A DNA stretch of 63,279 nucleotides, counting the filler, from Asterionella formosa (lineage: Eukaryota): the NCBI GenBank assembly GCA_002256025.1. It is 7 parts of 7 records of this genome, joined end to end, with 100 filler letters (N's around TTAATTAATTAA, not from the genome) between each part and the next. Parts side by side here need not be neighbours in the genome. Positions count along the whole stretch, not along the records: positions 36,247 to 45,193 come from NKIB01011406.1; 6 more parts are not named here. One strand, written 5' to 3'. The notes under the pieces are model-generated. The model worked only from the letters and a program-made list of their open reading frames with translations. It made no database searches and was not told the origin of the DNA. Both the position numbers and the translations under genes were made by a program. This document shows, piece by piece, positions 1 through 63,279 of this stretch (the stretch's first letter is position 1; the number at the start of each line of letters is the position of its first letter).

Positions 1-286
1 AGGTCTACCCTCATACTAACTGGTAGGAGTACCTGTAGATGCAAGCAGGCAGAGCTGCGATTGAGTACTGCTTACTGTAAAAAATAAGTATATACATTGT
101 TCAATAAAAACATGCAATATGGTTGGTTATCAGCATCAAGTTTACTGACACGGTAGCTGGTACCTGATACCAGGTATACCAAGCTCAATTCTGAAGGGCA
201 CGCCACATTGTTATATTGATTCGCAAAATCAATCCAAAACAAGAAGACAACAGTTCGCCCTCACAAAAGTTTGACCCAAAGGTATT

Positions 287-874
287 ATGTCAACCCACCA
301 CCAACCCTTCCAAACCACCGACGGGGACGATAGAGGGGAGGTTCCAAGTGGGTGTCCTGCTGGTGGTGGTTGTACTGATATTTATAGTCTCAGCATTGAC
401 ATGGGGAAACCACAGCCATTGAATGAGGTGCAACCTCGCGACGATGCAGTCAACCCCCGGCTTGTGAATCATTTCCAATCGGAGATCTCATCGATCGACA
501 AAATGAATCTTCCCCAAGATTGTGATGTTATTAACAGCATCGATGGCACCGATGATTTGTTTTCAATGTCTCATCGGCACGCAGCAACAGGTTCGTGTCC
601 TACTCCTCCTGACGCCAACAATGTCAATGGTGGTATTGGTGATTGCGATGCACGAAAACTGGAATCACTGTGTGGATATATTGAAAGACTGTACCTAATC
701 TGGGATCTGGTCGAAGATAAAGATGACTTGCTACATGAGATTGTGACCATGAGATGTCAAGAAAGCGAGGATACTGACATGAAAGAAAAGGACGTTGCTG
801 ATATGAGCAGCTGGTCAGAAGACTCCATAAAGATCACCAGGCGTCGACTCTGTGGCCACTCATTACAACAATGA
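287..874 (+). CDS. Hypothetical protein (195 aa, acidic), no recognisable domain
   Basis: ATG-initiated open frame whose 3' end converges on eEF1B-gamma; no motif recognised. Confidence 0.3.
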   Translation: MSTHHQPFQTTDGDDRGEVPSGCPAGGGCTDIYSLSIDMGKPQPLNEVQPRDDAVNPRLVNHFQSEISSIDKMNLPQDCDVINSIDGTDDLFSMSHRHAATGSCPTPPDANNVNGGIGDCDARKLESLCGYIERLYLIWDLVEDKDDLLHEIVTMRCQESEDTDMKEKDVADMSSWSEDSIKITRRRLCGHSLQQ

Positions 875-1019
875 AATCGTGCAACTACATTTCCTCAAAA
901 CCCAAGCTACAGCCCGCGTGGTACACAATCATTTCAGGATTATCTACAAGAATGAAACAACTAAATGACTAAATTCTGTTTGTGTGTTTTCTGCCTTTCA
1001 CAACAGTGTTGCCTCGTCT

Positions 1020-2625
1020 TTACTTGAAGACTTTGGAATCCTGAATGGGTTTTCCTTCCAATTCATTCTCTGAACACCAGTAGGCCGCCACTTGTGCCTT
1101 GACCTCATCGGTAGGATCAAGTCCTGGTCCAGCAAGCTTGGTCCAAGTATACCAATTGGCATCATCATTGGCCGCCTTCATGTGATCCACTGTGTCACCA
1201 CGGAACAACCAAACGCCCTTGATTTCAATCAAAGAACCTTCCTCACCAAGAACGTCCCTATCAGTTTTTGAAGAGAAAACATTGTGGTCATTGTGGTTAG
1301 CCACAAAGATTTAGTGAAATCCCGCAGACATATTTCACGACCCTAACTTACATGACACCAAATGCCCACTTTCTAATTTCATCTGAACGTTGCTGAAATC
1401 CACCAACGGCATTACCCGCCATGAAAATTCGTTTGTTATCTTCATTGTAGTTGTAATTTTGATGCCAAAGGGACCATCCATCCTTATCGAATGTTTCCCA
1501 AAATGCAGCCATGGCTTCTTCATAGGTGGCAGCATTGGAATATGTCTTTTTCCATGCATCCATGGAAAATTTGGAAGGAGCATCCCGATCCATAATTTTG
1601 TACGGATGTTCTTCCTTCTTGACTGGCTCAGCAATGACATCATCAAAATCGTCCTCCTCTTCTTCCTTCTTTTTCTTTTCCTTCTTCTTCTTTTCCGCCT
1701 TGACTGGGGCAGGCGCAGCAGGAGCAGCAGCTTGTCCTGGAGCTGTCATTTCGCTCTTGGCAAAAGTGACTTGTCCCAAAACAGCACTAAAGGCTGGTTG
1801 GTTGACACATGTCGTGAACCAACGAACGACATTGGGAAATGGCTTCAAGTAATTCTTGTCAGCGACCAACTTGAATGGATACAACAAGGTCGAAACAACA
1901 GCAATGTCAGCCAAGGTAATAGTGTGTCCTACCAAAAAAGTCTTGGTCAGGAGGTAGTCATTCAATTTGGCAAGGCCCTTGGCAAGGTCGTCCTTGGCCT
2001 TGGTGTAACTGAAGGGGTAATGATAATAGAAGCAACGAAGTGAGTAAGACAGGGGTGAAATCAACGTCGTCCATGAAACAGCGGAACCCATAACCCAACG
2101 AGAACCTCGAAGGTGTGTTTCCATAGGTCTGAAGAGTAACTTACGCTTCCTTATTGAAGGGCATGTATCCAGCCACCTACGAGTAAAAGAGGAAGAATGA
2201 GTGAATGGCAGTTATCGGATTGGATGCACAAGTTCCCCAGTGCAGTTCAGACAGAGCACCAACTCCCCCAACCTCCACTAGGCACGTACCGGATAGAACC
2301 AAACGCACGACGGCAATTCCAATTCTTGCGCCGCAAAGTCCATCCATCCATCGATAATGGCCGCTTCCGCCAAGCTTCCATCTCCCACCAAGCCAGTATC
2401 TCTACGAATGCCAGCAACGTATCGTGCCATGGCATGACTTGAGAACAAGGCCTGGCCATTGGGGAGCACCAGCAAGGGCGCCTTGCCAGATGGACTCATA
2501 GCCGCCACAGTGCCAGCATCAAAGTCGGAAGTGACAGTGATTGCAACGCCATTGTACTCGGCGGCGATCAACGTGGAAAAGGCGCGGAAGGAGCCAGCGG
2601 GGGCGTACAAGGTATACACTGGCAT
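1020..2625 (-). CDS. EEF1G: Translation elongation factor 1B gamma (GST-like N-domain, charged linker, EF1G C-domain); exons 2625-2290, 2176-2145, 2008-1352, 1257-1020
   Basis: GST-like motifs (SPSGKAPLL, TFLVGHTITLADI, FPNVVRWFTTCVNQP) and EF1G-domain motifs (FSMDAWKKTYSN, FDKDGWSLW, IKGVWLFRG). GT..AG introns keep the frame: CCG|gtacgt, GC|gtaagt, AT|gtaagt. Confidence 0.95.
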
Positions 2626-3107
2626 GATGAAGGGCAGATGTACCTGGTAGTAAGAGGAAACAGGGCTGGAGAATGATTGTTATTACCGGTACCAGGTACC
2701 TCGTCTGCTCAAGTGATGTTGTTTTACATAAATATCGGCAGGTATTCATATCGTATGTACCGTACCAGGTACTATGTAGCTACCAGGTACCGCTTCCTCC
2801 CTGCCATGGCATTGATTGGTGAAATGGAGATTTAGTACCACTATCGTTATTCATAGTTTTACCTAGTACCAGGTACCTGCTACCGGTACTACAGATACCG
2901 TTTGTACACTGGAAGGTCCGAGATTCAGTGACTTGCCTGCTGTAGATTCAGTACCATCACAGACGACAAATGCCTGGCTACCATTCCTTTCCGGGGAGAG
3001 GGACAGGCGGACTGTTTGAATACATCACTTGCCCTTCAGGCATCGCTCCTCGCGTCCGCAAGAAATTTCAGGGTCATGCCATGATAGAACCAGTACCTGG
3101 TACTTGG

Positions 3108-3363
3108 TGAGCGATCTCGCGCATCAATACAGATGTCTATAGGGTTAGTGTTATATCATTTACTGGTATATAAGAACTCAATAATGAGAGAACTCGACTG
3201 ACCCATATTGTATACTTTGGTGTCGACTTGATGCATCATGACATTTAATGACTACAAGGTACCAACTGCAATTGGCTTGGTATTTGGTTGATGTACTAGT
3301 GGAGATGCTCTTATAAACTCGTCATATATTTATCAAATATATTACTTCAAGTAAGATACTTCA
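3108..3363 (+). mobile_element. Probable solo LTR of the Gypsy family seen at 54339-55904
   Basis: TG...CA ends (tgagcgatc...gatacttca); shares tcaataatgagagaactcgact and the terminal agatacttca with 55710-55904. No clear TSD. Confidence 0.7.
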
Positions 3364-3964
3364 CTATAAATTGAAAAAAAGTCCAATTAGAATTAACCAT
3401 GTACATGCACTCTGGATTCCCTGTGATTCCTTTAATCAAGGATTAAGAAAATGTATTGAAGATCAGAACCAAGACTTTTCATGTTGATTTATCAAGTGGA
3501 AAGTTCGAATCCTTTGATCAAGATGTAATTGGCTGACATAAGCTCATTGAAAGCTTTGTTGATTGGGGTTGGTCAAGTTTGTGATATGATAACACATGTG
3601 CTTTCATCCCTGTTACCTAGCTAGTACCACTCCTGTTCCTGTGGGGCGGTATTCTACACACACCAATACAGCCTACCGCATAGAATTGCTAAGGGCTGTT
3701 CTTATCATTTTGGATAGGGTATCATATTATTTGAAAAAGTATCATGAAACAGCTACTCAGCAATTTAAACTGAAAACATTCATTCTCCACATACAAAATT
3801 GGGAAAATTTGTATCACCCAAAAGTATCATGAAAATTCAATGGTTACAGGCTGTCTGCAATTATGTGCTTGTCCCTCCAGACTGTTTTGATAACTATCCA
3901 GCACTCAAACCATGAAGGAAATCTAGTATGTGGAAATGTATAAGCATAGAGGCTGGTGCCACTA

Positions 3965-4559
3965 NNNNNNNNNNNNNNNNNNNNNNNNNNNNNNNNNNNN
4001 NNNNNNNNNNNNNNNNNNNNNNNNNNNNNNNNNNNNNNNNNNNNNNNNNNNNNNNNNNNNNNNNNNNNNNNNNNNNNNNNNNNNNNNNNNNNNNNNNNNN
4101 NNNNNNNNNNNNNNNNNNNNNNNNNNNNNNNNNNNNNNNNNNNNNNNNNNNNNNNNNNNNNNNNNNNNNNNNNNNNNNNNNNNNNNNNNNNNNNNNNNNN
4201 NNNNNNNNNNNNNNNNNNNNNNNNNNNNNNNNNNNNNNNNNNNNNNNNNNNNNNNNNNNNNNNNNNNNNNNNNNNNNNNNNNNNNNNNNNNNNNNNNNNN
4301 NNNNNNNNNNNNNNNNNNNNNNNNNNNNNNNNNNNNNNNNNNNNNNNNNNNNNNNNNNNNNNNNNNNNNNNNNNNNNNNNNNNNNNNNNNNNNNNNNNNN
4401 NNNNNNNNNNNNNNNNNNNNNNNNNNNNNNNNNNNNNNNNNNNNNNNNNNNNNNNNNNNNNNNNNNNNNNNNNNNNNNNNNNNNNNNNNNNNNNNNNNNN
4501 NNNNNNNNNNNNNNNNNNNNNNNNNNNNNNNNNNNNNNNNNNNNNNNNNNNNNNNNNNN
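3965..4559. other. Within-scaffold assembly gap (N run, no linker)
   Basis: Run of N; the ORFs spanning it are artefacts. Confidence 0.99.
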
Positions 4560-5077
4560 ACAATACTGTACCAGCTACCAGGTACTGGTACCATGTGACT
4601 GTAAAAAGTTTAGAATTCTACCGTTTGTCAGAAACTGGTACATTAATCTAGGTACCTAGTACTGGTCCACCAGGTATCGTCTGGCTCGGTACCAGGTACC
4701 AGGTACCTGGGAACCACGTACCATATAGTAAATTTTGAAACCGGTAGTTTAACGGTAGCCATATCCAAGAGAGGCAGGTGGATCTTTTGTCTGGCTATAC
4801 ATATCATCGAAACATGATACGTTACTGGAATGATGTAGACTAATAAAATACATGGACATATGTTATTGTTCTGTCGGGGGAACAATTGTACGCGTAGATA
4901 AACAAAACCAATTTCATGTCCTCACTTTCACCGGCATTTTGCAGCTCCTCTGCTTGTTGCATTTTTCATTCCGCTCAAACTTCTTCACATCGATTCTCCG
5001 GTACATTGCAAATACCATAAATCACAGGCACAGGCACAGCCTAGCCCACTCACTCACTCACTCACTCACCCATCATC

Positions 5078-7828
5078 ATGTCTAGAATGATGCTTGCTGC
5101 CGCACGCCGCGTGGCTGTGCACAACAACGGATCGCTGCTGCTGCAACAACAGCGCTTCGCCTGTCCAAGGCGCACCCTGTCGTTCTGGACCGACTATCAA
5201 GCGCACGTGTCGGAACGCGCGGCCATGGCGAACGGATATGGCATTGCACCCAAGCCACTAGATGCCAGCCAAGTCACCGCCCTGATTGACGACTTGACGA
5301 GCAACACAGATGCGAAGGAACTGGTCCAGCTTCTGGCCACCAGAGTCCCGCCCGGAGTCGACGAAGCTGCGTACGTCAAGGCGGGATACCTCTCGGCCTT
5401 GGCAACCAACAAGGAGCCCTGTCCGTCTGGAATCACTAGAGAGTACGCCATTGAATTGCTGGGCACCATGCAGGGGGGATACAATGTGGCGACGCTCGTG
5501 GAGCTCCTGTCGGATGCAGACGCGGCCATTGCTTCCCTGGCAGCGCAGCAACTCTCAAAGACTCTTCTGGTATTCGACGCCTTTTACGACGTGGAGCTGC
5601 TGCACAAGAACGGATGCAAGGCGGCCACGACTGTCTTGGAATCATGGGCCAAGGCGGACTGGTTCTTGACCAGACCATCCGTACCACAGAAGATCACCAC
5701 CACCGTCTTCAAAGTCACAGGGGAAACCAACACGGACGACTTGTCGCCAGCACAAGATGCATGGAGCCGACCAGACATTCCCCTGCATGCCGCATCCATG
5801 CTCAAGAATGCACGCGATGGCATTACGCCCATCCAAGACGGGACCTTGGGACCACTCCAGCAAATTCAAGATTTACAAGCCAAGGGTTACCCTCTCACCT
5901 ATGTTGGAGACGTGGTGGGAACTGGCAGCTCAAGAAAGTCGGCGACCAATTCGGTCTTGTGGTTCATGGGAGAGGACATTCCATACGTGCCCAATCTCAA
6001 GGGCGGCGGCTTGTGCTTGGGCAGCAAAATCGCACCAATCTTTTTCAACACCATGGAAGATTCGGGAGCACTTCCCATTGAATTGGATGTGTCGAACTTG
6101 CACATGGGAGATGTCATTGATGTGTACCCTCATGACGGAAAGGTATGCAAGGCTGGGACTGACACTGTTCTATCAACCTTTGAACTTAAAACTACTGTCA
6201 TCTTGGATGAAGTTAGAGCTGGAGGACGCATTCCATTGATTATTGGACGTGGTCTCACATCCAAGGCGCGGGCCGCCCTTGGTCAGGACTCATCTGTCGC
6301 TGACATCTTTCAGTTAGCACCGCCTCCAACTCATGTACCTCCGGGATTGACCTTGGCGCAAAAAATGGTTGCCAAGGCATGTGGCATCCCCGCTGTCGTT
6401 CCGGGACAATATTGCGAACCAGCCATGACGACTGTCGGATCGCAAGACACTACTGGACCCATGACACGAGATGAATTGCGCGGTTTGGCTTGTTTGGGAT
6501 TCAGTGCTGATTTGGTCATGCAATCATTTTGCCACACGGCAGCCTATCCAAAGCCAGTCGATGTGGTGACACACCATACCCTGCCGGACTTTATTCGCAC
6601 AAGAGGAGGGGTGTCCTTGAAACCTGGGGATGGTATCATTCATTCCTGGTTGAATCGTATGCTTATGCCAGATACTGTGGGAACTGGAGGAGATTCTCAC
6701 ACACGATTTCCCATTGGGATTTCCTTCCCGGCTGGTTCGGGACTGGTGGCCTTTGCAGCTGCGACTGGCATCATGCCACTGGACATGCCGGAATCGGTCC
6801 TTGTCAAGTTTACTGGAGACATGCAGCCCGGTATTACTTTGAGAGATTTGGTTCAAGCCATCCCCTGGAAGGCACAGCAAATGGGATTGTTGACCTTGGA
6901 CAAGAAGGGAAAGAAAAACATATTTTCAGGAAAGATTTTGGAAATTGAAGGCTTGCCTCATTTGAAATGCGAACAAGCATTTGAACTTTCCGACGCCTCG
7001 GCCGAACGCTCTGCTGCTGGATGCACCATTAAGCTTGATAAGGAACCCATTATCGAGTACCTTAACTCAAACATTGTTATGCTTAAGTGGATGATTGCTG
7101 AAGGGTACGGCGATGCCCGAACATTGGAACGACGCATTGCTCGCATGGAGGAATGGCTAGATAATCCGGTCTTGATGGAAGCTGACCCAAATGCAGAGTA
7201 CGCCCAAGTGATTGAAATCAACTTGAACGAACTCACTGAACCAATTTTGGCATTGCCTAATGATCCAGACGCTTCCGCAACCTTGAGTGAAGTTGCCGGA
7301 CGTCCCATTGATGAAGTCTTTATTGGTTCTTGTATGACGAACATTGGGCATTTCCGTGCTGCTGGAAAACTCTTGGAAAAACTCAAAACTCCGCTTCCGA
7401 CTAGACTTTGGATTGCCCCACCTACCAAAATGGACGAAGCTCAACTTTCCGAAGAAGGATATTATTCAATTTTTGGTACTGCTGGTGCCAGAACAGAAAT
7501 GCCAGGATGCTCCTTGTGTATGGGCAACCAAGCTCGTGTGGCCCCCAAGTCCACCGTTGTATCAACATCGACCCGCAACTTTCCCAATCGTCTTGGACAA
7601 GGAGCCAATGTTTACTTGGCATCGGCAGAACTTGCTGCGATTGCCTCCATTCTCGGACGTCTCCCTACCATGGATGAGTACCTTTCGTACATGGACCAAG
7701 TCAATGCCACTGCTGCAGATACCTATAGATACTTGAACTTTGATCAGTTGCCTGCCTTTGTCAAATCAGCGGATAGTGTGGAGATCAGTCAGGAAATGAA
7801 AGATGCGGCCCATAAACTAATGGTGTAA
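5078..7828 (+). CDS. acnB: Aconitate hydratase B (bacterial AcnB type) with a predicted mitochondrial presequence; intronless
   Basis: AcnB motifs [55 protein letters not shown]; Fe-S ligands GSCMTN and [12 protein letters not shown]-terminus [13 protein letters not shown] is Arg/Ala-rich with no acidic residues. Confidence 0.97.
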
Positions 7829-8963
7829 GTTATGGGCATGTCTAGGAAGGAGGAAGTGGTTAGTAGTGGCGTGTGTGTCATGTGAAGAGACGAAACAAGA
7901 AAAGCACAAAGAAAAAAATTATTTTATTAATTCAGTAAATAGTCTATGATGATATCTTCTTTACTCTTGTAGCAATAATCATTTTGCTGCTATTGTGAGG
8001 TTGACTTCATTCCGAATGATGTGGACTTGTTTCTCTTTTTGATTTTGTGGTAACTGCTTCTAGGACAACCCTTTTATAGTGGGGTTATTCAATGGGTGAG
8101 ATGTATTTGAAGCGAGTATAGCAATAGTTCTCCTGCCATAATTAGCTAGACATATATCCTCTTAAAAGACACTGCATAGTCTTGTCTAGCTAGGAGAACA
8201 ACAGTCCATACAGCATCATACTTTGGTATCAAAGAGTAGACTACATTGCTTATATTCGACTCAAGGGACTAGTCTAGGTCTACCAGGTATCCTGATACCT
8301 GGTGGAGTATCTAACAAGCAGTAGTTATCTTTATAGAATCAACATGGTGGAATGATTTAGTGGTAAGCACACCTTCTGGGGTGGTATTCCCGCACTGTTC
8401 GCCTTCTTTCGTTATGCAGTCCCTAGGGTTCTTCTGGCTTGTGAGGTCAATAACAAGCTGGTCAAAAAATATATGGGAATAAATTTAGCGGAATATCTAT
8501 GTATAATAATACATGTACTGGTAGTATCTGCCTACAACATTCCTGAATACATATTTACTACAGTAGCTACGTATACTGGTGACTATTACAATACAATTAT
8601 TTATGTATTGTTCTACATGTATGTATGTTCTTGGAACATGATGCTTGCCAGTACCAGTGTCAGGTAATTACTAGGAGGAGTGGCAACATCATGACAATGA
8701 GGAGCAATACGCCTAGTACCGGTAGTATCGTAAAATAAAAATTCCAAAGGGGGCACAATTCTACTGAAATAAATAAATTGAGGTCAGGTTGACCTAATTC
8801 TAGACTACTTGACCACACCGTAAACCTCCTAATATCTCCACGGATATACCGGTAGTAACTCCACATGAACCCTCCGCATCACAAGTCGCTCCACATTGGG
8901 GGTTCAGCCAATCATAATATCTCCACATGTAGGTAGCATTTTTGCATGTGTGAAAGCCATGTA

Positions 8964-9063
8964 NNNNNNNNNNNNNNNNNNNNNNNNNNNNNNNNNNNNN
9001 NNNNNNNTTAATTAATTAANNNNNNNNNNNNNNNNNNNNNNNNNNNNNNNNNNNNNNNNNNNN
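8964..9063. other. Artificial scaffold linker N44-TTAATTAATTAA-N44 (also at 18026-18125, 27088-27187, 36147-36246, 45194-45293, 54239-54338)
   Basis: Identical 100-bp structure six times, with stops in all six frames; flanking genes are cut off at the linkers. Confidence 0.98.
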
Positions 9064-9666
9064 TGACCTTGTTCACAAAGGTGCACCCACCTCGGTCCAC
9101 CATGAGAATGTAAGGCGAAGGCCAGGGCAACATCCCTGTTTTGTCCGTGCCCCGAGTTGGGAACCCTCCGCGAGTGTTCACATTGGGGCTACAAAGATCC
9201 GAGTCGGCGTAGTAAAGGTTTTGCTGAATCGATCCACCGTAAGGAGGGACGCCGAACAGGGCTTCGCGGTGATCATATCCGCCTTGTTTCACCAATGTTT
9301 GGGGCAGCTGAAAAGGAGGGGGAGGACCATTCAATTCGTGAGTGAAAACAGAGCAAGTGCGCCATCGCTGCGAATTCGACCAAGAGCAAGTTACAACGTT
9401 TCACCTCGGATACCAGCACTTGCTGGATTCGAAGCGACCCATGGCGATGGTGTAGTGAGCCCGCTATTGGGTCGTTTCATCCGTGGTATCATTTGTACAT
9501 GCGTCTACGACCGAAGCCGGGGCGAACAAGCACCACATCGTAATCCTGCTTGCGAACTTACGTGGATCTGGAACTTGCTGGAAATAGTGCTGGTACCAGC
9601 TTCCGCGCCAACCACTAGCATAGCAATGGCGGCAGTGGCCACAGACACTCCGTGAAGAAAGGCCAT
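9064..9666 (-). CDS. Vacuolar sorting receptor (BP-80/VSR family, PA domain), 5' part only; exons 9666-9562 and 9307-9064, truncated by the scaffold end
   Basis: Signal peptide MAFLHGVSVATAAIAMLVVGAEA, then HREALFGVPPYGGSI and ILMVDRGGCTFVNKV typical of VSR PA domains; CAC|gtaagt...cag|CTG intron. Confidence 0.85.
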
Positions 9667-11208
9667 GGCGACAAGGGTGGTCAGAAAAGGATTCGTCTCG
9701 TTTTGGGTTACAAATTTTGGCTTTCTCGTCGGCTGCACATCAGGACCGATGGGCACTTTCGTATGTGCGTTCGGTACCATTCAGGTACTGTAGTCTAGAT
9801 GCATGTACAGTAGACAGTAGTATTAATATTTTGTTTACAACATATCATTTCATTTAGCCGAACGGTAGTAAGTACATGTGTACTGGTAATTATACATACC
9901 GATACTCAGATAGCACGCCTCTGGAATATGACACAGGTGATATAATCATACATACTGGTACATGGTGACTGGCAAAACCGTTGTTTGAATACGGTAGGTA
10001 GAAGTGTACACAGCGGTAAAGATATTTAATTAACATACCGGGACATATATATGCCTCGACCATACGATGCGTTGTATTTCAGCATATTTCATTTGGTACC
10101 TGGTGGAGTACCTGGTACCGGGTCGAGGTACAGGTACAATAACTATACTGGAAGGTCTGGTAGAGGACGTTTTATGCGCACCTTTTCAGTTTCGACGCAC
10201 TCCCAATGGATTGTCTCATGCCTGCCAGACGAGATAGACTGGCTTTTCATTACTTTCTTTGATGTTAAATTCTCATTCATTAAATCCACGTGTTCTGATC
10301 ATCGAAATCGTGTTCATGATACTACCGGTACTACTGGAAATGGTATTCAGCAACTGGATGATGGTTTGCTAACGGAATTCACCAATAAAAAAAATCAGTA
10401 ATTTCCAGTCATGGTCAGCAGTTTTTAGTCATGTTAGCAAATTCTAATTATTTTCTAATCGTTGTGAGCAGATTTCTACCAGATAGTTGCATCAGCAATG
10501 ATATACAAAAGAGTCAGTTTGAAAATGTAAATCAACTTTCTATTGACATTACTTAAATAGAGAATCAAGAAAAATTCGTTCGACCGCCTGCTTACCATAG
10601 CGTAGTGGCATCCTGTAAAAAATGTCGAATCTGTCATAATTTTGTCATTTTGAATTGTGGATCATTTAAACTATGTAAAGCAATGTGCCATTGGCGACCT
10701 CAATTTTCGTTGTCAATATTAGTGTTATTTCAATTATTTTTTATGATTGTATGATCCATGTTGTATTAGATATATTCACTAGATAGCATAGCGTCGTTTT
10801 CATTTTCCATGGAGAAATTCGTTATTTTCGACTGGTCAAGACGGAGATGGCATGATGCAGAATTCTCCACACAAGAACTACACTCTAGTGTTTAATCTAC
10901 AGAAAGAAATCGCAACATCTAAGCTAAATAATTAATACTAGCTTCTATAAGGGCTACCTTGGGTATCTGGTACCCGTATCCTACTTAGCCATACTGTATA
11001 TATGATATGTGGTAAACCGATATGTATGATATTGCAAATAGTATAGCGGTACGTGATAATGACTGTGACCATGTAAATAGATATGATGTTACATATGCTT
11101 ATATGTAGTTTTGGCAAGCAAGGCAATCAGGGGAAGTGGTTGTGTTCATTCATGTATATACTTCATAGGCATAAGGGTTTTTCATGAAATTTCCAGGTAT
11201 TCTTATTT

Positions 11209-11340
11209 GCAAGTTCTGGTCGTTGTTAGCAAATCCTAGTCGCTGTCAAAAAGTTCTAGTCTTAGTTGGCAAGTTCTAGTCGTAGACAGCTAATTTAAGT
11301 AATTGTCAACAATTTCTAGTCAATGTCAGCAAGTTCTAAA
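11209..11340. repeat. Degenerate ~20-bp tandem repeat (gcaagttctagtcgt.gtca, ~6-7 units); related units at ~10398-10480
   Basis: Units visible by eye. Confidence 0.7.
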
Positions 11341-14305
11341 CATAGAATGGTAGAATTCCTTTGTTGATTCTGAAGCAGAAGGCGGTTCGCTGAACACGTG
11401 CATCAGTCAGCAAATCCGAGTCGTGTTCAGAGTGTCTGCAAATAGAAACCATCATGCATATAGGATCAAGGGTATCGCATGCTAAGTGGCACAGGGTTTT
11501 TACATATATGATAGTTTTTGGATCGACAATAAGATCAATGTATCATATAATTATGATCATGCAGTAAACGTTTACCGAGCTTGAAGAATGATAATATTAT
11601 CATAGTAGTTATAATACCATTGCATCATATAATTAGTCAAACATGGGCCTATGATGCATACTATGTATACTATTGTCATACATCTATCTTAACATGATGG
11701 TAATTCTCATCGATTTCACTGTCTAAAATAGGATGAAATGGATCGAAGTTTAGAACCATATTTAAGAATGGTTCTATGTTTCTATATCTTGAGTGGCTAC
11801 AGAATGTTCTACAATGCTCTCATCGCAATGATTGGTGCTTCAGCTGCTTTCACTTGTTCCAACTTCCCCCAATCCAATTCTGAAGGTTGTTGTAGTAGTG
11901 CTGGTTGCCTTGCCTTTGTTCCCCTGCTTTCCTTTTACTCCTGATAGAACTGAGTTTGCATTCACGCATTTTCCCATTATTATTTAATCTGTTTTGTTGT
12001 CCCAATCATACAAAGAGAAGCAATTCATTATTGATAGCTGTTCATGTTTTGCTTACACAATAGCATGCATTTCGCTTCTATCTTCACTTACCACAAATTG
12101 AGGAAGTAACTGATGCATATTTCTGAAAAAGAATGTGTCAGTTGAAGATTGAATAAGAAAGTATCGATCAATTAATGGGCTCCAACGCTGCTGTCTGTAA
12201 CTTACAAATATTTTTTGCCCACCATTATCCTGAAAGAAGCAACACACATGTGTCAGTTTTTCTAACAGTTGTGGATTGATCCAAAGATGATAGCACTTCC
12301 CGATTTCTTTTGCCCGCATTTATGCTTGGCCACCAAATCGAAAAGGAGGTATTGAATCACTGAAAGGGGATGAGTCATTCTGTATTTGTAATCCCAACAA
12401 TTGATCATTCTGGCATTTGCTCTTGACATGCCGTGATACTATGCACAGCTTGTTGATTCCGTCCTTCTCCATCATATTCACTCCTTCTGAGCCGCATGGT
12501 GTATCATTGTGCTGTATTGTCACTTCAGTTTTTCGCATCATTTGTTGCTTGAGATCCTTCATTTCAGGAAGTGTATGCATGACAAGGAACATGAAAGGCA
12601 TTTGCTCTTGACTTCATACCATCAATTGATTCCGCCCTTCTCTTCTAAGCCGCAAGTGTCATTGCGCTATATTATAACTTTCGTTTTCCGCGTCATCATG
12701 TTTGATGATCCTTCATTTCAGGAGCAAAGTGTATGCATGCCAAGGAACATGAAAACATGATTTCAAATGTTTCAGCCATGAATACACCATATAAATAAAG
12801 ATTTGTAAGAAGTTTAAATATATGTATAGTTGAACATTTGCATAGTTTTAAACATGCTCATTATACGGCATATCTTGTGTATACTAATATCAATTTTGAT
12901 TAAACATAATTCAAATATATACAATGCATGATGAGTTCATAAATTTCCACAACCTGATGAGTTTTTCAATTTGTTTTGTGTCAATTCTTGTACCTACAAG
13001 TCAGTGGCTGATTTAATCAAGCCCCTTAATAAACAGGAGTCATCAATTTTTCAAATGATCTAGATCATACATTTATGAATATAGACATATTGATCAAATT
13101 TCACTTGTAGGAGCTATCTCGAGCAAAATGCAGATGCATGAGGACCCATTTTTCTTCAAACCATCTATTCTCAACATACGTACAAACTACGGTATGACAG
13201 TAGAACAATGGCAAATTGCGTTCAATTATGGAATGCGCAACCCCGAAAGTGGTGATGATGGGAAGGAAGAAAGCAAAGGTATGCTCGTTTTGAAGATTGT
13301 AAGCGTTAAACATCCAGCGGTATAGTCTATGTAAGTGCAACCACAGTAGAAAGTATACCAAACGACAATTACTCTATTCTAATTGTAATTATGATAGTGG
13401 CTTGCTGTATTCGGTTTCACTGCAAATATTTGAGTGGCCGGCTGATGTAAAACAGCATTTGGCGATATGTTCATGCATGCAATGAATATGAATATGTCAA
13501 ATTACTTTCGATTAATTTATTTAAAAAAAACTAAAAATTTAATTAAAAATAAATAAATTTTATGTTCATGTCTATGTAACACCTAAAAACCGAATATTTT
13601 CGAGTAAGCCGACCCCCACGTAGAACATTGGTATTCAGTCTACATAATCTGTGCTAAAATAAGCTGCTCGGCAATGAGGGTTCCGATAATCAATACAACT
13701 ATTTTCGGACGGAGGGAGTACCAGGTAATGCCAGCTACGAGGTAGAGTACCTGGAACATACGGTAGACTGCCTTGTGTATTCCTTCTACAGTATGAAAAG
13801 CAAGAGTGAGACAGGAGTCCTGAAAAATCGATCTTGCTTGCTTTCCCTGTTGTGCATGTGCTATGTATTTGTATTTGCTATAATTCATAAAATGTATATA
13901 TGATGTAGTAAACAAAATATAAACAAGCACTGAACATACCACGAAAAAAGCATATGCTGCTGGACACCAAGAAATACAGTTACCCAATGTTCACTTCTAA
14001 TAATGTGTGCTCTATGAATTTATTACCTGCCCTGTTAGAAATACATGCTGCTGGTAGCAGCAGACAGCCTCCCGTAAATCCATTCACTCAAGTTTGGGCA
14101 CATACATACATGGTGGTCATACGTGCTATGACCATACTATTGTTCCTGTTCACTATTGATTGATGATACCAGAGGCATGCTCCAATATTCCTCTGCTACT
14201 CCTCCCCTTTATTCAATCTTTTGTTAACCAACATGAGGGTTAAAAGATAATTGTACCAGGTGTAACAAAGATCTGCTGCAGCATGAATCTCTGAATGAAT
14301 CTATT

Positions 14306-14645
14306 GAATCTGCTTATCAGTTCATGTGGTAGCTAATAAGTGTGCATAGCTCCCAGTTCCATCCAATGTCATCCTCTGGCATTAGGTAATAAGATTGCAC
14401 TGTCTGGGACAAAGATTGAATTCACTTATCATTTCATGTGGTAGCTGACAAGTGTGCATACAAGTTCCCAGTCCCATCCAATGTCTTCCTCTGTCATTAG
14501 GTAGTAACTTGGCACTATCTGGGACAATGATTGAATTTGCTTATCAATTCATGTGGTAGCTGACAAGTGTGCATACTAGTTCCCAGTCCCATCCAATGTC
14601 TTCCTCTGGCATTAGGTAGTAACATGGCACTCTCTGGGACAAAGA
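14306..14645. repeat. Tandem repeat, ~115-bp unit x3
   Basis: ttcatgtggtagct...catccaatgtc...attaggta...ctgggacaa recurs three times. Confidence 0.85.
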
Positions 14646-14768
14646 ATGCATGATTGCGTTGCCATGTCAAGAGCAAAAGGTGGCCTTCTCCAGCATTTTA
14701 GGCTTCGAAATATTTGTTTTATGTCTTTGGTGCAATATTTCTCCCTGCATGTAGGCAGCCTTCGTTAA

Positions 14769-17700
14769 TGTTGGAGAAAATATTTTAGGAAAGAAAATCC
14801 CGGTATAAATTACCTACTACATATTAAATCGAATGAATCAAGAAAGAATATGGTACCAGAGAATTCGAAAACAATCTACGCCAACAGTAAAAAACCCATA
14901 ATTCTATTAAAACTCTTAGGAACGATTCCAATCGATCACGGAGACATCGTTGTTATATCTACAGCCTATTTGGTCCCTGACGTGTCCTTACAGGATACAA
15001 GAAAGCATAGGGTGCTTCGGGACGCAATTTCAACAGTTTCAATAGAATTAGCCGGCCAGGAAGAGCCGTGATACCACAATCAACAACAGGTGGACCATTG
15101 AGAGTCCGGAGACAAGATCTGAGGGTACCAGACCATCCAGAGTCTGAAGAAGTCGCACAGGGCGCATCATGAGTGGCAAAGGAAAGTTTACCAAGAAGAC
15201 TCAAGCCAATGGCAAGTTACAAGCCAAGGGAGGGAGCAATATTGCTTCTCACTCAATCAAGAAGTCAGTCAATGATTATAACTACTACCTCGGATCATCG
15301 AAGCAGGCATCTGACTATGAGACCACTACTGAGTATCTCATCAACTACATCAATAAAGTGTTTGATTATGGCAGCGACATTGGAATTGCACTCAAGTCAT
15401 TAGAACCAATCAACACATCGGTATGGAAGCCAAGAATGCAAGTGAGCATGGCAGCAACAGAAGAAGATCGCGCCGCAGAGAATCGGCAATTTGAGATCGA
15501 GTTTAAGGCTGATTATGACAATACAGTAAAAGGGTACAGGCCTACGAAAATAATAACACCAAGGCATATGCGTTGCTCTGGGAAAGATGCAACAAAGCCA
15601 TGAAGAACAAGATTGAAGCGAGATCTGATTACAATAGGATCGAAAATAACCCAATAACATTGCTTATGGCAATTAAAGAACACGCACTAAATTTTCAAGA
15701 AAATCGATATTCTATGTCGATCATTTTAGATGCAATGAAAACGCTTTTATTTACAAAGCAGAAGGAAGGAGAAAGTCTACAAGACTACACCAAGAGATTC
15801 CGTGTGGCACGTGATGTGCTCAAGTCACACATGGGAGGACCCATTATCCTCACCAAGTTCGTTGAAGCCATGGATGGATACAACAAGACCGACATCAAGC
15901 AACGAGATAAATTTCGTGAACAAGCTTTCAGTCAATTTATGGCATATTTATATCTCGATAATGCCGATAAAGCCAAATACGGATCAATTATGACCGGGCT
16001 GAACACTCAACAGTCACTCGGCAACGACCAATACCTGAAGACCATCACCAAATCAAATAATGTTCTCAGCAACCATCGGTTTGACGTTACAAATAAATCC
16101 AACTACAAGAAACCAGGAGATAATGATAAAGAGAGGACCAAAGGATGCAGGCAAGGAAGACAAAGATGTGAACTTATCGTTTGCACAGTTAGAAGGAAAA
16201 TGTTACTGCTGCGGAAAAGCAGGTCACAAATCTCCTTCGTGCTGAGACAAGAATAAACCCAAAGAGGAATGGGCAATTAACAAGGCCCAAAGCCATGCAC
16301 AGGCTAATACATCCGACACGAGTACAGTTACCTCTGTTAATTCCAACAACCCGCCATCATCACAAGCTTCTCAACAAGCAAATGCCAATCAATTTGGATG
16401 GACAGGAGCTCATATGAAACTACAATTTTACCAAGCATCTGAGATGCGTGACTGGATACTATTGGATAATCAATCAAGTGTCACAGTCTTTTGCAACCCA
16501 AAAATGGTTAATAACATTCGAATGTCAACCAACAGAAGCATGCAACTGGCCACAAATGGTGGATCCATGGTAACTAATATGAAGGCTGATCTTCCAGAAT
16601 GGGGAGAAGTATGGTTTAATGAAAAGGCAATCACAAACATCTTCAGTTATGCCGAAATGACAGATAGGTACAGAATTACCTACAATTCCGAGAAAGAATC
16701 TGCATTCATTGTTCATTTTCCTGACAAAACAGTTCGATTTGAAAGAATTGGGATGAACTTATATGTTTTCAAGCCAACTACAAGAATTAGAGCGGAGAAT
16801 GCTCAAATGTTAAATACACTTGAAGAAAACAAAACATTTTACACTGAACGTCAATTTCAGAGAGCTAAGCAAGCTCGTGATCTATTTCATGCCTTGGGTA
16901 CACCATCAATTAATGATTTCAAGGCAATAATTTGTATGAATACGATCAACAATAATCCAGTGACTACCAATGATATCAAAATTGCAGAGAAAAATTTTGG
17001 ACCTGACATTGGAACACTAAAAGGCAAGACAACTCGTCGCAAGCCACTGCCAGTCGTGAACGACTACATCGAGATTCCTAAGGAGCTTACCCAAGCTCAA
17101 CACAAAGTGATTCTTTGCATGGATGGAATGAAAGTGAATGGACAATCATTTCTCACAACAATTTCTCGAAACATTATGTATAGGACAGCGCAATGGGTCA
17201 AGAATCAGACAGCTGAAGTCTATCGAGATGCTTTGATTCAAGTATTCCGTGTTTATAATACCGGAGGATTTAAAATTACAACAATCCACTGTGACAACGA
17301 GTTTCGACCTTTGATGGATCAAATTATATTGAGTCAATTGAATTCATGGTCAACCCATATGATCCATGCGATGCAAATCGCATTGTTAATGGCAAACAGC
17401 ACACAGTTACTTGGCACGTAGACGATTTGAAATCAAGTCACGTGGACAGCAAAGTGAATGATCAATTTTTGGAATGGCTCAAACAGAAATACGCTTCTGA
17501 CGAAATTGGTGAAGTCAAGGTCATGCGTGGAAAGAAACATGATTATTTGGCGATGACACTAGATTACTCTCTTCCAGGAGTGTTGAGGGTGGACATGACC
17601 AAATATGTGAAATCAATGATTGATGATTTTCCAATGAAGCTTGAAGGTGTTGGAAAATTCTCATGCACAGATAAATTGTTCACAGTTGATACAAAATCAA

Positions 17701-18025
17701 AGAAGCTTGAATATGAAAAAGCAAAAATATTTCATACTTTTGTTATGAAAGGAATGTTCCTATGTAAGCGAGGAAGACAGGACATTCAACCAGGAATTGC
17801 ATTTCTGGCAACCCGAACTACCGAACCGAATGAAGGCGATTGGGTAAAATTAGTCAAGATCATGAATTTCTTGAAAGCAACTCAGAACGAGGTTGCATCT
17901 ATGAGTGCTGATGACACTCAGAGCATTAAATGGTACGTTGATGCGGCGTTTGCAGTGCACAAAGATTTTAAAAGTCACACAGGAGCTACAATGTCACTTG
18001 GACACGGAATTATCTGTTCTATGTC
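14769..18025 (+). mobile_element. Degenerate Ty1/Copia (CoDi-like) LTR retrotransposon: putative 5' LTR 14769-~15088, then gag, protease, partial integrase, RT and RNase H; truncated by the scaffold end
   Basis: TGTTG...CAACA LTR ends; gag Zn knuckle CYCCGKAGHKSPSC; protease WILLDNQS; integrase IHCDNEF; RT NPYDPC and WHVDDL; RNase H WYVDAAFAVHKDFKSHTG. PR-INT-RT order; frameshifts and a stop at 16243. Confidence 0.92.
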
Positions 18026-18676
18026 NNNNNNNNNNNNNNNNNNNNNNNNNNNNNNNNNNNNNNNNNNNNTTAATTAATTAANNNNNNNNNNNNNNNNNNN
18101 NNNNNNNNNNNNNNNNNNNNNNNNNCTCACATCTGCATATATGGAAGGGAAAGATGTTATTTATGTCGAAATCCAAATTATTGGACACAGACACAACAAA
18201 CCCTCTGCAGCATTGTGCACAAAGATATTAAGTGCGGTTTCTTACCTTGTATCAAGCTTGATTTTTATCGTTGGTCCTGAGGAAGTGGAGAAACTTTGAG
18301 TGGTAGCAGCGCACATGAACAGCGATACAATTTTATAGTTTGCTTCCGGTCTCACACGGTACTGATCATAAGCCCCTTGGTGGCCACATTTGAGAAGCAA
18401 AACAAAATCATATAACTTACCTCTTCTCACCGGTTGGTTTGATACCGGTAGAAGGCTCTCTATCACCATTACCTCATCAGTTTCTTATGTGGAATAGAAC
18501 GCATTACCGGTATGAATTTTTTTAACAACAATATCTGAAAATTTCCTCTTCTTCAAAAAGTTTGTATAACATACATCTCTGTATGTCTAGTAATTTTTTT
18601 AAGGAACATTTAATACCCTACCAGTATGTATGATTAGATAAAATATACAAGACTTAACAAGAATTCGAATACCCGG

Positions 18677-18876
18677 TACTGTGAAACTGTATGTATTAAT
18701 ACGCTGGTACTGTGAAACTGTACTAGGTTTGCCCTACCAGCATTCCCTTCTTCCCCTTGTCTCAATACCCGGTCGGAACATGACATGGTCGTGGCTACAG
18801 TGAAACTGTACCTATTACTAAGCTGGTACTATGAAACTGTAGTAGGTTTGCCCTACCAGCATTCCCTTCTTCCCCT
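18677..18876 (+). repeat. Dispersed/tandem repeat (tactgtgaaactgta...ggtttgccctaccagcattcccttcttcccct); two units here and two at ~26720-26882
   Basis: Near-identical strings at 18708-18758, 18827-18875, 26720-26765 and 26822-26875. Confidence 0.8.
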
Positions 18877-19719
18877 ATGTTGGTGCTGCATCGCTTCCAA
18901 TCCATCACTTGCCCACTGTATAATCCTATAGTTGACAGACCATTATCCCTTTCTGCTTCCTTGTTCTGTTACAATCACGTTTTTCTTGACAACTTGACAT
19001 TTGCACGCTATCGACAGTGCCATATATCACTTGTTATCTGGAATGGCAAATATTCCGAGTGCTACAAGGAATGGAACAATCTTGGTAGTGAAGGGGATAC
19101 CGATCGCAGATTTTTCAATCAGAAAAAACCTGTTTCTATGAACCTGTTTCTATGGCGTATTTCATGTCTGTTCAAGAGACAACAGAAGAGTAAGGAACGA
19201 CTCTTACTGGTTAGATACTTTGATCATGATGACAAAGGCAAGGAGAAGAGACTAGATGACAGTGTCCTGGATTTTCTTCTCAACAAATTCTATGTGGTCC
19301 TGGAGTCTGGCTTGTTTAACAAAACATCATTTGAAACTTCAAGGAAATTTCGGAATCATATAGGACAAGCGATGATTTTATGGAAAACTCATTTTCCTCG
19401 AGATTTTAGACTACATCAGAAAGACAACAGTATGCCACCAAATGTACCCATGAACTACATCCAGACTGGCGACCATGTCCTGTTTCAATATTTTCAACTC
19501 CTTACTGAATAAATGGGACAAATCACTTTCCTCCACGACTTGTTCTTTAATTACTTTCCAATCACTCCTACAATTTCGGAACTCTTTGGTGACAAGTCAT
19601 GGACTGCATCTTCCAGATTGGCAACCATGTCTGGAGTTGCCTTTAACTTTTCATTTTGCTTTTGCTTTGGAAGGGGGAGATTTTATATCAAGTCTATCAG
19701 ATTCAATAGACTCAATTAG
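18877..19719 (+). pseudogene. Degraded ORF of unknown family (two ORFs in one frame separated by a single TAA at 19510-19512)
   Basis: ORFs 18877-19512 and 19513-19719 share a frame; no motif recognised. Confidence 0.3.
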
Positions 19720-21139
19720 ACGCTCTGAGGAAGTAGAAACAAGATCTACCACGGGCATACAAGAAACATGATCTTTACTTCTTGGAATGGTATTGGGAGA
19801 AGATAAACTGGCATCAACTATTTCGTTTTCATTCGCCTGTGTCAATGCATAAACAAAAAATACACGACGTCGGTGATCTTTATTTGGAATGACAGGTATG
19901 ACGAATTCCATCGGCTTGTCAGGAAAAAAAGTTTCCCAATTTTGGTGATGCTTCTCAAATGGGACCGTAATGGTGCACAGAAGCTTGTTCCTCTATTCTT
20001 CTGTATCAATACCAGCACCAACAATATTAGTAAAAATACAGTGATCATTTGAAACGTCCCCAAAACGGAGAAGTTTATCAACATCATTGGACTCATTTCG
20101 ACAACCATTGTTGCTGTACGACATTGGAATCAGCTATTGATTGAATAATGGTTATGGTACCCTCATATATATTTTACACTTCTTTGGAGTGGCAAGAACA
20201 TATGTGTGGGACAAGCTACACTACGTAAAGTATTTAAGCTATATATATAAAGCGGTCACTTTGTGGAAAGTAGTATTTTTGTGGCAATGGGGTTAGGCTG
20301 TCCTATATATCGCCTCTGATGTTGCCGATAAAGAGATTTCTTAAAACAATGGGATAGTAGTACAATGTTATTAAGCAAAGTTACGATTGTTATTTCGAAC
20401 CCCCTGCTATTCAAGGTTCATGTGGCGCTACTATTTCCTGAATGAAATGAAGCTACTTCCTGATTAGTGATGTTGCGGCTCTAATTCTGCAGCATGCAAA
20501 CGTGCTCGCCAATAGATAGTCAATGAGAATGGAAGACTCATGATTATGGCCATGAGCAACAAACTGCGCCGCCATCTGGGCGGTACATCTTCACTTTGAT
20601 CCACATCTCATCTTGAAGAACAGATTCGAAATACGGATCAATGTTCGCAATGGGCGAATTTTGATCAAAAGGTATTATCTTCTTGATTTCGGTTGGAATT
20701 GGAATCGGGTATGGCCTTCAATGCATCGTTCTCCAATTCTGTCGTATAAATTGACCAAAGCTTTTGATTTCGAGTAACAAACAAACAATCAAACTTCGGC
20801 AGCATATTTACCCATCAATATCGAGACCATATCATTTGTTATAAGACTGAGATCATCGTCGTCCCTGCAAGAAGGTAGGTGGTAAGGGATTCAACGAACG
20901 CACATGGCTTGTAAGAAATTCGATTACTGATATGCGAATGGAGAGATAATGACAAATACTACCAGTACAAGAATTGGATCAAAGCATGTACCGGTAGAGC
21001 ATTCAAATCGGAATGTCAACAAGGAACGCACCGTTGTTGCACAGAATTCATTCTGATAGCATCATTGGCTACAAGGTTTACATACACGTAAGGTGATCTG
21101 TGTAAAGTCATAACCTTCGCCAAAACAATAAGCAATTGA

Positions 21140-21545
21140 TCAAAGAGCAACAGCAATTGATCAATCAAACAACATATCAATATATCAAAACATTTGGTTA
21201 GCATATTAGTTTTGATAACTAATATATATGACTTCTATCTATGCGTAACCTGATGTGTGTAAGAAAGTAATCTGACAAACAAAATTGATTGACCATACCG
21301 ACACGGTCATTGATATATCAAAATTATCATCAACATAACACAACATTTGATCAATATATCAACAATTTTGGTTAACCGATTAGATTTGGTAACTAATATA
21401 TACGAGTTCTTATATATGCATAACCTAACGTGTGGATGCTAGTAACCTAATGTACAAAATTGATTGATCATACAGACACTGCCATTGATATATCAAAATT
21501 ATCATCAACATATCAAAATATTTGAATAATCAATCAGTTTTATAA
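21140..21545. repeat. Degenerate direct repeat, ~180-bp unit x2
   Basis: caaaattgattga...cattgatatatcaaaattatcatcaacata occurs at ~21280 and ~21455. Confidence 0.7.
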
Positions 21546-22764
21546 CGTATGCTGAGTAAAACGTTAGGTCTAATGGAAAATCTATTCACAGACATAACCT
21601 GGTACCAGGTTGTCAGAATGTGTTTGTTCGGCTGTTGATATCGACAGGTTTCCAAAGACTAGATGTAGTCTGAGTAATGTCTAAATGGAAATAGACAGTA
21701 TTTATATAGCAGAAGCAAACAAGTGGCGCAAGAAAGATCTTGACCAGTCATTCCAGGGCAGTACTGGAGCACGCTAGGAAGTAGCGCTATTAACTTCAAC
21801 ACCAGGCTACCGCTACCCTGGTATTTACCAGATACCTGTTACCGAGTACCAGGTACCATGCACTAGGTTCCTGGTAGGTACCAGGTACCACCTGTAGAGT
21901 AACTGAGGTGGTTCCCTCAAGAAAGCTTTAAGGCTGGTGCTAACCGTGGACCAAAACCAAATTGGGTTTATCACTGCTACATTCTAAGGAGTCAACACGA
22001 ATCCTACGTGTACCGGTAGGTAACTTTGGAAAAAATTCCCTATGTAAACGTAATGCATTTAGGTAACTTATTGGGATATGGGCACGGAATCCCTTAAAGC
22101 AAATGCGTTTGCGTTGGGTTTTTCACTCCCGTTAGCATCGCTTTTTAGGGTTTCCGAAACCAAAACTCTGTTTGGTTGGCGTTTTGGTTCATCGTTAGCA
22201 GCGGCATAAGGCTTACGGTACCAGGTACAAGGGCACCAGGAGGACGTTAGTCTACCGGAGCATACAGTAGTCGTATGTAGGAGTCCCGCCTTGTTCGTTT
22301 TACAAATGCTGTACTCAACCTTTCTGTGCACACAAAATAAATATCAAAAATGTGTGTGTATTTCTTTTTACGAGTTGTTTCGCGCAATTTTATTGGAAAT
22401 CCACGGTTGGCTCTTGGCTAGTGACATACTGGCCAGTGCACTACGGGTGCGCTGAAAGTGTGTGTGTGCGCCTAAACTACCGGTAATGCATTTCGTGACA
22501 ATAAACGGTAGAGGAAATCTGAAACTTAAATATCAAAGACGGATCGAATATTATTTGAAATAATTCATACATGAATATAATAATGAATCAAGTTGTTGAA
22601 ATTGATGATTGGCCGCCTCAACCCATTCTGTTTTTGAAAGCAGGCGTAGCAGAAGACCTGGTAGCCTCTCTCTCAAAAATCACCTGAAAAATTTTCTCCC
22701 GCTCACTTTCTCGTCAAATGGAATTTTGAGAAGGCAATTTCATTGCCATAAATAATTCTCAACC

Positions 22765-24309
22765 ATGTTGACCGATTCCAGCATGCAGTTGAACCATAGC
22801 AACGGAGATTTCACGTTCAAGCCTATTCAGGTACGATGAATGCACTTTCTGATATGGCAACGATCTGTTAACGACCTAGAACGGTGTTTGTTCCATTTAC
22901 CCACTTGTCCACGTTCGTCAAAGTGGCTTCAATCCCAATAAATTTGCCGCTCGCCTTCAATGTTTCATTGCATTGTGATGGCCATTGTATCAACTGTTTT
23001 AAGCAGATCGTCGACATAGTTTCCACTGGACTCCCTTATCAATTTAACGTCAGTTGACGTGCTCTTCAGTTTCACCTGCTAACTAATTCTTCTTTTTCTT
23101 AGTGGGAGAGACTGAAAACTTCGGTTCAATCACTCCAACAAATCACTATGACAGGCATCGAAGAAGTCATGGAGTCTCAGGTTTATGGTATTGAGGTAAG
23201 CAATTGAAATGCGGGCATACGAAGCAATGATCACAATGGCGCTGATTTGAATTTTTTTAATCCGAACATTTAAATATACTCACATCTGTTTATTTCAATC
23301 TTTCGCTCATAACCCTAAATACTCCCACCTTTTTTGTTTTATTATCTTTTTTCTCGCCGTTTCCTCTAATGACACACTGATTTATGGAACATCACGCTTC
23401 CTTGTCGGCAAAGACTCCGATCGATGAGGTTCTGAATTTATGTACCGAAGACCTTTTCATAGATATGTGCGATCGGCAGGTTGACTATGTCTCTCCATCG
23501 ACGTTTATGCCAAATGCTACGTTTCTTCCATACCGCCGGTATCTAGTTGATTGGATGAGCGATGTTGGGGAACAATGCCGCCTCCACAACACGACTATTC
23601 ATGTTAGTATTCTTTACCTCGACAAGATTTTCCGATCTCGTGAAATCCCTCGAAATCAATGGAAGCTGATTGCAACCGCATGTATCAGTGTCGCAGCCAA
23701 GTATGAAGAAGCGGAAGAGCATTGCCCACCGATCCCAGATCTCCTGCAGCTAACAAAGCTAAGTAATGCAGGATATACATCACTTACATTCCGGGAGGGC
23801 GAGTTGGAAGTCTTGAAACACTTGGGCTGGAGACTACGAGCAACCCCTGCCCTTCACGTGATTGGATACTTCCTTGCAAAGGGAGTTACTTTTATGGATG
23901 ACACATGGCAAGGGCGCACTTTGATTGAAAAGATCCCGAAGTATGTGAGGAAATATGCAGAATTCTTCGCAAACCTTTGTCAACAAGGTACGTGTAACCT
24001 GATGTGCATTTGATTTTTCATATTTATATACGCATAAAGCCATTTTCTTATTTCAACTTTTCGCAAACTCTTCCAGAATATGCCTTCAGCCAGTATCTGC
24101 CAACCGAGCTGGCTGCTGCCTTGATCCTTGCTTCTCGAACCGCATTGCAGCTGGAACCTAGATGGCGACCAGAACTTGCCCGTCTCACGCACCTTGATGA
24201 AGATGACATTCAGCATATCTTCCAACATGTTTGGTCTTACTATGAAGAACAGTTCCCGGGTCACGGAACGCGAGCAATCTCTCCTCGCTCTGTTGCTGCA
24301 CCTATGTGA
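22765..24309 (+). CDS. Cyclin (cyclin box N and C domains); exons 22765-22830, 23103-23195, 23414-23987, 24077-24309
   Basis: RRYLVDWM, SILYLDKIF, LIATACISVAAKYEE, ELEVLKHLGWRL, YLPTELAAA. All three introns are GT..AG and keep the frame; the two 5' exons are less certain. Confidence 0.9.
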
Positions 24310-27300
24310 ATTTATATTACCTGTTGTAACATCTTGCTGCCTGCTAACATCAAGTCAAGTTCAGTGTATATTCTCTTTTTGTTGGAGAGACAAGCACTTC
24401 TTGCTTTTTTACGCGCTATCAATTCCCAGGTGCCGTATGCAATTTGTAGCAAAAAGTGCGCATTTGTGGTTGCATCACCTGAAAAGTTCTATGAGAAGGC
24501 TTGGAGCCTCATTAAATGAACCAGGAATTATTTCCACCACAATGCCAGCAGCATTCCCCAAAGATCTAATGTTATGTCTAGGTCATGGTTGCTTCGATAC
24601 CAGTATTCAGTGCTTTTTGAATAGTTGACCATTTTTGTGTTTTTTTCGCGATGGTAATTTCAAGAATTGCTGATTTGTTTCCTTCATGTGGACATTCAAC
24701 TGAAATCTTTCATCAACGAAAATGTTATTTCTAGATGAAGTGTCATCTGGCTGGTTTGATCGAACAAGGAATCGACAGGTTAAATTGCAGTCCTTGTTAC
24801 GCCATGTCTATGTATGTTCGCTTAGGCTTATGAGGTTCATATGGCTCATTCGTTTTGAGACTCGGCCATCGCGACACCGCCTACCGAACTCGTTGATGAC
24901 AGGCTTGCGCGTATATGGCATTTTCAAATACAAAAATAACCGGCCGTGTATACAGAATTAATAAATTAGTATATGAAAATGATTCATGTTTGATGTGCGA
25001 CCCAAATGTCGCTGCTGGCCTGCAGTTGACCCATTATCCTGCTACATAGGAATGTTCCGCAGCTCGACCGAATAAGATTAAACGATCGTTTACTTCCCGC
25101 CACGTTGCACGCGTCAAGGAAGCAGGCAGCGCCGAATGTGTTCTATTTTAAGAACTGCTGCGTTTTAAATGTATGTTCCACTTGCTTGCTGCTACGGGTA
25201 TCAGGCTAAGTACCGGTAATTCTCCTGATAATGGTAACCTGGTGCCACCAAAAACCTGGGAGTCACATGAAGGCGTAGCTAATCACACGGTTTTGACCTA
25301 CCGGTAGTTTGGTACAATATTCACTTGCTTCGCTACATAGACCTACTCTTTAAATACCGGTACATAATAAAAGTTCTACTATGCATATCATGTACAATAA
25401 TATCATAGGCCCTTTTATGTACATATACAAAGGCTACCGGTAGCTGACATGTACCACCGGAATACTGATTCTTACTCTAAACGTACACCAGTACATATCT
25501 TAGAGACAATCCGGCACACAAAATAAATGGGTATAATTATGTGGTACTTCACGTGAATTAATGCTTCTCTTTCCGTAAAAAGGTTACTTTTAACGGTTTC
25601 ATCTTCACAAAAAAACTTTGAAATCAAGACTGAATCAGTTGATATTTCAAATAATTCATTTCTAAGTTCAACAAGTCCTGCTCTTGAGGCAAATTCATTT
25701 ATGACATGCATCTTGTTCCTTTGTGAAATAGTAAGGATAGTTGTGGTGTCTTAATTCATGCTACAGTTTATGGCTGTGCACTTCATGTAAATAACATTTA
25801 CTATTATACTGAACAAGATTACTTGTCATGGTTTCATGTGATGGTTCACAATCATATGGTTATTTCAAAGGCAGGACTAGTTGATGATACAACTAATTAT
25901 TTTAAAAGTTCAAGAAACATTTTTTAGAGGATAAATCATTGCAAAAGAAAACTTCACTACTAATTGTTTGATTGCAATCTGCCCTTAATTGATTGAGAAA
26001 AATGGAGCAAAATGGATCTCGAGAAATATCGCGACATGATTCGTGATGCAAGCAACAACCAACCCTAATGAGCACAAAAAAAGGTATGGAACAAATCATT
26101 TAATATTTAATTTGAAATACTTAACTATATACCTTTTCGAATTAGTGTGTGTTATCGACTGAAAATTTTCTGAGTGCTATCGGGCATGAATTGATGGAGA
26201 AAATCGAAGCAATGTGGTTGTCGGCAACTGGGTGCATGAAGCATACTATCAACAATCATCCTTACCATCAATATTGTCAGCATCCAATATGAATTCTCTT
26301 ATTCTTTTACCTAAACTATATTTCTCATGATTTCTAAAGATACAAAATAAATAAATAACATACCTGTAATGTGAATATGTCTGGAATGGCGTCGTGATGC
26401 TGAGTGTGTTGACCTCAGCTAATGAATAGATATGGTACCTGGGACCAGGTACCGGTATAAAAGGCCTATATAGGGCTATAATACATACTACCTGGGCTAC
26501 CAGGTAGCAGGTACCTGCAAAATGCGGTAATTTTGCTGAAACTAAGGATTTAGCTCTCTTTATCACAGATTAAAATGTTAGTTTAAGCAAAATGACCGCA
26601 ACTTGCTACCTGGTACCTTGGGTCTTTTAACGCTGCACTCAGACAGACTAGCAAATAGCTATACTGTATCGTACCACCAGGTACTCCTGGCTGGTAGGAA
26701 CCAGATCGTCATTACAAGTGTGAGACTGTAGGTTTGCCCTACCAGTATTTCCCTCTTCCCCTTCTTGTTACAATAGGAATTATACCATTCGTACTGTGAA
26801 ACTGTACTCATTTCTACTTGCGTACTGTGGAACTGTAGGTTGCTTTGCTCTACCAGTATTCCCGTATTCCCCTTGTTACAATAGAATATGGCGTTAAAAA
26901 AAATCGAATTAAATGGATTGCAATTTAATACTCAAATATTCTACTTCTGTTCACCCATACTTTCCACTGTGCATCCTCTATCAGAATGAGCACACAGTGA
27001 TCTTCAATACCTTAATTTTCACTTCCGGTAACTATGTTTAGATCATTGCCTTTTCAAAATGAAATGAGAGAGTAAACGAAATTGATGNNNNNNNNNNNNN
27101 NNNNNNNNNNNNNNNNNNNNNNNNNNNNNNNTTAATTAATTAANNNNNNNNNNNNNNNNNNNNNNNNNNNNNNNNNNNNNNNNNNNNACAACAAGAACGA
27201 TGCCTTTGTAAAAATTGTTCGTCCATGAACTCACTCTGCGACCGTTGTTCACTGATTGCAGACAATCAATTTGATGAGGGCTGGGTTGGACATTGGGGAA

Positions 27301-28128
27301 CATGGTAAGGAGCACACAGAACCGAAATCATGGCTTCGCAACTTTTGCTATCTCATCAACTCACTCTGCAAATGCTGTTGCCCTCTTGTTTCTACAGCAG
27401 ACAATCAATCTGAGCAATGAGAATGAGCAGCCGGCTCATTTGCTATGAATTGATCTACCGATACTAGCAACAGGACTCCTGCAAGTATGAGTAGCCAGGC
27501 AATCTTGTGAGTCGTTACAGCATCCAGCTGCAAGAATGAACATCCATTGCTTGTCGTATTGGTTTGAGAATCACGTTCTATAGAAAGTATCAATATAAAC
27601 TACTATATAGCTAGCGAAGCGATTAATTTGATTGATTTTGCGATTGTAGAATGAAATTGAAAAAGTGAATTGGTTACACATAATTATTTGTTTGACTAGC
27701 ATATATATTTGTTTAACCTTGAGGTATTAATGTGATCAAAGTAAAGATAAAATGGGAGCAAACTAACAGAATTAATGGTAGTCAGAGTGAAGAATATTTG
27801 TGAACGGAAATGTTGCGAATTGTCGAGAAAAGTACCGTATTATAGAGATTATTACTGAACCAATTTTTCTTCGTGTCGCAAGAAAATATTGTCAGTTGGC
27901 CCCAAAAATTATGTGGGTTTCTAAAATAATTATGGAAGTTGTCGAAACTATTTTAGTTCACTCCGTCCATATATATTGTATGATGCATCATATTTTTTTG
28001 TGATGTCATACCCTTAAATTATGTACGTAGCTAAATTCGTCATATTGGCCCACCCAAATAATTAATTTGGGTGATCATATTTGACTAGCGTTTTTTTGTG
28101 GCGGCTGTACCAGTAATCGGCGTTGTAG

Positions 28129-28530
28129 ATGTACAGTCATGATACCTGTCCAACATGTCAAGACCGGTTGATTGTAGAGTCAGATGTGGAGGGATGTGAG
28201 AGTCACATCTTCTGCGAATGCTGAGATTTTGGATGCCCTGAATGTCAGTGCCGATGGGATGAAGTCGAAGAGTTGGTGGAAAATTTCTTAGAAGATGATA
28301 ACATTCTCAGCAAACTGAAGGATGAAGAGATTACGGCGTCAAGAGCCCGCAACCTTCTATACAAGTTTTTAATCAGAGTTTACTGTGGACCATTGGGAAA
28401 AGTTGTTCTCATGGAACTTCCTGACTGTTGTTTGAAGGGGGTTCGATCCCAATTGAAAAGCAAGGACCGAAACGAAGAGTACACTGGCTTCAAACCTGTT
28501 TCTAAACGTTCAAAATCTAGTAGTGATTAG
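28129..28530 (+). pseudogene. Cys-rich protein resembling the P2X7 cytoplasmic ballast domain; in-frame TGA at 28222-28224
   Basis: MYSHDTCPTC...CESHIFCEC*DFGCPECQCRW...RNLLYKFLIRVYCGPLGKVVLMELPDCCLKGVRSQL...EYTGFK fits the recalled R..Y...G.LG...LP.C....R...YtGF pattern. Confidence 0.6.
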
Positions 28531-28774
28531 TTTATTTTATTATTTTCATTCACTTCAATAGAATATTTTGCATCAATGCACCTAGTACATATCAAAACAG
28601 TACAGGTCACCAGTACAAATCTACAAAGGTACAAGATACAACTATATTATACTGTACAGTAAAGTGTTAGCATTGTCGTACAACCATATCATTGACATCA
28701 AAAACAAACACACCATGACGATCACACCGTCCATTGTTTCTCATTCAATTCTTGTCCAATTGGCAAAGTCTTTA

Positions 28775-28850
28775 ATTGATTCAGTGAACCCAACTCATCT
28801 TCAAATATGACATTGATTCAGTGAACCCAACTCATCTTCAAATATGACAT
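28775..28850. repeat. Perfect short tandem duplication (attgattcagtgaacccaactcatcttcaaatatgac x2)
   Basis: Direct reading. Confidence 0.9.
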
Positions 28851-29158
28851 GAAGATCTTTTTCGTACCGACACCAAGCAATTACATTTTTCAAACCATAA
28901 CATCGATGTACCATCATGCCACAACTGTTGCCATGACATGCCCATGGAATTGCCAAACTCCACCTAAAAGTAACAACAAATATTGCCACTTCACCATGTC
29001 AGTCGGGACGCACCCGCAAATGCGATATATATATATATTTGACATGCATAACATAATAATAATGTATAACATTTTTACATGGCCATCACTCCGGTAAGTA
29101 CAACACAGTGCACTTCTACATATTGATATCAAAAGACAAACAACCGGTACTAACACAT

Positions 29159-29913
29159 TCATTCTCATACCAGTTTCCATCTATAGGATTAGTCATACTG
29201 TGTGCTACAGTTACATGCCCAGCCCTAGAAGGGCTGGATGCTCCATAGGGATGACGCCTATAGGCGTCTTTCCTTTTCCCTCACCCTATAGTATAGGCAT
29301 ACCACTCCATCTGCCGGACTCACATCACGGGTGGCGGGTATATTACATATATTATTATCCAGTACCTGGTACACAGATTACCTGGTACCGGTATACCGAT
29401 TCCGACAAAGGCTTGTCTGTGTATATAATATTTTATATACTACCAGGTACTGGCATCTATGACCGATGCACACAAATGCCTCATACCGGTACATGTGGAT
29501 ACTTATCGATTGAGACACCATACCGGTCACCATCTGCATAGCATACAACGCGCTAGACAAAATATAATCACAATATCCATCAGATGCCATACCGGTACAC
29601 ACATGTGTTAACGTCCATCACGGAGGTCGAAGGGGAGTGGGGGGTGTACAGCAGATACTCCTGTTGCGCAAATCCTATGGAAAAATTAACAATTTACCCA
29701 TAGTAAACCACACCATAGTACCCCTCTCACACTATCAATCATCAAGCGGCCAACCATCACGCTACGCTTACTTGGGACAGCTACCAGGTACCAGGGCTCG
29801 TACGCATACACCGTACCATCACCAAGCATTGAGTCCTTACTACACTCGAACACATTGCTTGTCCGCATTATTACATGGATGAGTTTTCGAGCCTCAAAGG
29901 CACGACTAGAAAT
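29159..29913 (+). mobile_element. Non-coding dispersed element, possibly a non-autonomous Helitron; 5' part recurs at 30359-30486 and 3' part at 55905-56436
   Basis: Copies align by eye; 5' TC start; internal palindromes ccagccctagaagggctgg and gacgcctataggcgtc; 3' hairpin tcgagcctcaaaggcacga followed by CTAG. Confidence 0.55.
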
Positions 29914-30489
29914 TTAGCCTGCCTTTGATACTGGCAAGTACTAAGCTAAAGCTTCGTTTCTCCCATACTCAGATATAGCTTTGTCTACTCTTATTAGGCA
30001 ATTTCTACTAGTCTAGTACAAATTACCGTACTGCTCTATACTTTTGTCCCACGTGCACAAGCGAGACAACCAATTTGAACCAACTGTACTACAGGTGTAC
30101 GAACATACTTCTGTAAGTTGACCAAACGTCTGGAGTCGTGATTGAGCATTGCTGGAGCAATAGCTCAGGTCGGCTTCTTAAGCCGAAGACGCCAGTCGAA
30201 ATTATGCACATCCAGTGCCCACTTTCTTGTCATACACTCGCGAGTTTATGGTTATCAGGTCGCAATGATCCCATTGCAGTCCTGACGTTTCTTTGTGGTT
30301 CCTCAAACTCGTTTCTTTCTTTTCCATCCCACCCTCCCTGCGGTTAACCCTAACCCTATCATTCTCATACCAGTTTCCATCTATAGGATTAGTCATACTG
30401 TGTGCTACAGTTACATGCCAGCCCTAGAAGGGCTGGATGCTCTATAGGGATGACGCCTAGAGGCATTGTCCCTTTTCCCTAACCCTAAC

Positions 30490-30937
30490 ATTGCAATCAG
30501 AATCATCGTGATACCTCCTGCTTCAGCAATCGTCACCTTGTTGTCGTCATTCAAAGCCAAGTACCAAAGTGCTTCACAACCATTCTCTTGCACATTAGCA
30601 TTGGAGGAATGAGTCTTCATTGCAGACAGAATCATAGTGATACCTCCTGCTACAGCAATTGTCACCCTGTTGTAATCATTCAAAGCCAAGTTCCAAAGTG
30701 CTCCAAAACCATAGTATTGCACATTAGCATTTGAGGAATGAGTCTTCATTGCAGACAGAATCGTAGTGATACCTCCTGCTTCAGCAATCGTCACATCATT
30801 GTTGTCATTATTATTAACCAAGTCCATAAGTGCTCCACAACCATTCTTTTGCACATTAGCATTGTAGAAATGAAACTTCATTGCAGACAGAATCGTAATT
30901 ATACCTCCTGCTTCAGCAATCCTCACCTGGTTCTTGT
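30490..30937 (-). pseudogene. Out-of-frame block of ~3.5 ARM repeats just downstream of the kinase, ending at a repeat/telomere-like junction
   Basis: Same repeat units as 32110-33050; begins at acaagaaccaggtgagg overlapping the kinase stop and ends at ccctaaccctaac (30477-30489). Confidence 0.8.
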
Positions 30938-33362
30938 TAGATTAACAAGTTGACCCATTTCTTCAACCAATTCACTAGTTTTTGGCCTCTTCATGCGATA
31001 AGTCTGAATGCAACGAATGGCTAATGAGCACACAGAGGACAAAATTCCATCTTTCCATTCATCTGCAAGAGGATCAACATCCTCCATCAATTTTGGAATT
31101 GCCGACATTGGGGACGATTCAAAATCTTCAATGTAGAGTTCAACAAAATCTCCCTTCTTCCCATATTGGAGGCAGCCTATCACAAGCTCGATCATGACAA
31201 TGCCAAAAGAGAAAACTTCACATGATGCTTCAAATGTCTTATTTCCACGAGAATACCATGGACATATGTAGCCAGGTGTCCCAAAGATTCCATTACATGA
31301 TGTGTTCCGAACTGAAAAAGGAATTCCACTGGTTAAAATGGAGTCATCCACAAGAAAAAATTTGGCTAGGCCACAATCAATCAGCTTGGCAGTGTAGTTC
31401 TGATCAAGGCAGATATTAGATGACTTGATGTCGCGATGAAACAGACCAAGGTTGTCATTTGTACCAGTATGAAGGTAGTGGATGGCACAAATAATGTCGG
31501 ACATGATTCGAACTCGGATCTCACTTGAGAGACTTTCTCTTCTTTGTTCACTCGTATAGAAAGTATCCAGCGAACCATTGGATGCAAACTCATACACCAG
31601 GTATTGAGAAGGTGAACCAGCGGACAAATGATAGCCATATAAAGATACAATATGAGGGTGTCTGAACCTCTTCAATGCCTGAAATAGAATAAGAAAAGAA
31701 TGAGAAACATTAAGCCTTGAAAAGACATCCAATAAATGATACCACACATGAGCTCACCGCCAATTCAATTTTGAAAGTTTTGCTAACTTCCTTCACCTTA
31801 TCTTTTGCAACAGCAATATCGAAAAGAATACGTTTAACAGCAAAGTACTGATTGTCATCCTTCCCTTTGTAGACAGCACCAAAAGCTCCTTCACCTAGTT
31901 TTAAGGCATTATCAAAGTTGTTTGTACAACTAATAATGAATTCCACAGGAAGCTCAATTGGCCTTGAATCCACGTTGTCAATAGCTTCCTTCATTTTCAA
32001 CCGACCTTCAGAAATGCGATCAGTTGAATTGCTACTGCTTGGTGTTGGAGTTGTTAAGGGAGAAAGATCCACTGTCTTGGTGGTTGTTGAAATTGGTTGA
32101 ATCATACGAAGTGCTTCATGACCTTTTTCATAAACACCAACATTGGATAGGTGATTTCGAATAGCAGATTGAATTGCAACTTCTCCACCAGCATTGGTAA
32201 TCATCACCTTGTTGTTGTCATTATTAGTAACCAACTTCATAAGTGCTGTACAACCACAGTATTGCACAAAAGGATTGGAGGAATGGTTATCCATTGCAGA
32301 TAGAATCGTCGTGATACCTCCTGCTTCAGCAATCGTCACCTTGTTGTTGTCATTCAAAGCCAAGTACCAAAGTGCGCCACAACCATTCTCTTGCACATCA
32401 GCATTTGAGGAATGAGACTTCATTGCAGACAGAATCGTAGTGATACCTCCTGCTTCAGCAATCGTCACCCTGCTGTAATCATTCAAAGCCAAGTTCCAAA
32501 GTGCTCCAAAACCATAGTATTGCACATTAGCATTTGAGGAATGAGACTTCATTGCAGACAGAATCGTCGTGATACCTCCTGCTTCAGCAATCGTCACCTT
32601 GTTGTCGTCATTCAAAGCCAAGTACCAAAGTGCTCCACAACCATTCTCTTGCACATTAGCATTCGAGGAATGAGTCTTCATTGCAGACAGAATCGTAGTG
32701 ATACCTCCTGCTTCAGCAATCCTCACCTGGTTCTTGTCATTATTCCAAGCCAAGGTCTGAAGTGCTCCACAACCATAGTATTGCACATTAGCAGTTGAGG
32801 AATGAGACTTCATTGCAGACAGAATCGTAGTGATACCTCCTGCTTCAGAAATCGCCACCTTGTTATTGTCATTATTATTAACCAAGTCCATAAGTGCTGC
32901 ACAACCATAGTGTTGTACATAAGCATTGGAGGAATGCATCTTCATCGCAGACAGAATCGTAGTGATACCTCCTGCTGCAGCAATTGTCACACTGTTGTTG
33001 CCATTATTCGCAGCCAAGTTCGCAAGCTCCATGAGACCTTCTTTTTGAATGTCATCGTTCCGTTCATTCATTTGCATCTTTGAAAGAATTGTAGCTATCG
33101 GAGAAGAAATTGAAGTGGTACAAGCCCCTTGATTATTCCTAAGTTCTTGATCGCATTCAGGGCAGCTCGCTTTTACAGTCTTCCAGCCTCCAAATCTCTT
33201 CTTTTTGCGAAGCTGAATGTCTGAGTGATAACGACAGAATCCCTTCCTAATGAGCTCTGCTTGTACACCATGCTCACTTACAATTGGAGCTTCACGCAGA
33301 TAGTGGGCAGGGGAAAATGTAGGGGCTATTAGTGCAGCTGAAGGTGAGGCGACATTCCCCAT
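30923..33362 (-). CDS. ARM-repeat IRAK/Pelle(RLK)-like protein kinase with a predicted N-myristoylation site; exons 33362-31758 and 31678-30923
   Basis: MGNVAS start; ~7 ARM repeats (IAEAGGITTILSAMKSHSSNANVQ..GC.AL..LA); TNNFDNALKLGEGAFGAVYKG, FAVKRI, HPHIVSLYGY, HRDIKSSN, DCGLAK, GTPGYICP, EVFSFGIV; GCG|gtgagc...cag|GCA intron. The longer track start (33512) is also possible. Confidence 0.9.
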
Positions 33363-33777
33363 GTTGGATTGATTTGAGGATTGTTTTACCGGCTGCCTCC
33401 TCCGAATTTTACATGCTTTGATTTGCCTGATGATTTTTCTTTGTCCTGGTCGTGTTTGAACTACATAATTCTTTAGTTCGTTCACTGCCTCTCGTGGAAT
33501 TCTAGAGTACATCCAAGCTCTATGGCTGGTTGCAACCTGAAGATTAATATAGTAGGATACGTAGGCCTCAGTATAGATTTTCAGTTACACATCGCGAGGT
33601 CTGTTTTCTTCCAAAATAATTTTATTATGTACTTTAATCTACACAGTACGTACAACTAAATAAAATAGTTAAAGGTTATTTTAGTGGGTCACAGCAGTTT
33701 TTTACTGGTACATAAGTCTTGCTTCTACAGGTAGATGACCGAGCGCTCAAGTACCTGAATACGCTAGCGTCTACTAC

Positions 33778-33811
33778 AGTACCAGGTACCAGGTACCAGG
33801 TACCTGGTACC
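33778..33811. repeat. Tandem GGTACC(A/T) 7-mer array, the clearest example of a motif found across the window
   Basis: agtaccaggtaccaggtaccaggtacctggtacc. Confidence 0.9.
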
Positions 33812-34079
33812 CGCACCTTTCACCTTCAGGTATAGCGCACTCTGGTATTGCTTCACCAGTATACCGGTATGTAGCCGGTACAAAAAATTGTAAAGACAGG
33901 TACCGTTGTATTGTTGTTAGATCGGGGTACATGTACATACCGGTATACCTAATACAGCATAGGAGTACATACCAGTGTAATATCAAGGCTCGCTGATTTT
34001 GCTCACTCATTTTCTCCAAATTGCACAAGGAATACTGGCACTACATACTGTCAACCATACTGGTGCTCTATCTTGCCAG

Positions 34080-34445
34080 TCCTTTTTCATTATCTTCACC
34101 ACATCATCCATCATTCCACTGCCAGTTACATTCCCATTGCTTTCCCATCATCACTGCCCCTGCCTCTCAAGTCAACACTGCCTCAAGGACGAGTCTTATT
34201 GCTTTTTACTGATCATTGCTCAAACCACTCAATAATCATCCCTGCTGCTTTCCCATCATTTCCTGCGACTCACTCATCATCATCATCATCACTTGGCCTT
34301 CATCCTTCCTGTTCCATTCCCATAATTGCTCCAATACCCATCATCCCAGCTTCATTTTTGCTGCTTTCCCATCATTTCCGGCGACTCTCTCATCATCACT
34401 TCACCATCATCCTTCCTGTTCCATTCCCATAATTGCTCCAATAGA
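34080..34445. repeat. Low-complexity degenerate repeats (gctttcccatcat / ttccattcccataattgctccaata)
   Basis: Recurring strings; explains the His/Pro/Ser-rich spurious ORFs here. Confidence 0.7.
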
Positions 34446-34805
34446 CAGTCTCATGCTTCTTTGTGAATATCGCCTGCTATGCTGCGTTTCAATTCTAGAT
34501 GTATCAGGTTCTTAGAGAGACGATGTTACGGAGAAGTAGACTGTGCTGTTCTATAATGGATGCTATTTAGCTATGATTGATGTTGTAACACTGATTGATG
34601 CTCCAGTGACAGACCGGCCGGAAATATTCGTCTTGTGTGATGAGCCATTTAATTTTCATTGGATTTCTTCTTTTCAAGCTCTTAACGGATTGCATACATA
34701 CATGCTGTACAATGCAGCCAGATGATGATTGATCGAAGACATATGATGACTTGAACAACAAATGAAGATTTTATCACAAATACTCGCTCCTCTCAACATG
34801 ACTGC

Positions 34806-36146
34806 TTTGTCGTTGTTGTTGCAAGAATCAGAGAGAGGACTGGCAAGGATGATGAGCCAAACCACATTACTTTAACTGGTTCATTATCCTACAAAGAAAT
34901 GTAAATAAAGGAAACTAAAAGATACAATACATATAATAATTAAATTTCCATAGTAGTCAAAAGGGTTAATACTTAAATTACAAGGGCATTTATCAAAATT
35001 ATTAGATGATATAACGAAAAATTATGATCAGATGATCATAACCCTATGATGCATCATAGGAATATGATGTTTTTTTTTGCAGACGTTGATAGTACCTTAT
35101 TCTATACTATGAGCCAATAAATTGAGACGTTAAACATGGTGTGTTGATTGAATATTGATGAAGTTATAGGGGAATCGGTATTGGTAAACTATGATTACCA
35201 AATTGTGTGGTTTTGTTATGAAATGACATAGTGACCTCATCTGGAGGATTTTCCTTGTTGTATGAATGACCTATTGATAGTCCCTTATTCCATACTATGA
35301 GCTAATGAATTGAGACGTTCAACATGCATGGTTTGTTGATTGAATATTGATGAAGTTATAGGGGAATCAGTATTGGGAAACCATGATTACCAAACTGTGT
35401 GGTTTTGTTATGAAATGACATAGTAGTGACCTCATCTGGAGGATCTTCCTTGTTATATGAATGATATATTGATAGTAACTTATTTTATACTGTGTTCCCA
35501 TGAATTGAGACGTTCAACATGGTGGTTGGTTGATTGAATATTGATGAAGTTATAGGTGAATCAGTATTGGGAAACCATCATTACTAAATGGTGTGGCTTT
35601 GTTATGAAATGATATCATATTGACATCATCTGGAAGATGATCCTTGCTTGTTGTATGAATGACATATTGATAGTCCCTTATTCCATACTATGATGAAGTT
35701 ATAGGGGAATCGGTATTGGTAAACTATGATTACCAAATTGTGTGGTTTAGTTATGAAATGATATAGTGACCTCATCTGGAGGACTGTACTTGTCGCAGGA
35801 ATGATGTATTCATATTAGCTACCTTATTCTATACTGTATACCAGTGAACTATGGTGTCCAACAAGATGCATTCATCTGCAAATAAAAACCATCATATTTC
35901 CATGATGCATCATAGGATTGTGATCATCTGATCATAATTTTTCGTTATATCATCTAATAATTGTGATAAATGCCCTCGTAATTAAAATAGTAACCCTTTT
36001 GACTATGGAAATTTATTAATATATGTATTGTTTCTTTTAGGTTCCTTTATTTAAATTTCTTGGTAGGAGAATGTACCAGTGAAAGTAATGTGGTTTGGCT
36101 CATCATCCTCTCCAGTCCTCACTCTGATTCTTGCAACAACGACAAA
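34806..36146. mobile_element. Foldback-like structure: ~275-bp inverted arms (34806-35084 and 35874-36146) around ~4 tandem ~190-bp units
   Basis: tttgtcgttgttg...gcaagaatcagag and gatgatgagccaaaccacattac recur as reverse complements at the scaffold end; tandem units start at ~35086, 35274, 35469 and 35667. Confidence 0.8.
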
Positions 36147-37733
36147 NNNNNNNNNNNNNNNNNNNNNNNNNNNNNNNNNNNNNNNNNNNNTTAATTAATT
36201 AANNNNNNNNNNNNNNNNNNNNNNNNNNNNNNNNNNNNNNNNNNNNTCTTGTACGAAGAGTTCGTTGTTCTTGTTTGCAAGCAATGCTATGCTGTAAAAG
36301 ACAAGAGGAAGGATGGAGCAACGACACAAAGGAGAAGGAAAGAACAAGGCGAAACGAAGAATCCTAAATACATTTTTGCCCACCGCAGCAGGAGGATCCT
36401 GCGAGCTGAAACGCACACGACAATACCGGTAAATACTACATACTATGATAGACACGATCCAAAGGCAGCACGCAAATAGCAGGGAGGGAGGAGCATGCAC
36501 AACAAAGAAACACGAAGAGGACGCTCGAAGCAACACACTACCAGTATATAGAACATTCCAGCTATATTCTTACATAGCACAGTAGGGTAGTGGGACTAGG
36601 TACGACCTGGTGTGTGGTACCAGTACAAGCATTACTGCTACATCAGCTTTGATGCCGCTGGTTGTTGTGCTTTTGTTCGCTCAGCATTGATTCCGACTTT
36701 TTCCTCATCATGATCATGGAAGGAACTTATGATACTGGGATTCAATTATACTGTAGTGTCACTATAAACAGCATACTGTCCAATCCAAGGACAAGCCAAT
36801 TTTTCTTAGCTTCTGCTCCATATCCAACTGTTGCATGTTTGCACTCTACAAATCTTCACCTTGGGACCTTGGCTAGTCCAGATTCCATTAATACATTGTA
36901 GATTTCAGCATTTCATACCAAGCCGATGCATTTTATAACAATGTCTGGTGGGAACAACAATGTTTTAGAGTTTCAGCTGTCAAAGCATCTACCAACACCA
37001 TCATGGGCCATAGCTACACCATCATGATGCCATAGCTGGTGACCTGTGCGTTGCATGCCAGAGATAATGATGCATTGACATTGGAGAGGATTTTTCATTA
37101 CAATTATTGGTTCAATTCATAAACATGTTGCACCCCATAAGAAGTGGCTGGCTTTTGGAATAGTATATGCTCCTCTGCCATTACAACCTGCCTGGTGGCT
37201 GGCCACCACGCCAACGTGGTATGATTGACCAGCATGTCATGGAGCAATTATGTTCTCAGGGCAACAAAGAACATTGCCCTGCGAGTTTTGATGGAACAAA
37301 AGCAAATGTTACTTGGTCACATTGATGGTGTGACAGTGTGGATGAAAAAGTGTTAGAACGTTTTCATTGTCACTATGGTTCAGCCATTATACCAAAAATT
37401 GGTAGCAATTGCTACCAATTGGGGAACATTCACCTCGATTTTGCGCCAAAATAGGGTCAGAAGTTCTACGGTCAAACAAACAAAATTATGGGACGTCAAA
37501 GGTTTTACCCCCAATTCAGCTTTCCAAATTGGGTACTTTTCGGCTCCTCTGCACCCTTCAGTACATGTACATACCGGACTATTTTTCTGATCCGCATCAC
37601 TCACCACATTTCTCCTCCGCCCCACTCTCCCCCCGCCTTCTGATTTATGGTGCAAGGCTGAGGATCGTTCATTGCTTCTCATTTCACCGAATTACAAACT
37701 CTGTAGCTACTGGTAGTTTAACGACAGTACTCC

Positions 37734-40219
37734 ATGACATCCAACGACAACGACGACGACACATCAAGTGCTTATTCACGATGGACGTTGCTGCAAGAGG
37801 ACGCCATTGACTATGGATATTTTGCCAAGTCAGGAGGAGTTTCAGTTGCCGCCACTTCTGCTACTACTACTACCACCACTGCTACTGCTGCTGAGGATCC
37901 GGCATCGTTTTATATAACAACTGCCATTAACTATACCAATGGACCAGCTCATATGGGACATGCCTACGAAGCCGCAACGTCAGATGCCATTGCAAGATTT
38001 GTTCGGCTACAAGGATCGCATCATTCGACCTACTTTGTCACTGGTGCTGATGAGCACGGACAGAAAATTGCAAATACCGCTGCTGCTATTGGACAAGAGC
38101 CAATGGAAATTTGTGACAAGGTAAGTTCATCATGTACGCCTACTGACGACATTTGCTACATCTCGTTGATTATGACAAGTTTTTATTTAGTCGTTCCTAC
38201 TTGTTGAAAAACCATGCACCTCACACACTTTTTCACACACCACGACAGTACGTTACTGGCTTTCAATGTTTGAATCAACGTATTCTCATTTCTAATGATG
38301 ATTACATTCGAACAACATCAGATCGCCACAAACGGACAGCTCAAGCGTTGTGGAACAAATGTTCGGACAATGGCGACATTTACCTTGATACATATTCAGG
38401 ATGGTACAACATTCGGGAAGAAACGTTCGTCACCGACTCAGATGCAGCACTTATGGAATACAAGGATCCAACATCTGGACTTGATCTAAAGCAAGTTCAA
38501 GAAGAATCGTACTTTTTTAAAATGAGTGCCTATCATGATGCACTCGTACAGCACATTCAAAATCATGTGGAATTCATACGGCCTGAGCATCATCGGAACT
38601 TGATTTTGGCAAGACTACAAGGTGATCGATTGAGGGATTTATCCATTTCTCGAACCACCTTTGCATGGGGAATACCAGTCCCTCAAGGCTTTGCTGAACA
38701 TCATGTCATGTATGTGTGGGTTGATGCTCTTAGTAACTACTTGACTGGGGTGGATGCCCTAGGAGTCAACAGCAATAACAATGATGATCATGATGGATCG
38801 GCGGTGGACTTGTCCCACTTTTGGCCTGCCAATATTCACATTATTGGAAAGGATATTCTATGGTTCCACACTGTCATTTGGCCATGTTTATTGATGAGCG
38901 CGGGCCTACCACTCCCCAAGACAGTCTTTGCGCATGGATTCGTTAATGACAAGGAAGGAAAAAAGATGAGCAAGAGTATGGGCAATGTCGTGGATCCACA
39001 TGATATGTTGGACAAATTCCCAGTAGATACATTTCGTTGGTATTTATGTAAAGAAGCACCTTATGGAGGGGAATTGTCCTTTAGCGAGGAATCCATGAAA
39101 GACATGCACAACGCTGATTTGTGTGATACTCTTGGAAATTTGGTACACCGTGCAACGAATCTTTGTGGCAAGTATTGTAATGGAAAAGTTCCCAATGTGC
39201 CACCTCCTATCAAATCTCCAATTGATTTAGGCAAACTTGTTGCCGATTACCAAGCCAAGATGAAACAGTTGGAACTTGAGGGTGGGGCCAACATTGCTAT
39301 TCAAGGATTCCGTGATGTGAATCGATACTTGACAGAAAATGCACCCTGGCTCCTAAAGGGTGACGAGCATGAAGAAGCTCGTCAAGTGACGGTCCGAGCC
39401 ACTCTTGAAGCTATTTACGGACTGGCTCACTTGCTATTGCCATTTCTTCCAGTTGGTGGGTCTGCCATTTTCAAAAAACTAAATACCGAGCCCACAACTC
39501 TGGAGGTGCTGGGAAAAGATTGTCGTAATTTGGTGGTAGGAACAGAGATTACTGTGGGTAACATATTGTACACCAAACTTGTTGATACGGTTGAAACATT
39601 TACAGATACTACAACCTCCACAAAAGAGTCACATGCAGAAGCTCAGAAGCGCAAGAAGGAGAAGAAGGCCGCCATCATTTCAGCAAACAAGGCGGGACAG
39701 GATGCCCTCGCCGATACTGACCAATCAGAATTCACCAAAATGGACATTCGGGTTGGTCAGATTATCAAGGTGTGGAATCACGAAGAGGCGGATAAACTTT
39801 TGTGTGAAGAGATTGATGTCGGGGAAGAGACTGGACCTCGTCAGATTGCATCCGGCTTGCGTCAATACTATTCGTTGGAGCAGATGCAAGGGAAAAAGGT
39901 TCTAGTGGTGTGTAATCTAAAAGCGTCCAAGATTGTCGGATTCACCAGCAACGGCATGGTCTTGGCGGCCAAGGGCGAGGGAAAGGTTGAATTGGTATGT
40001 CCTCCGGATGACGCGAAAATTGGTGAGCGTGTCTTTATTGAAGGCCTCAATGGAGAGCCATTCACTTCTGCTCAGGTAAAGAAGAAGAAGACAATGGAAG
40101 CAGTTGCAAAGGACTTGAAGACTGGTGAGGGCGGAGTGGCTACATGGGATGGCAAGACCATTCAAACCTCCGCTGGACCTTGTCACGCGGCGTCCCTTGT
40201 TGGTGCACCCATATCGTAG
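37734..40219 (+). CDS. metG: Methionyl-tRNA synthetase with C-terminal EMAPII/Trbp111-like tRNA-binding domain; exons 37734-38120 and 38249-40219
   Basis: FYITTAINYTNGPAHMGH (HIGH), GADEHGQKI, LSISR, YVWVDAL, IGKDILWFH, KMSKS; C-terminal DIRVGQI...RQIASGL...SNGMVL. AAG|gtaagt...cag|TAC intron. The true start is uncertain. Confidence 0.96.
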
Positions 40220-40458
40220 AATAATCTAAGAGAGTTCCATTTAATGTCTTGGCGTTTTTATGACCAAACGCCTTAATTTCACGTTTTCTTTTTTTGCACT
40301 AAAAGAAATAGCAGAATAATAATGTTATTAGATTTTCAATTTAGAACTTCTGGTTATATGTATATTGTATGAAAATATAAATAGATGTTTGCTGTGCAAG
40401 AACGCACAGTAGCTGCAATGCAATGGAACATCAACGAAGGGGTACCGGTAGGCGACCT

Positions 40459-43400
40459 CTAGGTGCCCATGCTCAATAGGTTGCGTCTCCCTCGTTCATA
40501 CGAGACAGACTTCATAAATCTCTCCATGAGCTCGATGTATTTGTGAACAGAGAAAGTATAAAATTGGAGAGACCGAAAATGCATTCGGAGAACCATTTCA
40601 CCATTTTTGAAAACGATATCCTCAATCTTCTCGTCTGACAATCTCGTCAATTTTTCGCAAAGAGCCTCCAAGGCGCTTTGGTGGTCTTCAAATTCCTTCT
40701 CATTTGCTGTTAAACTGTATGCTGCCACGTAGGAGTGCTTAAGAAAGCGACGACAGGAAACGAGAGATTCTCTGGTTGATTCAACGATATCCAGGTCGTC
40801 ACCTGATATACACAGAACTCGATCCTCCATAGCTCGTTGCATGTCCTTCTCAAAGGCATTCAAATGATTTACTGCGTAGTGTTCTGCATCTTCGTGACCA
40901 AGATATCGATCGGTGTAGAACAAGTCACGCTTCAACTGGTCATCATCTGTATGCTCGAGTGGATCAAATTGACTACATTGATGAGGAGCAATCTGTGTAC
41001 CTAAGTGAGACAAGCATTGCCAGCAAAACTCATGATAACACTGAGAGCAAGTCATGTGGTCACAGCCGCCATTCTTTTCCATCGGAACACTGCATCCAGG
41101 ACAAGGCTTTATGTTCTTGATAATCCATAATTTGGAATTGCCGAAAAGGCGATTCCAATCCTGAACGTCCCGACAGCGTGCTGGTGTGTGAGGTGAGTCC
41201 CCACATGAAAAGCAAAAACGAGTCGAGCATTTGCTGCAAGTTATAATACCTTCTTCATTAGGCACATGGGCAACAACTTTGCAATCTGGACCCGGGCATG
41301 CGCGGTATTGAGAATCTTTATCAATAAACTCGTCGAGCATTACCTTACGCCAAAATAACTCGTCAGTAGGATGGATGGGAGAAACTCGGTTGGCACATTC
41401 ATGAGATGGGCAAGTGGATTTTAGAAGGTGGATGGCTCCTTCGTCTACCTTGTTAGCAATGTAGGAGTGCCAACAGGGATAGCAGAAGTAGTGACTACAC
41501 CCCAATGAGTACACATCTGTAGATTGTAAATCATTATCAAAGCATATTTCGCAAGTATAGCTTGACAATTCCATTGAATCAGGTTGTTCATTAGACGAAA
41601 TGAGATATGCGACACCATGATCATTCAAGACACCATCGCGGTCCATGCACAGTCCCGAGTGTGCATTTTCGACGGAGAAATCATAGTCCTGAAGCAAGAT
41701 GGTAGCAACACTCTCTGGAACATTTCCTTGGTCGGCAAGGGCTATAATTCGTGAAGTAAGATCTGCGTAAATCTTCTCCAATTCACTCTCCTTTTCAAGG
41801 TCGATCATTTCTGGTATTAATTCTCCCTTGACTGTCATGTCGAATTGTGAAGCATCTATGGATTTGAGAGTGTTTATGGCACTGTTTCTGATATCTTTTC
41901 GAACATCATGTGCTAAGTAGCTCGACAGGTGATAGGAGGCCAGAGGGTCCAACAATAACAACAAGTCAGTGATCCATCTGGTGGCATTCAGACGTGCTGC
42001 TTCAGAGACATTGCACACAGCGTCAAGCAGGAATGGAAACAGGACGGCAACCGCGCTTTCTTTTTCGGTCACAATGGTAGTTACTTTAATTGCATCCGTA
42101 TACACTTTCAAAAGAGCACATAGAGCGTTTGAGACTTTTGCTGCAACGCGCTCGTCTTCTGTGATCGCACATTTGAAAAGAAGAACTGGTAGGTTGAAGG
42201 ACAATCGACCATTCTTGTCATAGACTTCATGGACTTTCGACAGTTTCGAGATTAAATCGTAAGCAGTCTCTCGAGCTTTTCTGGCGTCGTCAATAGCTCG
42301 ACTCATTCTTCGTTGATTATTGCGATGGTGCCTCAGTATCGGAAGGTTAAAATTCTGTGTTCTGTCACTACCATTAGCACTTGGCATAACATCATCATCC
42401 TCTTCTAATAGATTCATTCTAATCCTTCTATGTGGTTCTTCACGATCATTTATACCATCAGTCAAATCCTGGTCTTGTACATGATTTTGTAGTGGCAAGG
42501 GTGAATTCCTTTCCATCATGTTGCCGATGACAGCTATCGATGCCTGTAGACACTTTCGCTCCAGATCGAGCATCCATTCTTGTTCAAATGACTTGTAGAT
42601 TGGTAATTGTTCAAGAATCCGTCGTAAGAGATGTATTGTTGACAGTCCAGATAGGCTGTGTTGATGCTGTACGGCCAAGACAAGATCCACCAGTAATTGC
42701 AGTTCACCTTTTGCCATTTGACTATTATGAGTAGGAGAAAAGTGAAGTTGGAGAAACTTAAGGGTTCGACATGCCATACCTACCGGAAGTGGTCTCCTTT
42801 TCAAACCTTGTGTATTACTACTTGCGTTTGGTGGTTTCGGTCCGAGAATCCCTTCCCAAATTTTTTTCCGCTCTTTGTGACACTCCAAGTGTGCATGAGC
42901 TTTCGAGTCACCCAAAATTAGAATCAAGCATGAAATTACCACAGAGATGCTACAACAACCACTTCTAGCATCCGTTCTATGCCGTTCTCCTCGGTGTTTC
43001 GTTATCGTCGCGCCATTAGCAACATACTCAGCTGCCAGCTGGCGAGATTTACTACTCCGTTGGCCATTGCAGCTGCTGGCCATTGACAAAATAGACAGTA
43101 TCAATATTTGATCCTCGTGGAGCAATCCACAAAGACAATACCGGAAGCATACATATTTCAATTCCCGTAAATAAACCCTCATGGATTCATTCCAAGGAGA
43201 TTTTTTGCGATGAGAAAGTCGTGCGATGCCTTCATCTGAGAGTCCATCCAAGAGTCCATCTGACACTACGATCCACCATGGCGGAGGGGGTATGTCGTCT
43301 ACTGTAAACAAGGTGAGGTCCAAAAGTATTTCGAAGAGTCCAGATCCATTCTCTCTCATGATGTGTCGAAAGTTTGGGGAAACAACAATCTCCTTGTCAA

Positions 43401-44187
43401 GATATTCATTTGCGGTGGAGAAGGTGGAGGAGGACAGTTCAAAGTCACATGTATCAAAATCCAAGAGTGGTGAAAGGGAATATAATATTGCCACAGTGTC
43501 TAAAACTATCCAACTGGCAGTTCTGAACTCATACTGTTCCTCATCACTAATTCTATTGAGTTGCAATTCCTTCGTTTTAATGTCATTCATGAACTTGATC
43601 AAAGTTTCTTGAGTTTCTTGTATTGGCCTCGATGTTTTGTTTTGTTCGTTGGATTTGGCGCAGCAGCAAGATGCCTGAGTACCCACTTGCATCAATTGTA
43701 ATATCATGCCTCTTGTGACTGGACTCTTGGCTTCTTTTAAAAGTGGTCTTATGGTTGAAAGCCAAGAAATGTCTATGGTGGTCGTTGCTGCCATGCTAGG
43801 ATCGAATGCCTTGAATCGGTCAACAAGATGAGATAGACATGCTCCTAGTTGACCTTGCAATTGTTGCTGTTGTAGCAGTAGCTGTTGTTGTTGCCATTGA
43901 TGTTCTGAGAGACTGCTGCTGCTACCAATACCACCGTTGGTAGCAGTAGCTGCTGTTGTATGCCCATCCAGCAACAAGTTCATGATCGCTCTACTTGAAG
44001 CATCTAAACGTGACAGCAATCGAGGTAAAAGATTTGACAAGATTGTTCCTGATGATAATAATTGGATATTAGTTATTTGTGCCAATCGATTGTGGACTCG
44101 AATGACACTGGCAATTTCCTCCTCGACTAGTATCGCTGCTGCTGCTGATCTTAATGATGATGATTTATGTTTTTGGAGAAAATGCAT
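40459..44187 (-). CDS. Ariadne-type RBR E3 ubiquitin ligase (RING1-IBR-RING2-Ariadne) with an ~800-aa N-terminal HEAT-like, Ecm29-like extension
   Basis: RING1 CEICF...CSHYFCYPCW...CPSHEC; IBR CPGPDC...CSKCSTRFCFSC..PHTPARC; RING2 KPCPGC..MEKNGGCDHMTCSQCYHEFCWQC; Ariadne-domain YTDRYLGH and CRRFLKHSYVAAY. Single open frame. Confidence 0.9.
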   Translation of the reverse strand: MHFLQKHKSSSLRSAAAAILVEEEIASVIRVHNRLAQITNIQLLSSGTILSNLLPRLLSRLDASSRAIMNLLLDGHTTAATATNGGIGSSSSLSEHQWQQQQLLLQQQQLQGQLGACLSHLVDRFKAFDPSMAATTTIDISWLSTIRPLLKEAKSPVTRGMILQLMQVGTQASCCCAKSNEQNKTSRPIQETQETLIKFMNDIKTKELQLNRISDEEQYEFRTASWIVLDTVAILYSLSPLLDFDTCDFELSSSTFSTANEYLDKEIVVSPNFRHIMRENGSGLFEILLDLTLFTVDDIPPPPWWIVVSDGLLDGLSDEGIARLSHRKKSPWNESMRVYLRELKYVCFRYCLCGLLHEDQILILSILSMASSCNGQRSSKSRQLAAEYVANGATITKHRGERHRTDARSGCCSISVVISCLILILGDSKAHAHLECHKERKKIWEGILGPKPPNASSNTQGLKRRPLPVGMACRTLKFLQLHFSPTHNSQMAKGELQLLVDLVLAVQHQHSLSGLSTIHLLRRILEQLPIYKSFEQEWMLDLERKCLQASIAVIGNMMERNSPLPLQNHVQDQDLTDGINDREEPHRRIRMNLLEEDDDVMPSANGSDRTQNFNLPILRHHRNNQRRMSRAIDDARKARETAYDLISKLSKVHEVYDKNGRLSFNLPVLLFKCAITEDERVAAKVSNALCALLKVYTDAIKVTTIVTEKESAVAVLFPFLLDAVCNVSEAARLNATRWITDLLLLLDPLASYHLSSYLAHDVRKDIRNSAINTLKSIDASQFDMTVKGELIPEMIDLEKESELEKIYADLTSRIIALADQGNVPESVATILLQDYDFSVENAHSGLCMDRDGVLNDHGVAYLISSNEQPDSMELSSYTCEICFDNDLQSTDVYSLGCSHYFCYPCWHSYIANKVDEGAIHLLKSTCPSHECANRVSPIHPTDELFWRKVMLDEFIDKDSQYRACPGPDCKVVAHVPNEEGIITCSKCSTRFCFSCGDSPHTPARCRDVQDWNRLFGNSKLWIIKNIKPCPGCSVPMEKNGGCDHMTCSQCYHEFCWQCLSHLGTQIAPHQCSQFDPLEHTDDDQLKRDLFYTDRYLGHEDAEHYAVNHLNAFEKDMQRAMEDRVLCISGDDLDIVESTRESLVSCRRFLKHSYVAAYSLTANEKEFEDHQSALEALCEKLTRLSDEKIEDIVFKNGEMVLRMHFRSLQFYTFSVHKYIELMERFMKSVSYERGRRNLLSMGT

Positions 44188-44379
44188 TTTTAAACGATGT
44201 TTTCATAAAATGTGAGCACCTATGTTTTGCTTTGTCAGTTTCCTTGAACGTGAATCGATTTTCTCTCTCTTTGTCATTTAGCAAAAATCAAGCAAATGTA
44301 CATTATACACAGAAAGGGCAGTACAAGAACTAGCGACCTCGCAGCCCTGACCTCGTCATATCTCGACGAGCTTTTCTGG

Positions 44380-44670
44380 GACATTGTCATGATTTGATGC
44401 ATAGAAGCGGTCATGGAGGATTAATTATTATCAAACCCTAACCCAAATCCCCCAGATTTGGGGCTAGGGCTAGTTTCTTGACACCATAGTGATCATGATG
44501 CAATGCACAGACACGGTCGTGGAGGAGGAATTATTGTCGAACCCTAACCCTAAAGGGCTAGTTTCTTGACACCATACCGGTAGTGATCTTCATGTAATGC
44601 CCAGACAGGGTCGTCGAGGAGGAATCATTGTCGCACTAACCCTAATCCCCCAAAATTTAGGGGTTAAGGA
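44380..44670. repeat. ~3 degenerate tandem units each carrying a telomere-like (a)accctaaccc
   Basis: ggagga..aattatt.tc.aaccctaaccc and gggctagtttcttgacaccata recur. Confidence 0.7.
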
Positions 44671-44974
44671 ATGACACCCCCATCGGAATTGAAATAGAGT
44701 TGACCTGACCAAACCGGCACCCTGACCAATTTTGGATTTGACCTTGTGGTACAGCCCCCGTAGAACTTCCGTATGATCTTGTCTTATTTTTAGTTCATTC
44801 AATTATGGATATTTTTTCATTATTATAAATGATTTCCAATGCCGCTGGCGCGCGCTACACGAATCCGTCGTAAAAAGGTACGCAATAGCAGTCCAACAAT
44901 TTTTATGTACATCGCAAACTCAGTATTTTTGCGCAGCACTCGTGGATGAATGATTATCATCTTTATTAAGGTTC

Positions 44975-45150
44975 CTGCATTTGAACCCCTAGGCAAAATG
45001 TAAAATATTGCTTAGGGTTGCCGAAATTCCCTGGAACTAAGAATTTTTATGAGTTAATTTTGAATGACGTGATTCCAATTGAAATATTTGAATCACTGGA
45101 AATTTGCGCGTACATACATAGATTCCTTTTCGAATTCAATAAATATATAC
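44975..45150 (+). repeat. Dispersed repeat, second copy at ~57712-57885
   Basis: ccctaggcaaaa..taaaatattgcttagggttgcc.aaattccctggaa...tgaatgacgtgattcca is shared by two scaffolds. Confidence 0.85.
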
Positions 45151-45517
45151 ATAAACGTTCTCCATCGCTCAATGTTTATATACCCTATCATACNNNNNNN
45201 NNNNNNNNNNNNNNNNNNNNNNNNNNNNNNNNNNNNNTTAATTAATTAANNNNNNNNNNNNNNNNNNNNNNNNNNNNNNNNNNNNNNNNNNNNGGTAGTA
45301 TACGGAGTACGGAGTCTTCCTTTTCTTATTACCGGTTGCGGGAAGGTGATCCGAATTGCGAAAGTAAGGTCAGCAAGCAAAGCAAGCAAGGACTTGTTCA
45401 CCACAATATCATAATAACAAAAGCGAGTGCACTTTATCACATCCGTCTAAACATATATATATTGTATGACTATACAGCAACTAAAGTTAACAATCAAGTA
45501 AACAAGTAATCAAAACA

Positions 45518-48500
45518 ATGGCAAAAGGAAAGAAAGGCAAAGGCCGTCACAACGACGATTGGTCTGACGAAGAACCTGTTGTTGCTCCCAAGAAAAACGA
45601 GGAAGGCGAAGCTGCAAAGGGCACACTCAGTCGCAAACAACAAAAGCTGGCCAAACAACAGCAAAAAGCACAACAGGGCAAGCGAAAGGATGACAGCGAT
45701 GACGAAGATGACAAGATTGCTGCACTAATTGGCGGGAAGGCTCGTGCGGGAAAGGACGATGACGAGAGTAGTGACGACGACGAAGTACCAGTATCGAAAC
45801 AGAAGGTGTCCAAGAAAAAGACGCAGCAGGCCAGCAAACGACATGATGAAAGTGATGGCGCAGGCGAGAAGCCTGCCCCCTTGAAGGGTAGAGCGACGCA
45901 TAAGGACGACAGCAGTGACGACGAGCCCAACCGTCAAACAAAAGCAAAGGCTCCTAGAAAGAAGCAAAATAAAAGAGCCGTAGCTGCTACGAAAGCGGAA
46001 TCGTCTGACTCTGAGGAAGTCATGCTCATGCCTACCACAAGAGGCAAGCTTGAAAAGAAAGCAAGCGCCCGGGCTTATGCCATGGAAGATTCAAGTGATG
46101 AATCAGAGGAACATTCTGAAGAAGAGATACCGTTCCCAGAACATCAACAGGATGGAGGGATTGCTAATGCTAATATGTTTGGCGCTATGGAAGATTCTGA
46201 AGAGGAAGAAGATAAGAAGCAAAAGATTGATTCTCAGTTTCATGACATGGAGGATTCTGAAGAACAGGATGACGACGAAGAGGTGGAACAGATTGCCTTT
46301 ACCATCTTGGAGGATGAGCCAAAGAAAAAGCCCAAGAAGGAAAAGAAGGTCAAAAAGGAGAAAAAGGCCAAGAAAGAAAAGAAAGAGAAGGATGTTGCTG
46401 GGTCAGATGATGATAGTGATGACAAGAAGAAGAAAAAGAAAAAAGGTACGTGAATTTATGGTGCTGTTGTATTTAGTCTAGCAACGTCTCATGCGATTGC
46501 ACTTTTGCCATCACACAAAACATGCAGACAAGAAAAAGGAAAAAGATTTGGACAAGGACAAGAAGAAGGATAAGAAGATGGTCATTGAAGGGGACGATGG
46601 AAAAATTGAAGAACTGCCTCCAGTTGAAGAACTGCCTCATGTTGAAGAAACGGTCGGAGTTGTTGAGGAAGTGACCAAACTGGTGGAGGCTACTACGCTC
46701 AAGACCGAAAATCCTACCGCTGTTGATCCACAACGAAAGAAATCCAAGTTTGAACTTCAAATGGAAGAAGCCTTGAAAAAGAAAGAACAAAAGGCACTAG
46801 AGGAGCAAATGCAACGACAAGAAGCTGCCGCCAAAGCAGCCGAGAAGGCAAGGAAGGAGGAAGAAGAAGCGATTCGAAAGGTTGACGAGGAAGAACTAGC
46901 CGAACGCGAAGCCAACGAGATTCGCAGAAAAATGGAGGAGGAAGTGGAGGCTTTTTATGGAGCTCCAGATGACGTGGCATGGACCGACAAGAGTCATGCA
47001 CAGAGAGAAGCTGACGAACAAGATGATGAAGGACATGATAAAACGGTGCGTTCCATATGCGTGGTATGATGTTTGTTGATATACTCAGGGCATATCTCAA
47101 CGAAAGACTGTATCATTTCAAATCACAGCTTACGCATGGAGCGGATGGCAAGAAGCTGAGTAACAAGGAACGAAAGAGATTGCTTAAGGAGCGGGAAAAG
47201 GAACTGCGAGAGGCAGAGTACGAAGTAGCAGCCGCAAAGGCGTCGAAGGAGGGAGCACAGTTTGCATGTTCCCAAACGGCCGTGAATGAAAAGGATCCAC
47301 AATGGGAGAATGCTCTCGATATCACTGTTCCGAATTTCAGTATCAGCGCTGCTGGGAAAATTCTTTTCAAGGACGCTTCCTTGGGAATTTCTCATGGTCG
47401 AAGATATGGTTTGGTTGGCCCCAACGGACGAGGAAAGTCCACTCTCCTAAAAATGATTGCTTCTGGTGACCTTAAAATTCCTCCACGGGTTGATTTCCTT
47501 TACGTTGAACAGGAAGTTGTAGCAGACGATACTCCGGCTGTCGATGCTGTGTTAAAGGCCGACACGAGAAGATGGGGACTTCTTGAAGAAGAAAAGAAGT
47601 TGATCACAGCGCTTGATGCTGGCGATGAAGACGAGAAGAAGCTAGATCGACTTCAGCAGGTGACGGAAGAATTAGCCAACATGGGTGCTGATGCCATGGA
47701 TGCAAAGGCTAGACGTATTTTGTTTGGTCTTGGTTTCGACATGGAGATGCAGACCAAGCCGACCAAGATGTTTTCTGGAGGTTGGAGAATGAGAATATCT
47801 CTCGCTCGGGCCCTGTTTGTTGAACCGACTTTGCTTATGCTGGACGAGCCGGTGAGAATTTATTTTCAAAATATTAAAGGCATGCGCTGTCGGTTCCATT
47901 CCTTCAATACTTCGCTCACCCCTTTGCCTTTCATTTCTTCGACAGACCAATCATCTAGACTTGAATGCCGTCATCTGGCTTGATGACTACTTACAGCGAT
48001 GGAAAAAGACAATGTTGGTCGTTTCGCATGACCAAGATTTCTTGAATAGTGTGTGCCAAGAGATTCTTCACATCGAAGACTTGAAGCTTATATCCTACAA
48101 GGGAAACTATGATACCTTCAAGAAGGCCGAAAAGGTCAAGCAGGTCCAGGCTCTCAAGGCTTGGGAGAAACAAGAAAAGCGTCTTCGTGAACTGAAGAAA
48201 TCTGGACAGTCGAAAGCAAAGGCGACAGAATCTGTCAAGAACAGCAACAAGCGCGAGCCAGGAGCCAGATCAAAGAAGCAAACCAACGATGCCATTGCAG
48301 GAGGATCGGAGACTGCCAAATTATCCGAGTTACTAAGCCGTCCCCAGGAGTACACAGTCAAGCTGGAGTTTGCCGAGGTTGCCGAGCTCTCGCGACCTGT
48401 TATGGAGGTTAACAGAGTTCATTTCCGATATTCTCCTAAGCACCCTATCATCTTCGACGAGGTTGATTTTGGCATTGACATGAACAGCCGTCTCTGTGTG

Positions 48501-49157
48501 GTTGGCCCGAACGGAGCAGGAAAGAGTACATTGCTCAAGCTCCTCACCGGCGAAATCACTCCAACCAGAGGAGACGTCAGACGCAACCCTCGACTCCGCA
48601 TGGGTATTTACAATCAGCACTTTGTTGATCGTCTTCCAATGAATGTGTCACCAATTGAGCATTTGCGTAACCGATTCCAGGATGTAGACTATCAGTCAAT
48701 TCGGAACCGTCTTGGTCGATATGGTTTGGAAGGGCATGCGCATGAGGTTGTTATGCGGGATCTCAGTGGAGGTCAAAAGGCCCGTGTTGTCTTCGTTGAG
48801 CTCAGCCTCCAGCGTCCTCACATTTTACTTCTCGATGAACCAGTGAGTATGCCACTGGTTTAGTCACGTGCAATGGTTGATATACCAGGTTTTATCTCAC
48901 TGATTCGACTATTTGCTGTTAACTTCTACAGACGAACAACTTAGATATTGAAACCATTGATGCTCTCTGCGAGGCTATCAATGCTTTCAATGGAGGTATC
49001 GTTGTAGTGACGCATGACCAGCGACTCATTGAGGAGTGCAATTGTGATCTTTGGGTTGTCGAGAAGCGCGGAGTCACAAAGTGGGAGGCGGGCTTTGATG
49101 ATTACAAGGAGACGCTTCTCCGACTCATGGAAGAGGAAGTCGAACGAGAAACTGTTT
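45518..49157 (+). CDS. ABC-F family ATPase (ABCF1-like, long Lys/Asp/Glu-rich N-terminus); exons 45518-46445, 46528-47045, 47129-47851, 47946-48842, 48932-49157+; 3' end lies in the gap
   Basis: Two NBDs: [26 protein letters not shown] and [26 protein letters not shown]; no TM segments; all introns GT..AG and in frame. Confidence 0.95.
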
Positions 49158-49958
49158 NNNNNNNNNNNNNNNNNNNNNNNNNNNNNNNNNNNNNNNNNNN
49201 NNNNNNNNNNNNNNNNNNNNNNNNNNNNNNNNNNNNNNNNNNNNNNNNNNNNNNNNNNNNNNNNNNNNNNNNNNNNNNNNNNNNNNNNNNNNNNNNNNNN
49301 NNNNNNNNNNNNNNNNNNNNNNNNNNNNNNNNNNNNNNNNNNNNNNNNNNNNNNNNNNNNNNNNNNNNNNNNNNNNNNNNNNNNNNNNNNNNNNNNNNNN
49401 NNNNNNNNNNNNNNNNNNNNNNNNNNNNNNNNNNNNNNNNNNNNNNNNNNNNNNNNNNNNNNNNNNNNNNNNNNNNNNNNNNNNNNNNNNNNNNNNNNNN
49501 NNNNNNNNNNNNNNNNNNNNNNNNNNNNNNNNNNNNNNNNNNNNNNNNNNNNNNNNNNNNNNNNNNNNNNNNNNNNNNNNNNNNNNNNNNNNNNNNNNNN
49601 NNNNNNNNNNNNNNNNNNNNNNNNNNNNNNNNNNNNNNNNNNNNNNNNNNNNNNNNNNNNNNNNNNNNNNNNNNNNNNNNNNNNNNNNNNNNNNNNNNNN
49701 NNNNNNNNNNNNNNNNNNNNNNNNNNNNNNNNNNNNNNNNNNNNNNNNNNNNNNNNNNNNNNNNNNNNNNNNNNNNNNNNNNNNNNNNNNNNNNNNNNNN
49801 NNNNNNNNNNNNNNNNNNNNNNNNNNNNNNNNNNNNNNNNNNNNNNNNNNNNNNNNNNNNNNNNNNNNNNNNNNNNNNNNNNNNNNNNNNNNNNNNNNNN
49901 NNNNNNNNNNNNNNNNNNNNNNNNNNNNNNNNNNNNNNNNNNNNNNNNNNNNNNNNNN
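49158..49958. other. Within-scaffold assembly gap (N run)
   Basis: Run of N without linker. Confidence 0.99.
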
Positions 49959-50349
49959 ACCAAATAACACATAGCACAAACGCCCAGCGAACCATTCCTA
50001 TTGCATTGCAACCAGTCGTACCGGGGCATACTTTTCGCTCACGATGGGATGTTTTGACATTTTGGTGTTCCTATTGAATGTGCGCAAGACAAAGTACCGG
50101 TATCATTTTATTTTTAGTACCAGGGGGTACCCTGGTCCTACAAAAGGAGCAAGGAAGAGGTGCTTTGCAATATCATCAATCATCCTTGCTTCTCAGCTGT
50201 AATTGCCGACGATTCGCTAATGGAAATGCAGAGTAACACTATGTTAGTATTACAGTACATGTATTCCAAATTATTGTTCCGCAACCATAGCATAGCTTCT
50301 GTTTAACTTCTCGATCCATCTCCAATAGCAACATAAGCGAAGAAAGACC

Positions 50350-53300
50350 ATGGATGATGTGAATTCACAACATCTCGTCAGCTTCAATTTTTCTTCTACC
50401 GGTATTCCATTCGTGGGACGCGAGAAGGAACTGGCTTTTCTGGTTCAGAACTACAGGTTAGCTAGCAATGTTGCTGGGCCCGAAGTCGTGTTCGTATCTG
50501 GAGAGGAAGGCGTTGGGAAAACGGCGCTAGTGAACGAGTTCAAGGGGCATATCGATGGTTACTTCGTTTCGGGCTGCTTTTCGCGCTTTTCGCCAGGAGA
50601 ACCTTACCATGCATTGATAAGCGTATTTGCTTCTCTTTGCGACCTATTGATAGCGAATGATGAAGTTCTCGGAGTACGGCAACATTTGAAAAAAAAGCTT
50701 GAGAGGAGAGACGGCGGTTCTATCAAGTTGGCTGCCTGATCTTAACAAAATCCTTGGCAGCTCGGACGGACCTACACTCAGCCCAGATGTCCATAACTGG
50801 GATTGCAATGACGAATGGGCATTTGGCAGGCTTAAGTATTCACTGAGAGCTTTCCTGAAGTGTGCATGTAGTCCAGTGAGGCCAGTGGTTATCTTTTTGG
50901 ATAATATGGACTGTGCTGACGAAGAAAGCTTGGACATTATATCGAATATTCTAATGGATCAGCAAGTGGATGGTTTACTCTTCATTGGTGCCAATCGACA
51001 GGTTAGCGATGATCACAGGCTAAATCATACTATTGACCGAATAAAGAAGGAAAACAATGGTGTTTCACGATTGATGATCAATAGACTGTCATCCAGTATG
51101 GTCTCGAGAATAATAACATGCGTCACTACGCGCAGTGTGGATGTTGGTGTCGAAATCACCAAATCGATATCAGGAGAACCCGCCGGAAATCCTTTTTATC
51201 TTATTGAAGCATTAAAGAGAACTCAACAAAATAATTCTATTAATTTGGACGAAGGAAGGATTCGGACTGGATCCATCGAACATTTTTCGACCACTGCCAA
51301 ATACATGCTCCGTGTCGCTTCACAGCTTGGGAATACGTTTAGCGTTTCTTCACTAATGGCAATAACAAGTAGTGCGAGCGACACTGGTGAGGCTTGGGAA
51401 GAACTCCTTCGGTTCGAATTTATTCAGGAATCGTCGACACATCCAGGGTGGTATGAATTTTCTCATCAAATATACAAGGAGATGCTTGTGAGGAGCTTCA
51501 CGGAAAAAACACCTTCATTCCATCTTCAAATTGGGAGAGTGATGCAACGTCTACTTCTTGTAAACAATGAAACCATGCGACCTATAGACTCGCTTCTTGT
51601 CGTGCATCATCTGAACCTAGCATCAACTCTCCTCGACAAAGTCGAAATGGAAGACCTAGCTCGAATGAACCTAAAAACCGCAAAGGACAGTATCAAAAAA
51701 TGTGCCCTAAGATTTGCTCTGAAATACTTGCAATATGGACTTGACCTGCTAGCGACGAAGGAGAAATGGATTATCAATTACAGTCTGAATTTGGAGCTTT
51801 CTACACTGTTTGCCAAGGTTTCTTACAGCCTTGGAATGCTAGAAGAGTGCCGTGTTATGATTCATGATATTCTCGCTAATACTCAAGATATTATACACAA
51901 AATCCCCGCGTTCGTTGTTTTGCTAGAAACCTTTGGCGCTCAACGAAGAGTCATGGAAGGGTTGGAAGTTGGTGTGGGCATATTGAACGAGCTGGGCGAA
52001 AACATAAGCTGCAGCCCTGGATATTTGATTTTGCGTCGCGAATCTTTGAGGGTCAAAGCAATGTTACGAGGAAAGTCCGATGAGGATTTGATTAGAACTC
52101 CCCAGACTACAAATAAAGTGGTTTTAGCCATAGCTCGGATTGCCAGCTATGTGTCCATGTTCGCCTATCAGAGTGCAATGCCGGAAGTTAAAAGGTTGCT
52201 CTGTTTGCGAATGATATGCATGACAATCAAAGAGGGTATCAATCCCTACTCGCCGTACTCATTTGCTAGCTATGGGCTCAGTTGCAGTTGGTCGGGTGAT
52301 TTCAAAGGGGTAAGGTGAACGATTGTGAGCTGCTTATGATTGTAATAGGTTTCTGGGAATATGCACCTAATGTTTTTACTTTTCTTGTTGTTGGTCGCAA
52401 GGGATTTCGCTTTGGCAGTCTTGCTGAGAAAATGCTTGAATTAGGCGGGATGGATGGTTGCAGCGCAAGAACAAGAACAATTAACCAGAGCTTCCTCGCC
52501 TGTCTGAGGAAACCGCATGTGGAGAGTTTAATGCCGCTTCGCCTGGCTTGGAGAACAGGACTCGAGACCGCCGACTTGCACTTTGCTCAATTCGCGAGCA
52601 ACGCCTTTCTTGTCCTTTCTTTTTTCACGGGTCAACCTCTACCTTCCATTCTAGAAAATTGGGCTATTTTCCGATCCGATTCTTCGACTTATAAACAACA
52701 ACTTGCTCGGCAGGCAGTCGTTCCCTACTACCAGGCTACACTTAACTTAACCTCTGGCACTTGCCGCGATCCTGTTTGCCTAACTGGTCGGGCTATGAAT
52801 GAGGAAGTTTCATTGGAATTTGCAACTGCACACAATGACGCAATGTCTATTGGTGCGGTCTTACTTGCTAAACTTTCTCTGAGCTGTTACTTTGGTGACT
52901 GGAAAAAGGCGGGTGAGATATCCGACAAGATTTGTGACCACCCGAGAAAGCATCCATATGTTTGTCCACTGCTCTTCTTTCTTGTACTTACTTCGATTAA
53001 ACTACACGAATGCCAGACGCATCAACGGAGGAGTCGTCATCTTATGCAGGAGCTTGAGCTTTGGGAGCGAAGGGGAGCCGGGAGTATCTGTACGCACTTT
53101 CTCCTCCTACTCAAGGCCGAGCAGGCCGCAAAAAAGGCAAAGAAAGGAGAATTCGGAACCACTCAAAAGCTTTATGACAATGCAATTGAGGCTTCTTTGA
53201 ACGGGAAATTCCTAAACATTGCTGCACTTGGTTGTGAACTAGCTGGTGACTTCTTCAAAGTGAGGAACAATGAAAGTCTATCATCGTTCTACTTTCGACA

Positions 53301-53508
53301 GGCGTTCGCCCTTTATGATGAATGGGGTGCGGTGACAAAGTGTGAGAGACTCAAGGATGAGAACGGGGCACTCTTGGGTGCAGTCACTGGCCCTAATCCA
53401 GGTGGTAACTTTAGTCACTGTACACAGCTGGCTCCAAATGCAAGACTTGTGTGCTTGGGGGGCGATATATACAGGCTGGAACAGCAAACTAACTCGACGG
53501 AGTTCTGA
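50350..53508 (+). CDS. STAND/AAA_16-type P-loop NTPase with helical (TPR-like) C-terminal region; frameshift at A8 50689-50696; intron 52310-52401
   Basis: FVGREKE, Walker A SGEEGVGKT, Walker B VVIFLDNMDCAD, GNPFYL, YEFSH, and C-terminal YDNAI..S...AALGCELAG...AFALYDEWGAVTK. Removing one A gives the continuous LKKSLRGETAVL. Confidence 0.8.
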
Positions 53509-54338
53509 TTGACTACATTGACTAGGATTAATTCATTTTGTAATTTGTACTTCTGTGTAACTTATATCTGGGAACCCCCTCCCACGAATCGGCTGAAAAC
53601 CTATTATTATGTGAAGCTAGCTTTATTGTGATAGTCGAATTACCGTTGATGCGATTGTTTGTATGAGTTTTGCATTCATTTCGCAACGTTCCCATGATCC
53701 TTACATAGTGAAGTGGGCCAGCAATGCACTTCTTAGTTAGGAGGAAGTAGTCTTCATGTTTACATCCGTTGATCGATATTCCCCTCTATTTCTGGGGAGA
53801 TTTGAGGTTTTAGTAATCAATTGCTTTGATCAGTCTCAGCAAGGTTCAAATGTAACTCACATACCGGTAACGGTATCCCACATCTGTTCTCACTCATTCT
53901 ACGACGAGTAAAAACAGGAATATACATTACCCGCTATGATAATTGGAATTTCGTCGTTGTGATACCGTTGCAATTTGCAGATGATGGTTTGGAGTATCAG
54001 GAGGTATGTTTCAGTATTTTCCTCACCATGTCTCGGTCGGATATGATTTTATGTGAATTCGGCGGGCAGTCATGCCGTCAGCCAGAGCTATAACATACAT
54101 GCATATATCATAGAAAGGGGAATACACGTACCGGTATGTCCCGGGAATAAGTATTTTTATGCACATATCTATGTATGAAGTTAATTGTGTTAAAATTGTT
54201 GTTTGTCCTCCATACATGGATGTTAAAAAATCACTCACNNNNNNNNNNNNNNNNNNNNNNNNNNNNNNNNNNNNNNNNNNNNTTAATTAATTAANNNNNN
54301 NNNNNNNNNNNNNNNNNNNNNNNNNNNNNNNNNNNNNN

Positions 54339-55904
54339 TATTGCAGATTCCATCTCTCGCCTCCCGAGGCTTGATTCTTTGGTGGAGGATGATATTGATA
54401 TTGGACCGAAATCTCCAACGTCAACTTCCACTTCTACTTTTTCAATTGAATTAGATGATGAACCTTTGCTTACATGTTTCCTTAATCATCCCATCTTGAC
54501 AGACAATATTCAATATCCTCTGGATTATCATTTAATACATGATAGACCATTGCTGGATATGCAATTGATTCTCAATCAACAAACACATCCATTAAAATTT
54601 CCTTCTATCAATTTTCATGATATAATTTTAATATGTTTTGTGAAGAATCCAGGAGATACTTGGCGTATTGCTATTCCTACATTATTATTGGATCCTATTA
54701 TTAATTGGTATCATCAGATGTTGGCTCGTGTGGGTATGACAAGATTAAATGCTACAATTGCTACACATCTTTATCACCCTACATTAAAAGCAAGAGTGGA
54801 ACATATTGTAAGAGTATTTGAAGCATGTCAACGTACAAAATTACCTGGTACTGGTTTTGGTGAACTTCCACCCAGGAATGCATTATTATTACCATGGTCA
54901 GAAGTCGCAGTAGATCTAATTGGTCCATGGAAGATAACAGTGGCTGCTCAAACGATTGAATTTCGTGCTCTAACTTGTATTGACACTGTCACCAATTTAG
55001 CAGAAATTTCACGTATCACCAATAAAACATCAGAATATATTGCAATGAAATTTGAAAATGATTGGTTAGCCAGATATCCCCGTCCAGAACGTTGTATACA
55101 TGACAATGGAGGTGAATTTACTGGTGCTCCTTTCTTACACATGTTAGTATTGAATGGAATCAAAGATGTGACTACCACAGTAAAGAATCTACAAGCAAAT
55201 GCTATCTGTGAACGTTTGCATCAATCTATCAGCAATAGTCTACGAGTTATGTTTAAGGCTCATCCTCCAATCAATGAATTTCAAGCCCAAAATATTGTGG
55301 ATACATGTTGTGCAGCTGCGTCATATGCAGTTCGAGCTACTATTCATAGTATATTACGTATTTCACCAGGAGCATGGGTTTTTCAACGTGATACTATGAT
55401 ATTAAATATTCCTTTGATTACAGATTTACAATTAATACATCAACGTTGACAAGTGATAATTGACGAATGTTTACGTCATGCTAATTTCCGTCTTCGATCT
55501 TATGATTACAAAGTGGGTGACGAGATTTTAATACTATTGGATAATCCTACTACTTTGGATGATCGTGGACGAGGTCCTTATACCATTATTCAAGTACATG
55601 CCAATGGTACAGTTACTTTTCAACGCACTATGCATATTACCGAACGGATTAATATTGGTCGTATCAAACCTTTTCATAGGTAAAAGGTTTTCCCTCAAGT
55701 GTGGGAGAGTGAGCAATCATGCACATCGATACAGATATATATAGAGTTAGGGTTATGTCAAATATATCGGAATTCAATAATGAGAGAACTCGACTAACAC
55801 CCATTCTATACTTTGATGTCAGTTCAGGAAATGAGTTATACATAAGGATTAATTAATAAGCTCATATATTCAACAAATACTACTACTTCTAGTTAGATAC
55901 TTCA
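54339..55904 (+). mobile_element. 3' end of a Ty3/Gypsy retrotransposon: integrase (stop at 55447) with GPY module, PPT, and 3' LTR 55710-55904
   Basis: PWSEVAVDLIGPW, IHDNGGEF, NAICERLH (D,D,E); GRGPYTI; purine tract gggagag immediately before TG; LTR ends gatacttca and has a homologue at 3108-3363. Confidence 0.9.
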
Positions 55905-56436
55905 CCTGGTACACAGATTACCTTGTACCGGTATACCGATTCCGACTGGGTCTATATATATAATATTTTACATACTACCTGGTACCAGGTACCGGCATCT
56001 ATCACCGATGCACACAAATGCCTCATACATGTGGCTACTTATCGATTGAGACACCATACCGGTCACCATATCCATAGCATACAACGCGCTAGACAAAATA
56101 TAACCACAATATCCATCAGATGCCGTACACACATGTGTTAACGGCCATCACGGAGGACGAAGGGGAGTGGGGGGTGTACAGGAGATACTCCTGTTGCGCA
56201 AATCCTACGGAAAAATTAATAATTTACCCATAGTAAAGCACACCATAGTACCCCTCTCACACAAACAATCATCAAGCGGCCAACCATCACGCTACGCTTA
56301 CTTGGGACAGCTACCAGTGCTTGAACGCATACACCGTACCATCGCCCAGCATTGAGTCCTCACTACACTCGAACACATTTCTTGTCCGCATTATTACATG
56401 GACGATTTTTCGAGCCTCAAAGGCGCGACTAGAAAT
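55905..56436 (+). repeat. Second copy of the 3' portion of the 29159-29913 element
   Basis: cctggtacacagattacc...gatactcctgttgcgcaaatcc...tcgagcctcaaaggc.cgactagaaat is colinear with 29365-29913. Confidence 0.9.
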
Positions 56437-58725
56437 GGTCAACACTATTTATCGTCAGGATATAAAATCTGGCGAGAAACTGCAGAAAAGAACTCGGTTT
56501 TTTAAACTATGCTGAAAATAGTGAATTTTACCTGGCCAACTCGTTTATTTGGCCTAGTAAAAGGACCGAAGTTACTTTCTGCAGTTTCTCGCCGAAAGTT
56601 AACTTCTGGGGCTATATGAAGATTGCCTATGTACGTACCTCTTTTTCAAACCCTGCCAACGTTGAGCTATCGTCGTCCAAAAACTCGACAATATCGGCCT
56701 TTTCAATGGTTACCAAAATGTCGGAATCACAATCATTAATCGCCGAAACGTCATCATCGGAATGGTAGTCTTGTGCAAAAATTTTTAAGTCGTAAAATCT
56801 CCTGTACAAAAAGTTCTATTGTAATTGCCCGCTGTATTATTCATATTCTGATTCTTGCTTATACTTATATCCGTTCGATTGGCACGGTTTGTGAGGTCAT
56901 GCAATCCCACGCCAGCCACACTGCCTGGATGCACATGCAGCATTTTCTTGGGAGTTGGCCGATTCTACCTGTATACCAGTATCCACCATCTTGTACCTAG
57001 TACGGAGTAGGAATGCAGGAACCTTAAGCAAGAACCGCTTATTTACTTGTAACTTAAACACCAAATGCTTATTCATTTTTAACTTAAGCAGCAAGGGTCA
57101 CGAGCACAAGCCAAGCCTCCACGGAAGCGTGCCTGCCCTTACTCGACGCACCCTCAATATAGATATTCAGTTCTGTATAATTAGGTAATAATATCTATCC
57201 CCCCAAAATTATTTCTGTTAAACGGTTTTAAGCACGTTTTCCGGATGTTCCTGGTATCAGGAAGTCTACTGTTACCGGTTTAATGTATAAATTAAGCATC
57301 ATGCATTTAATGTCTTTTCGATTTGAACCAAACAGGATAATCCGTGTTCACCAATGAATATAAATCAAGATGAATATAAATATCTTCTGAACCAGATGTT
57401 CAATTTAACTAGGAATAGGATTCTAATAAACCGACGACTTCTGACATCAATACATCCGAACAAATTTCAGAGAGTGGTGAGCTAAGTGTTAGTCGAATTA
57501 ATCAAACGAATGGGATATAACAGTGGGTCATTGTAGTTTTTACTGGTACTTGGTACCTTGGTGGTACCAATTAGCACAAACAATGATACACGGACATTCT
57601 AATAAGGGTTGCTGTTAGGGGGCAGAATTGAAAGAGCCAACAATGGTGACGCTAATGGCTGCAGGATGGCGCACGCCATACTGCAAGTTGCGGTCATTTG
57701 GCTCAAGGTTGCTTCATTTGAAACCCTAGGCAAAAATTAAAATATTGCTTAGGGTTGCCCAAATTCCCTGGAATTAAGAATTTAATTAGCTATTTTTGAA
57801 TGACGTGATTCCATTTGAAATTTTTAAATCAGTGGAAATTTGCGAATACGTACATAGATTCCTTGTCGAAATCACTAAATATAGATATAGACACTCCTAG
57901 TCGTTGTATGTATATATACGCTAAAAATACCATCAACATGTATGCATGGACACTCTATACTCCGATTGACGATTTTATATTCTATGCATTGAATCCGTTC
58001 CACATATTCAAATCGTTTAATATTTATATATATGTTTAGATTCTACATCGCTTCATGTGCATACACCAGTACTACAATCTATACTCCGATCGACGACTAT
58101 GTGTCATGCATATGACCCGGCGGCTCGGCAATTATTTGAAAGTGCACTCAAGGAGCGGTACGCGTATGTCCAATGATGGTTCCCGTCGTGAATAAAGCAC
58201 CGGACTGTCAGTACACCCAAGAAAATGTTACATGTTTATCCAATGTGACCGGCGTGGGTTTGCGAGACCTCGCAAACCAGGCCAATCAAACAGAGGAATG
58301 TAATTCACGTTCACCAATCATATTACCGGTATATATGTGGAAGCGGGCACTTACAATGGAATTTTTTGGACAGGAAATTTTAGGGCTAAAAATTCCGGCA
58401 TACGACTACCATTCCGATGATGATTCTGATTCCGATATTTTGGCAACCGTAGAAAAGGCCGATTTTGTCGAGTTTTTAGACGATGATAGCTACATGTTGG
58501 CTGGGTCTGACGGCGATTTAGATACATACTGGTAGGTAACTTTCAAATAGCATCAGTATATAACTTCTGGCGAGAAACTACAGAAAGGATCTTCGCTTTT
58601 TTTACTATGCCAAATAAACAGATTTCCTCCGAATTTTCTAGTCTTTTTAGCCTAGTTTAAAAACCGAAGTTCCTTTCTGCAATTTCTGACCAGATCCTAT
58701 ATACTGACGATATATAGAGTGGACC
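56437..58725. mobile_element. Putative non-autonomous DNA transposon with diverged ~390-bp inverted arms (56437-56833 and 58342-58725)
   Basis: ggtcaacactatttatcgtcaggatata versus the reverse complement ggtccactctatatatcgtcagtatata; the arms give the twin pseudo-peptides DYHSDDD...EKAD.VEFLDDDS on opposite strands. No clear TSD. Confidence 0.7.
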
Positions 58726-59081
58726 TACACCCCTACTTTGTCCGAAGACTGTATGTAAGCACATGGAAAGGGTGTGTATTGGTGAAAGCTCCGTTGAGCG
58801 TTATACATATTTGATTTATATGTGGAGAGTATGTGTTTGATTAGTCTGACTCAATTTTATTTTATAAACCCTACCTCGAGTTGTTTATTTAAATGCATCA
58901 ACCTTAAATAAACAATTTGATTTAGGATAAAGACAGGTAAATATTTAGTTCCAGCACAATTACTGCAACTTGCTGATGACCAACCATTTTTGCAAAGGAC
59001 AACTATCAGAAAGTTGGCTAAGCATATGGTGCTTATATGTACATAAAAAATTTCATTCTGTGCTTCACATATTAGACCATC

Positions 59082-60824
59082 ATGGCGACTCTGTTCGGAA
59101 AATCCAGCAAGCGAAAGCGAAGCGCTCTTCCCAGTCGAGAGAATGATAAGATTGCATCCGGTAATGACGAAATGAAGAATGATCTGACATTACAAGACGA
59201 ATCCAAATACACAGTCCCTTCATGGGCATCGTTTGATGATCTTGGATTGGCGGATCCGTTAGTGGCCACTTGCAAATCTCTTGGATTTACCAAGCCTACT
59301 CCAGTACAGCGGAAAATTATTCCATTTCTACTTCAAGAAGAAAAATCCCATGTGTTGGCTCTAGCTGCCACTGGATCCGGAAAAACCGCCAGCTTCGTGC
59401 TTCCAATTTTGCATCGATTGGCATTAGACCCGTACGGCATTTACGCCGTAATTCTCACTCCCACGAGAGAACTGGCCAAACAAATTCATCAGCAAGTCCT
59501 AGCTTTGGGCTCTTGCTATCGAGTACAGTCCGTTCTAGTTGTTGGTGGTCTTGATATGGTACGACAGTCCTGTGAGTTAGACAACAAACCTCATATGGTT
59601 GTCGCGACCCCTGGACGATTTGCGGAATTACTGCGAGGGCCAAACCCACCTAGGTTGTCGCATGTACGATACATGGTTTTAGATGAAGCAGATCGTTTGT
59701 TGGCAGCAAAAAGTGGATTTGAAAAGGACGTGGCGGAACTTTTGTTGCAAACGTCGCTACGCGCGAAGCAACAAACACTTTCCAACAGGTGTCAAACGTT
59801 GTTGTTTAGTGCCACTCTCACGCGATCCTTAGAGAGCATTGAAGAAATGGCAGGAGCAGGATTAGGGAGACTACCACTGAAAAAATTTGTCATTCGAGAA
59901 GACGGACAGGAGAACACGAAGAAAAAGAAAAAGGTACAACGTAGTGAAGAAGCTGATACGGATAAAGATGCACAAAACGACGAGCAGTGGGAAAGTGAAA
60001 GTGAGGAAGAAGACAGCACTCCTAGCATTCCTGAGGGACTGAAACAGGAATATCTTTTCATGCCTGCCCGAGTTCGAGATGCCTACTTGCTTACTGCCAT
60101 TCGAACACTCATGGCAAATGGAGGTCGAAATAGCAACGAAAAGGTTATGGGTACTAGAGGTAGTGGATGGAACAGTACCAAGCAGACTGAAGGTGATGAA
60201 GTCGACGATGCCAAGGCTCGATCGGCCATAATCTTTGTTTCCACTTGTGAACGAGCCGCTATGGTTTCCGGCATTTTGTCTGAAGTCGGAGTAAAAAACG
60301 TTGCCCTCCATTCCTTGCTTTCCCAAAATCGTCGTTTAGCAGCTCTCGGCAAGTTCAAATCCCAACAAGTCCGTGTCTTGGTTGCGACAGACGTGGCATC
60401 GCGTGGCCTCGATATTCCCTCTGTTGACCTGGTACTAAATGCAGAATTGCCCCGGAATGCTGTGTCATACGTGCATCGGGTCGGACGAACTGCCCGTGCA
60501 GGTCGACGAGGTCGAGCAGTCAGTTTTGTTGCGGAGACTGACGTTGCCTTGGTTCATGCCGCCGAACGTGTAAGTGGACGGCCATTAGAAAAGTGCACCG
60601 ATATTACGGATGACATGGCCATTAAGATGTTGGGTCCCGTCACCAAGGCGGCTAGACTATCAAAAATGAAACTCCTCGACATTGGCTTTGATGATTTGGT
60701 AAAAAAGATGAAGGAACGCAAAGCAAGAGATCGAAAGGATCGGGAACGACTCGAGCGGGCTCTTCAAAGGAGTAACACGGGACCTTCCAGAAGGAACAAG
60801 AAGTCTAGCGTAGAGAGTGAGTGA
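59082..60824 (+). CDS. DBP8: DEAD-box RNA helicase, Dbp8/DDX49-like
   Basis: Q motif PTPVQ, ATGSGKT, DPYGIYAVILTPTRELA, TPGR, DEAD, SAT, TDVASRGLDIP, HRVGRTARAGR. Subfamily from DPYGI and LHSLLSQNRRLAALGKFKS. Confidence 0.9.
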   Translation: MATLFGKSSKRKRSALPSRENDKIASGNDEMKNDLTLQDESKYTVPSWASFDDLGLADPLVATCKSLGFTKPTPVQRKIIPFLLQEEKSHVLALAATGSGKTASFVLPILHRLALDPYGIYAVILTPTRELAKQIHQQVLALGSCYRVQSVLVVGGLDMVRQSCELDNKPHMVVATPGRFAELLRGPNPPRLSHVRYMVLDEADRLLAAKSGFEKDVAELLLQTSLRAKQQTLSNRCQTLLFSATLTRSLESIEEMAGAGLGRLPLKKFVIREDGQENTKKKKKVQRSEEADTDKDAQNDEQWESESEEEDSTPSIPEGLKQEYLFMPARVRDAYLLTAIRTLMANGGRNSNEKVMGTRGSGWNSTKQTEGDEVDDAKARSAIIFVSTCERAAMVSGILSEVGVKNVALHSLLSQNRRLAALGKFKSQQVRVLVATDVASRGLDIPSVDLVLNAELPRNAVSYVHRVGRTARAGRRGRAVSFVAETDVALVHAAERVSGRPLEKCTDITDDMAIKMLGPVTKAARLSKMKLLDIGFDDLVKKMKERKARDRKDRERLERALQRSNTGPSRRNKKSSVESE

Positions 60825-61019
60825 TCCTACTGATCTTTGGAAAACTGTCAAGGTCGCTCGTCGTCATCTTCGACCTGAACGAAGACTTAACATACCATAC
60901 ATTGGCCAACTACCGGTATTCTTTACTTTAGCTTGTTTTGCTCAAAAAAGAAATAGTAGGGAGCCAAATCGCTTAGTGAATATTAGACTATGTATATTGT
61001 CCAAAATGCTGTTACGTAC

Positions 61020-62924
61020 TCAAAAGTGATCATCGGCAATGTCTTCTCCGGATGTATTCACCACAGAAACAGAATGAAGCTTCTGTCCTGTCCTACAATC
61101 CAACAGAAGCAGGGCAAACCCACAAATTGAGCCAAGTGCTGCACAAGCAACAAAAAAGAACTCTACGTTCGGAATATACTCGTGTTCTGATTTATTGTAG
61201 ACAGTAGCGACCATCATGGGAAACACAGTTTGACCCATATTTTGAATTGATGTCATGACACCAAACGCAGTTCCAGTCAATCTCTTCTCAACCACAAGGG
61301 GGACACTGGGCCAAATGACTGCGGCAAATAGTGCGTAGGCCGTGCCTTGTCCAATCAACGGGAGTACCGGCGAAAAGTCGGACAACGCCATAGTAGTGTG
61401 CACTCCAATCAGCATTAACGAAGCAAACATGGAAATGAATGCTCGATGGCCAACTCTGTCCACGATATGACCTAGCAGAGGAGACATGCCCGCAGCAAAA
61501 AAGTATGGGATTGACATAACTTTACCTGTTGTCTCCGTGGCTCGAGAAAGGGCGTCGCAATAGTCTTTCGTGCATCCCGCTGACCAGAAGTTCTGAGTGC
61601 AGTCGATATCGGTCGCAGTCAAGTGATCCCGTTTGTACCTACCAGTCATGTTGATGGATATGGGGACGACCGGCGCGAAACCTCTGACAGGGCATGTGTT
61701 GTTCAAAGAATCGATGGATGGGTTGGTTCCGTTCTGCAAACTGCCAAAAGAGCACTGATCTGGATACCGAAGCTGACAGTCAGCAGGTGGCGCCTTGAAG
61801 TAGTTTCTCTCCAAGAGAATGCCTGAGGCAATATTGTTGAAAGGCATCACACACCCATATACTACTGAACAAGAGACTGCAATGAGCCAAAAAATAGGTC
61901 CGAATCGAAAAGCTTCACGAAGTGCAAGTGAACACTCGTTGGAATTATCATTCTGTTGCGGTTGGATGAGGGGTTCCTCTTCGTCATCATTTTCATCGGG
62001 CGCCAAGAGAGGTTCGGATAGCTCATTCGACACTAATGGTGTATCAGGCCTTGTAGGTGCCTGACTTCTCCCGTCAACATGGTCCAAGAAGCAGGAAACC
62101 ATCAGGCTTATAAAGTTGAAAGCAATTCCAATCCCTACTGCCCATACCACCGAAAAATGATTTGCTGCATATGGGCTTATCAAATTGTTGACAACAGATC
62201 CCATCCGACTTACAGCTAGAGCCACACCAAAGGCTAACGCCACTTCCTTTCCAGCAAACCACTTGCTGAGAAGAGTCGAATATGCGACACTAATACTCTC
62301 CCCTCCTAACCCGTAGAGGGTGCGTCCAACATACATCAGTGACCACATTTTATGATACATCCCAATGGCAAAAGTAAACTGCCCAATAAAACAAAAGGCA
62401 ACAAAACACATGAGACACCAGCTGGCTCCGAGCCGATCAACGAAGTAGCCCCCTAGAAAAGGTAAAATGATATTTGGTAGCGAGTATAATGTAAAAAGGA
62501 GATTGAACTTGGTTTCAAAATCGACCGACTGTGGCATATAGTCCTTGAGTTGCTGGTGCAAGGCAGCTGGAATGTCCAACGAATAGTAAATGCCACTCAT
62601 GAGAAGGCAAGTCAAAACGAGCACTAACCATCGCCGCTTGTTTGGATCAGACTGCCCTTCCGTGATGGATAATCTGTTCCTTTGATTTCGTATTCGGACT
62701 GTCACTTCACTCTCGATTCGATGCCTCGTGGGAATCAGAAAATGTTCCAAACCTCGGTAATGGAGAGTTGGAAGAGATATTCCATTTCGAACAACTTCAG
62801 CGTTTAGACCGCTCTCCGCATGTGTCTCATTTTCCTCTACGAAGCGATCACTTCTGGAAAGCAGATCATCACCTACTTGATCTGATGATTTCGTCGCTGA
62901 TTCGTTTCCCGTTGATCCATTCAT
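61020..62924 (-). CDS. MFS transporter, MFSD1-like (lysosomal/vacuolar)
   Basis: RRWLVLVLTC...YYSLDIPAAL, LYSLPNIILPFLGGYFVDRLG, GRTLYGLGGES, KWFAGKEVALAFG, GTAFGVMTSIQNMG; multiple TM stretches. First in-frame ATG at 62924; the start is uncertain. Confidence 0.9.
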   Translation of the reverse strand: MNGSTGNESATKSSDQVGDDLLSRSDRFVEENETHAESGLNAEVVRNGISLPTLHYRGLEHFLIPTRHRIESEVTVRIRNQRNRLSITEGQSDPNKRRWLVLVLTCLLMSGIYYSLDIPAALHQQLKDYMPQSVDFETKFNLLFTLYSLPNIILPFLGGYFVDRLGASWCLMCFVAFCFIGQFTFAIGMYHKMWSLMYVGRTLYGLGGESISVAYSTLLSKWFAGKEVALAFGVALAVSRMGSVVNNLISPYAANHFSVVWAVGIGIAFNFISLMVSCFLDHVDGRSQAPTRPDTPLVSNELSEPLLAPDENDDEEEPLIQPQQNDNSNECSLALREAFRFGPIFWLIAVSCSVVYGCVMPFNNIASGILLERNYFKAPPADCQLRYPDQCSFGSLQNGTNPSIDSLNNTCPVRGFAPVVPISINMTGRYKRDHLTATDIDCTQNFWSAGCTKDYCDALSRATETTGKVMSIPYFFAAGMSPLLGHIVDRVGHRAFISMFASLMLIGVHTTMALSDFSPVLPLIGQGTAYALFAAVIWPSVPLVVEKRLTGTAFGVMTSIQNMGQTVFPMMVATVYNKSEHEYIPNVEFFFVACAALGSICGFALLLLDCRTGQKLHSVSVVNTSGEDIADDHF

Positions 62925-63279
62925 TGTTGCTCTGACGTCGATCGATTTTAGTTCCGATTTAGGTTGTACTGGAGTAGAGAGGAAACGAAGTGACACTTTG
63001 GAAGGTCTCTTACAACCAGGTGATGCTCATGGCTCATCAAATGAAAAGTGTCCACGCCGGCTAAGCGGAAATTTTGAAGTACATACAAAATGTCGTGTAA
63101 TAATACCGGGTATATATATAATAGGTATACCGGTATATGTTTGTTTATACTGAGTTGGTAGATGCTACGTATCTGTAGCTCTCACGCAGTAAAATTTGCT
63201 AGAAAAATGTTTCTACACAATTTGTTTGTTTTACTTTGTTTGCTAATAATTGTTTTTATAAAAGAGTGAGCTTAATGTA

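Follow-up and report, generated by a model that had tools for sequence, protein, structure and literature searches.

The non-coding DNA of the diatom Asterionella formosa carries short palindromes in numbers that raise a simple question: what writes them? The window analysed here is a stretch of 63,279 nucleotides, filler included, and consists of seven contigs with six N-TTAATTAATTAA-N linkers between them. Its non-coding DNA contains two TA-bounded palindromes: TACCGGTA, with a CCGG core, and TACCWGGTA, with a CCWGG core. The first-pass annotation had proposed k-mer counts against a Markov background as a check on their enrichment: TACCGGTA occurs 31 times against 0.65 expected under a 2nd-order model (7.5 under a 4th-order one), TACCWGGTA 29 times against 0.66 (1.9), and the longer GTACCWGGTAC 16 times against 0.04. 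These are the most over-represented 8-, 9- and 11-mers of the window. All 14 places at which clusters had been reported contain TACCGGTA or TACCWGGTA at least once, and a switch within an array is likewise present, W changing inside the one at 33779-33811. The claimed occurrence on all seven scaffolds applies to TACCGGTA (7/7), but GTACCWGGTAC is found on only five; moreover, TA+CC(W)GG+TA forms the core, and only the CCWGG form has the outer G/C, as part of its flank. Clustering is plain within the window, short as its contigs are (Table 1).

The motif is genome-wide. The TACCWGG dimer TACCWGGTACCWGGTA occurs 5,576 times in the source genome, G000 (68.4 Mb in 15,436 contigs), its reversed control twice, and the window matches the genome average (5 seen, 5.0 expected); overall density, extrapolated from 257.6 kb, is about 1 per kb. 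It is also rare inside long coding sequences, as first noted by eye: 59 of the 60 window sites lie outside ORFs of at least 150 aa, which take up 30,433 of 61,355 window bases, and in a larger 196-kb sample 21 of 174 sites fall within ORFs. The fragmentation of the assembly and its artificial linkers might suggest an artefact of assembly, adapters or linkers. This reading is already refuted, its probability being next to nil: contigs of independent runs contain the motif, as do at least 121 metagenome loci; it is polymorphic between diverged paralogues and it avoids ORFs. Independent sequencing, also proposed as a check, recovered the cluster at ~21750-22089 in contigs of runs X2 and X6, both from other studies, with 0 and 1 substitutions. 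Separately, X2 contigs over 18126-27087 exceed the window by 6 and 7 letters, an observation of lengths only that we do not count as evidence. A literature search covering titles and the openings of abstracts returned no earlier description of the motif, and the words 'footprint', 'pogo' and 'mariner' do not occur in the text of bioRxiv 10.1101/2025.10.24.684338.

Table 1. Motif sites, repeats and mobile elements along the window.
Position	Strand	Feature	Basis
159-180	.	TACCWGGTA site with decayed neighbour	motif scan
2640-2890	.	TACCWGGTA (5) and TACCGGTA (2) clustered upstream of EF1-gamma, a minus-strand gene starting near 2625	
3093-3116	+	GTACCTGGTAC site, then start of Gypsy-family LTR (from 3108, right behind CTTGG)	
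4568-4710	.	Three clustered TACCWGGTA, upstream of the aconitase B gene (5078-7829)	
8281-8289	.	TACCWGGTA site	
10095-10120	.	TACCWGGTA site and neighbours	
21597-22227	.	Cluster: TACCWGGTA at 21847, 21879, 22219; TACCGGTA at 22011	independent runs span part
within 21597-22227	.	TACCGGTA unit at 22011, absent in paralogous copies: 6-base insertion at TA	paralogue comparison
25211-25442	.	TACCGGTA, four sites	
26434-26615	.	Motif cluster enclosing 88-base miniature element (26518-26605; TIR start CAAGTTGCGG), inserted at CWG inside motif	
29330-29920	+	Dispersed repeat copy A; 2 TACCGG units and 1 TACCAGG unit more than copy B	
33779-33811	.	Four-unit CCWGG array with W switch	
40441-40450	.	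TACCGGTA between convergent MetRS and RBR-ligase genes	
50095-50135	.	TACCGGTA with decayed units beside it	
54340-55904	+	Gypsy-type integrase region and 3' LTR (55710-55904), LTR end adjoining CCTGGTA at 55905	
55905-56440	+	Dispersed repeat copy B; 1 TACCTGG unit more (array 55976-55991)	
57684-58972	+	CWG-duplicating family, 1.3-kb member, exact CTG duplication	
58324-58331	.	TACCGGTA without counterpart in paralogue: 6-base insertion at TA	

How units are gained can be read from copies of the same sequence. Between copies A and B of the dispersed repeat, all four internal 6-7-base indels are CCGG or CCWGG units at TA (one additional 5-base gap is not motif-related), and the same pattern is seen among 24 copies. 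In a paralogue set of 1,011 de-duplicated indels from 246 records, 28 of the 75 6-mers duplicate TA, 17 of them with a CCGG core, as do 11 of the 40 7-mers, 8 of them with CCWGG, two of the CCWGG rows being probably one site. Of the 17 CCGG events, 10 have CCGG as the minority state and 2 as the majority, and 5 are ties. Near-identical contigs from different metagenome samples also differ by whole units: 1.25 kb shows 3 substitutions alongside two unit differences, one of 6 and one of 7 bases. These comparisons show insertion at TA with duplication of the TA. The early suggestion of a footprint left by an insertion process is thus supported, the units being gained via 6- and 7-base insertions that duplicate TA; 'templated', the qualifier attached to it, fits poorly, as 16 of the 17 CCGG inserts are no tandem duplication and the inserted bases are mostly untemplated by the flanks. 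Slippage is also at work, since exact tandem duplications make up 4 of 8 CCWGG and 31 of 68 C/G events, and a decayed unit is duplicated in one 7-base strain difference. Further TA-duplicating cores in the set, C/G (68/71) and GC (28/32), show a general TA+core+TA process. Palindromic footprints of the hairpin (hAT) type were rejected: reverse-complementing the flank does not give the inserted CCGG.

This mode of gain bears on the proposal of a eukaryotic counterpart of HIP1 (GCGATCGC), the hyper-abundant short palindrome of cyanobacteria; in the diatom such a counterpart would arise by a methyltransferase-linked repair ratchet on CCGG, CCWGG and GTAC. The likeness lies in the extreme over-representation of a palindrome holding classic methyltransferase words, and the raised CpG transitions would fit CG methylation as in Phaeodactylum (PMC9998398, in part). 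For HIP1, however, coding DNA shows both enrichment and conservation, whichever of the three frames is read (PMC5861425, in part), and a methyl-directed substitution ratchet has been proposed for its origin (PMC4390886, in part), whereas the diatom motif is non-coding, born by insertion rather than substitution, neutrally decaying and arranged in tandem arrays. Coding DNA is nearly free of it (1/60), and bare CCGG, CCWGG and GTAC are just ~1.7-2.8x denser outside ORFs than inside. Nor is it protected from decay: among paralogues its central CpG shows 17% mutation, where CpG overall shows 20% and GpC 7%, and conservation, assessed in paralogues and a few strain contigs, is not above control, with ordinary CpG decay, many gaps and strain-level unit indels. 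The HIP-like reading fails on the features tested, avoidance of coding DNA, indel turnover and CpG decay, and is largely refuted; we give it very little credence.

Insertions that duplicate TA direct attention to transposons with a TA target. Tc2/Fot1-like pogo elements have CCGT ends. G000 holds 109 matches to the DDE_1 profile. Pogo families A, C and a third end in TA-CCGTA…TACGG-TA, and family B in TA-CAGTG; the catalytic triad spacing is DD35D. Families A and C combine a DDE_1 transposase, TIRs and a TA TSD; ten copies of family A share 99-100% identity along 1,955 bases and have different flanks. A/C-type ends number 430 genome-wide against 21 for the control. The core of TACCGGTA thus equals the terminal 2-4 bases of resident TA-targeting, CCGTA-ended DD35D families, a match that is evident from the ends themselves. 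Since these young transposons end in this manner, TACCGGTA is very probably their excision footprint. G at -1 is similarly frequent in pogo target flanks (12/41) and TACCGGTA flanks (66/232; p=1), which is weak evidence, as no difference was seen between pogo flanks and all TAs either (p=0.47). TACCGTA/TACGGTA, the 3-base footprint of Sleeping Beauty type expected from CCG ends, is just ~2x enriched (30 vs 15); ~33,000 scars against ~215 elements call for a very high turnover; and among the comparisons listed none has the element in one paralogue and the scar in the other at the same site.

Known elements offer close parallels. Tc1/mariner footprints consist of 2-4 bases from the very start or end of the element, and those of Sleeping Beauty (TACAGTA/TACTGTA) have a TA duplication around 2-4 terminal bases with a random central W via mismatch (PMC6943129, in part); here, by contrast, the cores are CCGG and CCWGG, and the scars, extrapolated to ~60,000 in one genome, are stacked in arrays and form the top non-coding words. 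Passer, a DD35D element of the pogo superfamily, shares with the families described here DDE_1, DD35D, short TIRs and a TA target, as well as footprints of 0-4 bases (matched by the putative scars) and a promoter preference (PMC9976928, in part). They differ from the Passer group in ending in CCGTA and in their diatom host, and no AAGTACTT-type target consensus was seen in them.

The CCWGG form is a separate motif from TACCGGTA, because the flanks differ (p=5e-7) and so do the distributions across organisms; reading GGTACC and CCWGG as one interleaved signal was accordingly too simple. The flanks of TACCWGGTA also differ from pogo target flanks (p=5e-7), which excludes the known pogo families as its donor. 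GG flanks occur at 83 of 173 TACCWGGTA sites, and at 18 of 232 TACCGGTA sites vs 3 of 41 pogo targets, so that TACCGGTA is not depleted there. In a second, unrelated probable diatom TACCWGGTA is dense and TACCGGTA nearly absent: 372 CCWGG vs 16 CCGG units in 136.7 kb of loci chosen for arrays, 231 of the 372 lying >60 bases from the query array; no DNA similarity outside motif arrays was found between it and the G000 stretches compared. A single source of both motifs via context-dependent repair fails on this ratio and on the undepleted GG flanks.

Which element could have left TACCWGGTA? Sister words are biased in G000 (TACCAGTA 81 vs TACCTGTA 21; TACCAGGGTA 11 vs TACCTGGGTA 2) and likewise in the second organism (119 vs 9; 22 vs 0), where the G-flank bias is also similar. 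The sister-word bias points to a single putative donor end reading CCAG. Pure CpG decay as the origin of TACCAGTA is partly ruled out by its abundance (119) where TACCGGTA is scarce (16). Five early events had hinted at a strand bias of W with respect to the CC flank, but a sample of 257.6 kb showed none (left GG only 25, right CC only 23). No CCAG-ended element was present in ~0.95 Mb of G000 DNA, a partly redundant sample; an apparent CCAG end in locus L145 is internal to a longer inverted repeat. In Mariner/Tc1 searches, DDE_3 (PF13358) had no match at E<=0.001, and with a looser threshold it mainly recovered the pogo copies described above; Transposase_1 (PF01359) gave one match below the cut-off. 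We nevertheless lean towards TACCWGGTA being the excision footprint of a separate candidate element.

The empty donor search favours a different account, confined to TACCWGGTA: a conserved diatom process would add the 7-mer at (GG)TA(CC) sites with no excising element, by a host or domesticated nuclease with end-joining, by templated insertion from other copies, or by palindrome template switching with slippage. It would suit the recurrence of the unit and its sister-word and G-flank biases in the second probable diatom, although the same word in distant hosts is also expected from conserved transposon termini. Of the 8 CCWGG events, 7 hit CC/GG half-sites and 4 are tandem duplications, yet one has no CC/GG flank at all, and in several places the W or GG that was inserted does not occur locally. 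W flips between A and T in 126 of 731 paralogue comparisons (a redundant count), as expected of spacer inversion by template switching; against this, the central base of the unit is A/T in 111 and C/G in 9, while outside units GGTACC is followed by C/G in 110 of 312 cases, and adjacent W pairs are random (AA 17, TT 15, AT 16, TA 17), though fast W flipping could mask slippage. On balance we consider such an element-less route unlikely. It is equally doubtful that TACCWGGTA is no spent scar but the signature of a conserved, promoter-proximal diatom process, self-amplifying via its own target, at which two unrelated transposon classes evolved to land.

The excision reading, which we prefer, can be cast as a sequence of steps. 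A transposon would enter at TA, duplicating it; on excision a staggered cut would leave a few terminal bases on both flanks, and end-joining would seal these, turning TA into TA+core+TA. CCGTA-ended pogo DD35D elements would give TACCGGTA either as CC+GG or through CCG overhangs pairing via CG. TACCWGGTA would stem from a separate element with a predicted CCAG end and a GGTACC-like target preference, whose overhangs, paired around an A:A mismatch at the centre, would yield a random W, as Sleeping Beauty CAG yields CWG. Every TACCWGGTA scar would make fresh (GG)TA(CC) half-sites, and therefore arrays would grow. Excision as the cause, the overhang chemistry and the CCAG-ended donor are what we infer. 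Taken as a whole, both palindromes probably originated as excision footprints: cut-and-paste transposons with a TA target (IS630/Tc1/mariner/pogo) would have left them by the tens of thousands in non-coding DNA, with the scars reused as targets.

The motif does serve as a target of other elements. A Gypsy retrotransposon is inserted inside CCWGG at 14 of 20 junctions, and an 88-base miniature element has an exact 3-base CWG duplication in 16 of 27 cases, the central base being duplicated in 24 of 27. In the scheme above, scars would thus be entered by the Gypsy element with a 5-bp CCWGG duplication and by the NuwaI-like miniature element with a 3-bp CWG duplication. The latter was rejected as CCWGG donor: its W is a direct repeat from the target and no part of the TIR. 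The NuwaI group (PHIS) has the same CWG target duplication but is known mainly from animals, 'diatom' being absent from the main text of its description (PMC4482050, in part). Other sequence-targeted Ty3/Gypsy elements are likewise LTR elements whose target word is fixed; here, in distinction, the target is CCWGG within the probable scar of another transposon.

A bound host protein could explain why two transposon classes target the motif, which might then be chiefly a cis-signal under selection, be it a promoter, chromatin or transcription-factor site, of any origin. Upstream of 11 hand-delimited genes there are 21 sites in 5,978 bases against 32 in the other 26,190 non-genic bases, i.e. 35 vs 12 per 10 kb, a ~3-fold excess. 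This excess, however, matches the promoter preference of Passer, such a preference being apparently inherent to pogo-type elements (PMC9976928, in part). Moreover, units are abundant in decaying repeats, their CpG decays much as all CpG do, and they differ between near-identical strains. Selection as the chief cause hence seems quite improbable, while the upstream excess may leave room for a secondary regulatory role.

Excision footprints at single loci are textbook knowledge; here they appear to be a main source of short insertions and the dominant non-coding words, and to alter promoters between strains. If this is true, over-represented TA-x-TA words in motif scans may reflect transposon history and not transcription-factor sites; such words would record past transposon traffic and predict donor ends. 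The scar of one element would become a target for others, such as the Gypsy and PHIS-like elements, a possible path to sequence-specific integration. Finally, the young and apparently intact DD35D family makes a direct test of the footprint claim possible, and may be a native diatom tool.

Two TA-flanked palindromes, TACCGGTA (TA+CCGG+TA) and TACCWGGTA (TA+CCWGG+TA), occur 31 and 29 times in the window against 0.65 and 0.66 expected, and rank as its top 8-mer and top 9-mer respectively. All 14 places at which the first-pass annotation had listed clusters are indeed motif sites, and its impression of rarity in long coding sequences holds, with 59 of the 60 window sites lying outside ORFs of >=150 aa. 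Its claim of presence on all seven scaffolds is true of TACCGGTA (7/7 contigs) and not of GTACCWGGTAC (5/7 contigs); each of these contigs is ~9 kb long, and the linkers between them in the window are artificial. Around 11 genes delimited by hand, motif density per 10 kb is 0.4 inside the gene bodies and 35 within 600 bases upstream of them, compared with 15 downstream and 12 elsewhere. The window genes encode EF1-gamma, aconitase B, a cyclin, MetRS, an RBR ligase, an ABC protein, a DEAD helicase and an MFS transporter; where helicase matches carry a readable source name, it is that of a diatom (72% for the best of these), and scaffold 3 is best represented in algal and freshwater metagenome runs. 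Contigs from independent runs share the cluster at about 21,800: the motif is a real feature.

The same holds in the A. formosa assembly searched here (G000; 68.4 Mb, 15,436 contigs). Eight further contigs (196 kb), picked from those listed by a genome search for the CCWGG dimer, contain 92 copies of TACCGGTA (1.7 expected) and 82 of TACCWGGTA (2.0 expected). The dimer has 5,576 copies across the assembly (control, 2), and its rate equals the genome average in both samples (16 vs 16.0 in the 196-kb sample, 5 vs 5.0 in the window). Extrapolation from 257.6 kb sampled, with 123 TACCGGTA and 111 TACCWGGTA, gives genome totals of ~33,000 and ~29,000. The motif had been likened to the cyanobacterial HIP1 palindrome. 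HIP1, however, is reported to be enriched in coding DNA and conserved there, whatever the frame (PMC5861425), and a methyl-directed substitution ratchet has been proposed as its origin (PMC4390886); hence the motif, located as it mostly is outside ORFs, is not a HIP1.

Comparison of paralogues points to gain by insertion. Aligning two window copies of a dispersed repeat shows four internal indels of 6-7 bases, each a CCGG or CCWGG unit at a TA, and one further 5-base gap unrelated to the motif; across 24 copies of this repeat such insertions are seen again at several TAs. When 246 stored records were compared all against all and duplicates removed, 1,011 indels 2-30 bases long were left, among which those duplicating TA have a narrow core repertoire: C/G in 68/71 3-base indels (TA to TACTA/TAGTA), GC in 28/32 4-base indels (TA to TAGCTA), CCGG in 17/28 6-mers and CCWGG in 8/11 7-mers. 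TA is not duplicated in the remaining 47 6-mers and 29 7-mers. The TACTA/TAGTA (68) and TAGCTA (28) insertions outnumber those of CCGG and CCWGG. Of the 17 CCGG units, 10 are present in a minority of the copies compared, 2 in a majority and 5 in as many copies as lack them; their flanks are unrelated and tandem duplication is ruled out for 16, so the inserted bases are foreign. Of the eight CCWGG units, two of which are probably one site, seven lie at TACC/GGTA half-sites and four are tandem duplications. Near-identical metagenome contigs from different samples also differ by whole units: L271 and L316 by one 7-base and one 6-base unit beside 3 substitutions, L315 and L316 by two 7-base units, one duplicating a decayed unit, and 0 substitutions, although arrays may have collapsed in short-read assembly.

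For the CCGG motif a candidate pogo-type donor is at hand. DDE_1 has 109 matches in the assembly. Family A ends in TA-CCGTAAAACC...TTTTACGG-TA and family C in TA-CCGTATAC; a third family likewise has CCGTA, and family B has instead TA-CAGTG. Ends of the A/C type number 430 (control, 21). Ten copies of family A are 99-100% identical across 1,955 bases, and their flanks differ wherever visible; the transposase has DD35D spacing. Many copies of this young DD35D pogo family break contigs at one common place, which suggests recent or current activity. The superfamily targets TA (PMC7325037); Tc1/mariner excision is reported to leave the first or last 2-4 element bases between two TAs (PMC6943129), and Passer, a DD35D member of the pogo superfamily, 0-4 bases, with a preference for promoters (PMC9976928). 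Pogo ends would thus give TACCGGTA as CC+GG, or as CCG overhangs paired through CG. Judged from sequence, TACCGGTA appears to work like canonical Tc1/mariner footprints and shows two of their features, gain with duplication of a TA and a core that equals the terminal bases of a resident TA-targeting element. G stands at -1 in 12/41 pogo flanks and 66/232 TACCGGTA flanks, an agreement that is a weak check since pogo flanks equally agree with all TAs. The central CpG of TACCGGTA has decayed in 17%, vs 20% for other CpGs and 7% for GpC (redundant alignments). DNMT5 is reported to perform CG methylation of transposons in Phaeodactylum (PMC9998398); by analogy, such methylation may account for CpG decay, but not for the motif itself. 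In the largely open-access literature searched, we found no account of a diatom in which footprints are the dominant words genome-wide.

The CCWGG motif stands apart from this. TACCWGGTA has G at -1 in 125/173 cases and GG in 83/173, flanks that differ from pogo targets (p=5e-7). Its sister words are skewed to one side: CCAG exceeds CCTG (81:21 in A. formosa, 119:9 in a second organism) and CCAGGG exceeds CCTGGG (11:2 and 22:0), a nested set that a donor end reading CCAG would explain. The 4-base overhangs of such a donor would pair with a central A:A mismatch and yield a random W; adjacent Ws are random (17/15/16/17), although W flips often among paralogues (126/731). Because no CCAG-ended element turned up in ~0.95 Mb of G000 DNA or by transposase searches, we infer a footprint origin, its serious rival being an element-less process that writes CCWGG.

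The second organism comprises 32 of at least 121 metagenome loci with a triple CCWGG array, grouped by eye (~45% GC, 136.7 kb) and perhaps drawn from two or more species; outside the arrays they show no similarity to the fetched G000 DNA. It is probably a diatom, since one locus has a DUF6824 gene, which we take to be typical of diatoms. It holds 372 TACCWGGTA, of which 231 lie clear of the query arrays and 10 fall within ORFs, and only 16 TACCGGTA, with motif units in mosaics with TACTA and TAGCTA. In L250, L252, L253, L255, L267, L269, L272 and similar loci, intergenic DNA is a dense TAC/TAG, TAGC and TACCWGG mosaic nearly lacking TACCGGTA.

Elements, repeats and genes in the window and in stored records (L-numbers)
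Feature	Window position (strand)	Other records	Remarks
CWG-duplicating NuwaI-like miniature family	26518-26605, 57684-58972	L086-L135	
Gypsy family	54340-55904, 3108	L156-L185	CCWGG insertion with 5-base duplication
Family A pogo examples		L055:609-3072, L060:457-2921, L038-L047	
TA-CCGTAAGCC stretch adjoining motif unit	22205-22219 (minus)		possibly, from its sequence, the end of another CCGTA-type element; no family matched
Elements with TA-CTCCCTC ends	13718 (minus)	L082:807-3939	ends resembling those of plant Stowaway/mariner; possible donor of C/G cores; longest ORF of 3.1-kb L082 copy without Pfam match
Repeats starting TTAA-GGTT	44970-45190, 57705-57900	L145	long inverted repeats; presumably Kolobok-like
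Repeat >3.4 kb	18126-21594		very high copy, candidates in G000 numbering in the hundreds; covered by reads several hundred times as deeply as unique DNA; 225-aa ORF without Pfam match
1.1-kb element	34928-36027		long terminal inverted repeats, 194-base tandem array inside
Gene with kinase-like region	30489-33362 (minus)		129-base ARM-repeat arrays on both sides
Degenerate retroelement-like ORFs	15148-18025		no Pfam match at E<=0.001
Telomere-like short AACCCTAA repeats	30345-30360, 30478-30488, 44433-44445, 44540-44552, 44637-44646		within dispersed repeats; 12 vs 1.0 expected
C-5 cytosine methyltransferase gene		L318:704-1900 (minus)	metagenome locus, 54% GC; near motif array, probably by coincidence

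The motif also serves as a landing pad for other elements. An 88-base miniature element, whose exact TIR ends number 1,132 in the assembly, sits mostly in a TA-CC-W context and duplicates CWG exactly in 16/27 pairs (the central base in 24/27); CWG is described as the signature of NuwaI (PMC4482050), and its duplication is common to both families. A Gypsy family has 586 exact 3' LTR ends. Of 28 junctions, 7 internal and 1 truncated were set aside; in 14 of the remaining 20 genomic ones the 3' LTR end is followed by CCWGG, with TA next in 13, and CCAGG flanks both ends of a solo LTR in L183, so that integration at CCWGG appears to be sequence-specific. As TA already follows 156/308 non-ORF CCWGG sites, the Gypsy and 88-base elements may need CCWGG alone, which the motif supplies in bulk.

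Follow-up and report, generated by a model that had tools for sequence, protein, structure and literature searches.

An apparently transcribed, C-terminally truncated member of a probable diatom family of cytosolic repeat-domain kinases in Asterionella formosa

The described proteins closest to the gene reported here are stramenopile TKL kinases with repeat domains, such as the ankyrin (ANK) 'serine/threonine kinases' of Fragilaria crotonensis and the 'TKL protein kinase' of Aphanomyces. They share with it a kinase core that reads HRDIKSAN, DCG and GTxGYxCPx and, like it, carry a protein-binding repeat array N-terminal of the kinase. Identity between the ANK-TKL kinases and our kinase is only ~40%, and the sensor is ANK in Fragilaria and Aphanomyces but an ARM array of near-identical units in our gene. 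The available text of one source (PMC3019232) describes P. infestans TKLs of the 'Oomycete Subfamily 1' (OS1) that carry 15 ANK repeats at the N terminus, 10 ARM repeats at the C terminus, or PDZ/TPR domains, and reports no IRAK-like kinase for T. pseudonana. The family described below possibly equals this Phytophthora subfamily. Brown-algal LRR-ROCO and NB-ARC-TPR genes and fungal NLR arrays, as far as the available texts describe them, likewise combine near-identical units, variable predicted binding positions and shuffling (PMC3341825, PMC11378527, PMC13449251). The present array differs from these algal and fungal receptors in being ARM rather than LRR, TPR, ANK or WD40, and in being joined to a kinase rather than to a NOD or Roc-COR module; it lies within one exon, its units not being separate exons. 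Our literature search found no description of diatom ARM-array kinases. Little is known about how diatoms detect viruses, chytrids, oomycetes, bacteria or mating partners within the cell, and we know of no intracellular immune receptors in this group.

The window analysed is a stretch of 63,279 nucleotides from Asterionella formosa, in which ~9-kb pieces are concatenated via N44-TTAATTAATTAA-N44 linkers; the gene's piece is 27188-36146. Aconitase B, MetRS, an IBR E3 ligase, a DEAD helicase, an MFS transporter and EF1G were considered as gene context and rejected, since they lie on other pieces of this concatenate and are thus not linked to the ARM kinase. All features of an ARM-array kinase that a first, sequence-only reading had listed were recovered where it had placed them, on the minus strand. 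The gene consists of the following parts:

30923..33362, minus strand: whole gene, with exon 1 at 33362..31758, intron at 31757..31679 and exon 2 at 31678..30923 including the stop; 786 aa
33345..33362, minus strand: proposed start MGNVAS, with the ATG at 33362
33108..33305, minus strand: N-terminal cassette, residues 20-85, with C43-x2-H46 and C67-x2-C70, small-zinc-ribbon-like
32976..33107, minus strand: N-cap, a divergent ARM repeat, residues 86-129 (AF2 pLDDT > 94 from residue 86)
32193..32975, minus strand: near-identical ARM units u1-u6 of 44, 44, 43, 43, 43 and 44 aa (TRF and codon alignment)
32067..32192, minus strand: C-cap, a divergent ARM repeat, residues 391-432 (unit table, AF2 model)
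31758..31931, minus strand: kinase N-lobe in exon 1, with TNNF.., GEGAFGAV at residue 490, the Lys in FAVKR at 507 and the Glu in KIELA
31679..31757, minus strand: intron of 79 nt, GT..AG, phase 0, which splits the kinase
30926..31678, minus strand: kinase C-lobe, with HRD at 31438-31430, DCG at 31378-31370 and GTPGYICPWY in place of ..APE (Pfam Pkinase)

The encoded protein runs from a CxxH..CxxC cassette through an 8-repeat ARM solenoid to a complete kinase with HRD and DCG, and ends at a TGA at 30925-30923 (minus strand). In exon 1, Pfam recognized Arm (PF00514; 63.9 bits, cut-off 20.6) and ARM_LRRK2 (69.6 bits); in exon 2 it recognized Pkinase (E 4e-27). It found no NB-ARC/NACHT, Roc-COR, death, TIR, ANK, LRR or WD40 module in either exon. 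The N-terminal cassette matched no Pfam family and is predicted with low confidence (AF2 pLDDT < 60). It is common to P0001, P0007, L004 and L005, occurs in 163 representative proteins at E <= 1e-3, many of them with 2-4 copies, and 36 of 40 cassette-bearing proteins are without a Pfam family.

The MGxxxS start noted earlier is present, as the ATG at 33362 reads MGNVAS, but it is not certain because the same frame holds a second ATG further upstream, at 33512, and no stop separates the two. Membrane anchoring, which had been proposed earlier, is not supported: the MG start is absent from the paralogues P0001 and P0007, the upstream ATG is in frame, and the residue after the Ser is a Pro, which is excluded by the PROSITE myristoylation pattern. 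No long hydrophobic stretch is visible in the 786-aa protein, and the protein looks cytosolic.

The solenoid comprises 8 ARM repeats, a divergent N-cap and a divergent C-cap enclosing the six near-identical units. TRF described the main array with a period of 129, 6.3 copies and 84% matches; the near-identity noticed earlier was borne out, while the unit length of 41-42 aa (123/126 bp) had to be corrected to 43-44 aa (129/132 bp). The conserved scaffold motif occurs 10 times in the window at <=3 mismatches (6 exact) against 0 in 100 shuffles, and in the main array 5 of the 6 units carry it unchanged and u1 with 1 mismatch. The five variable unit types were found as quoted: HYGCAALMDLV, YYGCGALQTLA, ENGCGALWYLA (twice), YYGFGALWNLA and YCGCTALMKLV. 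Membership among ARM solenoids is seen both from the Arm profile above cut-off and from the tandem three-helix units, which form a continuous solenoid. The AF2 model of residues 1-432 (pLDDT 86.3; > 94 for residues 86-425) contains 24 helices in 8 repeats, and its best fold matches in Foldseek are engineered or designed ARM proteins, with TM 0.67-0.81, plus Vac8.

Vac8 is also the best solved sequence match of the ARM part (E 4.6e-39), a point in favour of an ordinary scaffold kinase, in which the ARM part would be a fixed docking platform for a conserved cellular partner, like that of Vac8 or beta-catenin, the near-identity of units would come from recent internal duplication and from concerted evolution, and unit-to-unit differences would be functional, old and fixed. 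Unlike the present protein, Vac8 lacks a kinase, and no two of its repeats are the same. It is N-terminally acylated, and the present gene may have an MG start, which is not conserved in paralogues. Such a scaffold would have company in the oomycete TKL kinases with ANK, ARM or TPR described in the available text of PMC3019232. The ARM region of LRRK2 matches as well (8e-13), and both proteins combine ARM repeats with a TKL-group kinase; our gene differs from LRRK2 in having no ANK, LRR, Roc, COR or WD40, and its kinase is closer to IRAK and RLK kinases than to LRRK2, which is absent among the 60 kinase matches listed.

The differences between units cluster on helix 3, in line with the earlier reading, and there on one face (codon alignment and AF2 model). 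Helix 3 occupies unit columns 18-31; the variable columns 19, 22, 23, 26, 29, 30 and 33 fall within a 120-degree arc if each residue turns by 100 degrees, and the conserved columns 20, 21, 24, 25, 27, 28, 31 and 32 lie on the opposite arc. In importin-alpha-type proteins a ladder of helix-3 Asn residues holds the peptide backbone. The position aligned to the N of Vac8 LGNLA reads D, T, Y, N, Y and K in u1-u6, and with this canonical Asn, a feature of one binding mode and not of the ARM fold, kept in only 1 of 6 units, importin-like peptide binding is not assured.

Over 14 units, which are short and non-independent, pooled NG86 omega between units was 4.25 in codons 19-33, 0.53 in codons 1-18 and 0.77 in codons 34-44; u1-u6 alone gave 3.55, 0.40 and 0.94, respectively. 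Counted as minimum events, helix 3 shows 25 non-synonymous against 2 synonymous changes, which is not significant at 0.05 (one-sided binomial p 0.064; Fisher p 0.06-0.07); for u1-u6 alone, the Fisher test gives p 0.027 in comparison with codons 1-18 and p 0.14 in comparison with all remaining codons. The dN/dS check suggested earlier thus gave a high omega at helix-3 sites (3.6-4.3) but an event-count p of ~0.06, and positive selection on the helix-3 face is only suggestive. Synonymous divergence at helix 3 (pS 0.06-0.09) is not above that of the scaffold (0.15-0.16), which argues against old differences merely escaping homogenization and thus against the scaffold-kinase reading.

A metagenome search yielded 5 loci from 74 pattern matches. 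One of them, L004, is a metagenome contig colinear with the gene over 2.2 kb that differs from it at 13 of 1196 bp outside the array (1.1%) and at 56 of 783 bp inside (7.2%). The array differences lie mostly between 32891 and 32588 and are whole-unit substitutions, while u6 is identical. Unit a3 of L004 is closer to f1, a unit of the partial second array described below (12 differences), than to u3 (26), and u3 is nearest to f3 of that array (3 differences) and to u5 (5), so that position 3 does not hold the same unit type in the two arrays. The number of internal units is 6 in the window, 6 in L004, 4 in P0001 and 1 in L005, the last three being metagenome assemblies, where near-identical repeats can be misjoined. 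The unit order of the window array is likewise as assembled, and unitig-like contigs break inside repeats. With this proviso, the polymorphism in repeat number and order that the sequence-only reading had proposed to look for was found between near-identical and related copies. From C-cap to exon 1 end, the comparison with L004 gave 1 non-synonymous and 3 synonymous differences (pN 0.003, pS 0.030), and pN below pS indicates purifying selection there.

Unit number and type per position that vary between close copies, in a multi-copy family with many variants, would not be expected of a fixed docking platform. On the other side, discrete types recur almost unchanged across copies (u4/a4/f2, u5/a5, u3/f3, u6 = a6), which fits conserved types over continual change. 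Overall, we consider an ordinary scaffold kinase quite unlikely. On the 3.4-kb stretch, 57,549 contig records of one DNA run were found at >=90% likeness, mostly on ARM units; as summed depth and not copy number, they hint at a multi-copy family.

The kinase motifs reported earlier, TNNF..LGEGAFGAVYKG, HRDIKSSN and DCGLA, are all present, and the catalytic set is complete (glycine loop, ATP-binding Lys, alpha-C Glu, HRD, Asn and Mg-binding Asp). Since the APE glutamate is replaced (CPW), we infer kinase activity rather than observe it. DCG for DFG and CPx for APE mark the whole family: DCG is found in 14 of 16 tabulated proteins, including those of Fragilaria, Epithemia, Amphora, Pelagomonas and Aphanomyces, the 2 exceptions being plant kinases, and H-R-D and D-C-G are invariant across a 24-sequence family alignment. 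An immune-type "non-RD" kinase was considered because L004, L001 and L002 read HHD and P0035 reads HGD, and was rejected in view of this invariance, of an in-frame stop in L001 and of a frameshift in L004. For the HHD and HGD variants, decay, possibly at CpG, appears the simpler reading.

Among the solved-structure sequence matches listed for the kinase, 58 of 60 are IRAK, plant RLK or RLCK and the other 2 are CTR1; a lectin RLK (8.7e-29) and IRAK1 (4.7e-26) are followed by IRAK4, CERK1, PBL2, Pto, FERONIA, BRI1 and BAK1. By structure, the C-lobe of the paralogue P0122 has IRAK/RLK family members as the top 12 of 50 matches, with IRAK1 first at Z 15.3. RLK/Pelle-style motifs are also seen in the window kinase (..NF....LG.G.FG.VYKG and HRDIKSSN). 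The IRAK/RLK-type assignment made earlier is thus supported by the nearest solved kinases, and the accompanying death domain, or TM segment with ectodomain, is absent. In this the protein differs from IRAK/Pelle and RLK, as it does in DCG for DFG and CPW for APE; the missing death domain and TM segment do not exclude RLK/Pelle membership because cytoplasmic RLCKs lack both. Judged by its nearest solved matches, the kinase would be TKL-type and IRAK/plant-RLK-like.

In other stramenopiles the same kinase core is joined to other sensors: Fragilaria, Amphora, Pelagomonas and Aphanomyces have ANK, Epithemia has Kelch, and the ENA protein P0216 has LRR. ARM and kinase together were found in none of the 120 matches listed, the fusion being seen in the window, L004, L005 and P0001 only. 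The same ARM type is fused in other protists to TIR (P0031), ADP-ribosyltransferase (P0002, P0003) and DUF4062 (P0010), and also to SH3, BTB, TAZ, PH, U-box and RING domains.

By analogy with NLR and plant RLK arrays, the family might be read as immune or non-self sensors, with germline-diversified ARM surfaces that would recognize pathogen or foreign-cell proteins and a kinase, joined in full-length members by the RING finger and the post-kinase domain, that would trigger defence or incompatibility. Near-identity of the repeats outside variable helix-3 sites, the swapping of units and their differing number would agree with this, as would the kinase core with swapped ANK, Kelch or LRR sensors in other lineages, the fusions of the ARM type to TIR, ADP-ribosyltransferase and DUF4062, and the immune function of the nearest solved kinases (IRAK1/4, CERK1, PBL2, Pto, BIK1). 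The exon-shuffled LRR/TPR candidate receptors of brown algae offer analogues within the available texts (PMC3341825, PMC11378527). Against it, fusions to SH3, BTB, TAZ, PH, U-box and RING are what a general binding module would show, the signal of selection is borderline only, Pfam finds no NOD, death or TIR module in the gene, and the window copy is truncated. We regard an immune role of the family as unlikely.

The ARM-array kinase gene is apparently transcribed. Unique parts of the gene have exact matches among the contigs of two poly-A RNA libraries from two studies, and RNA-library contigs end at both exon borders where DNA contigs cross them; the intron joint itself is not among the contig joints listed, and the splice junction ELA|ALKRF is uninterrupted in the paralogue P0030. 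One RNA-library contig (X4 record 32) extends to 33427, past the proposed start; run X10 has no cover over 33264-33491. Contigs break at 30908, at the onset of repeats.

Downstream of the kinase, the gene departs from its relatives, and the following features adjoin:

30928..30937, minus strand: rearrangement junction with a 10-nt overlap, where the family kinase-tail similarity (L001) stops and ARM DNA (u2/u3 boundary) starts
30489..30941, minus strand: partial second ARM array, in a frame other than that of the kinase, with 3.4 units (u2-type end, f1, f2, f3 and a truncated f4)
30346..30488, no strand assigned: 140-bp element bounded by CCCTAA repeats, which adjoins the truncated ARM unit and recurs at 29150-29288

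The stop codon of the gene lies within the ARM-derived part, out of frame, and the protein ends 6 residues beyond GQLV. Unit types in the partial second array follow the order a3-a4-a5 of L004. A splice donor reading CAG|GTGAGG at the stop was considered and dismissed; identical words stand at the u2/u3 boundary of the coding array and are therefore no evidence for splicing. Full-length relatives continue past the kinase with a RING-like Cys/His finger, a coiled coil and a post-kinase domain with CPxLVW..FxCxHS; finger and post-kinase domain are found after the kinase in Fragilaria P0125 as in the closer relatives P0122 and P0129. The window gene is without these three modules, a loss that the first reading had missed, and by comparison with these relatives it is a C-terminally truncated derivative of the DCG-kinase family. 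For the post-kinase domain of the relatives, Atlas gave no usable match, and a wide VIA-align search with the P0122 model (pLDDT 73) listed matches that cover the kinase lobe only (at most residues 1-201).

With the C-terminal modules of the family lost, the window copy may be non-functional despite the matching RNA contigs. Taken further, the locus would be a decaying chimeric pseudogene, a rearrangement by-product in repeat-rich and possibly subtelomeric DNA that is transcribed and functionless, its repeat variation due to relaxed constraint and recombination. Consistent with this, the modules are lost at the 10-nt-overlap junction, which is followed by the out-of-frame ARM fragment and telomere-like repeats; the ~9-kb piece holds dispersed and inverted repeats and no other clear gene; and sister copies carry stops or frameshifts (in-frame stops in L001 and L005, a 1-nt deletion after the ATG in L004 together with HRD -> HHD). 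However, the frame of 786 codons is open, with all catalytic residues and both ARM caps intact, the region from C-cap to exon 1 end bears a purifying selection signal against L004, omega of scaffold codons is 0.4-0.5, and the RNA-library contigs of two studies are exact. A pseudogene thus seems to us a doubtful description.

The locus instead probably belongs to a multi-copy diatom family of cytosolic repeat-domain kinases with shuffled modules, as a member that is apparently transcribed but truncated at its C terminus. In such a protein the exposed helix-3 stripe would form a ligand groove in which every unit type makes distinct contacts with the peptide or protein bound there, and ligand binding would position or activate the kinase. 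Unequal recombination or gene conversion among the arrays of the family could re-assort unit types and so change specificity, and full-length relatives would signal on via the RING-like finger, the coiled coil and the ~200-aa domain. The window copy would have lost these modules when a rearrangement fused its tail to a stray ARM fragment next to telomere-like repeats, and would therefore at most bind and phosphorylate, or serve as a decoy or donor of repeat units.

A bolder extension, which we think rather improbable, is a germline repertoire of cytosolic receptor kinases in some diatoms, built on one signalling core of DCG kinase, RING-like finger, coiled coil and post-kinase domain with exchangeable sensors (ARM here; ANK, Kelch or LRR elsewhere). 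A few unit types, distinct from one another on the helix-3 face only, would be re-assorted among copies by recombination, with truncated copies and array fragments in telomere-like, repeat-rich DNA as donors, into a modular code for foreign or non-self proteins. If true, this would be a kinase-based counterpart of NLR and other variable-repeat immune receptors. IRAK/RLK-like kinases with swappable sensors that vary on a predicted binding face are concrete candidates for tests. Should the unit types bind peptides modularly, they would interest protein engineers because their nearest folds are designed armadillo binders. If the variation were assembly artefact or decay, the locus would still clearly illustrate how modules are shuffled and genes truncated in diatom DNA rich in repeats.

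Two minor observations concern related DNA. One X1 DNA contig joins 30337 to 33523 and skips the gene, with a 29-nt side that is too thin for an empty-site allele. Among the metagenome loci, L003 shows 42% identity.

The gene is best explained as a truncated yet apparently expressed copy from a multi-copy family of cytosolic kinases with ARM arrays and shuffled modules. On this reading, near-identical units differ on the face of helix 3, and re-assortment of the arrays makes the copies differ from one another. The features of the gene and its 3' flank are as follows.

33362 to 31758, minus: exon 1, from the ATG (MGNVAS..)
33108-33305, minus: N-terminal cassette, residues 20-85, C43-x2-H46 .. 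C67-x2-C70
residues 86-129: divergent N-cap ARM repeat
32975-32193, minus: u1-u6, near-identical inner ARM units of 43-44 aa (129/132 bp)
residues 391-432: divergent C-cap ARM repeat
31757-31679, minus: intron, 79 nt, GT..AG, phase 0
31678 to TGA at 30925-30923, minus: exon 2, total product 786 aa
30941-30489: 3' ARM fragment, 3.4 units, in the order of the metagenome locus L004
30346-30488: 140-bp element bounded by CCCTAA telomere-type repeats, abutting the broken ARM unit
29150-29288: second, degenerate copy of the 140-bp element, 1.2 kb away

In Pfam, exon 1 matches armadillo-type repeats (Arm, 63.9 bits, with the cut-off at 20.6; ARM_LRRK2, 69.6 bits) and exon 2 a protein kinase domain (E 4e-27). 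The MG start proposed in the sequence-only reading is present at ATG 33362 but is one of two candidate starts, because a second in-frame ATG lies upstream at 33512 and the intervening frame is open. Membrane anchoring, which had also been proposed, is not supported since the MG start is not common to the paralogues, the upstream ATG exists and a Pro follows the Ser of MGNVAS, a residue that the PROSITE myristoylation pattern disallows there. A minimal upstream ORF (ATG directly followed by TAA) is found at 33413-33415, 50 nt 5' of the MGNVAS start and within the cover of an RNA-library contig.

Contigs from poly-A RNA libraries of two studies (X4, lake water, and X10, an algal sample) matched unique parts of the gene without difference; the runs in which the gene stretch was found come from freshwater, lake or algal material. 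The RNA contigs end at both exon borders, as only 209 nt of X10 record 11 (300 nt) align, at 31469-31677, and X4 record 29 (232 nt) aligns to 31757-31893 only from its own position 96. The DNA contigs X1 record 5 and X2 record 21 continue across the exon borders. The contig joints listed do not include the intron joint itself. The spliced junction ELA/ALKRF is present in the related protein P0030, and genomic copies read through the intron. X4 record 32 extends to 33427, 65 nt 5' of ATG 33362. Some of the RNA contigs could derive from near-identical paralogues.

The gene encodes eight ARM repeats (N-cap, u1-u6 and C-cap), the inner units being slightly longer than the 41-42 aa first given. The reported near-identity of the scaffold half held up, as the 33-nt motif recurs 10 times in the window when as many as 3 mismatches are allowed (6 copies being exact) and is absent from all of 100 shuffles, and all five variable unit types quoted were recovered in the array. 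An AlphaFold2 model of residues 1-432, with 27 aligned sequences as input, reached a pLDDT of 86.3 overall and above 94 over residues 86-425, which form 24 helices. In fold comparison it comes closest to engineered or designed armadillo proteins, at TM 0.67-0.81, and to Vac8, which is also the top solved-structure sequence match of the ARM part (4.6e-39). Helix 3 spans unit columns 18-31 in the model. Because the variable columns of the unit alignment (19, 22, 23, 26, 29, 30 and 33) share one 120-degree helical-wheel arc and the conserved columns (20, 21, 24, 25, 27, 28, 31 and 32) occupy the opposite one, between-unit variation is predicted to form a single exposed stripe on helix 3. This helix lines the ligand groove of ARM proteins. 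The canonical helix-3 Asn, carried by the LGNLA motif in Vac8, is retained at the aligned position in only one of the six units.

Omega (pooled Nei-Gojobori) by unit region, for 14 units (u1-u6, three units of the 3' fragment and five of L004) and for u1-u6 only
Codons 1-18, scaffold: 0.53 (14 units), 0.40 (u1-u6)
Codons 19-33, helix 3: 4.25 (14 units), 3.55 (u1-u6)
Codons 34-44, loop and next helix 1: 0.77 (14 units), 0.94 (u1-u6)

Synonymous divergence is not higher in helix 3 (0.06-0.09) than in the scaffold (0.15-0.16), which argues against old differences having escaped homogenisation. By minimum event counts, helix 3 holds 25 non-synonymous and 2 synonymous variants (one-sided binomial p 0.064), and Fisher's test of helix 3 against the rest on event counts gives p 0.067 for units that are short and non-independent. 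These values are suggestive, and no proof, of positive selection on helix 3.

A kinase-exon scan of metagenome contigs returned 74 pattern matches that reduced to 5 loci. One of them, the 2288-bp L004, aligns colinearly with 33643..31384 and differs from the window at 13 of 1196 positions outside the array (1.1%) and at 56 of 783 within u1-u6 (7.2%), mostly from 32891 to 32588, with u6 identical. The third L004 unit is of the MDLV type, with 12 differences to f1 (the first unit of the 3' fragment), 14 to u1 and 26 to the window's u3, which is itself almost equal to f3 (3 differences) and u5 (5). One array position thus appears to hold different unit types in two copies that are otherwise 99% identical. 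Between L004 and the window, pS (0.049) and pN (0.069) are both raised inside the array, the pattern expected of patch replacement; over the stretch running from the C-cap through the last codon of exon 1, pN is 0.003 versus a pS of 0.030. The polymorphism in repeat number and order that had been proposed as a check was found between copies, in this third unit and in the count of internal units, 4 in the related protein P0001 and 1 in locus L005, all in metagenome assemblies, where mis-joining of near-identical repeats can occur; read-run contigs break inside the repeats, so array order rests on the assemblies.

The same ARM type is fused in other protists to ADP-ribosyltransferase, TIR, DUF4062, SH3, BTB, TAZ, PH, U-box and RING domains, a mixture of immune-type and general partners. 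The immune-type partners and the variable stripe fit an immune or non-self role, which we regard as possible but unlikely given the general partners in the same list. An ordinary scaffold kinase would suit the Vac8 match, and is improbable beside the synonymous divergence in helix 3 and the differing unit types.

Of the kinase motifs, the window protein keeps the glycine loop, Lys (in FAVKR), Glu (in KIELA), HRDIKSSN and DCGLA, the last bearing out the DCG noted in place of DFG, and GTPGYICPWY replaces ..APE. DCG and CPx are no accident of this copy, because both recur in relatives from Fragilaria, Epithemia, Amphora, Pelagomonas and Aphanomyces. DCG is present in 14 of 16 tabulated proteins, the two exceptions being plant kinases, and H-R-D and D-C-G are invariant across a 24-sequence family alignment. 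In a solved-structure search with the full P0030 kinase, 58 of the best 60 rows were IRAK1/3/4 or plant RLK/RLCK (lectin RLK first, 8.7e-29, then IRAK1, 4.7e-26) and the remaining two were CTR1. A structural search with the related protein P0122 placed IRAK/RLK family members in the top 12 of the best 50 rows, with IRAK1 first (Z 15.3). The earlier term IRAK/Pelle-like is fair as a likeness by sequence and structure matches to IRAK/Pelle and RLK kinases; membership of that family would be tentative, as neither a death domain nor a transmembrane segment was found in the window protein. The closest named proteins, about 40% identical, are Fragilaria crotonensis kinases (more than 25 among the matches listed) that carry ANK repeats, whereas the window gene carries ARM repeats; the list further holds an Aphanomyces "TKL protein kinase" and proteins of Kelch, LRR, FHA, UIM or U-box form. 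In the available text on the Phytophthora kinome, one TKL subfamily of oomycetes has members with ANK, ARM, PDZ or TPR domains, and an IRAK-like kinase is reported as not detected in T. pseudonana (PMC3019232).

The cassette (residues 20-85), which looks like a small zinc ribbon, has no Pfam family match and was folded with low confidence by AlphaFold2. Among 1.84 billion representatives searched, 163 proteins contain it at E <= 1e-3, of which 38 reach E <= 1e-10. Many have 2-4 core copies, often in tandem, and one has 17; 36 of the 40 scanned lack a Pfam family. The module is widespread and undescribed. The cassette proteins include P0240-P0387.

In P0122, P0129 and the Fragilaria P0125, the kinase is followed by a Cys/His finger of RING-like type, then by a ~50-residue helix and a conserved ~200-aa CPxLVW..FxCxHS domain; this region, residues ~215-514 of P0122, has no Pfam family match. 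The window protein stops 6 residues past GQLV and appears truncated relative to these full-length members. By alignment, family-tail similarity ends and ARM DNA identical to the u2/u3 boundary begins at a junction with a 10-nt overlap (30937-30928), and the stop codon sits in this ARM-derived, out-of-frame segment. The ARM fragment breaks off mid-unit directly at CCCTAACCCTAAC. Words like CCCTAACCCTAA occur 5 times in the window versus 0.16 expected by chance, and the C-terminus of P0030 (..GLGLGL), known here as protein only, equals TTAGGG repeats read in one frame. Such repeats could reflect a subtelomeric location or breaks that were healed. A further site of this kind lies at 44436-44645.

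Apparent decay is seen in several copies of the family: one nt is missing from L004 at 33317 and its HRD reads HHD, while the loci L001 and L005 contain in-frame stops. Such copies, with the broken 3' end, would agree with the gene being a decaying chimera; we consider this doubtful, as the RNA contigs match without difference and the kinase motifs are kept, and we retain the expressed, truncated family member.

The ~9-kb pieces of the window are joined by N44-TTAATTAATTAA-N44 linkers.

8964-9063, 18026-18125, 27088-27187, 36147-36246, 45194-45293, 54239-54338: linkers
3965-4559, 49158-49958: longer N gaps

Because the window is a concatenate, housekeeping genes elsewhere in it are not neighbours of the gene and gene order across linkers is uninformative on linkage. 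For one of these genes, MetRS, the named best hits are all from diatoms, with 62-72% identity, which marks the source as a diatom without a near relative among named species. The gene's own piece (27188-36146) holds several repeats and no other clear gene. Inverted repeats of ~260 bp, 90-91% complementary (34812-35078 and 35881-36143), surround tandem repeats of ~190-bp period (35041-35807) upstream of the gene, a structure that looks like a non-autonomous TIR element. A ~550-bp dispersed repeat, 89.6% identical, is found in the 3' flank (29364-29913) and on another piece (55904-56436). An X1 DNA contig (depth 927) joins 30337 to 33523, skipping the gene and its 3' fragment, with a 29-nt side and 6 other letters between. 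This contig may represent an allele with an empty site, or else a different member of the family whose flanks are similar.

Our literature search found no description of ARM-array kinases in diatoms. In the accessible part of a study of diatom gene families, the only expansions mentioned are those of ankyrin and tyrosine-kinase families in a single Phaeodactylum strain (10.1101/2025.10.24.684338), and brown-algal and fungal analogues appear in the available portions of PMC3341825, PMC11378527 and PMC13449251. On a different piece, 40459-44202 on the minus strand contains a 1247-aa ORF with IBR domains, of the RBR-type E3 ligase kind.

Follow-up and report, generated by a model that had tools for sequence, protein, structure and literature searches.

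Fusion of an Ecm29-derived helical arm to an Ariadne RBR ubiquitin ligase defines a conserved gene family in diatoms. Ecm29 is a protein that binds the 26S proteasome, and the characterized Ariadne ligases are activated by neddylated cullins. We found the fusion in a stretch of Asterionella formosa DNA (63,279 nucleotides with filler; the window), in which the part from NKIB01011406.1 carries a single-exon open reading frame of 1,242 amino acids on the minus strand (40459..44187; P0001). All features described below lie on this strand.

The frame runs from ATG to stop with an in-frame stop closely upstream (stop-to-stop 40459-44202). A first-pass annotation of the window had called the same unbroken frame, and all peptides it quoted are present in the translation. 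RNA-run contigs from three of four runs span the frame without a joint, so the transcript is not split. These are contigs from the polyA runs X1 and X3, the latter stopping at 44147, 40 nt before the ATG, and a 3,888-nt contig from run X2 covering 40312-44196 (the RNA status of X2 is the tool's guess). X1 and X3 contigs lack a GT..AG intron of the neighboring gene and are therefore RNA-derived. Run X7 gave short pieces over the frame, and its gaps carry no evidential weight. The contigs speak to continuity; strand, ends, and level lie beyond what they show.

When proteins were collected with the arm alone, 61 of 78 carried an RBR. That P0001 is two genes joined artefactually, by misassembly or read-through, is in practice already refuted: the assembly is fragmented (15,436 contigs) and 17 of the 78 relatives have no RBR, but P0001 is a single frame within one contig, the jointless RNA contigs come from three studies, the same arm-RBR order recurs in the other 61 relatives, and the 17 terminate at most 129 residues past the arm match.

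The fusion recurs in other diatoms, where the first-pass annotation had proposed to look among stramenopiles. Its two named members come from one pennate and one centric diatom, and the genome-sequenced diatom Nitzschia inconspicua has a member; a word-based protein search gave 4 relatives, and the family profile gave 5 matches. The longest of 75 matches is 1,427 residues and thus lacks the full-length Ecm29 solenoid, and the C-terminal HEAT_ECM29 domain (PF24492) was found in none of 42 relatives scanned. The A. formosa genome separately encodes full-length Ecm29 (2,349 residues), a canonical Ariadne, and an ankyrin-fronted Ariadne, which we take to be ANKIB1. The Ariadne modules of the fusions form their own clade apart from the canonical and ankyrin-fronted proteins (support 0.996, a FastTree value; neither this tree nor that of the arm has an outgroup outside diatoms). 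No description of an Ecm29-Ariadne fusion was found in the titles and abstract openings searched, which fell outside subscription journals.

The Ecm29-derived arm

Residues 10-779 of P0001 (41851..44160) are homologous to Ecm29. The first-pass annotation had noted a resemblance to Ecm29 at both ends of this region; profile comparisons were decisive and extend the homology across the whole arm. By hhalign, residues 10-779 aligned with residues 10-748 of diatom Ecm29 (probability 100%, E = 1.9e-46, 634 columns), and a second comparison gave a probability of 100% and an E-value of 6.4e-44 over 736 columns. The arm is colinear with the N-terminal third (~750 residues) of diatom Ecm29 and corresponds to the whole Pfam ECM29_N domain (PF13001), with which its end coincides in scans of relatives. 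This domain scored above the Pfam cut-off in 7 of 42 relatives and below it in 6 more, with matches to model positions 3-114, 157-220, and about 360-495. A Pfam scan of P0001 alone gave no ECM29_N match at E ≤ 0.1, and BLAST against the Ecm29 of its own genome gave a weak match at residues 639-771 (E = 9e-5).

The preference for Ecm29 is specific. The arm search matched 49 of 49 diatom Ecm29 proteins (E = 5e-25 to 1e-58), the arm profile matched neither reversed Ecm29 nor the Ecm29 C-terminal HEAT repeats, and comparison with generic HEAT proteins in the PDB gave no significant match (best E = 0.39). These profile results rule out a generic HEAT/ARM identity, which the first-pass annotation had named, besides a split transcript, as an outcome that would overturn its reading. 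A sequence search of the PDB detected no Ecm29 structure. ESM Atlas offered MMS19 for residues 1-800 (0.90; 124-133 of 256 features shared) and listerin for one relative (0.77), both in its leads-only range; the Ecm29 profiles are preferred to either identity. By homology, the arm is predicted to fold as a HEAT solenoid.

Conservation profiles of the fusion arm and Ecm29 correlate (rho = 0.48, 609 pairs), and 73 positions are conserved in both families, 60 of them identical. The best-conserved stretch between the two is the N-terminal cap (residues 30-61; 44005..44100), which holds 10 of these 60. Many of the conserved positions common to both are Leu, Ala, Gly, or Pro and could be structural. 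The arm is strongly diverged, with a mean pairwise identity of 27% and a mean tree distance of 2.5 versus 1.3 for Ecm29, sampling differing between the two. An unconserved, low-complexity insertion rich in Thr, Ser, and Gln (residues ~75-110; 43858..43965) includes an unaligned run at 75-93 and is a gap in relatives. A second unaligned run, the 63 residues at 565-627 (42307..42495), is a family-specific insertion absent from Ecm29. It combines a conserved Pro-Gly segment with a helix whose end is His-Arg plus a basic run, R622 is present in 41 of 43 family members, and a strict insertion motif occurs in 24 of 43 members versus 0 of 49 Ecm29 proteins.

Proteasome binding by the Ecm29 N-terminal region

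In the in-situ cross-link table of PMC12663562, human Ecm29 lysines K67, K156, K285, and K336 account for 161 of 163 spectra, all to Rpt5. A second human table in that source gives 11 of 12 for the same lysines, again all to Rpt5, and the authors placed human Ecm29 residues 1-540 on Rpt5 in their model. When the alignment to diatom Ecm29 is followed by eye, the span 67-336 corresponds approximately to residues 116-478 of P0001 (42754..43842). The retained arm is thus the Rpt5-cross-linking part of human Ecm29, which lends circumstantial support to the proteasome tethering proposed in the first-pass annotation. Genes for Rpt5 and four further Rpt subunits are present in the genome.

In the yeast Ecm29-proteasome cross-link data of PMC8214149, 13 of 31 rows come from residues up to 650, and K9-K61 cross-link to Rpt4 K55-K63; against docking, the other 18 rows fall in the C-terminal region, which the fusion lacks. 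According to PMC7041676, Rpt1 was recovered from brain lysate with an N-terminal Ecm29 fragment, and the same fragment also binds ankyrin-G, KIF5B, and Arp1, which counts against docking. Binding of yeast Ecm29 depends on a pair of sites, one on Rpt5 and the other the phosphorylated tail of alpha7 (PMC4908598), and a lone arm may therefore bind weakly. The divergence of the arm and the possibly structural nature of the shared residues also count against docking. We regard proteasome tethering of P0001 as about an even bet.

Alternatively, the arm may have been repurposed as a substrate receptor or localization adaptor with membrane, cytoskeletal, or motor partners, which would leave a stand-alone, cullin-independent RBR that does not dock on the proteasome. 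We consider this possible rather than probable. In the work of Gorbea et al. (2010), the N-terminal half of human Ecm29 reportedly did not remain on gradient-purified 26S and bound endosomal proteins, which also counts against docking. Such non-proteasomal partners, like those of the brain fragment described above (PMC7041676), are consistent with an adaptor. The strong divergence of the arm, its family-specific conserved residues and 63-residue insertion, and the two-site requirement of Ecm29 point the same way, as does the presence of an ankyrin-fronted Ariadne in the same genome; the analogy is with the ankyrin repeats that front ANKIB1-type ligases. It is harder to reconcile with the fact that the cut falls where the Rpt5-modeled unit of Ecm29 ends (model of PMC12663562) and that the stretch best common to both families is the N-terminal cap, the part that cross-links to Rpt4 in yeast (data of PMC8214149).

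The Ariadne module and cullin docking

The Ariadne module called by the first-pass annotation proved complete, with UBA-like, RING1-IBR-RING2, and Ariadne domains at residues ~810-1220 and a catalytic cysteine, Cys1042. Residues 818-1204 match human ARIH2 (E = 1.1e-40) and ARIH1 (E about 1e-35), and IBR and RING2 scored above the Pfam cut-off in P0001. The UBA-like domain (residues ~809-860; 41608..41763) precedes RING1 and aligns with ARIH2 from residue 818; in residue alignment with ARIH1 its core is kept (core Leu position hydrophobic in 46 of 46 members), with Q820 at V123 and C847 at F150. RING1 (879-931; 41395..41553), delimited by Pfam and ARIH1/2 alignment, places I881 at the I188 position of ARIH1, which is Ile or Val in 46 of 46 members. 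The IBR (947-1005; 41173..41349; PF01485, E = 2.1e-18) is followed by RING2/Rcat (1025-1071; 40975..41115; PF22191) with Cys1042 (codon 41062-41064) and His1044. Among family rows having residues there, the cysteine is present in 44 of 44 and the histidine in 43 of 44; the next position is Asp in P0001 and Asn in 43 of 44. The Cys and His zinc ligands of RING1-IBR-Rcat are nearly invariant in the family alignment. In the Ariadne domain (~1085-1220; 40528..40935), ARIH1/2 alignment sets Y1104 at F430 and E1178 at E503, both autoinhibitory; these positions are aromatic in 41 of 46 members and Glu in 44 of 46, respectively. The E431 position is Ala in 39 of 46, as it also is in the canonical diatom Ariadne. 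These residues suggest that P0001 is a catalytically intact and probably autoinhibited RBR ligase.

The surfaces for cullin docking have changed. At W452 of ARIH1, which we take to have a functional role in this NEDD8-cullin docking comparison, a Trp or hydrophobic equivalent occurs in 0 of 46 members, in what is the least secure column of the alignment, with a family-conserved Trp/Phe pair four residues upstream. The positions of V123 and F150, named as NEDD8-binding residues of ARIH1 in PMC7904520, are mostly polar or charged (hydrophobic in 3 and 5 of 46). The canonical Ariadne of the same genome, the single diatom reference in this comparison, keeps V, Y, and W at V123, F150, and W452. The acidic N-terminal tail is absent (no 15-residue stretch of the first 60 has more than 3 D/E), with the arm in its place. 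Such losses suggest that these NEDD8-cullin docking surfaces have fallen out of use in the fusion family.

Alternatively, P0001 might still cooperate with neddylated cullins in E3-E3 pairs, its arm recruiting the cullin complex to the proteasome or a substrate; we think this improbable. HHARI and TRIAD1 need the acidic tail that is missing here (results given in PMC3817463), and the V123 and F150 substitutions weigh in the same direction. On the other side, the UBA-like and Ariadne domains are kept, 40 of 46 members retain an aromatic residue at the W140 position, the I124 position is mostly hydrophobic, ARIH2 binds CUL5 through an N-terminal segment (PMC8460447), and the genome encodes three cullins; the W140 position and the cullins count against cullin independence.

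It is very unlikely that the arm is a structural or autoregulatory scaffold folding back on the RBR with no outside partner: shared conserved positions are often Leu, Ala, Gly, or Pro and distances in the arm track those in the RBR (Mantel rho = 0.70), but shared ancestry suffices to explain this correlation, and the retention of a 780-residue arm in both pennate and centric diatoms, with Arg, Trp, and Asp positions conserved, would be hard to account for without a partner.

A possible ligase at the 19S ATPase ring

Whether P0001 is a cullin-independent RBR ligase that docks on the 19S ATPase ring is, in our judgment, evenly poised. Homology and trees show that in an ancestral diatom the N-terminal third of Ecm29 was duplicated and fused to an Ariadne RBR, displacing the acidic tail. 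From the Ecm29 N-terminal cross-link sites, the arm would most likely dock near Rpt5/Rpt4; without the Ecm29 C-terminal arm, P0001 would neither clamp nor split the 19S-20S interface. Once docked, it may deliver E2~ubiquitin to the proteasome. Its candidate targets would be substrates that are engaged or have stalled, or else subunits of regulatory particles that are aberrant or still assembling. More speculatively, docking or the family-specific insertion might substitute for the neddylated cullin and free the catalytic cysteine. A rather unlikely extension is a proteasome-switched ligase: its arm would recognize the Rpt5/Rpt4 face of 19S particles that are stalled, oxidized, or half-assembled, docking would relieve autoinhibition in place of the neddylated cullin, and the enzyme would mark those particles or their stuck substrates.

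P0001 differs from Ecm29/ECPAS (PF13001, PF24492), with whose N-terminal ~750 residues in diatoms it is colinear, in lacking the C-terminal two thirds and in carrying the conserved insertion and a ligase. It shares with ARIH1/HHARI and ARIH2/TRIAD1 the UBA-like, RING1, IBR, Rcat, and Ariadne order, the catalytic Cys and His, and the F430 and E503 equivalents, but has a 780-residue arm ahead of them, no acidic tail, and non-hydrophobic residues at V123 and F150. As in CUL9/PARC and ANKIB1, its Ariadne RBR stands behind a large N-terminal unit; theirs are a cullin or ankyrin unit, whereas this one derives from Ecm29. CUL9 has its activating partner as the fused unit (PMC11257990). Hul5 adds ubiquitin at the proteasome, and ubiquitylation of Rpt5 by Not4 serves as an assembly checkpoint (PMC6568242). 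Hul5/UBE3C (HECT) and Not4 (RING) are functional analogs with unrelated docking, and no homology is claimed.

A 2019 review describes the recognition and ubiquitylation of faulty proteasomes as open. If the proteasome-switched reading is true, proteasome surveillance and ubiquitylation would be joined in one chain by a natural fusion, and a natural truncation would delimit the 19S-binding module of Ecm29. Reports disagree on which part of Ecm29 binds the proteasome, and the natural fragment, kept in both the pennate and the centric lineages, provides a module with defined limits for testing this. The fusion family appears to have exchanged neddylated-cullin input for a proteasome-adaptor arm, which would be a new means of recruitment, and perhaps of activation, for an RBR ligase.

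Gene and transcript

The open reading frame lies where the first-pass annotation placed it, encoding 1,242 aa on the minus strand (40459-44187) as a single frame within a single contig of the genome and starting at the first ATG past an in-frame stop. With a strict pattern, the first conserved motif was found at positions 10-62 in 24 of the 43 full-length family members, which were gathered through the N-terminal arm. Because the motif falls within that range in the fusion protein, P0001 (position 30), its start is typical.

The fusion gene is transcribed, and its transcript is not split. Twelve of the 14 listed sequencing runs, mostly lake and freshwater RNA runs, contain the whole or part of the stretch, and seven contain at least half of its words. 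We judged contig continuity over the reading frame in four runs (X1, X2, X3, and X7). A single 3,888-nt contig from X2 spans 40312-44196 without a joint, with the neighboring gene on a separate contig. The polyA runs X1 and X3 each yielded one contig across both genes, jointless within the fusion frame (the X3 contig ends at 44147), while X7 gave only short pieces. Hence the fusion gene lacks introns and is unbroken at the RNA level; the contigs carry no information on strand or expression level.

The neighboring gene (37734-40219, plus strand) encodes a methionyl-tRNA synthetase that carries a tRNA-binding domain at its C-terminus. It is convergent with the fusion gene, and the two stop codons are 239 bases apart. 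Its 128-nt GT..AG intron (38119-38246) is omitted from the X1 and X3 contigs and spliced out in all four runs. That the X1 and X3 contigs cross both genes suggests overlapping 3' ends. Upstream of the fusion ATG, outside RNA contig coverage, are three imperfect repeats of ~100 bases (44381-44660), each with a terminal telomere-like AACCCT run. In three runs, contigs of high depth that derive from other loci match a 33-base stretch at 44966-44998, a dispersed repeat. Elsewhere in the window, a bacterial-type aconitase B frame (5045-7828, plus strand) lies in a stretch of higher GC.

An Ecm29 arm in a diatom family

A. formosa encodes a separate 2,349-aa Ecm29 with ECM29_N and HEAT_ECM29 domains, whose named relatives are diatoms in every case. 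It is an intronless frame (G000:C8985, L002:2744-9793); full-length diatom relatives are mostly 2,200-2,470 aa, versus 1,845 aa for human ECPAS. Pairwise BLAST to this Ecm29 was weak (P0001, E = 9e-5; relative P0005, E = 2e-7). A phmmer search with residues 1-800 against 1.84 billion representatives returned 75 matches, the longest 1,427 aa. Among 42 relatives scanned, ECM29_N was above the cut-off in seven and below it in six more, and no other HEAT or ARM family matched.

Profiles were decisive. A profile built from 43 arms matched 49 of 49 diatom Ecm29 proteins (E = 5e-25 to 1e-58), and in the other direction an Ecm29 profile reached E < 1e-3 for 55 of the 78 family proteins and 2e-11 for P0001; E values assume a database size of 1e6. 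Using hhalign, arm and Ecm29 aligned at 100% probability over 634-736 colinear columns. As controls, a reversed Ecm29 sequence, the portion of Ecm29 past residue 900, and an aconitase that carries HEAT all scored no more than 2.5 bits. An arm-only profile of 15 sequences reached a best E of only 0.39 against the PDB. By sequence, the arm is Ecm29 rather than generic HEAT/ARM, as first proposed. Just ahead of the linker, family matches reach position ~495 in the 497-position ECM29_N model, so the fusion point is the domain boundary. The fusion protein is not itself an Ecm29 member, since the C-terminal solenoid is missing. Arm-specific features include W226, D230, a motif at 464-468, and an insertion at 565-627, in which R622 is kept in 41 of 43. 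Two short degenerate arm-coding copies (G000:C13464:25133-25374 and G000:C10075:6585-6799; L005-L008), covering aa 178-307 at 59-66% identity with stops inside, are apparently pseudogene fragments.

The fusion is conserved. An RBR follows in the same chain in 61 of 78 arm-collected proteins (the 75 matches plus P0001, P0003, and P0005). The other 17 stop within 129 residues past the arm match and lack any further long domain, a pattern that truncated gene calls would give, judging by the proteins. Database labels read ariadne-1, IBR protein, or hypothetical. Among 24 proteins looked up, two clusters belong to named organisms, the pennate diatom Nitzschia inconspicua (KAG7342051.1) and the centric diatom Mediolabrus comicus (KAL7455313.1).

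The 43 arms form a single clade separate from 25 Ecm29s, on a stem of 0.85 with support of 1.0. A set of 46 RBR parts likewise groups as one clade, distinct from the genome's two other Ariadnes (support, 0.996). Arm and RBR identities are correlated across 35 members (Mantel rho = 0.70; none of 2,000 permutations as high), consistent with a single fusion and vertical inheritance.

The ligase module

The Ariadne RBR with its catalytic cysteine was likewise borne out: residues 818-1204 match ARIH2 (E = 1.1e-40), ARIH1, and the RBR of CUL9. In its catalytic anatomy the protein is an Ariadne RBR ligase, and the catalytic residues are intact in the alignment (Cys1042 in 44 of 44 rows, His1044 in 43 of 44). 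ARIH1 positions, taken from PMC7904520, were transferred via the canonical diatom Ariadne. All 46 members have I or V at the I188 position, and autoinhibitory positions are kept (F430, 41/46; E503, 44/46). Ala at E431 is uninformative because the canonical diatom Ariadne has it too.

Two tested features set the fusion apart from canonical cullin-partner Ariadnes, and on these it would not be a canonical cullin partner. The acidic N-terminal tail is absent, and NEDD8-contact positions are hydrophobic in few members (V123, 3/46; F150, 5/46), whereas the canonical diatom Ariadne retains V and Y there. Part of the cullin/NEDD8 interface is lost; complete loss is disfavored because the W140 position is still aromatic in 40/46.

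The genome's canonical Ariadne has an acidic first exon and matches ARIH1 at E = 1e-70. A third architecture is a 1,435-aa frame (G000:C12814, L013:1330-5637) in which ankyrin-like repeats, recognized by eye, front an Ariadne RBR, and which has a zinc finger at its C-terminus. With both present, the fusion gene is therefore an addition.

Possible action at the proteasome

We consider it an even prospect that the arm would dock at Rpt5/Rpt4 and the ligase would ubiquitylate at the proteasome, by analogy with Ecm29. In two tables of PMC12663562, K67, K156, K285, and K336 of human Ecm29 cross-link to Rpt5 in situ (161/163 and 11/12 spectra), and residues 1-540 are modeled on Rpt5. For yeast Ecm29, Table S2C of PMC8214149 assigns 13 of 31 inter-subunit cross-link rows to residues ≤650 (to Rpt4, Rpt5, Rpt1, and Rpn1); the remaining 18 involve the C-terminal part, and Rpn6 is the partner in half of these. 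In a docking model (bioRxiv 10.1101/2022.06.06.495046), the N-terminal shank sits on Rpn1/Rpn10, while the 19S-20S interface is occupied by the C-terminal part. Against docking by the arm alone, PMC4908598 describes a two-site requirement in yeast, Rpt5 plus the phosphorylated alpha7 tail.

The main rival, a credible though less than probable one, is that the arm has been repurposed as an adaptor. The human Ecm29 N-terminal half was reportedly not retained on gradient-purified 26S (Gorbea 2010), which speaks against docking. An Ecm29 N-terminal fragment pulls down Rpt1, and also ankyrin-G, KIF5B, and Arp1 (PMC7041676, section 7). Beyond proteasome docking itself, activation of the ligase through docking is speculative and rather unlikely. 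The domain architecture is real, unannotated until now, and assembled from two known parts.
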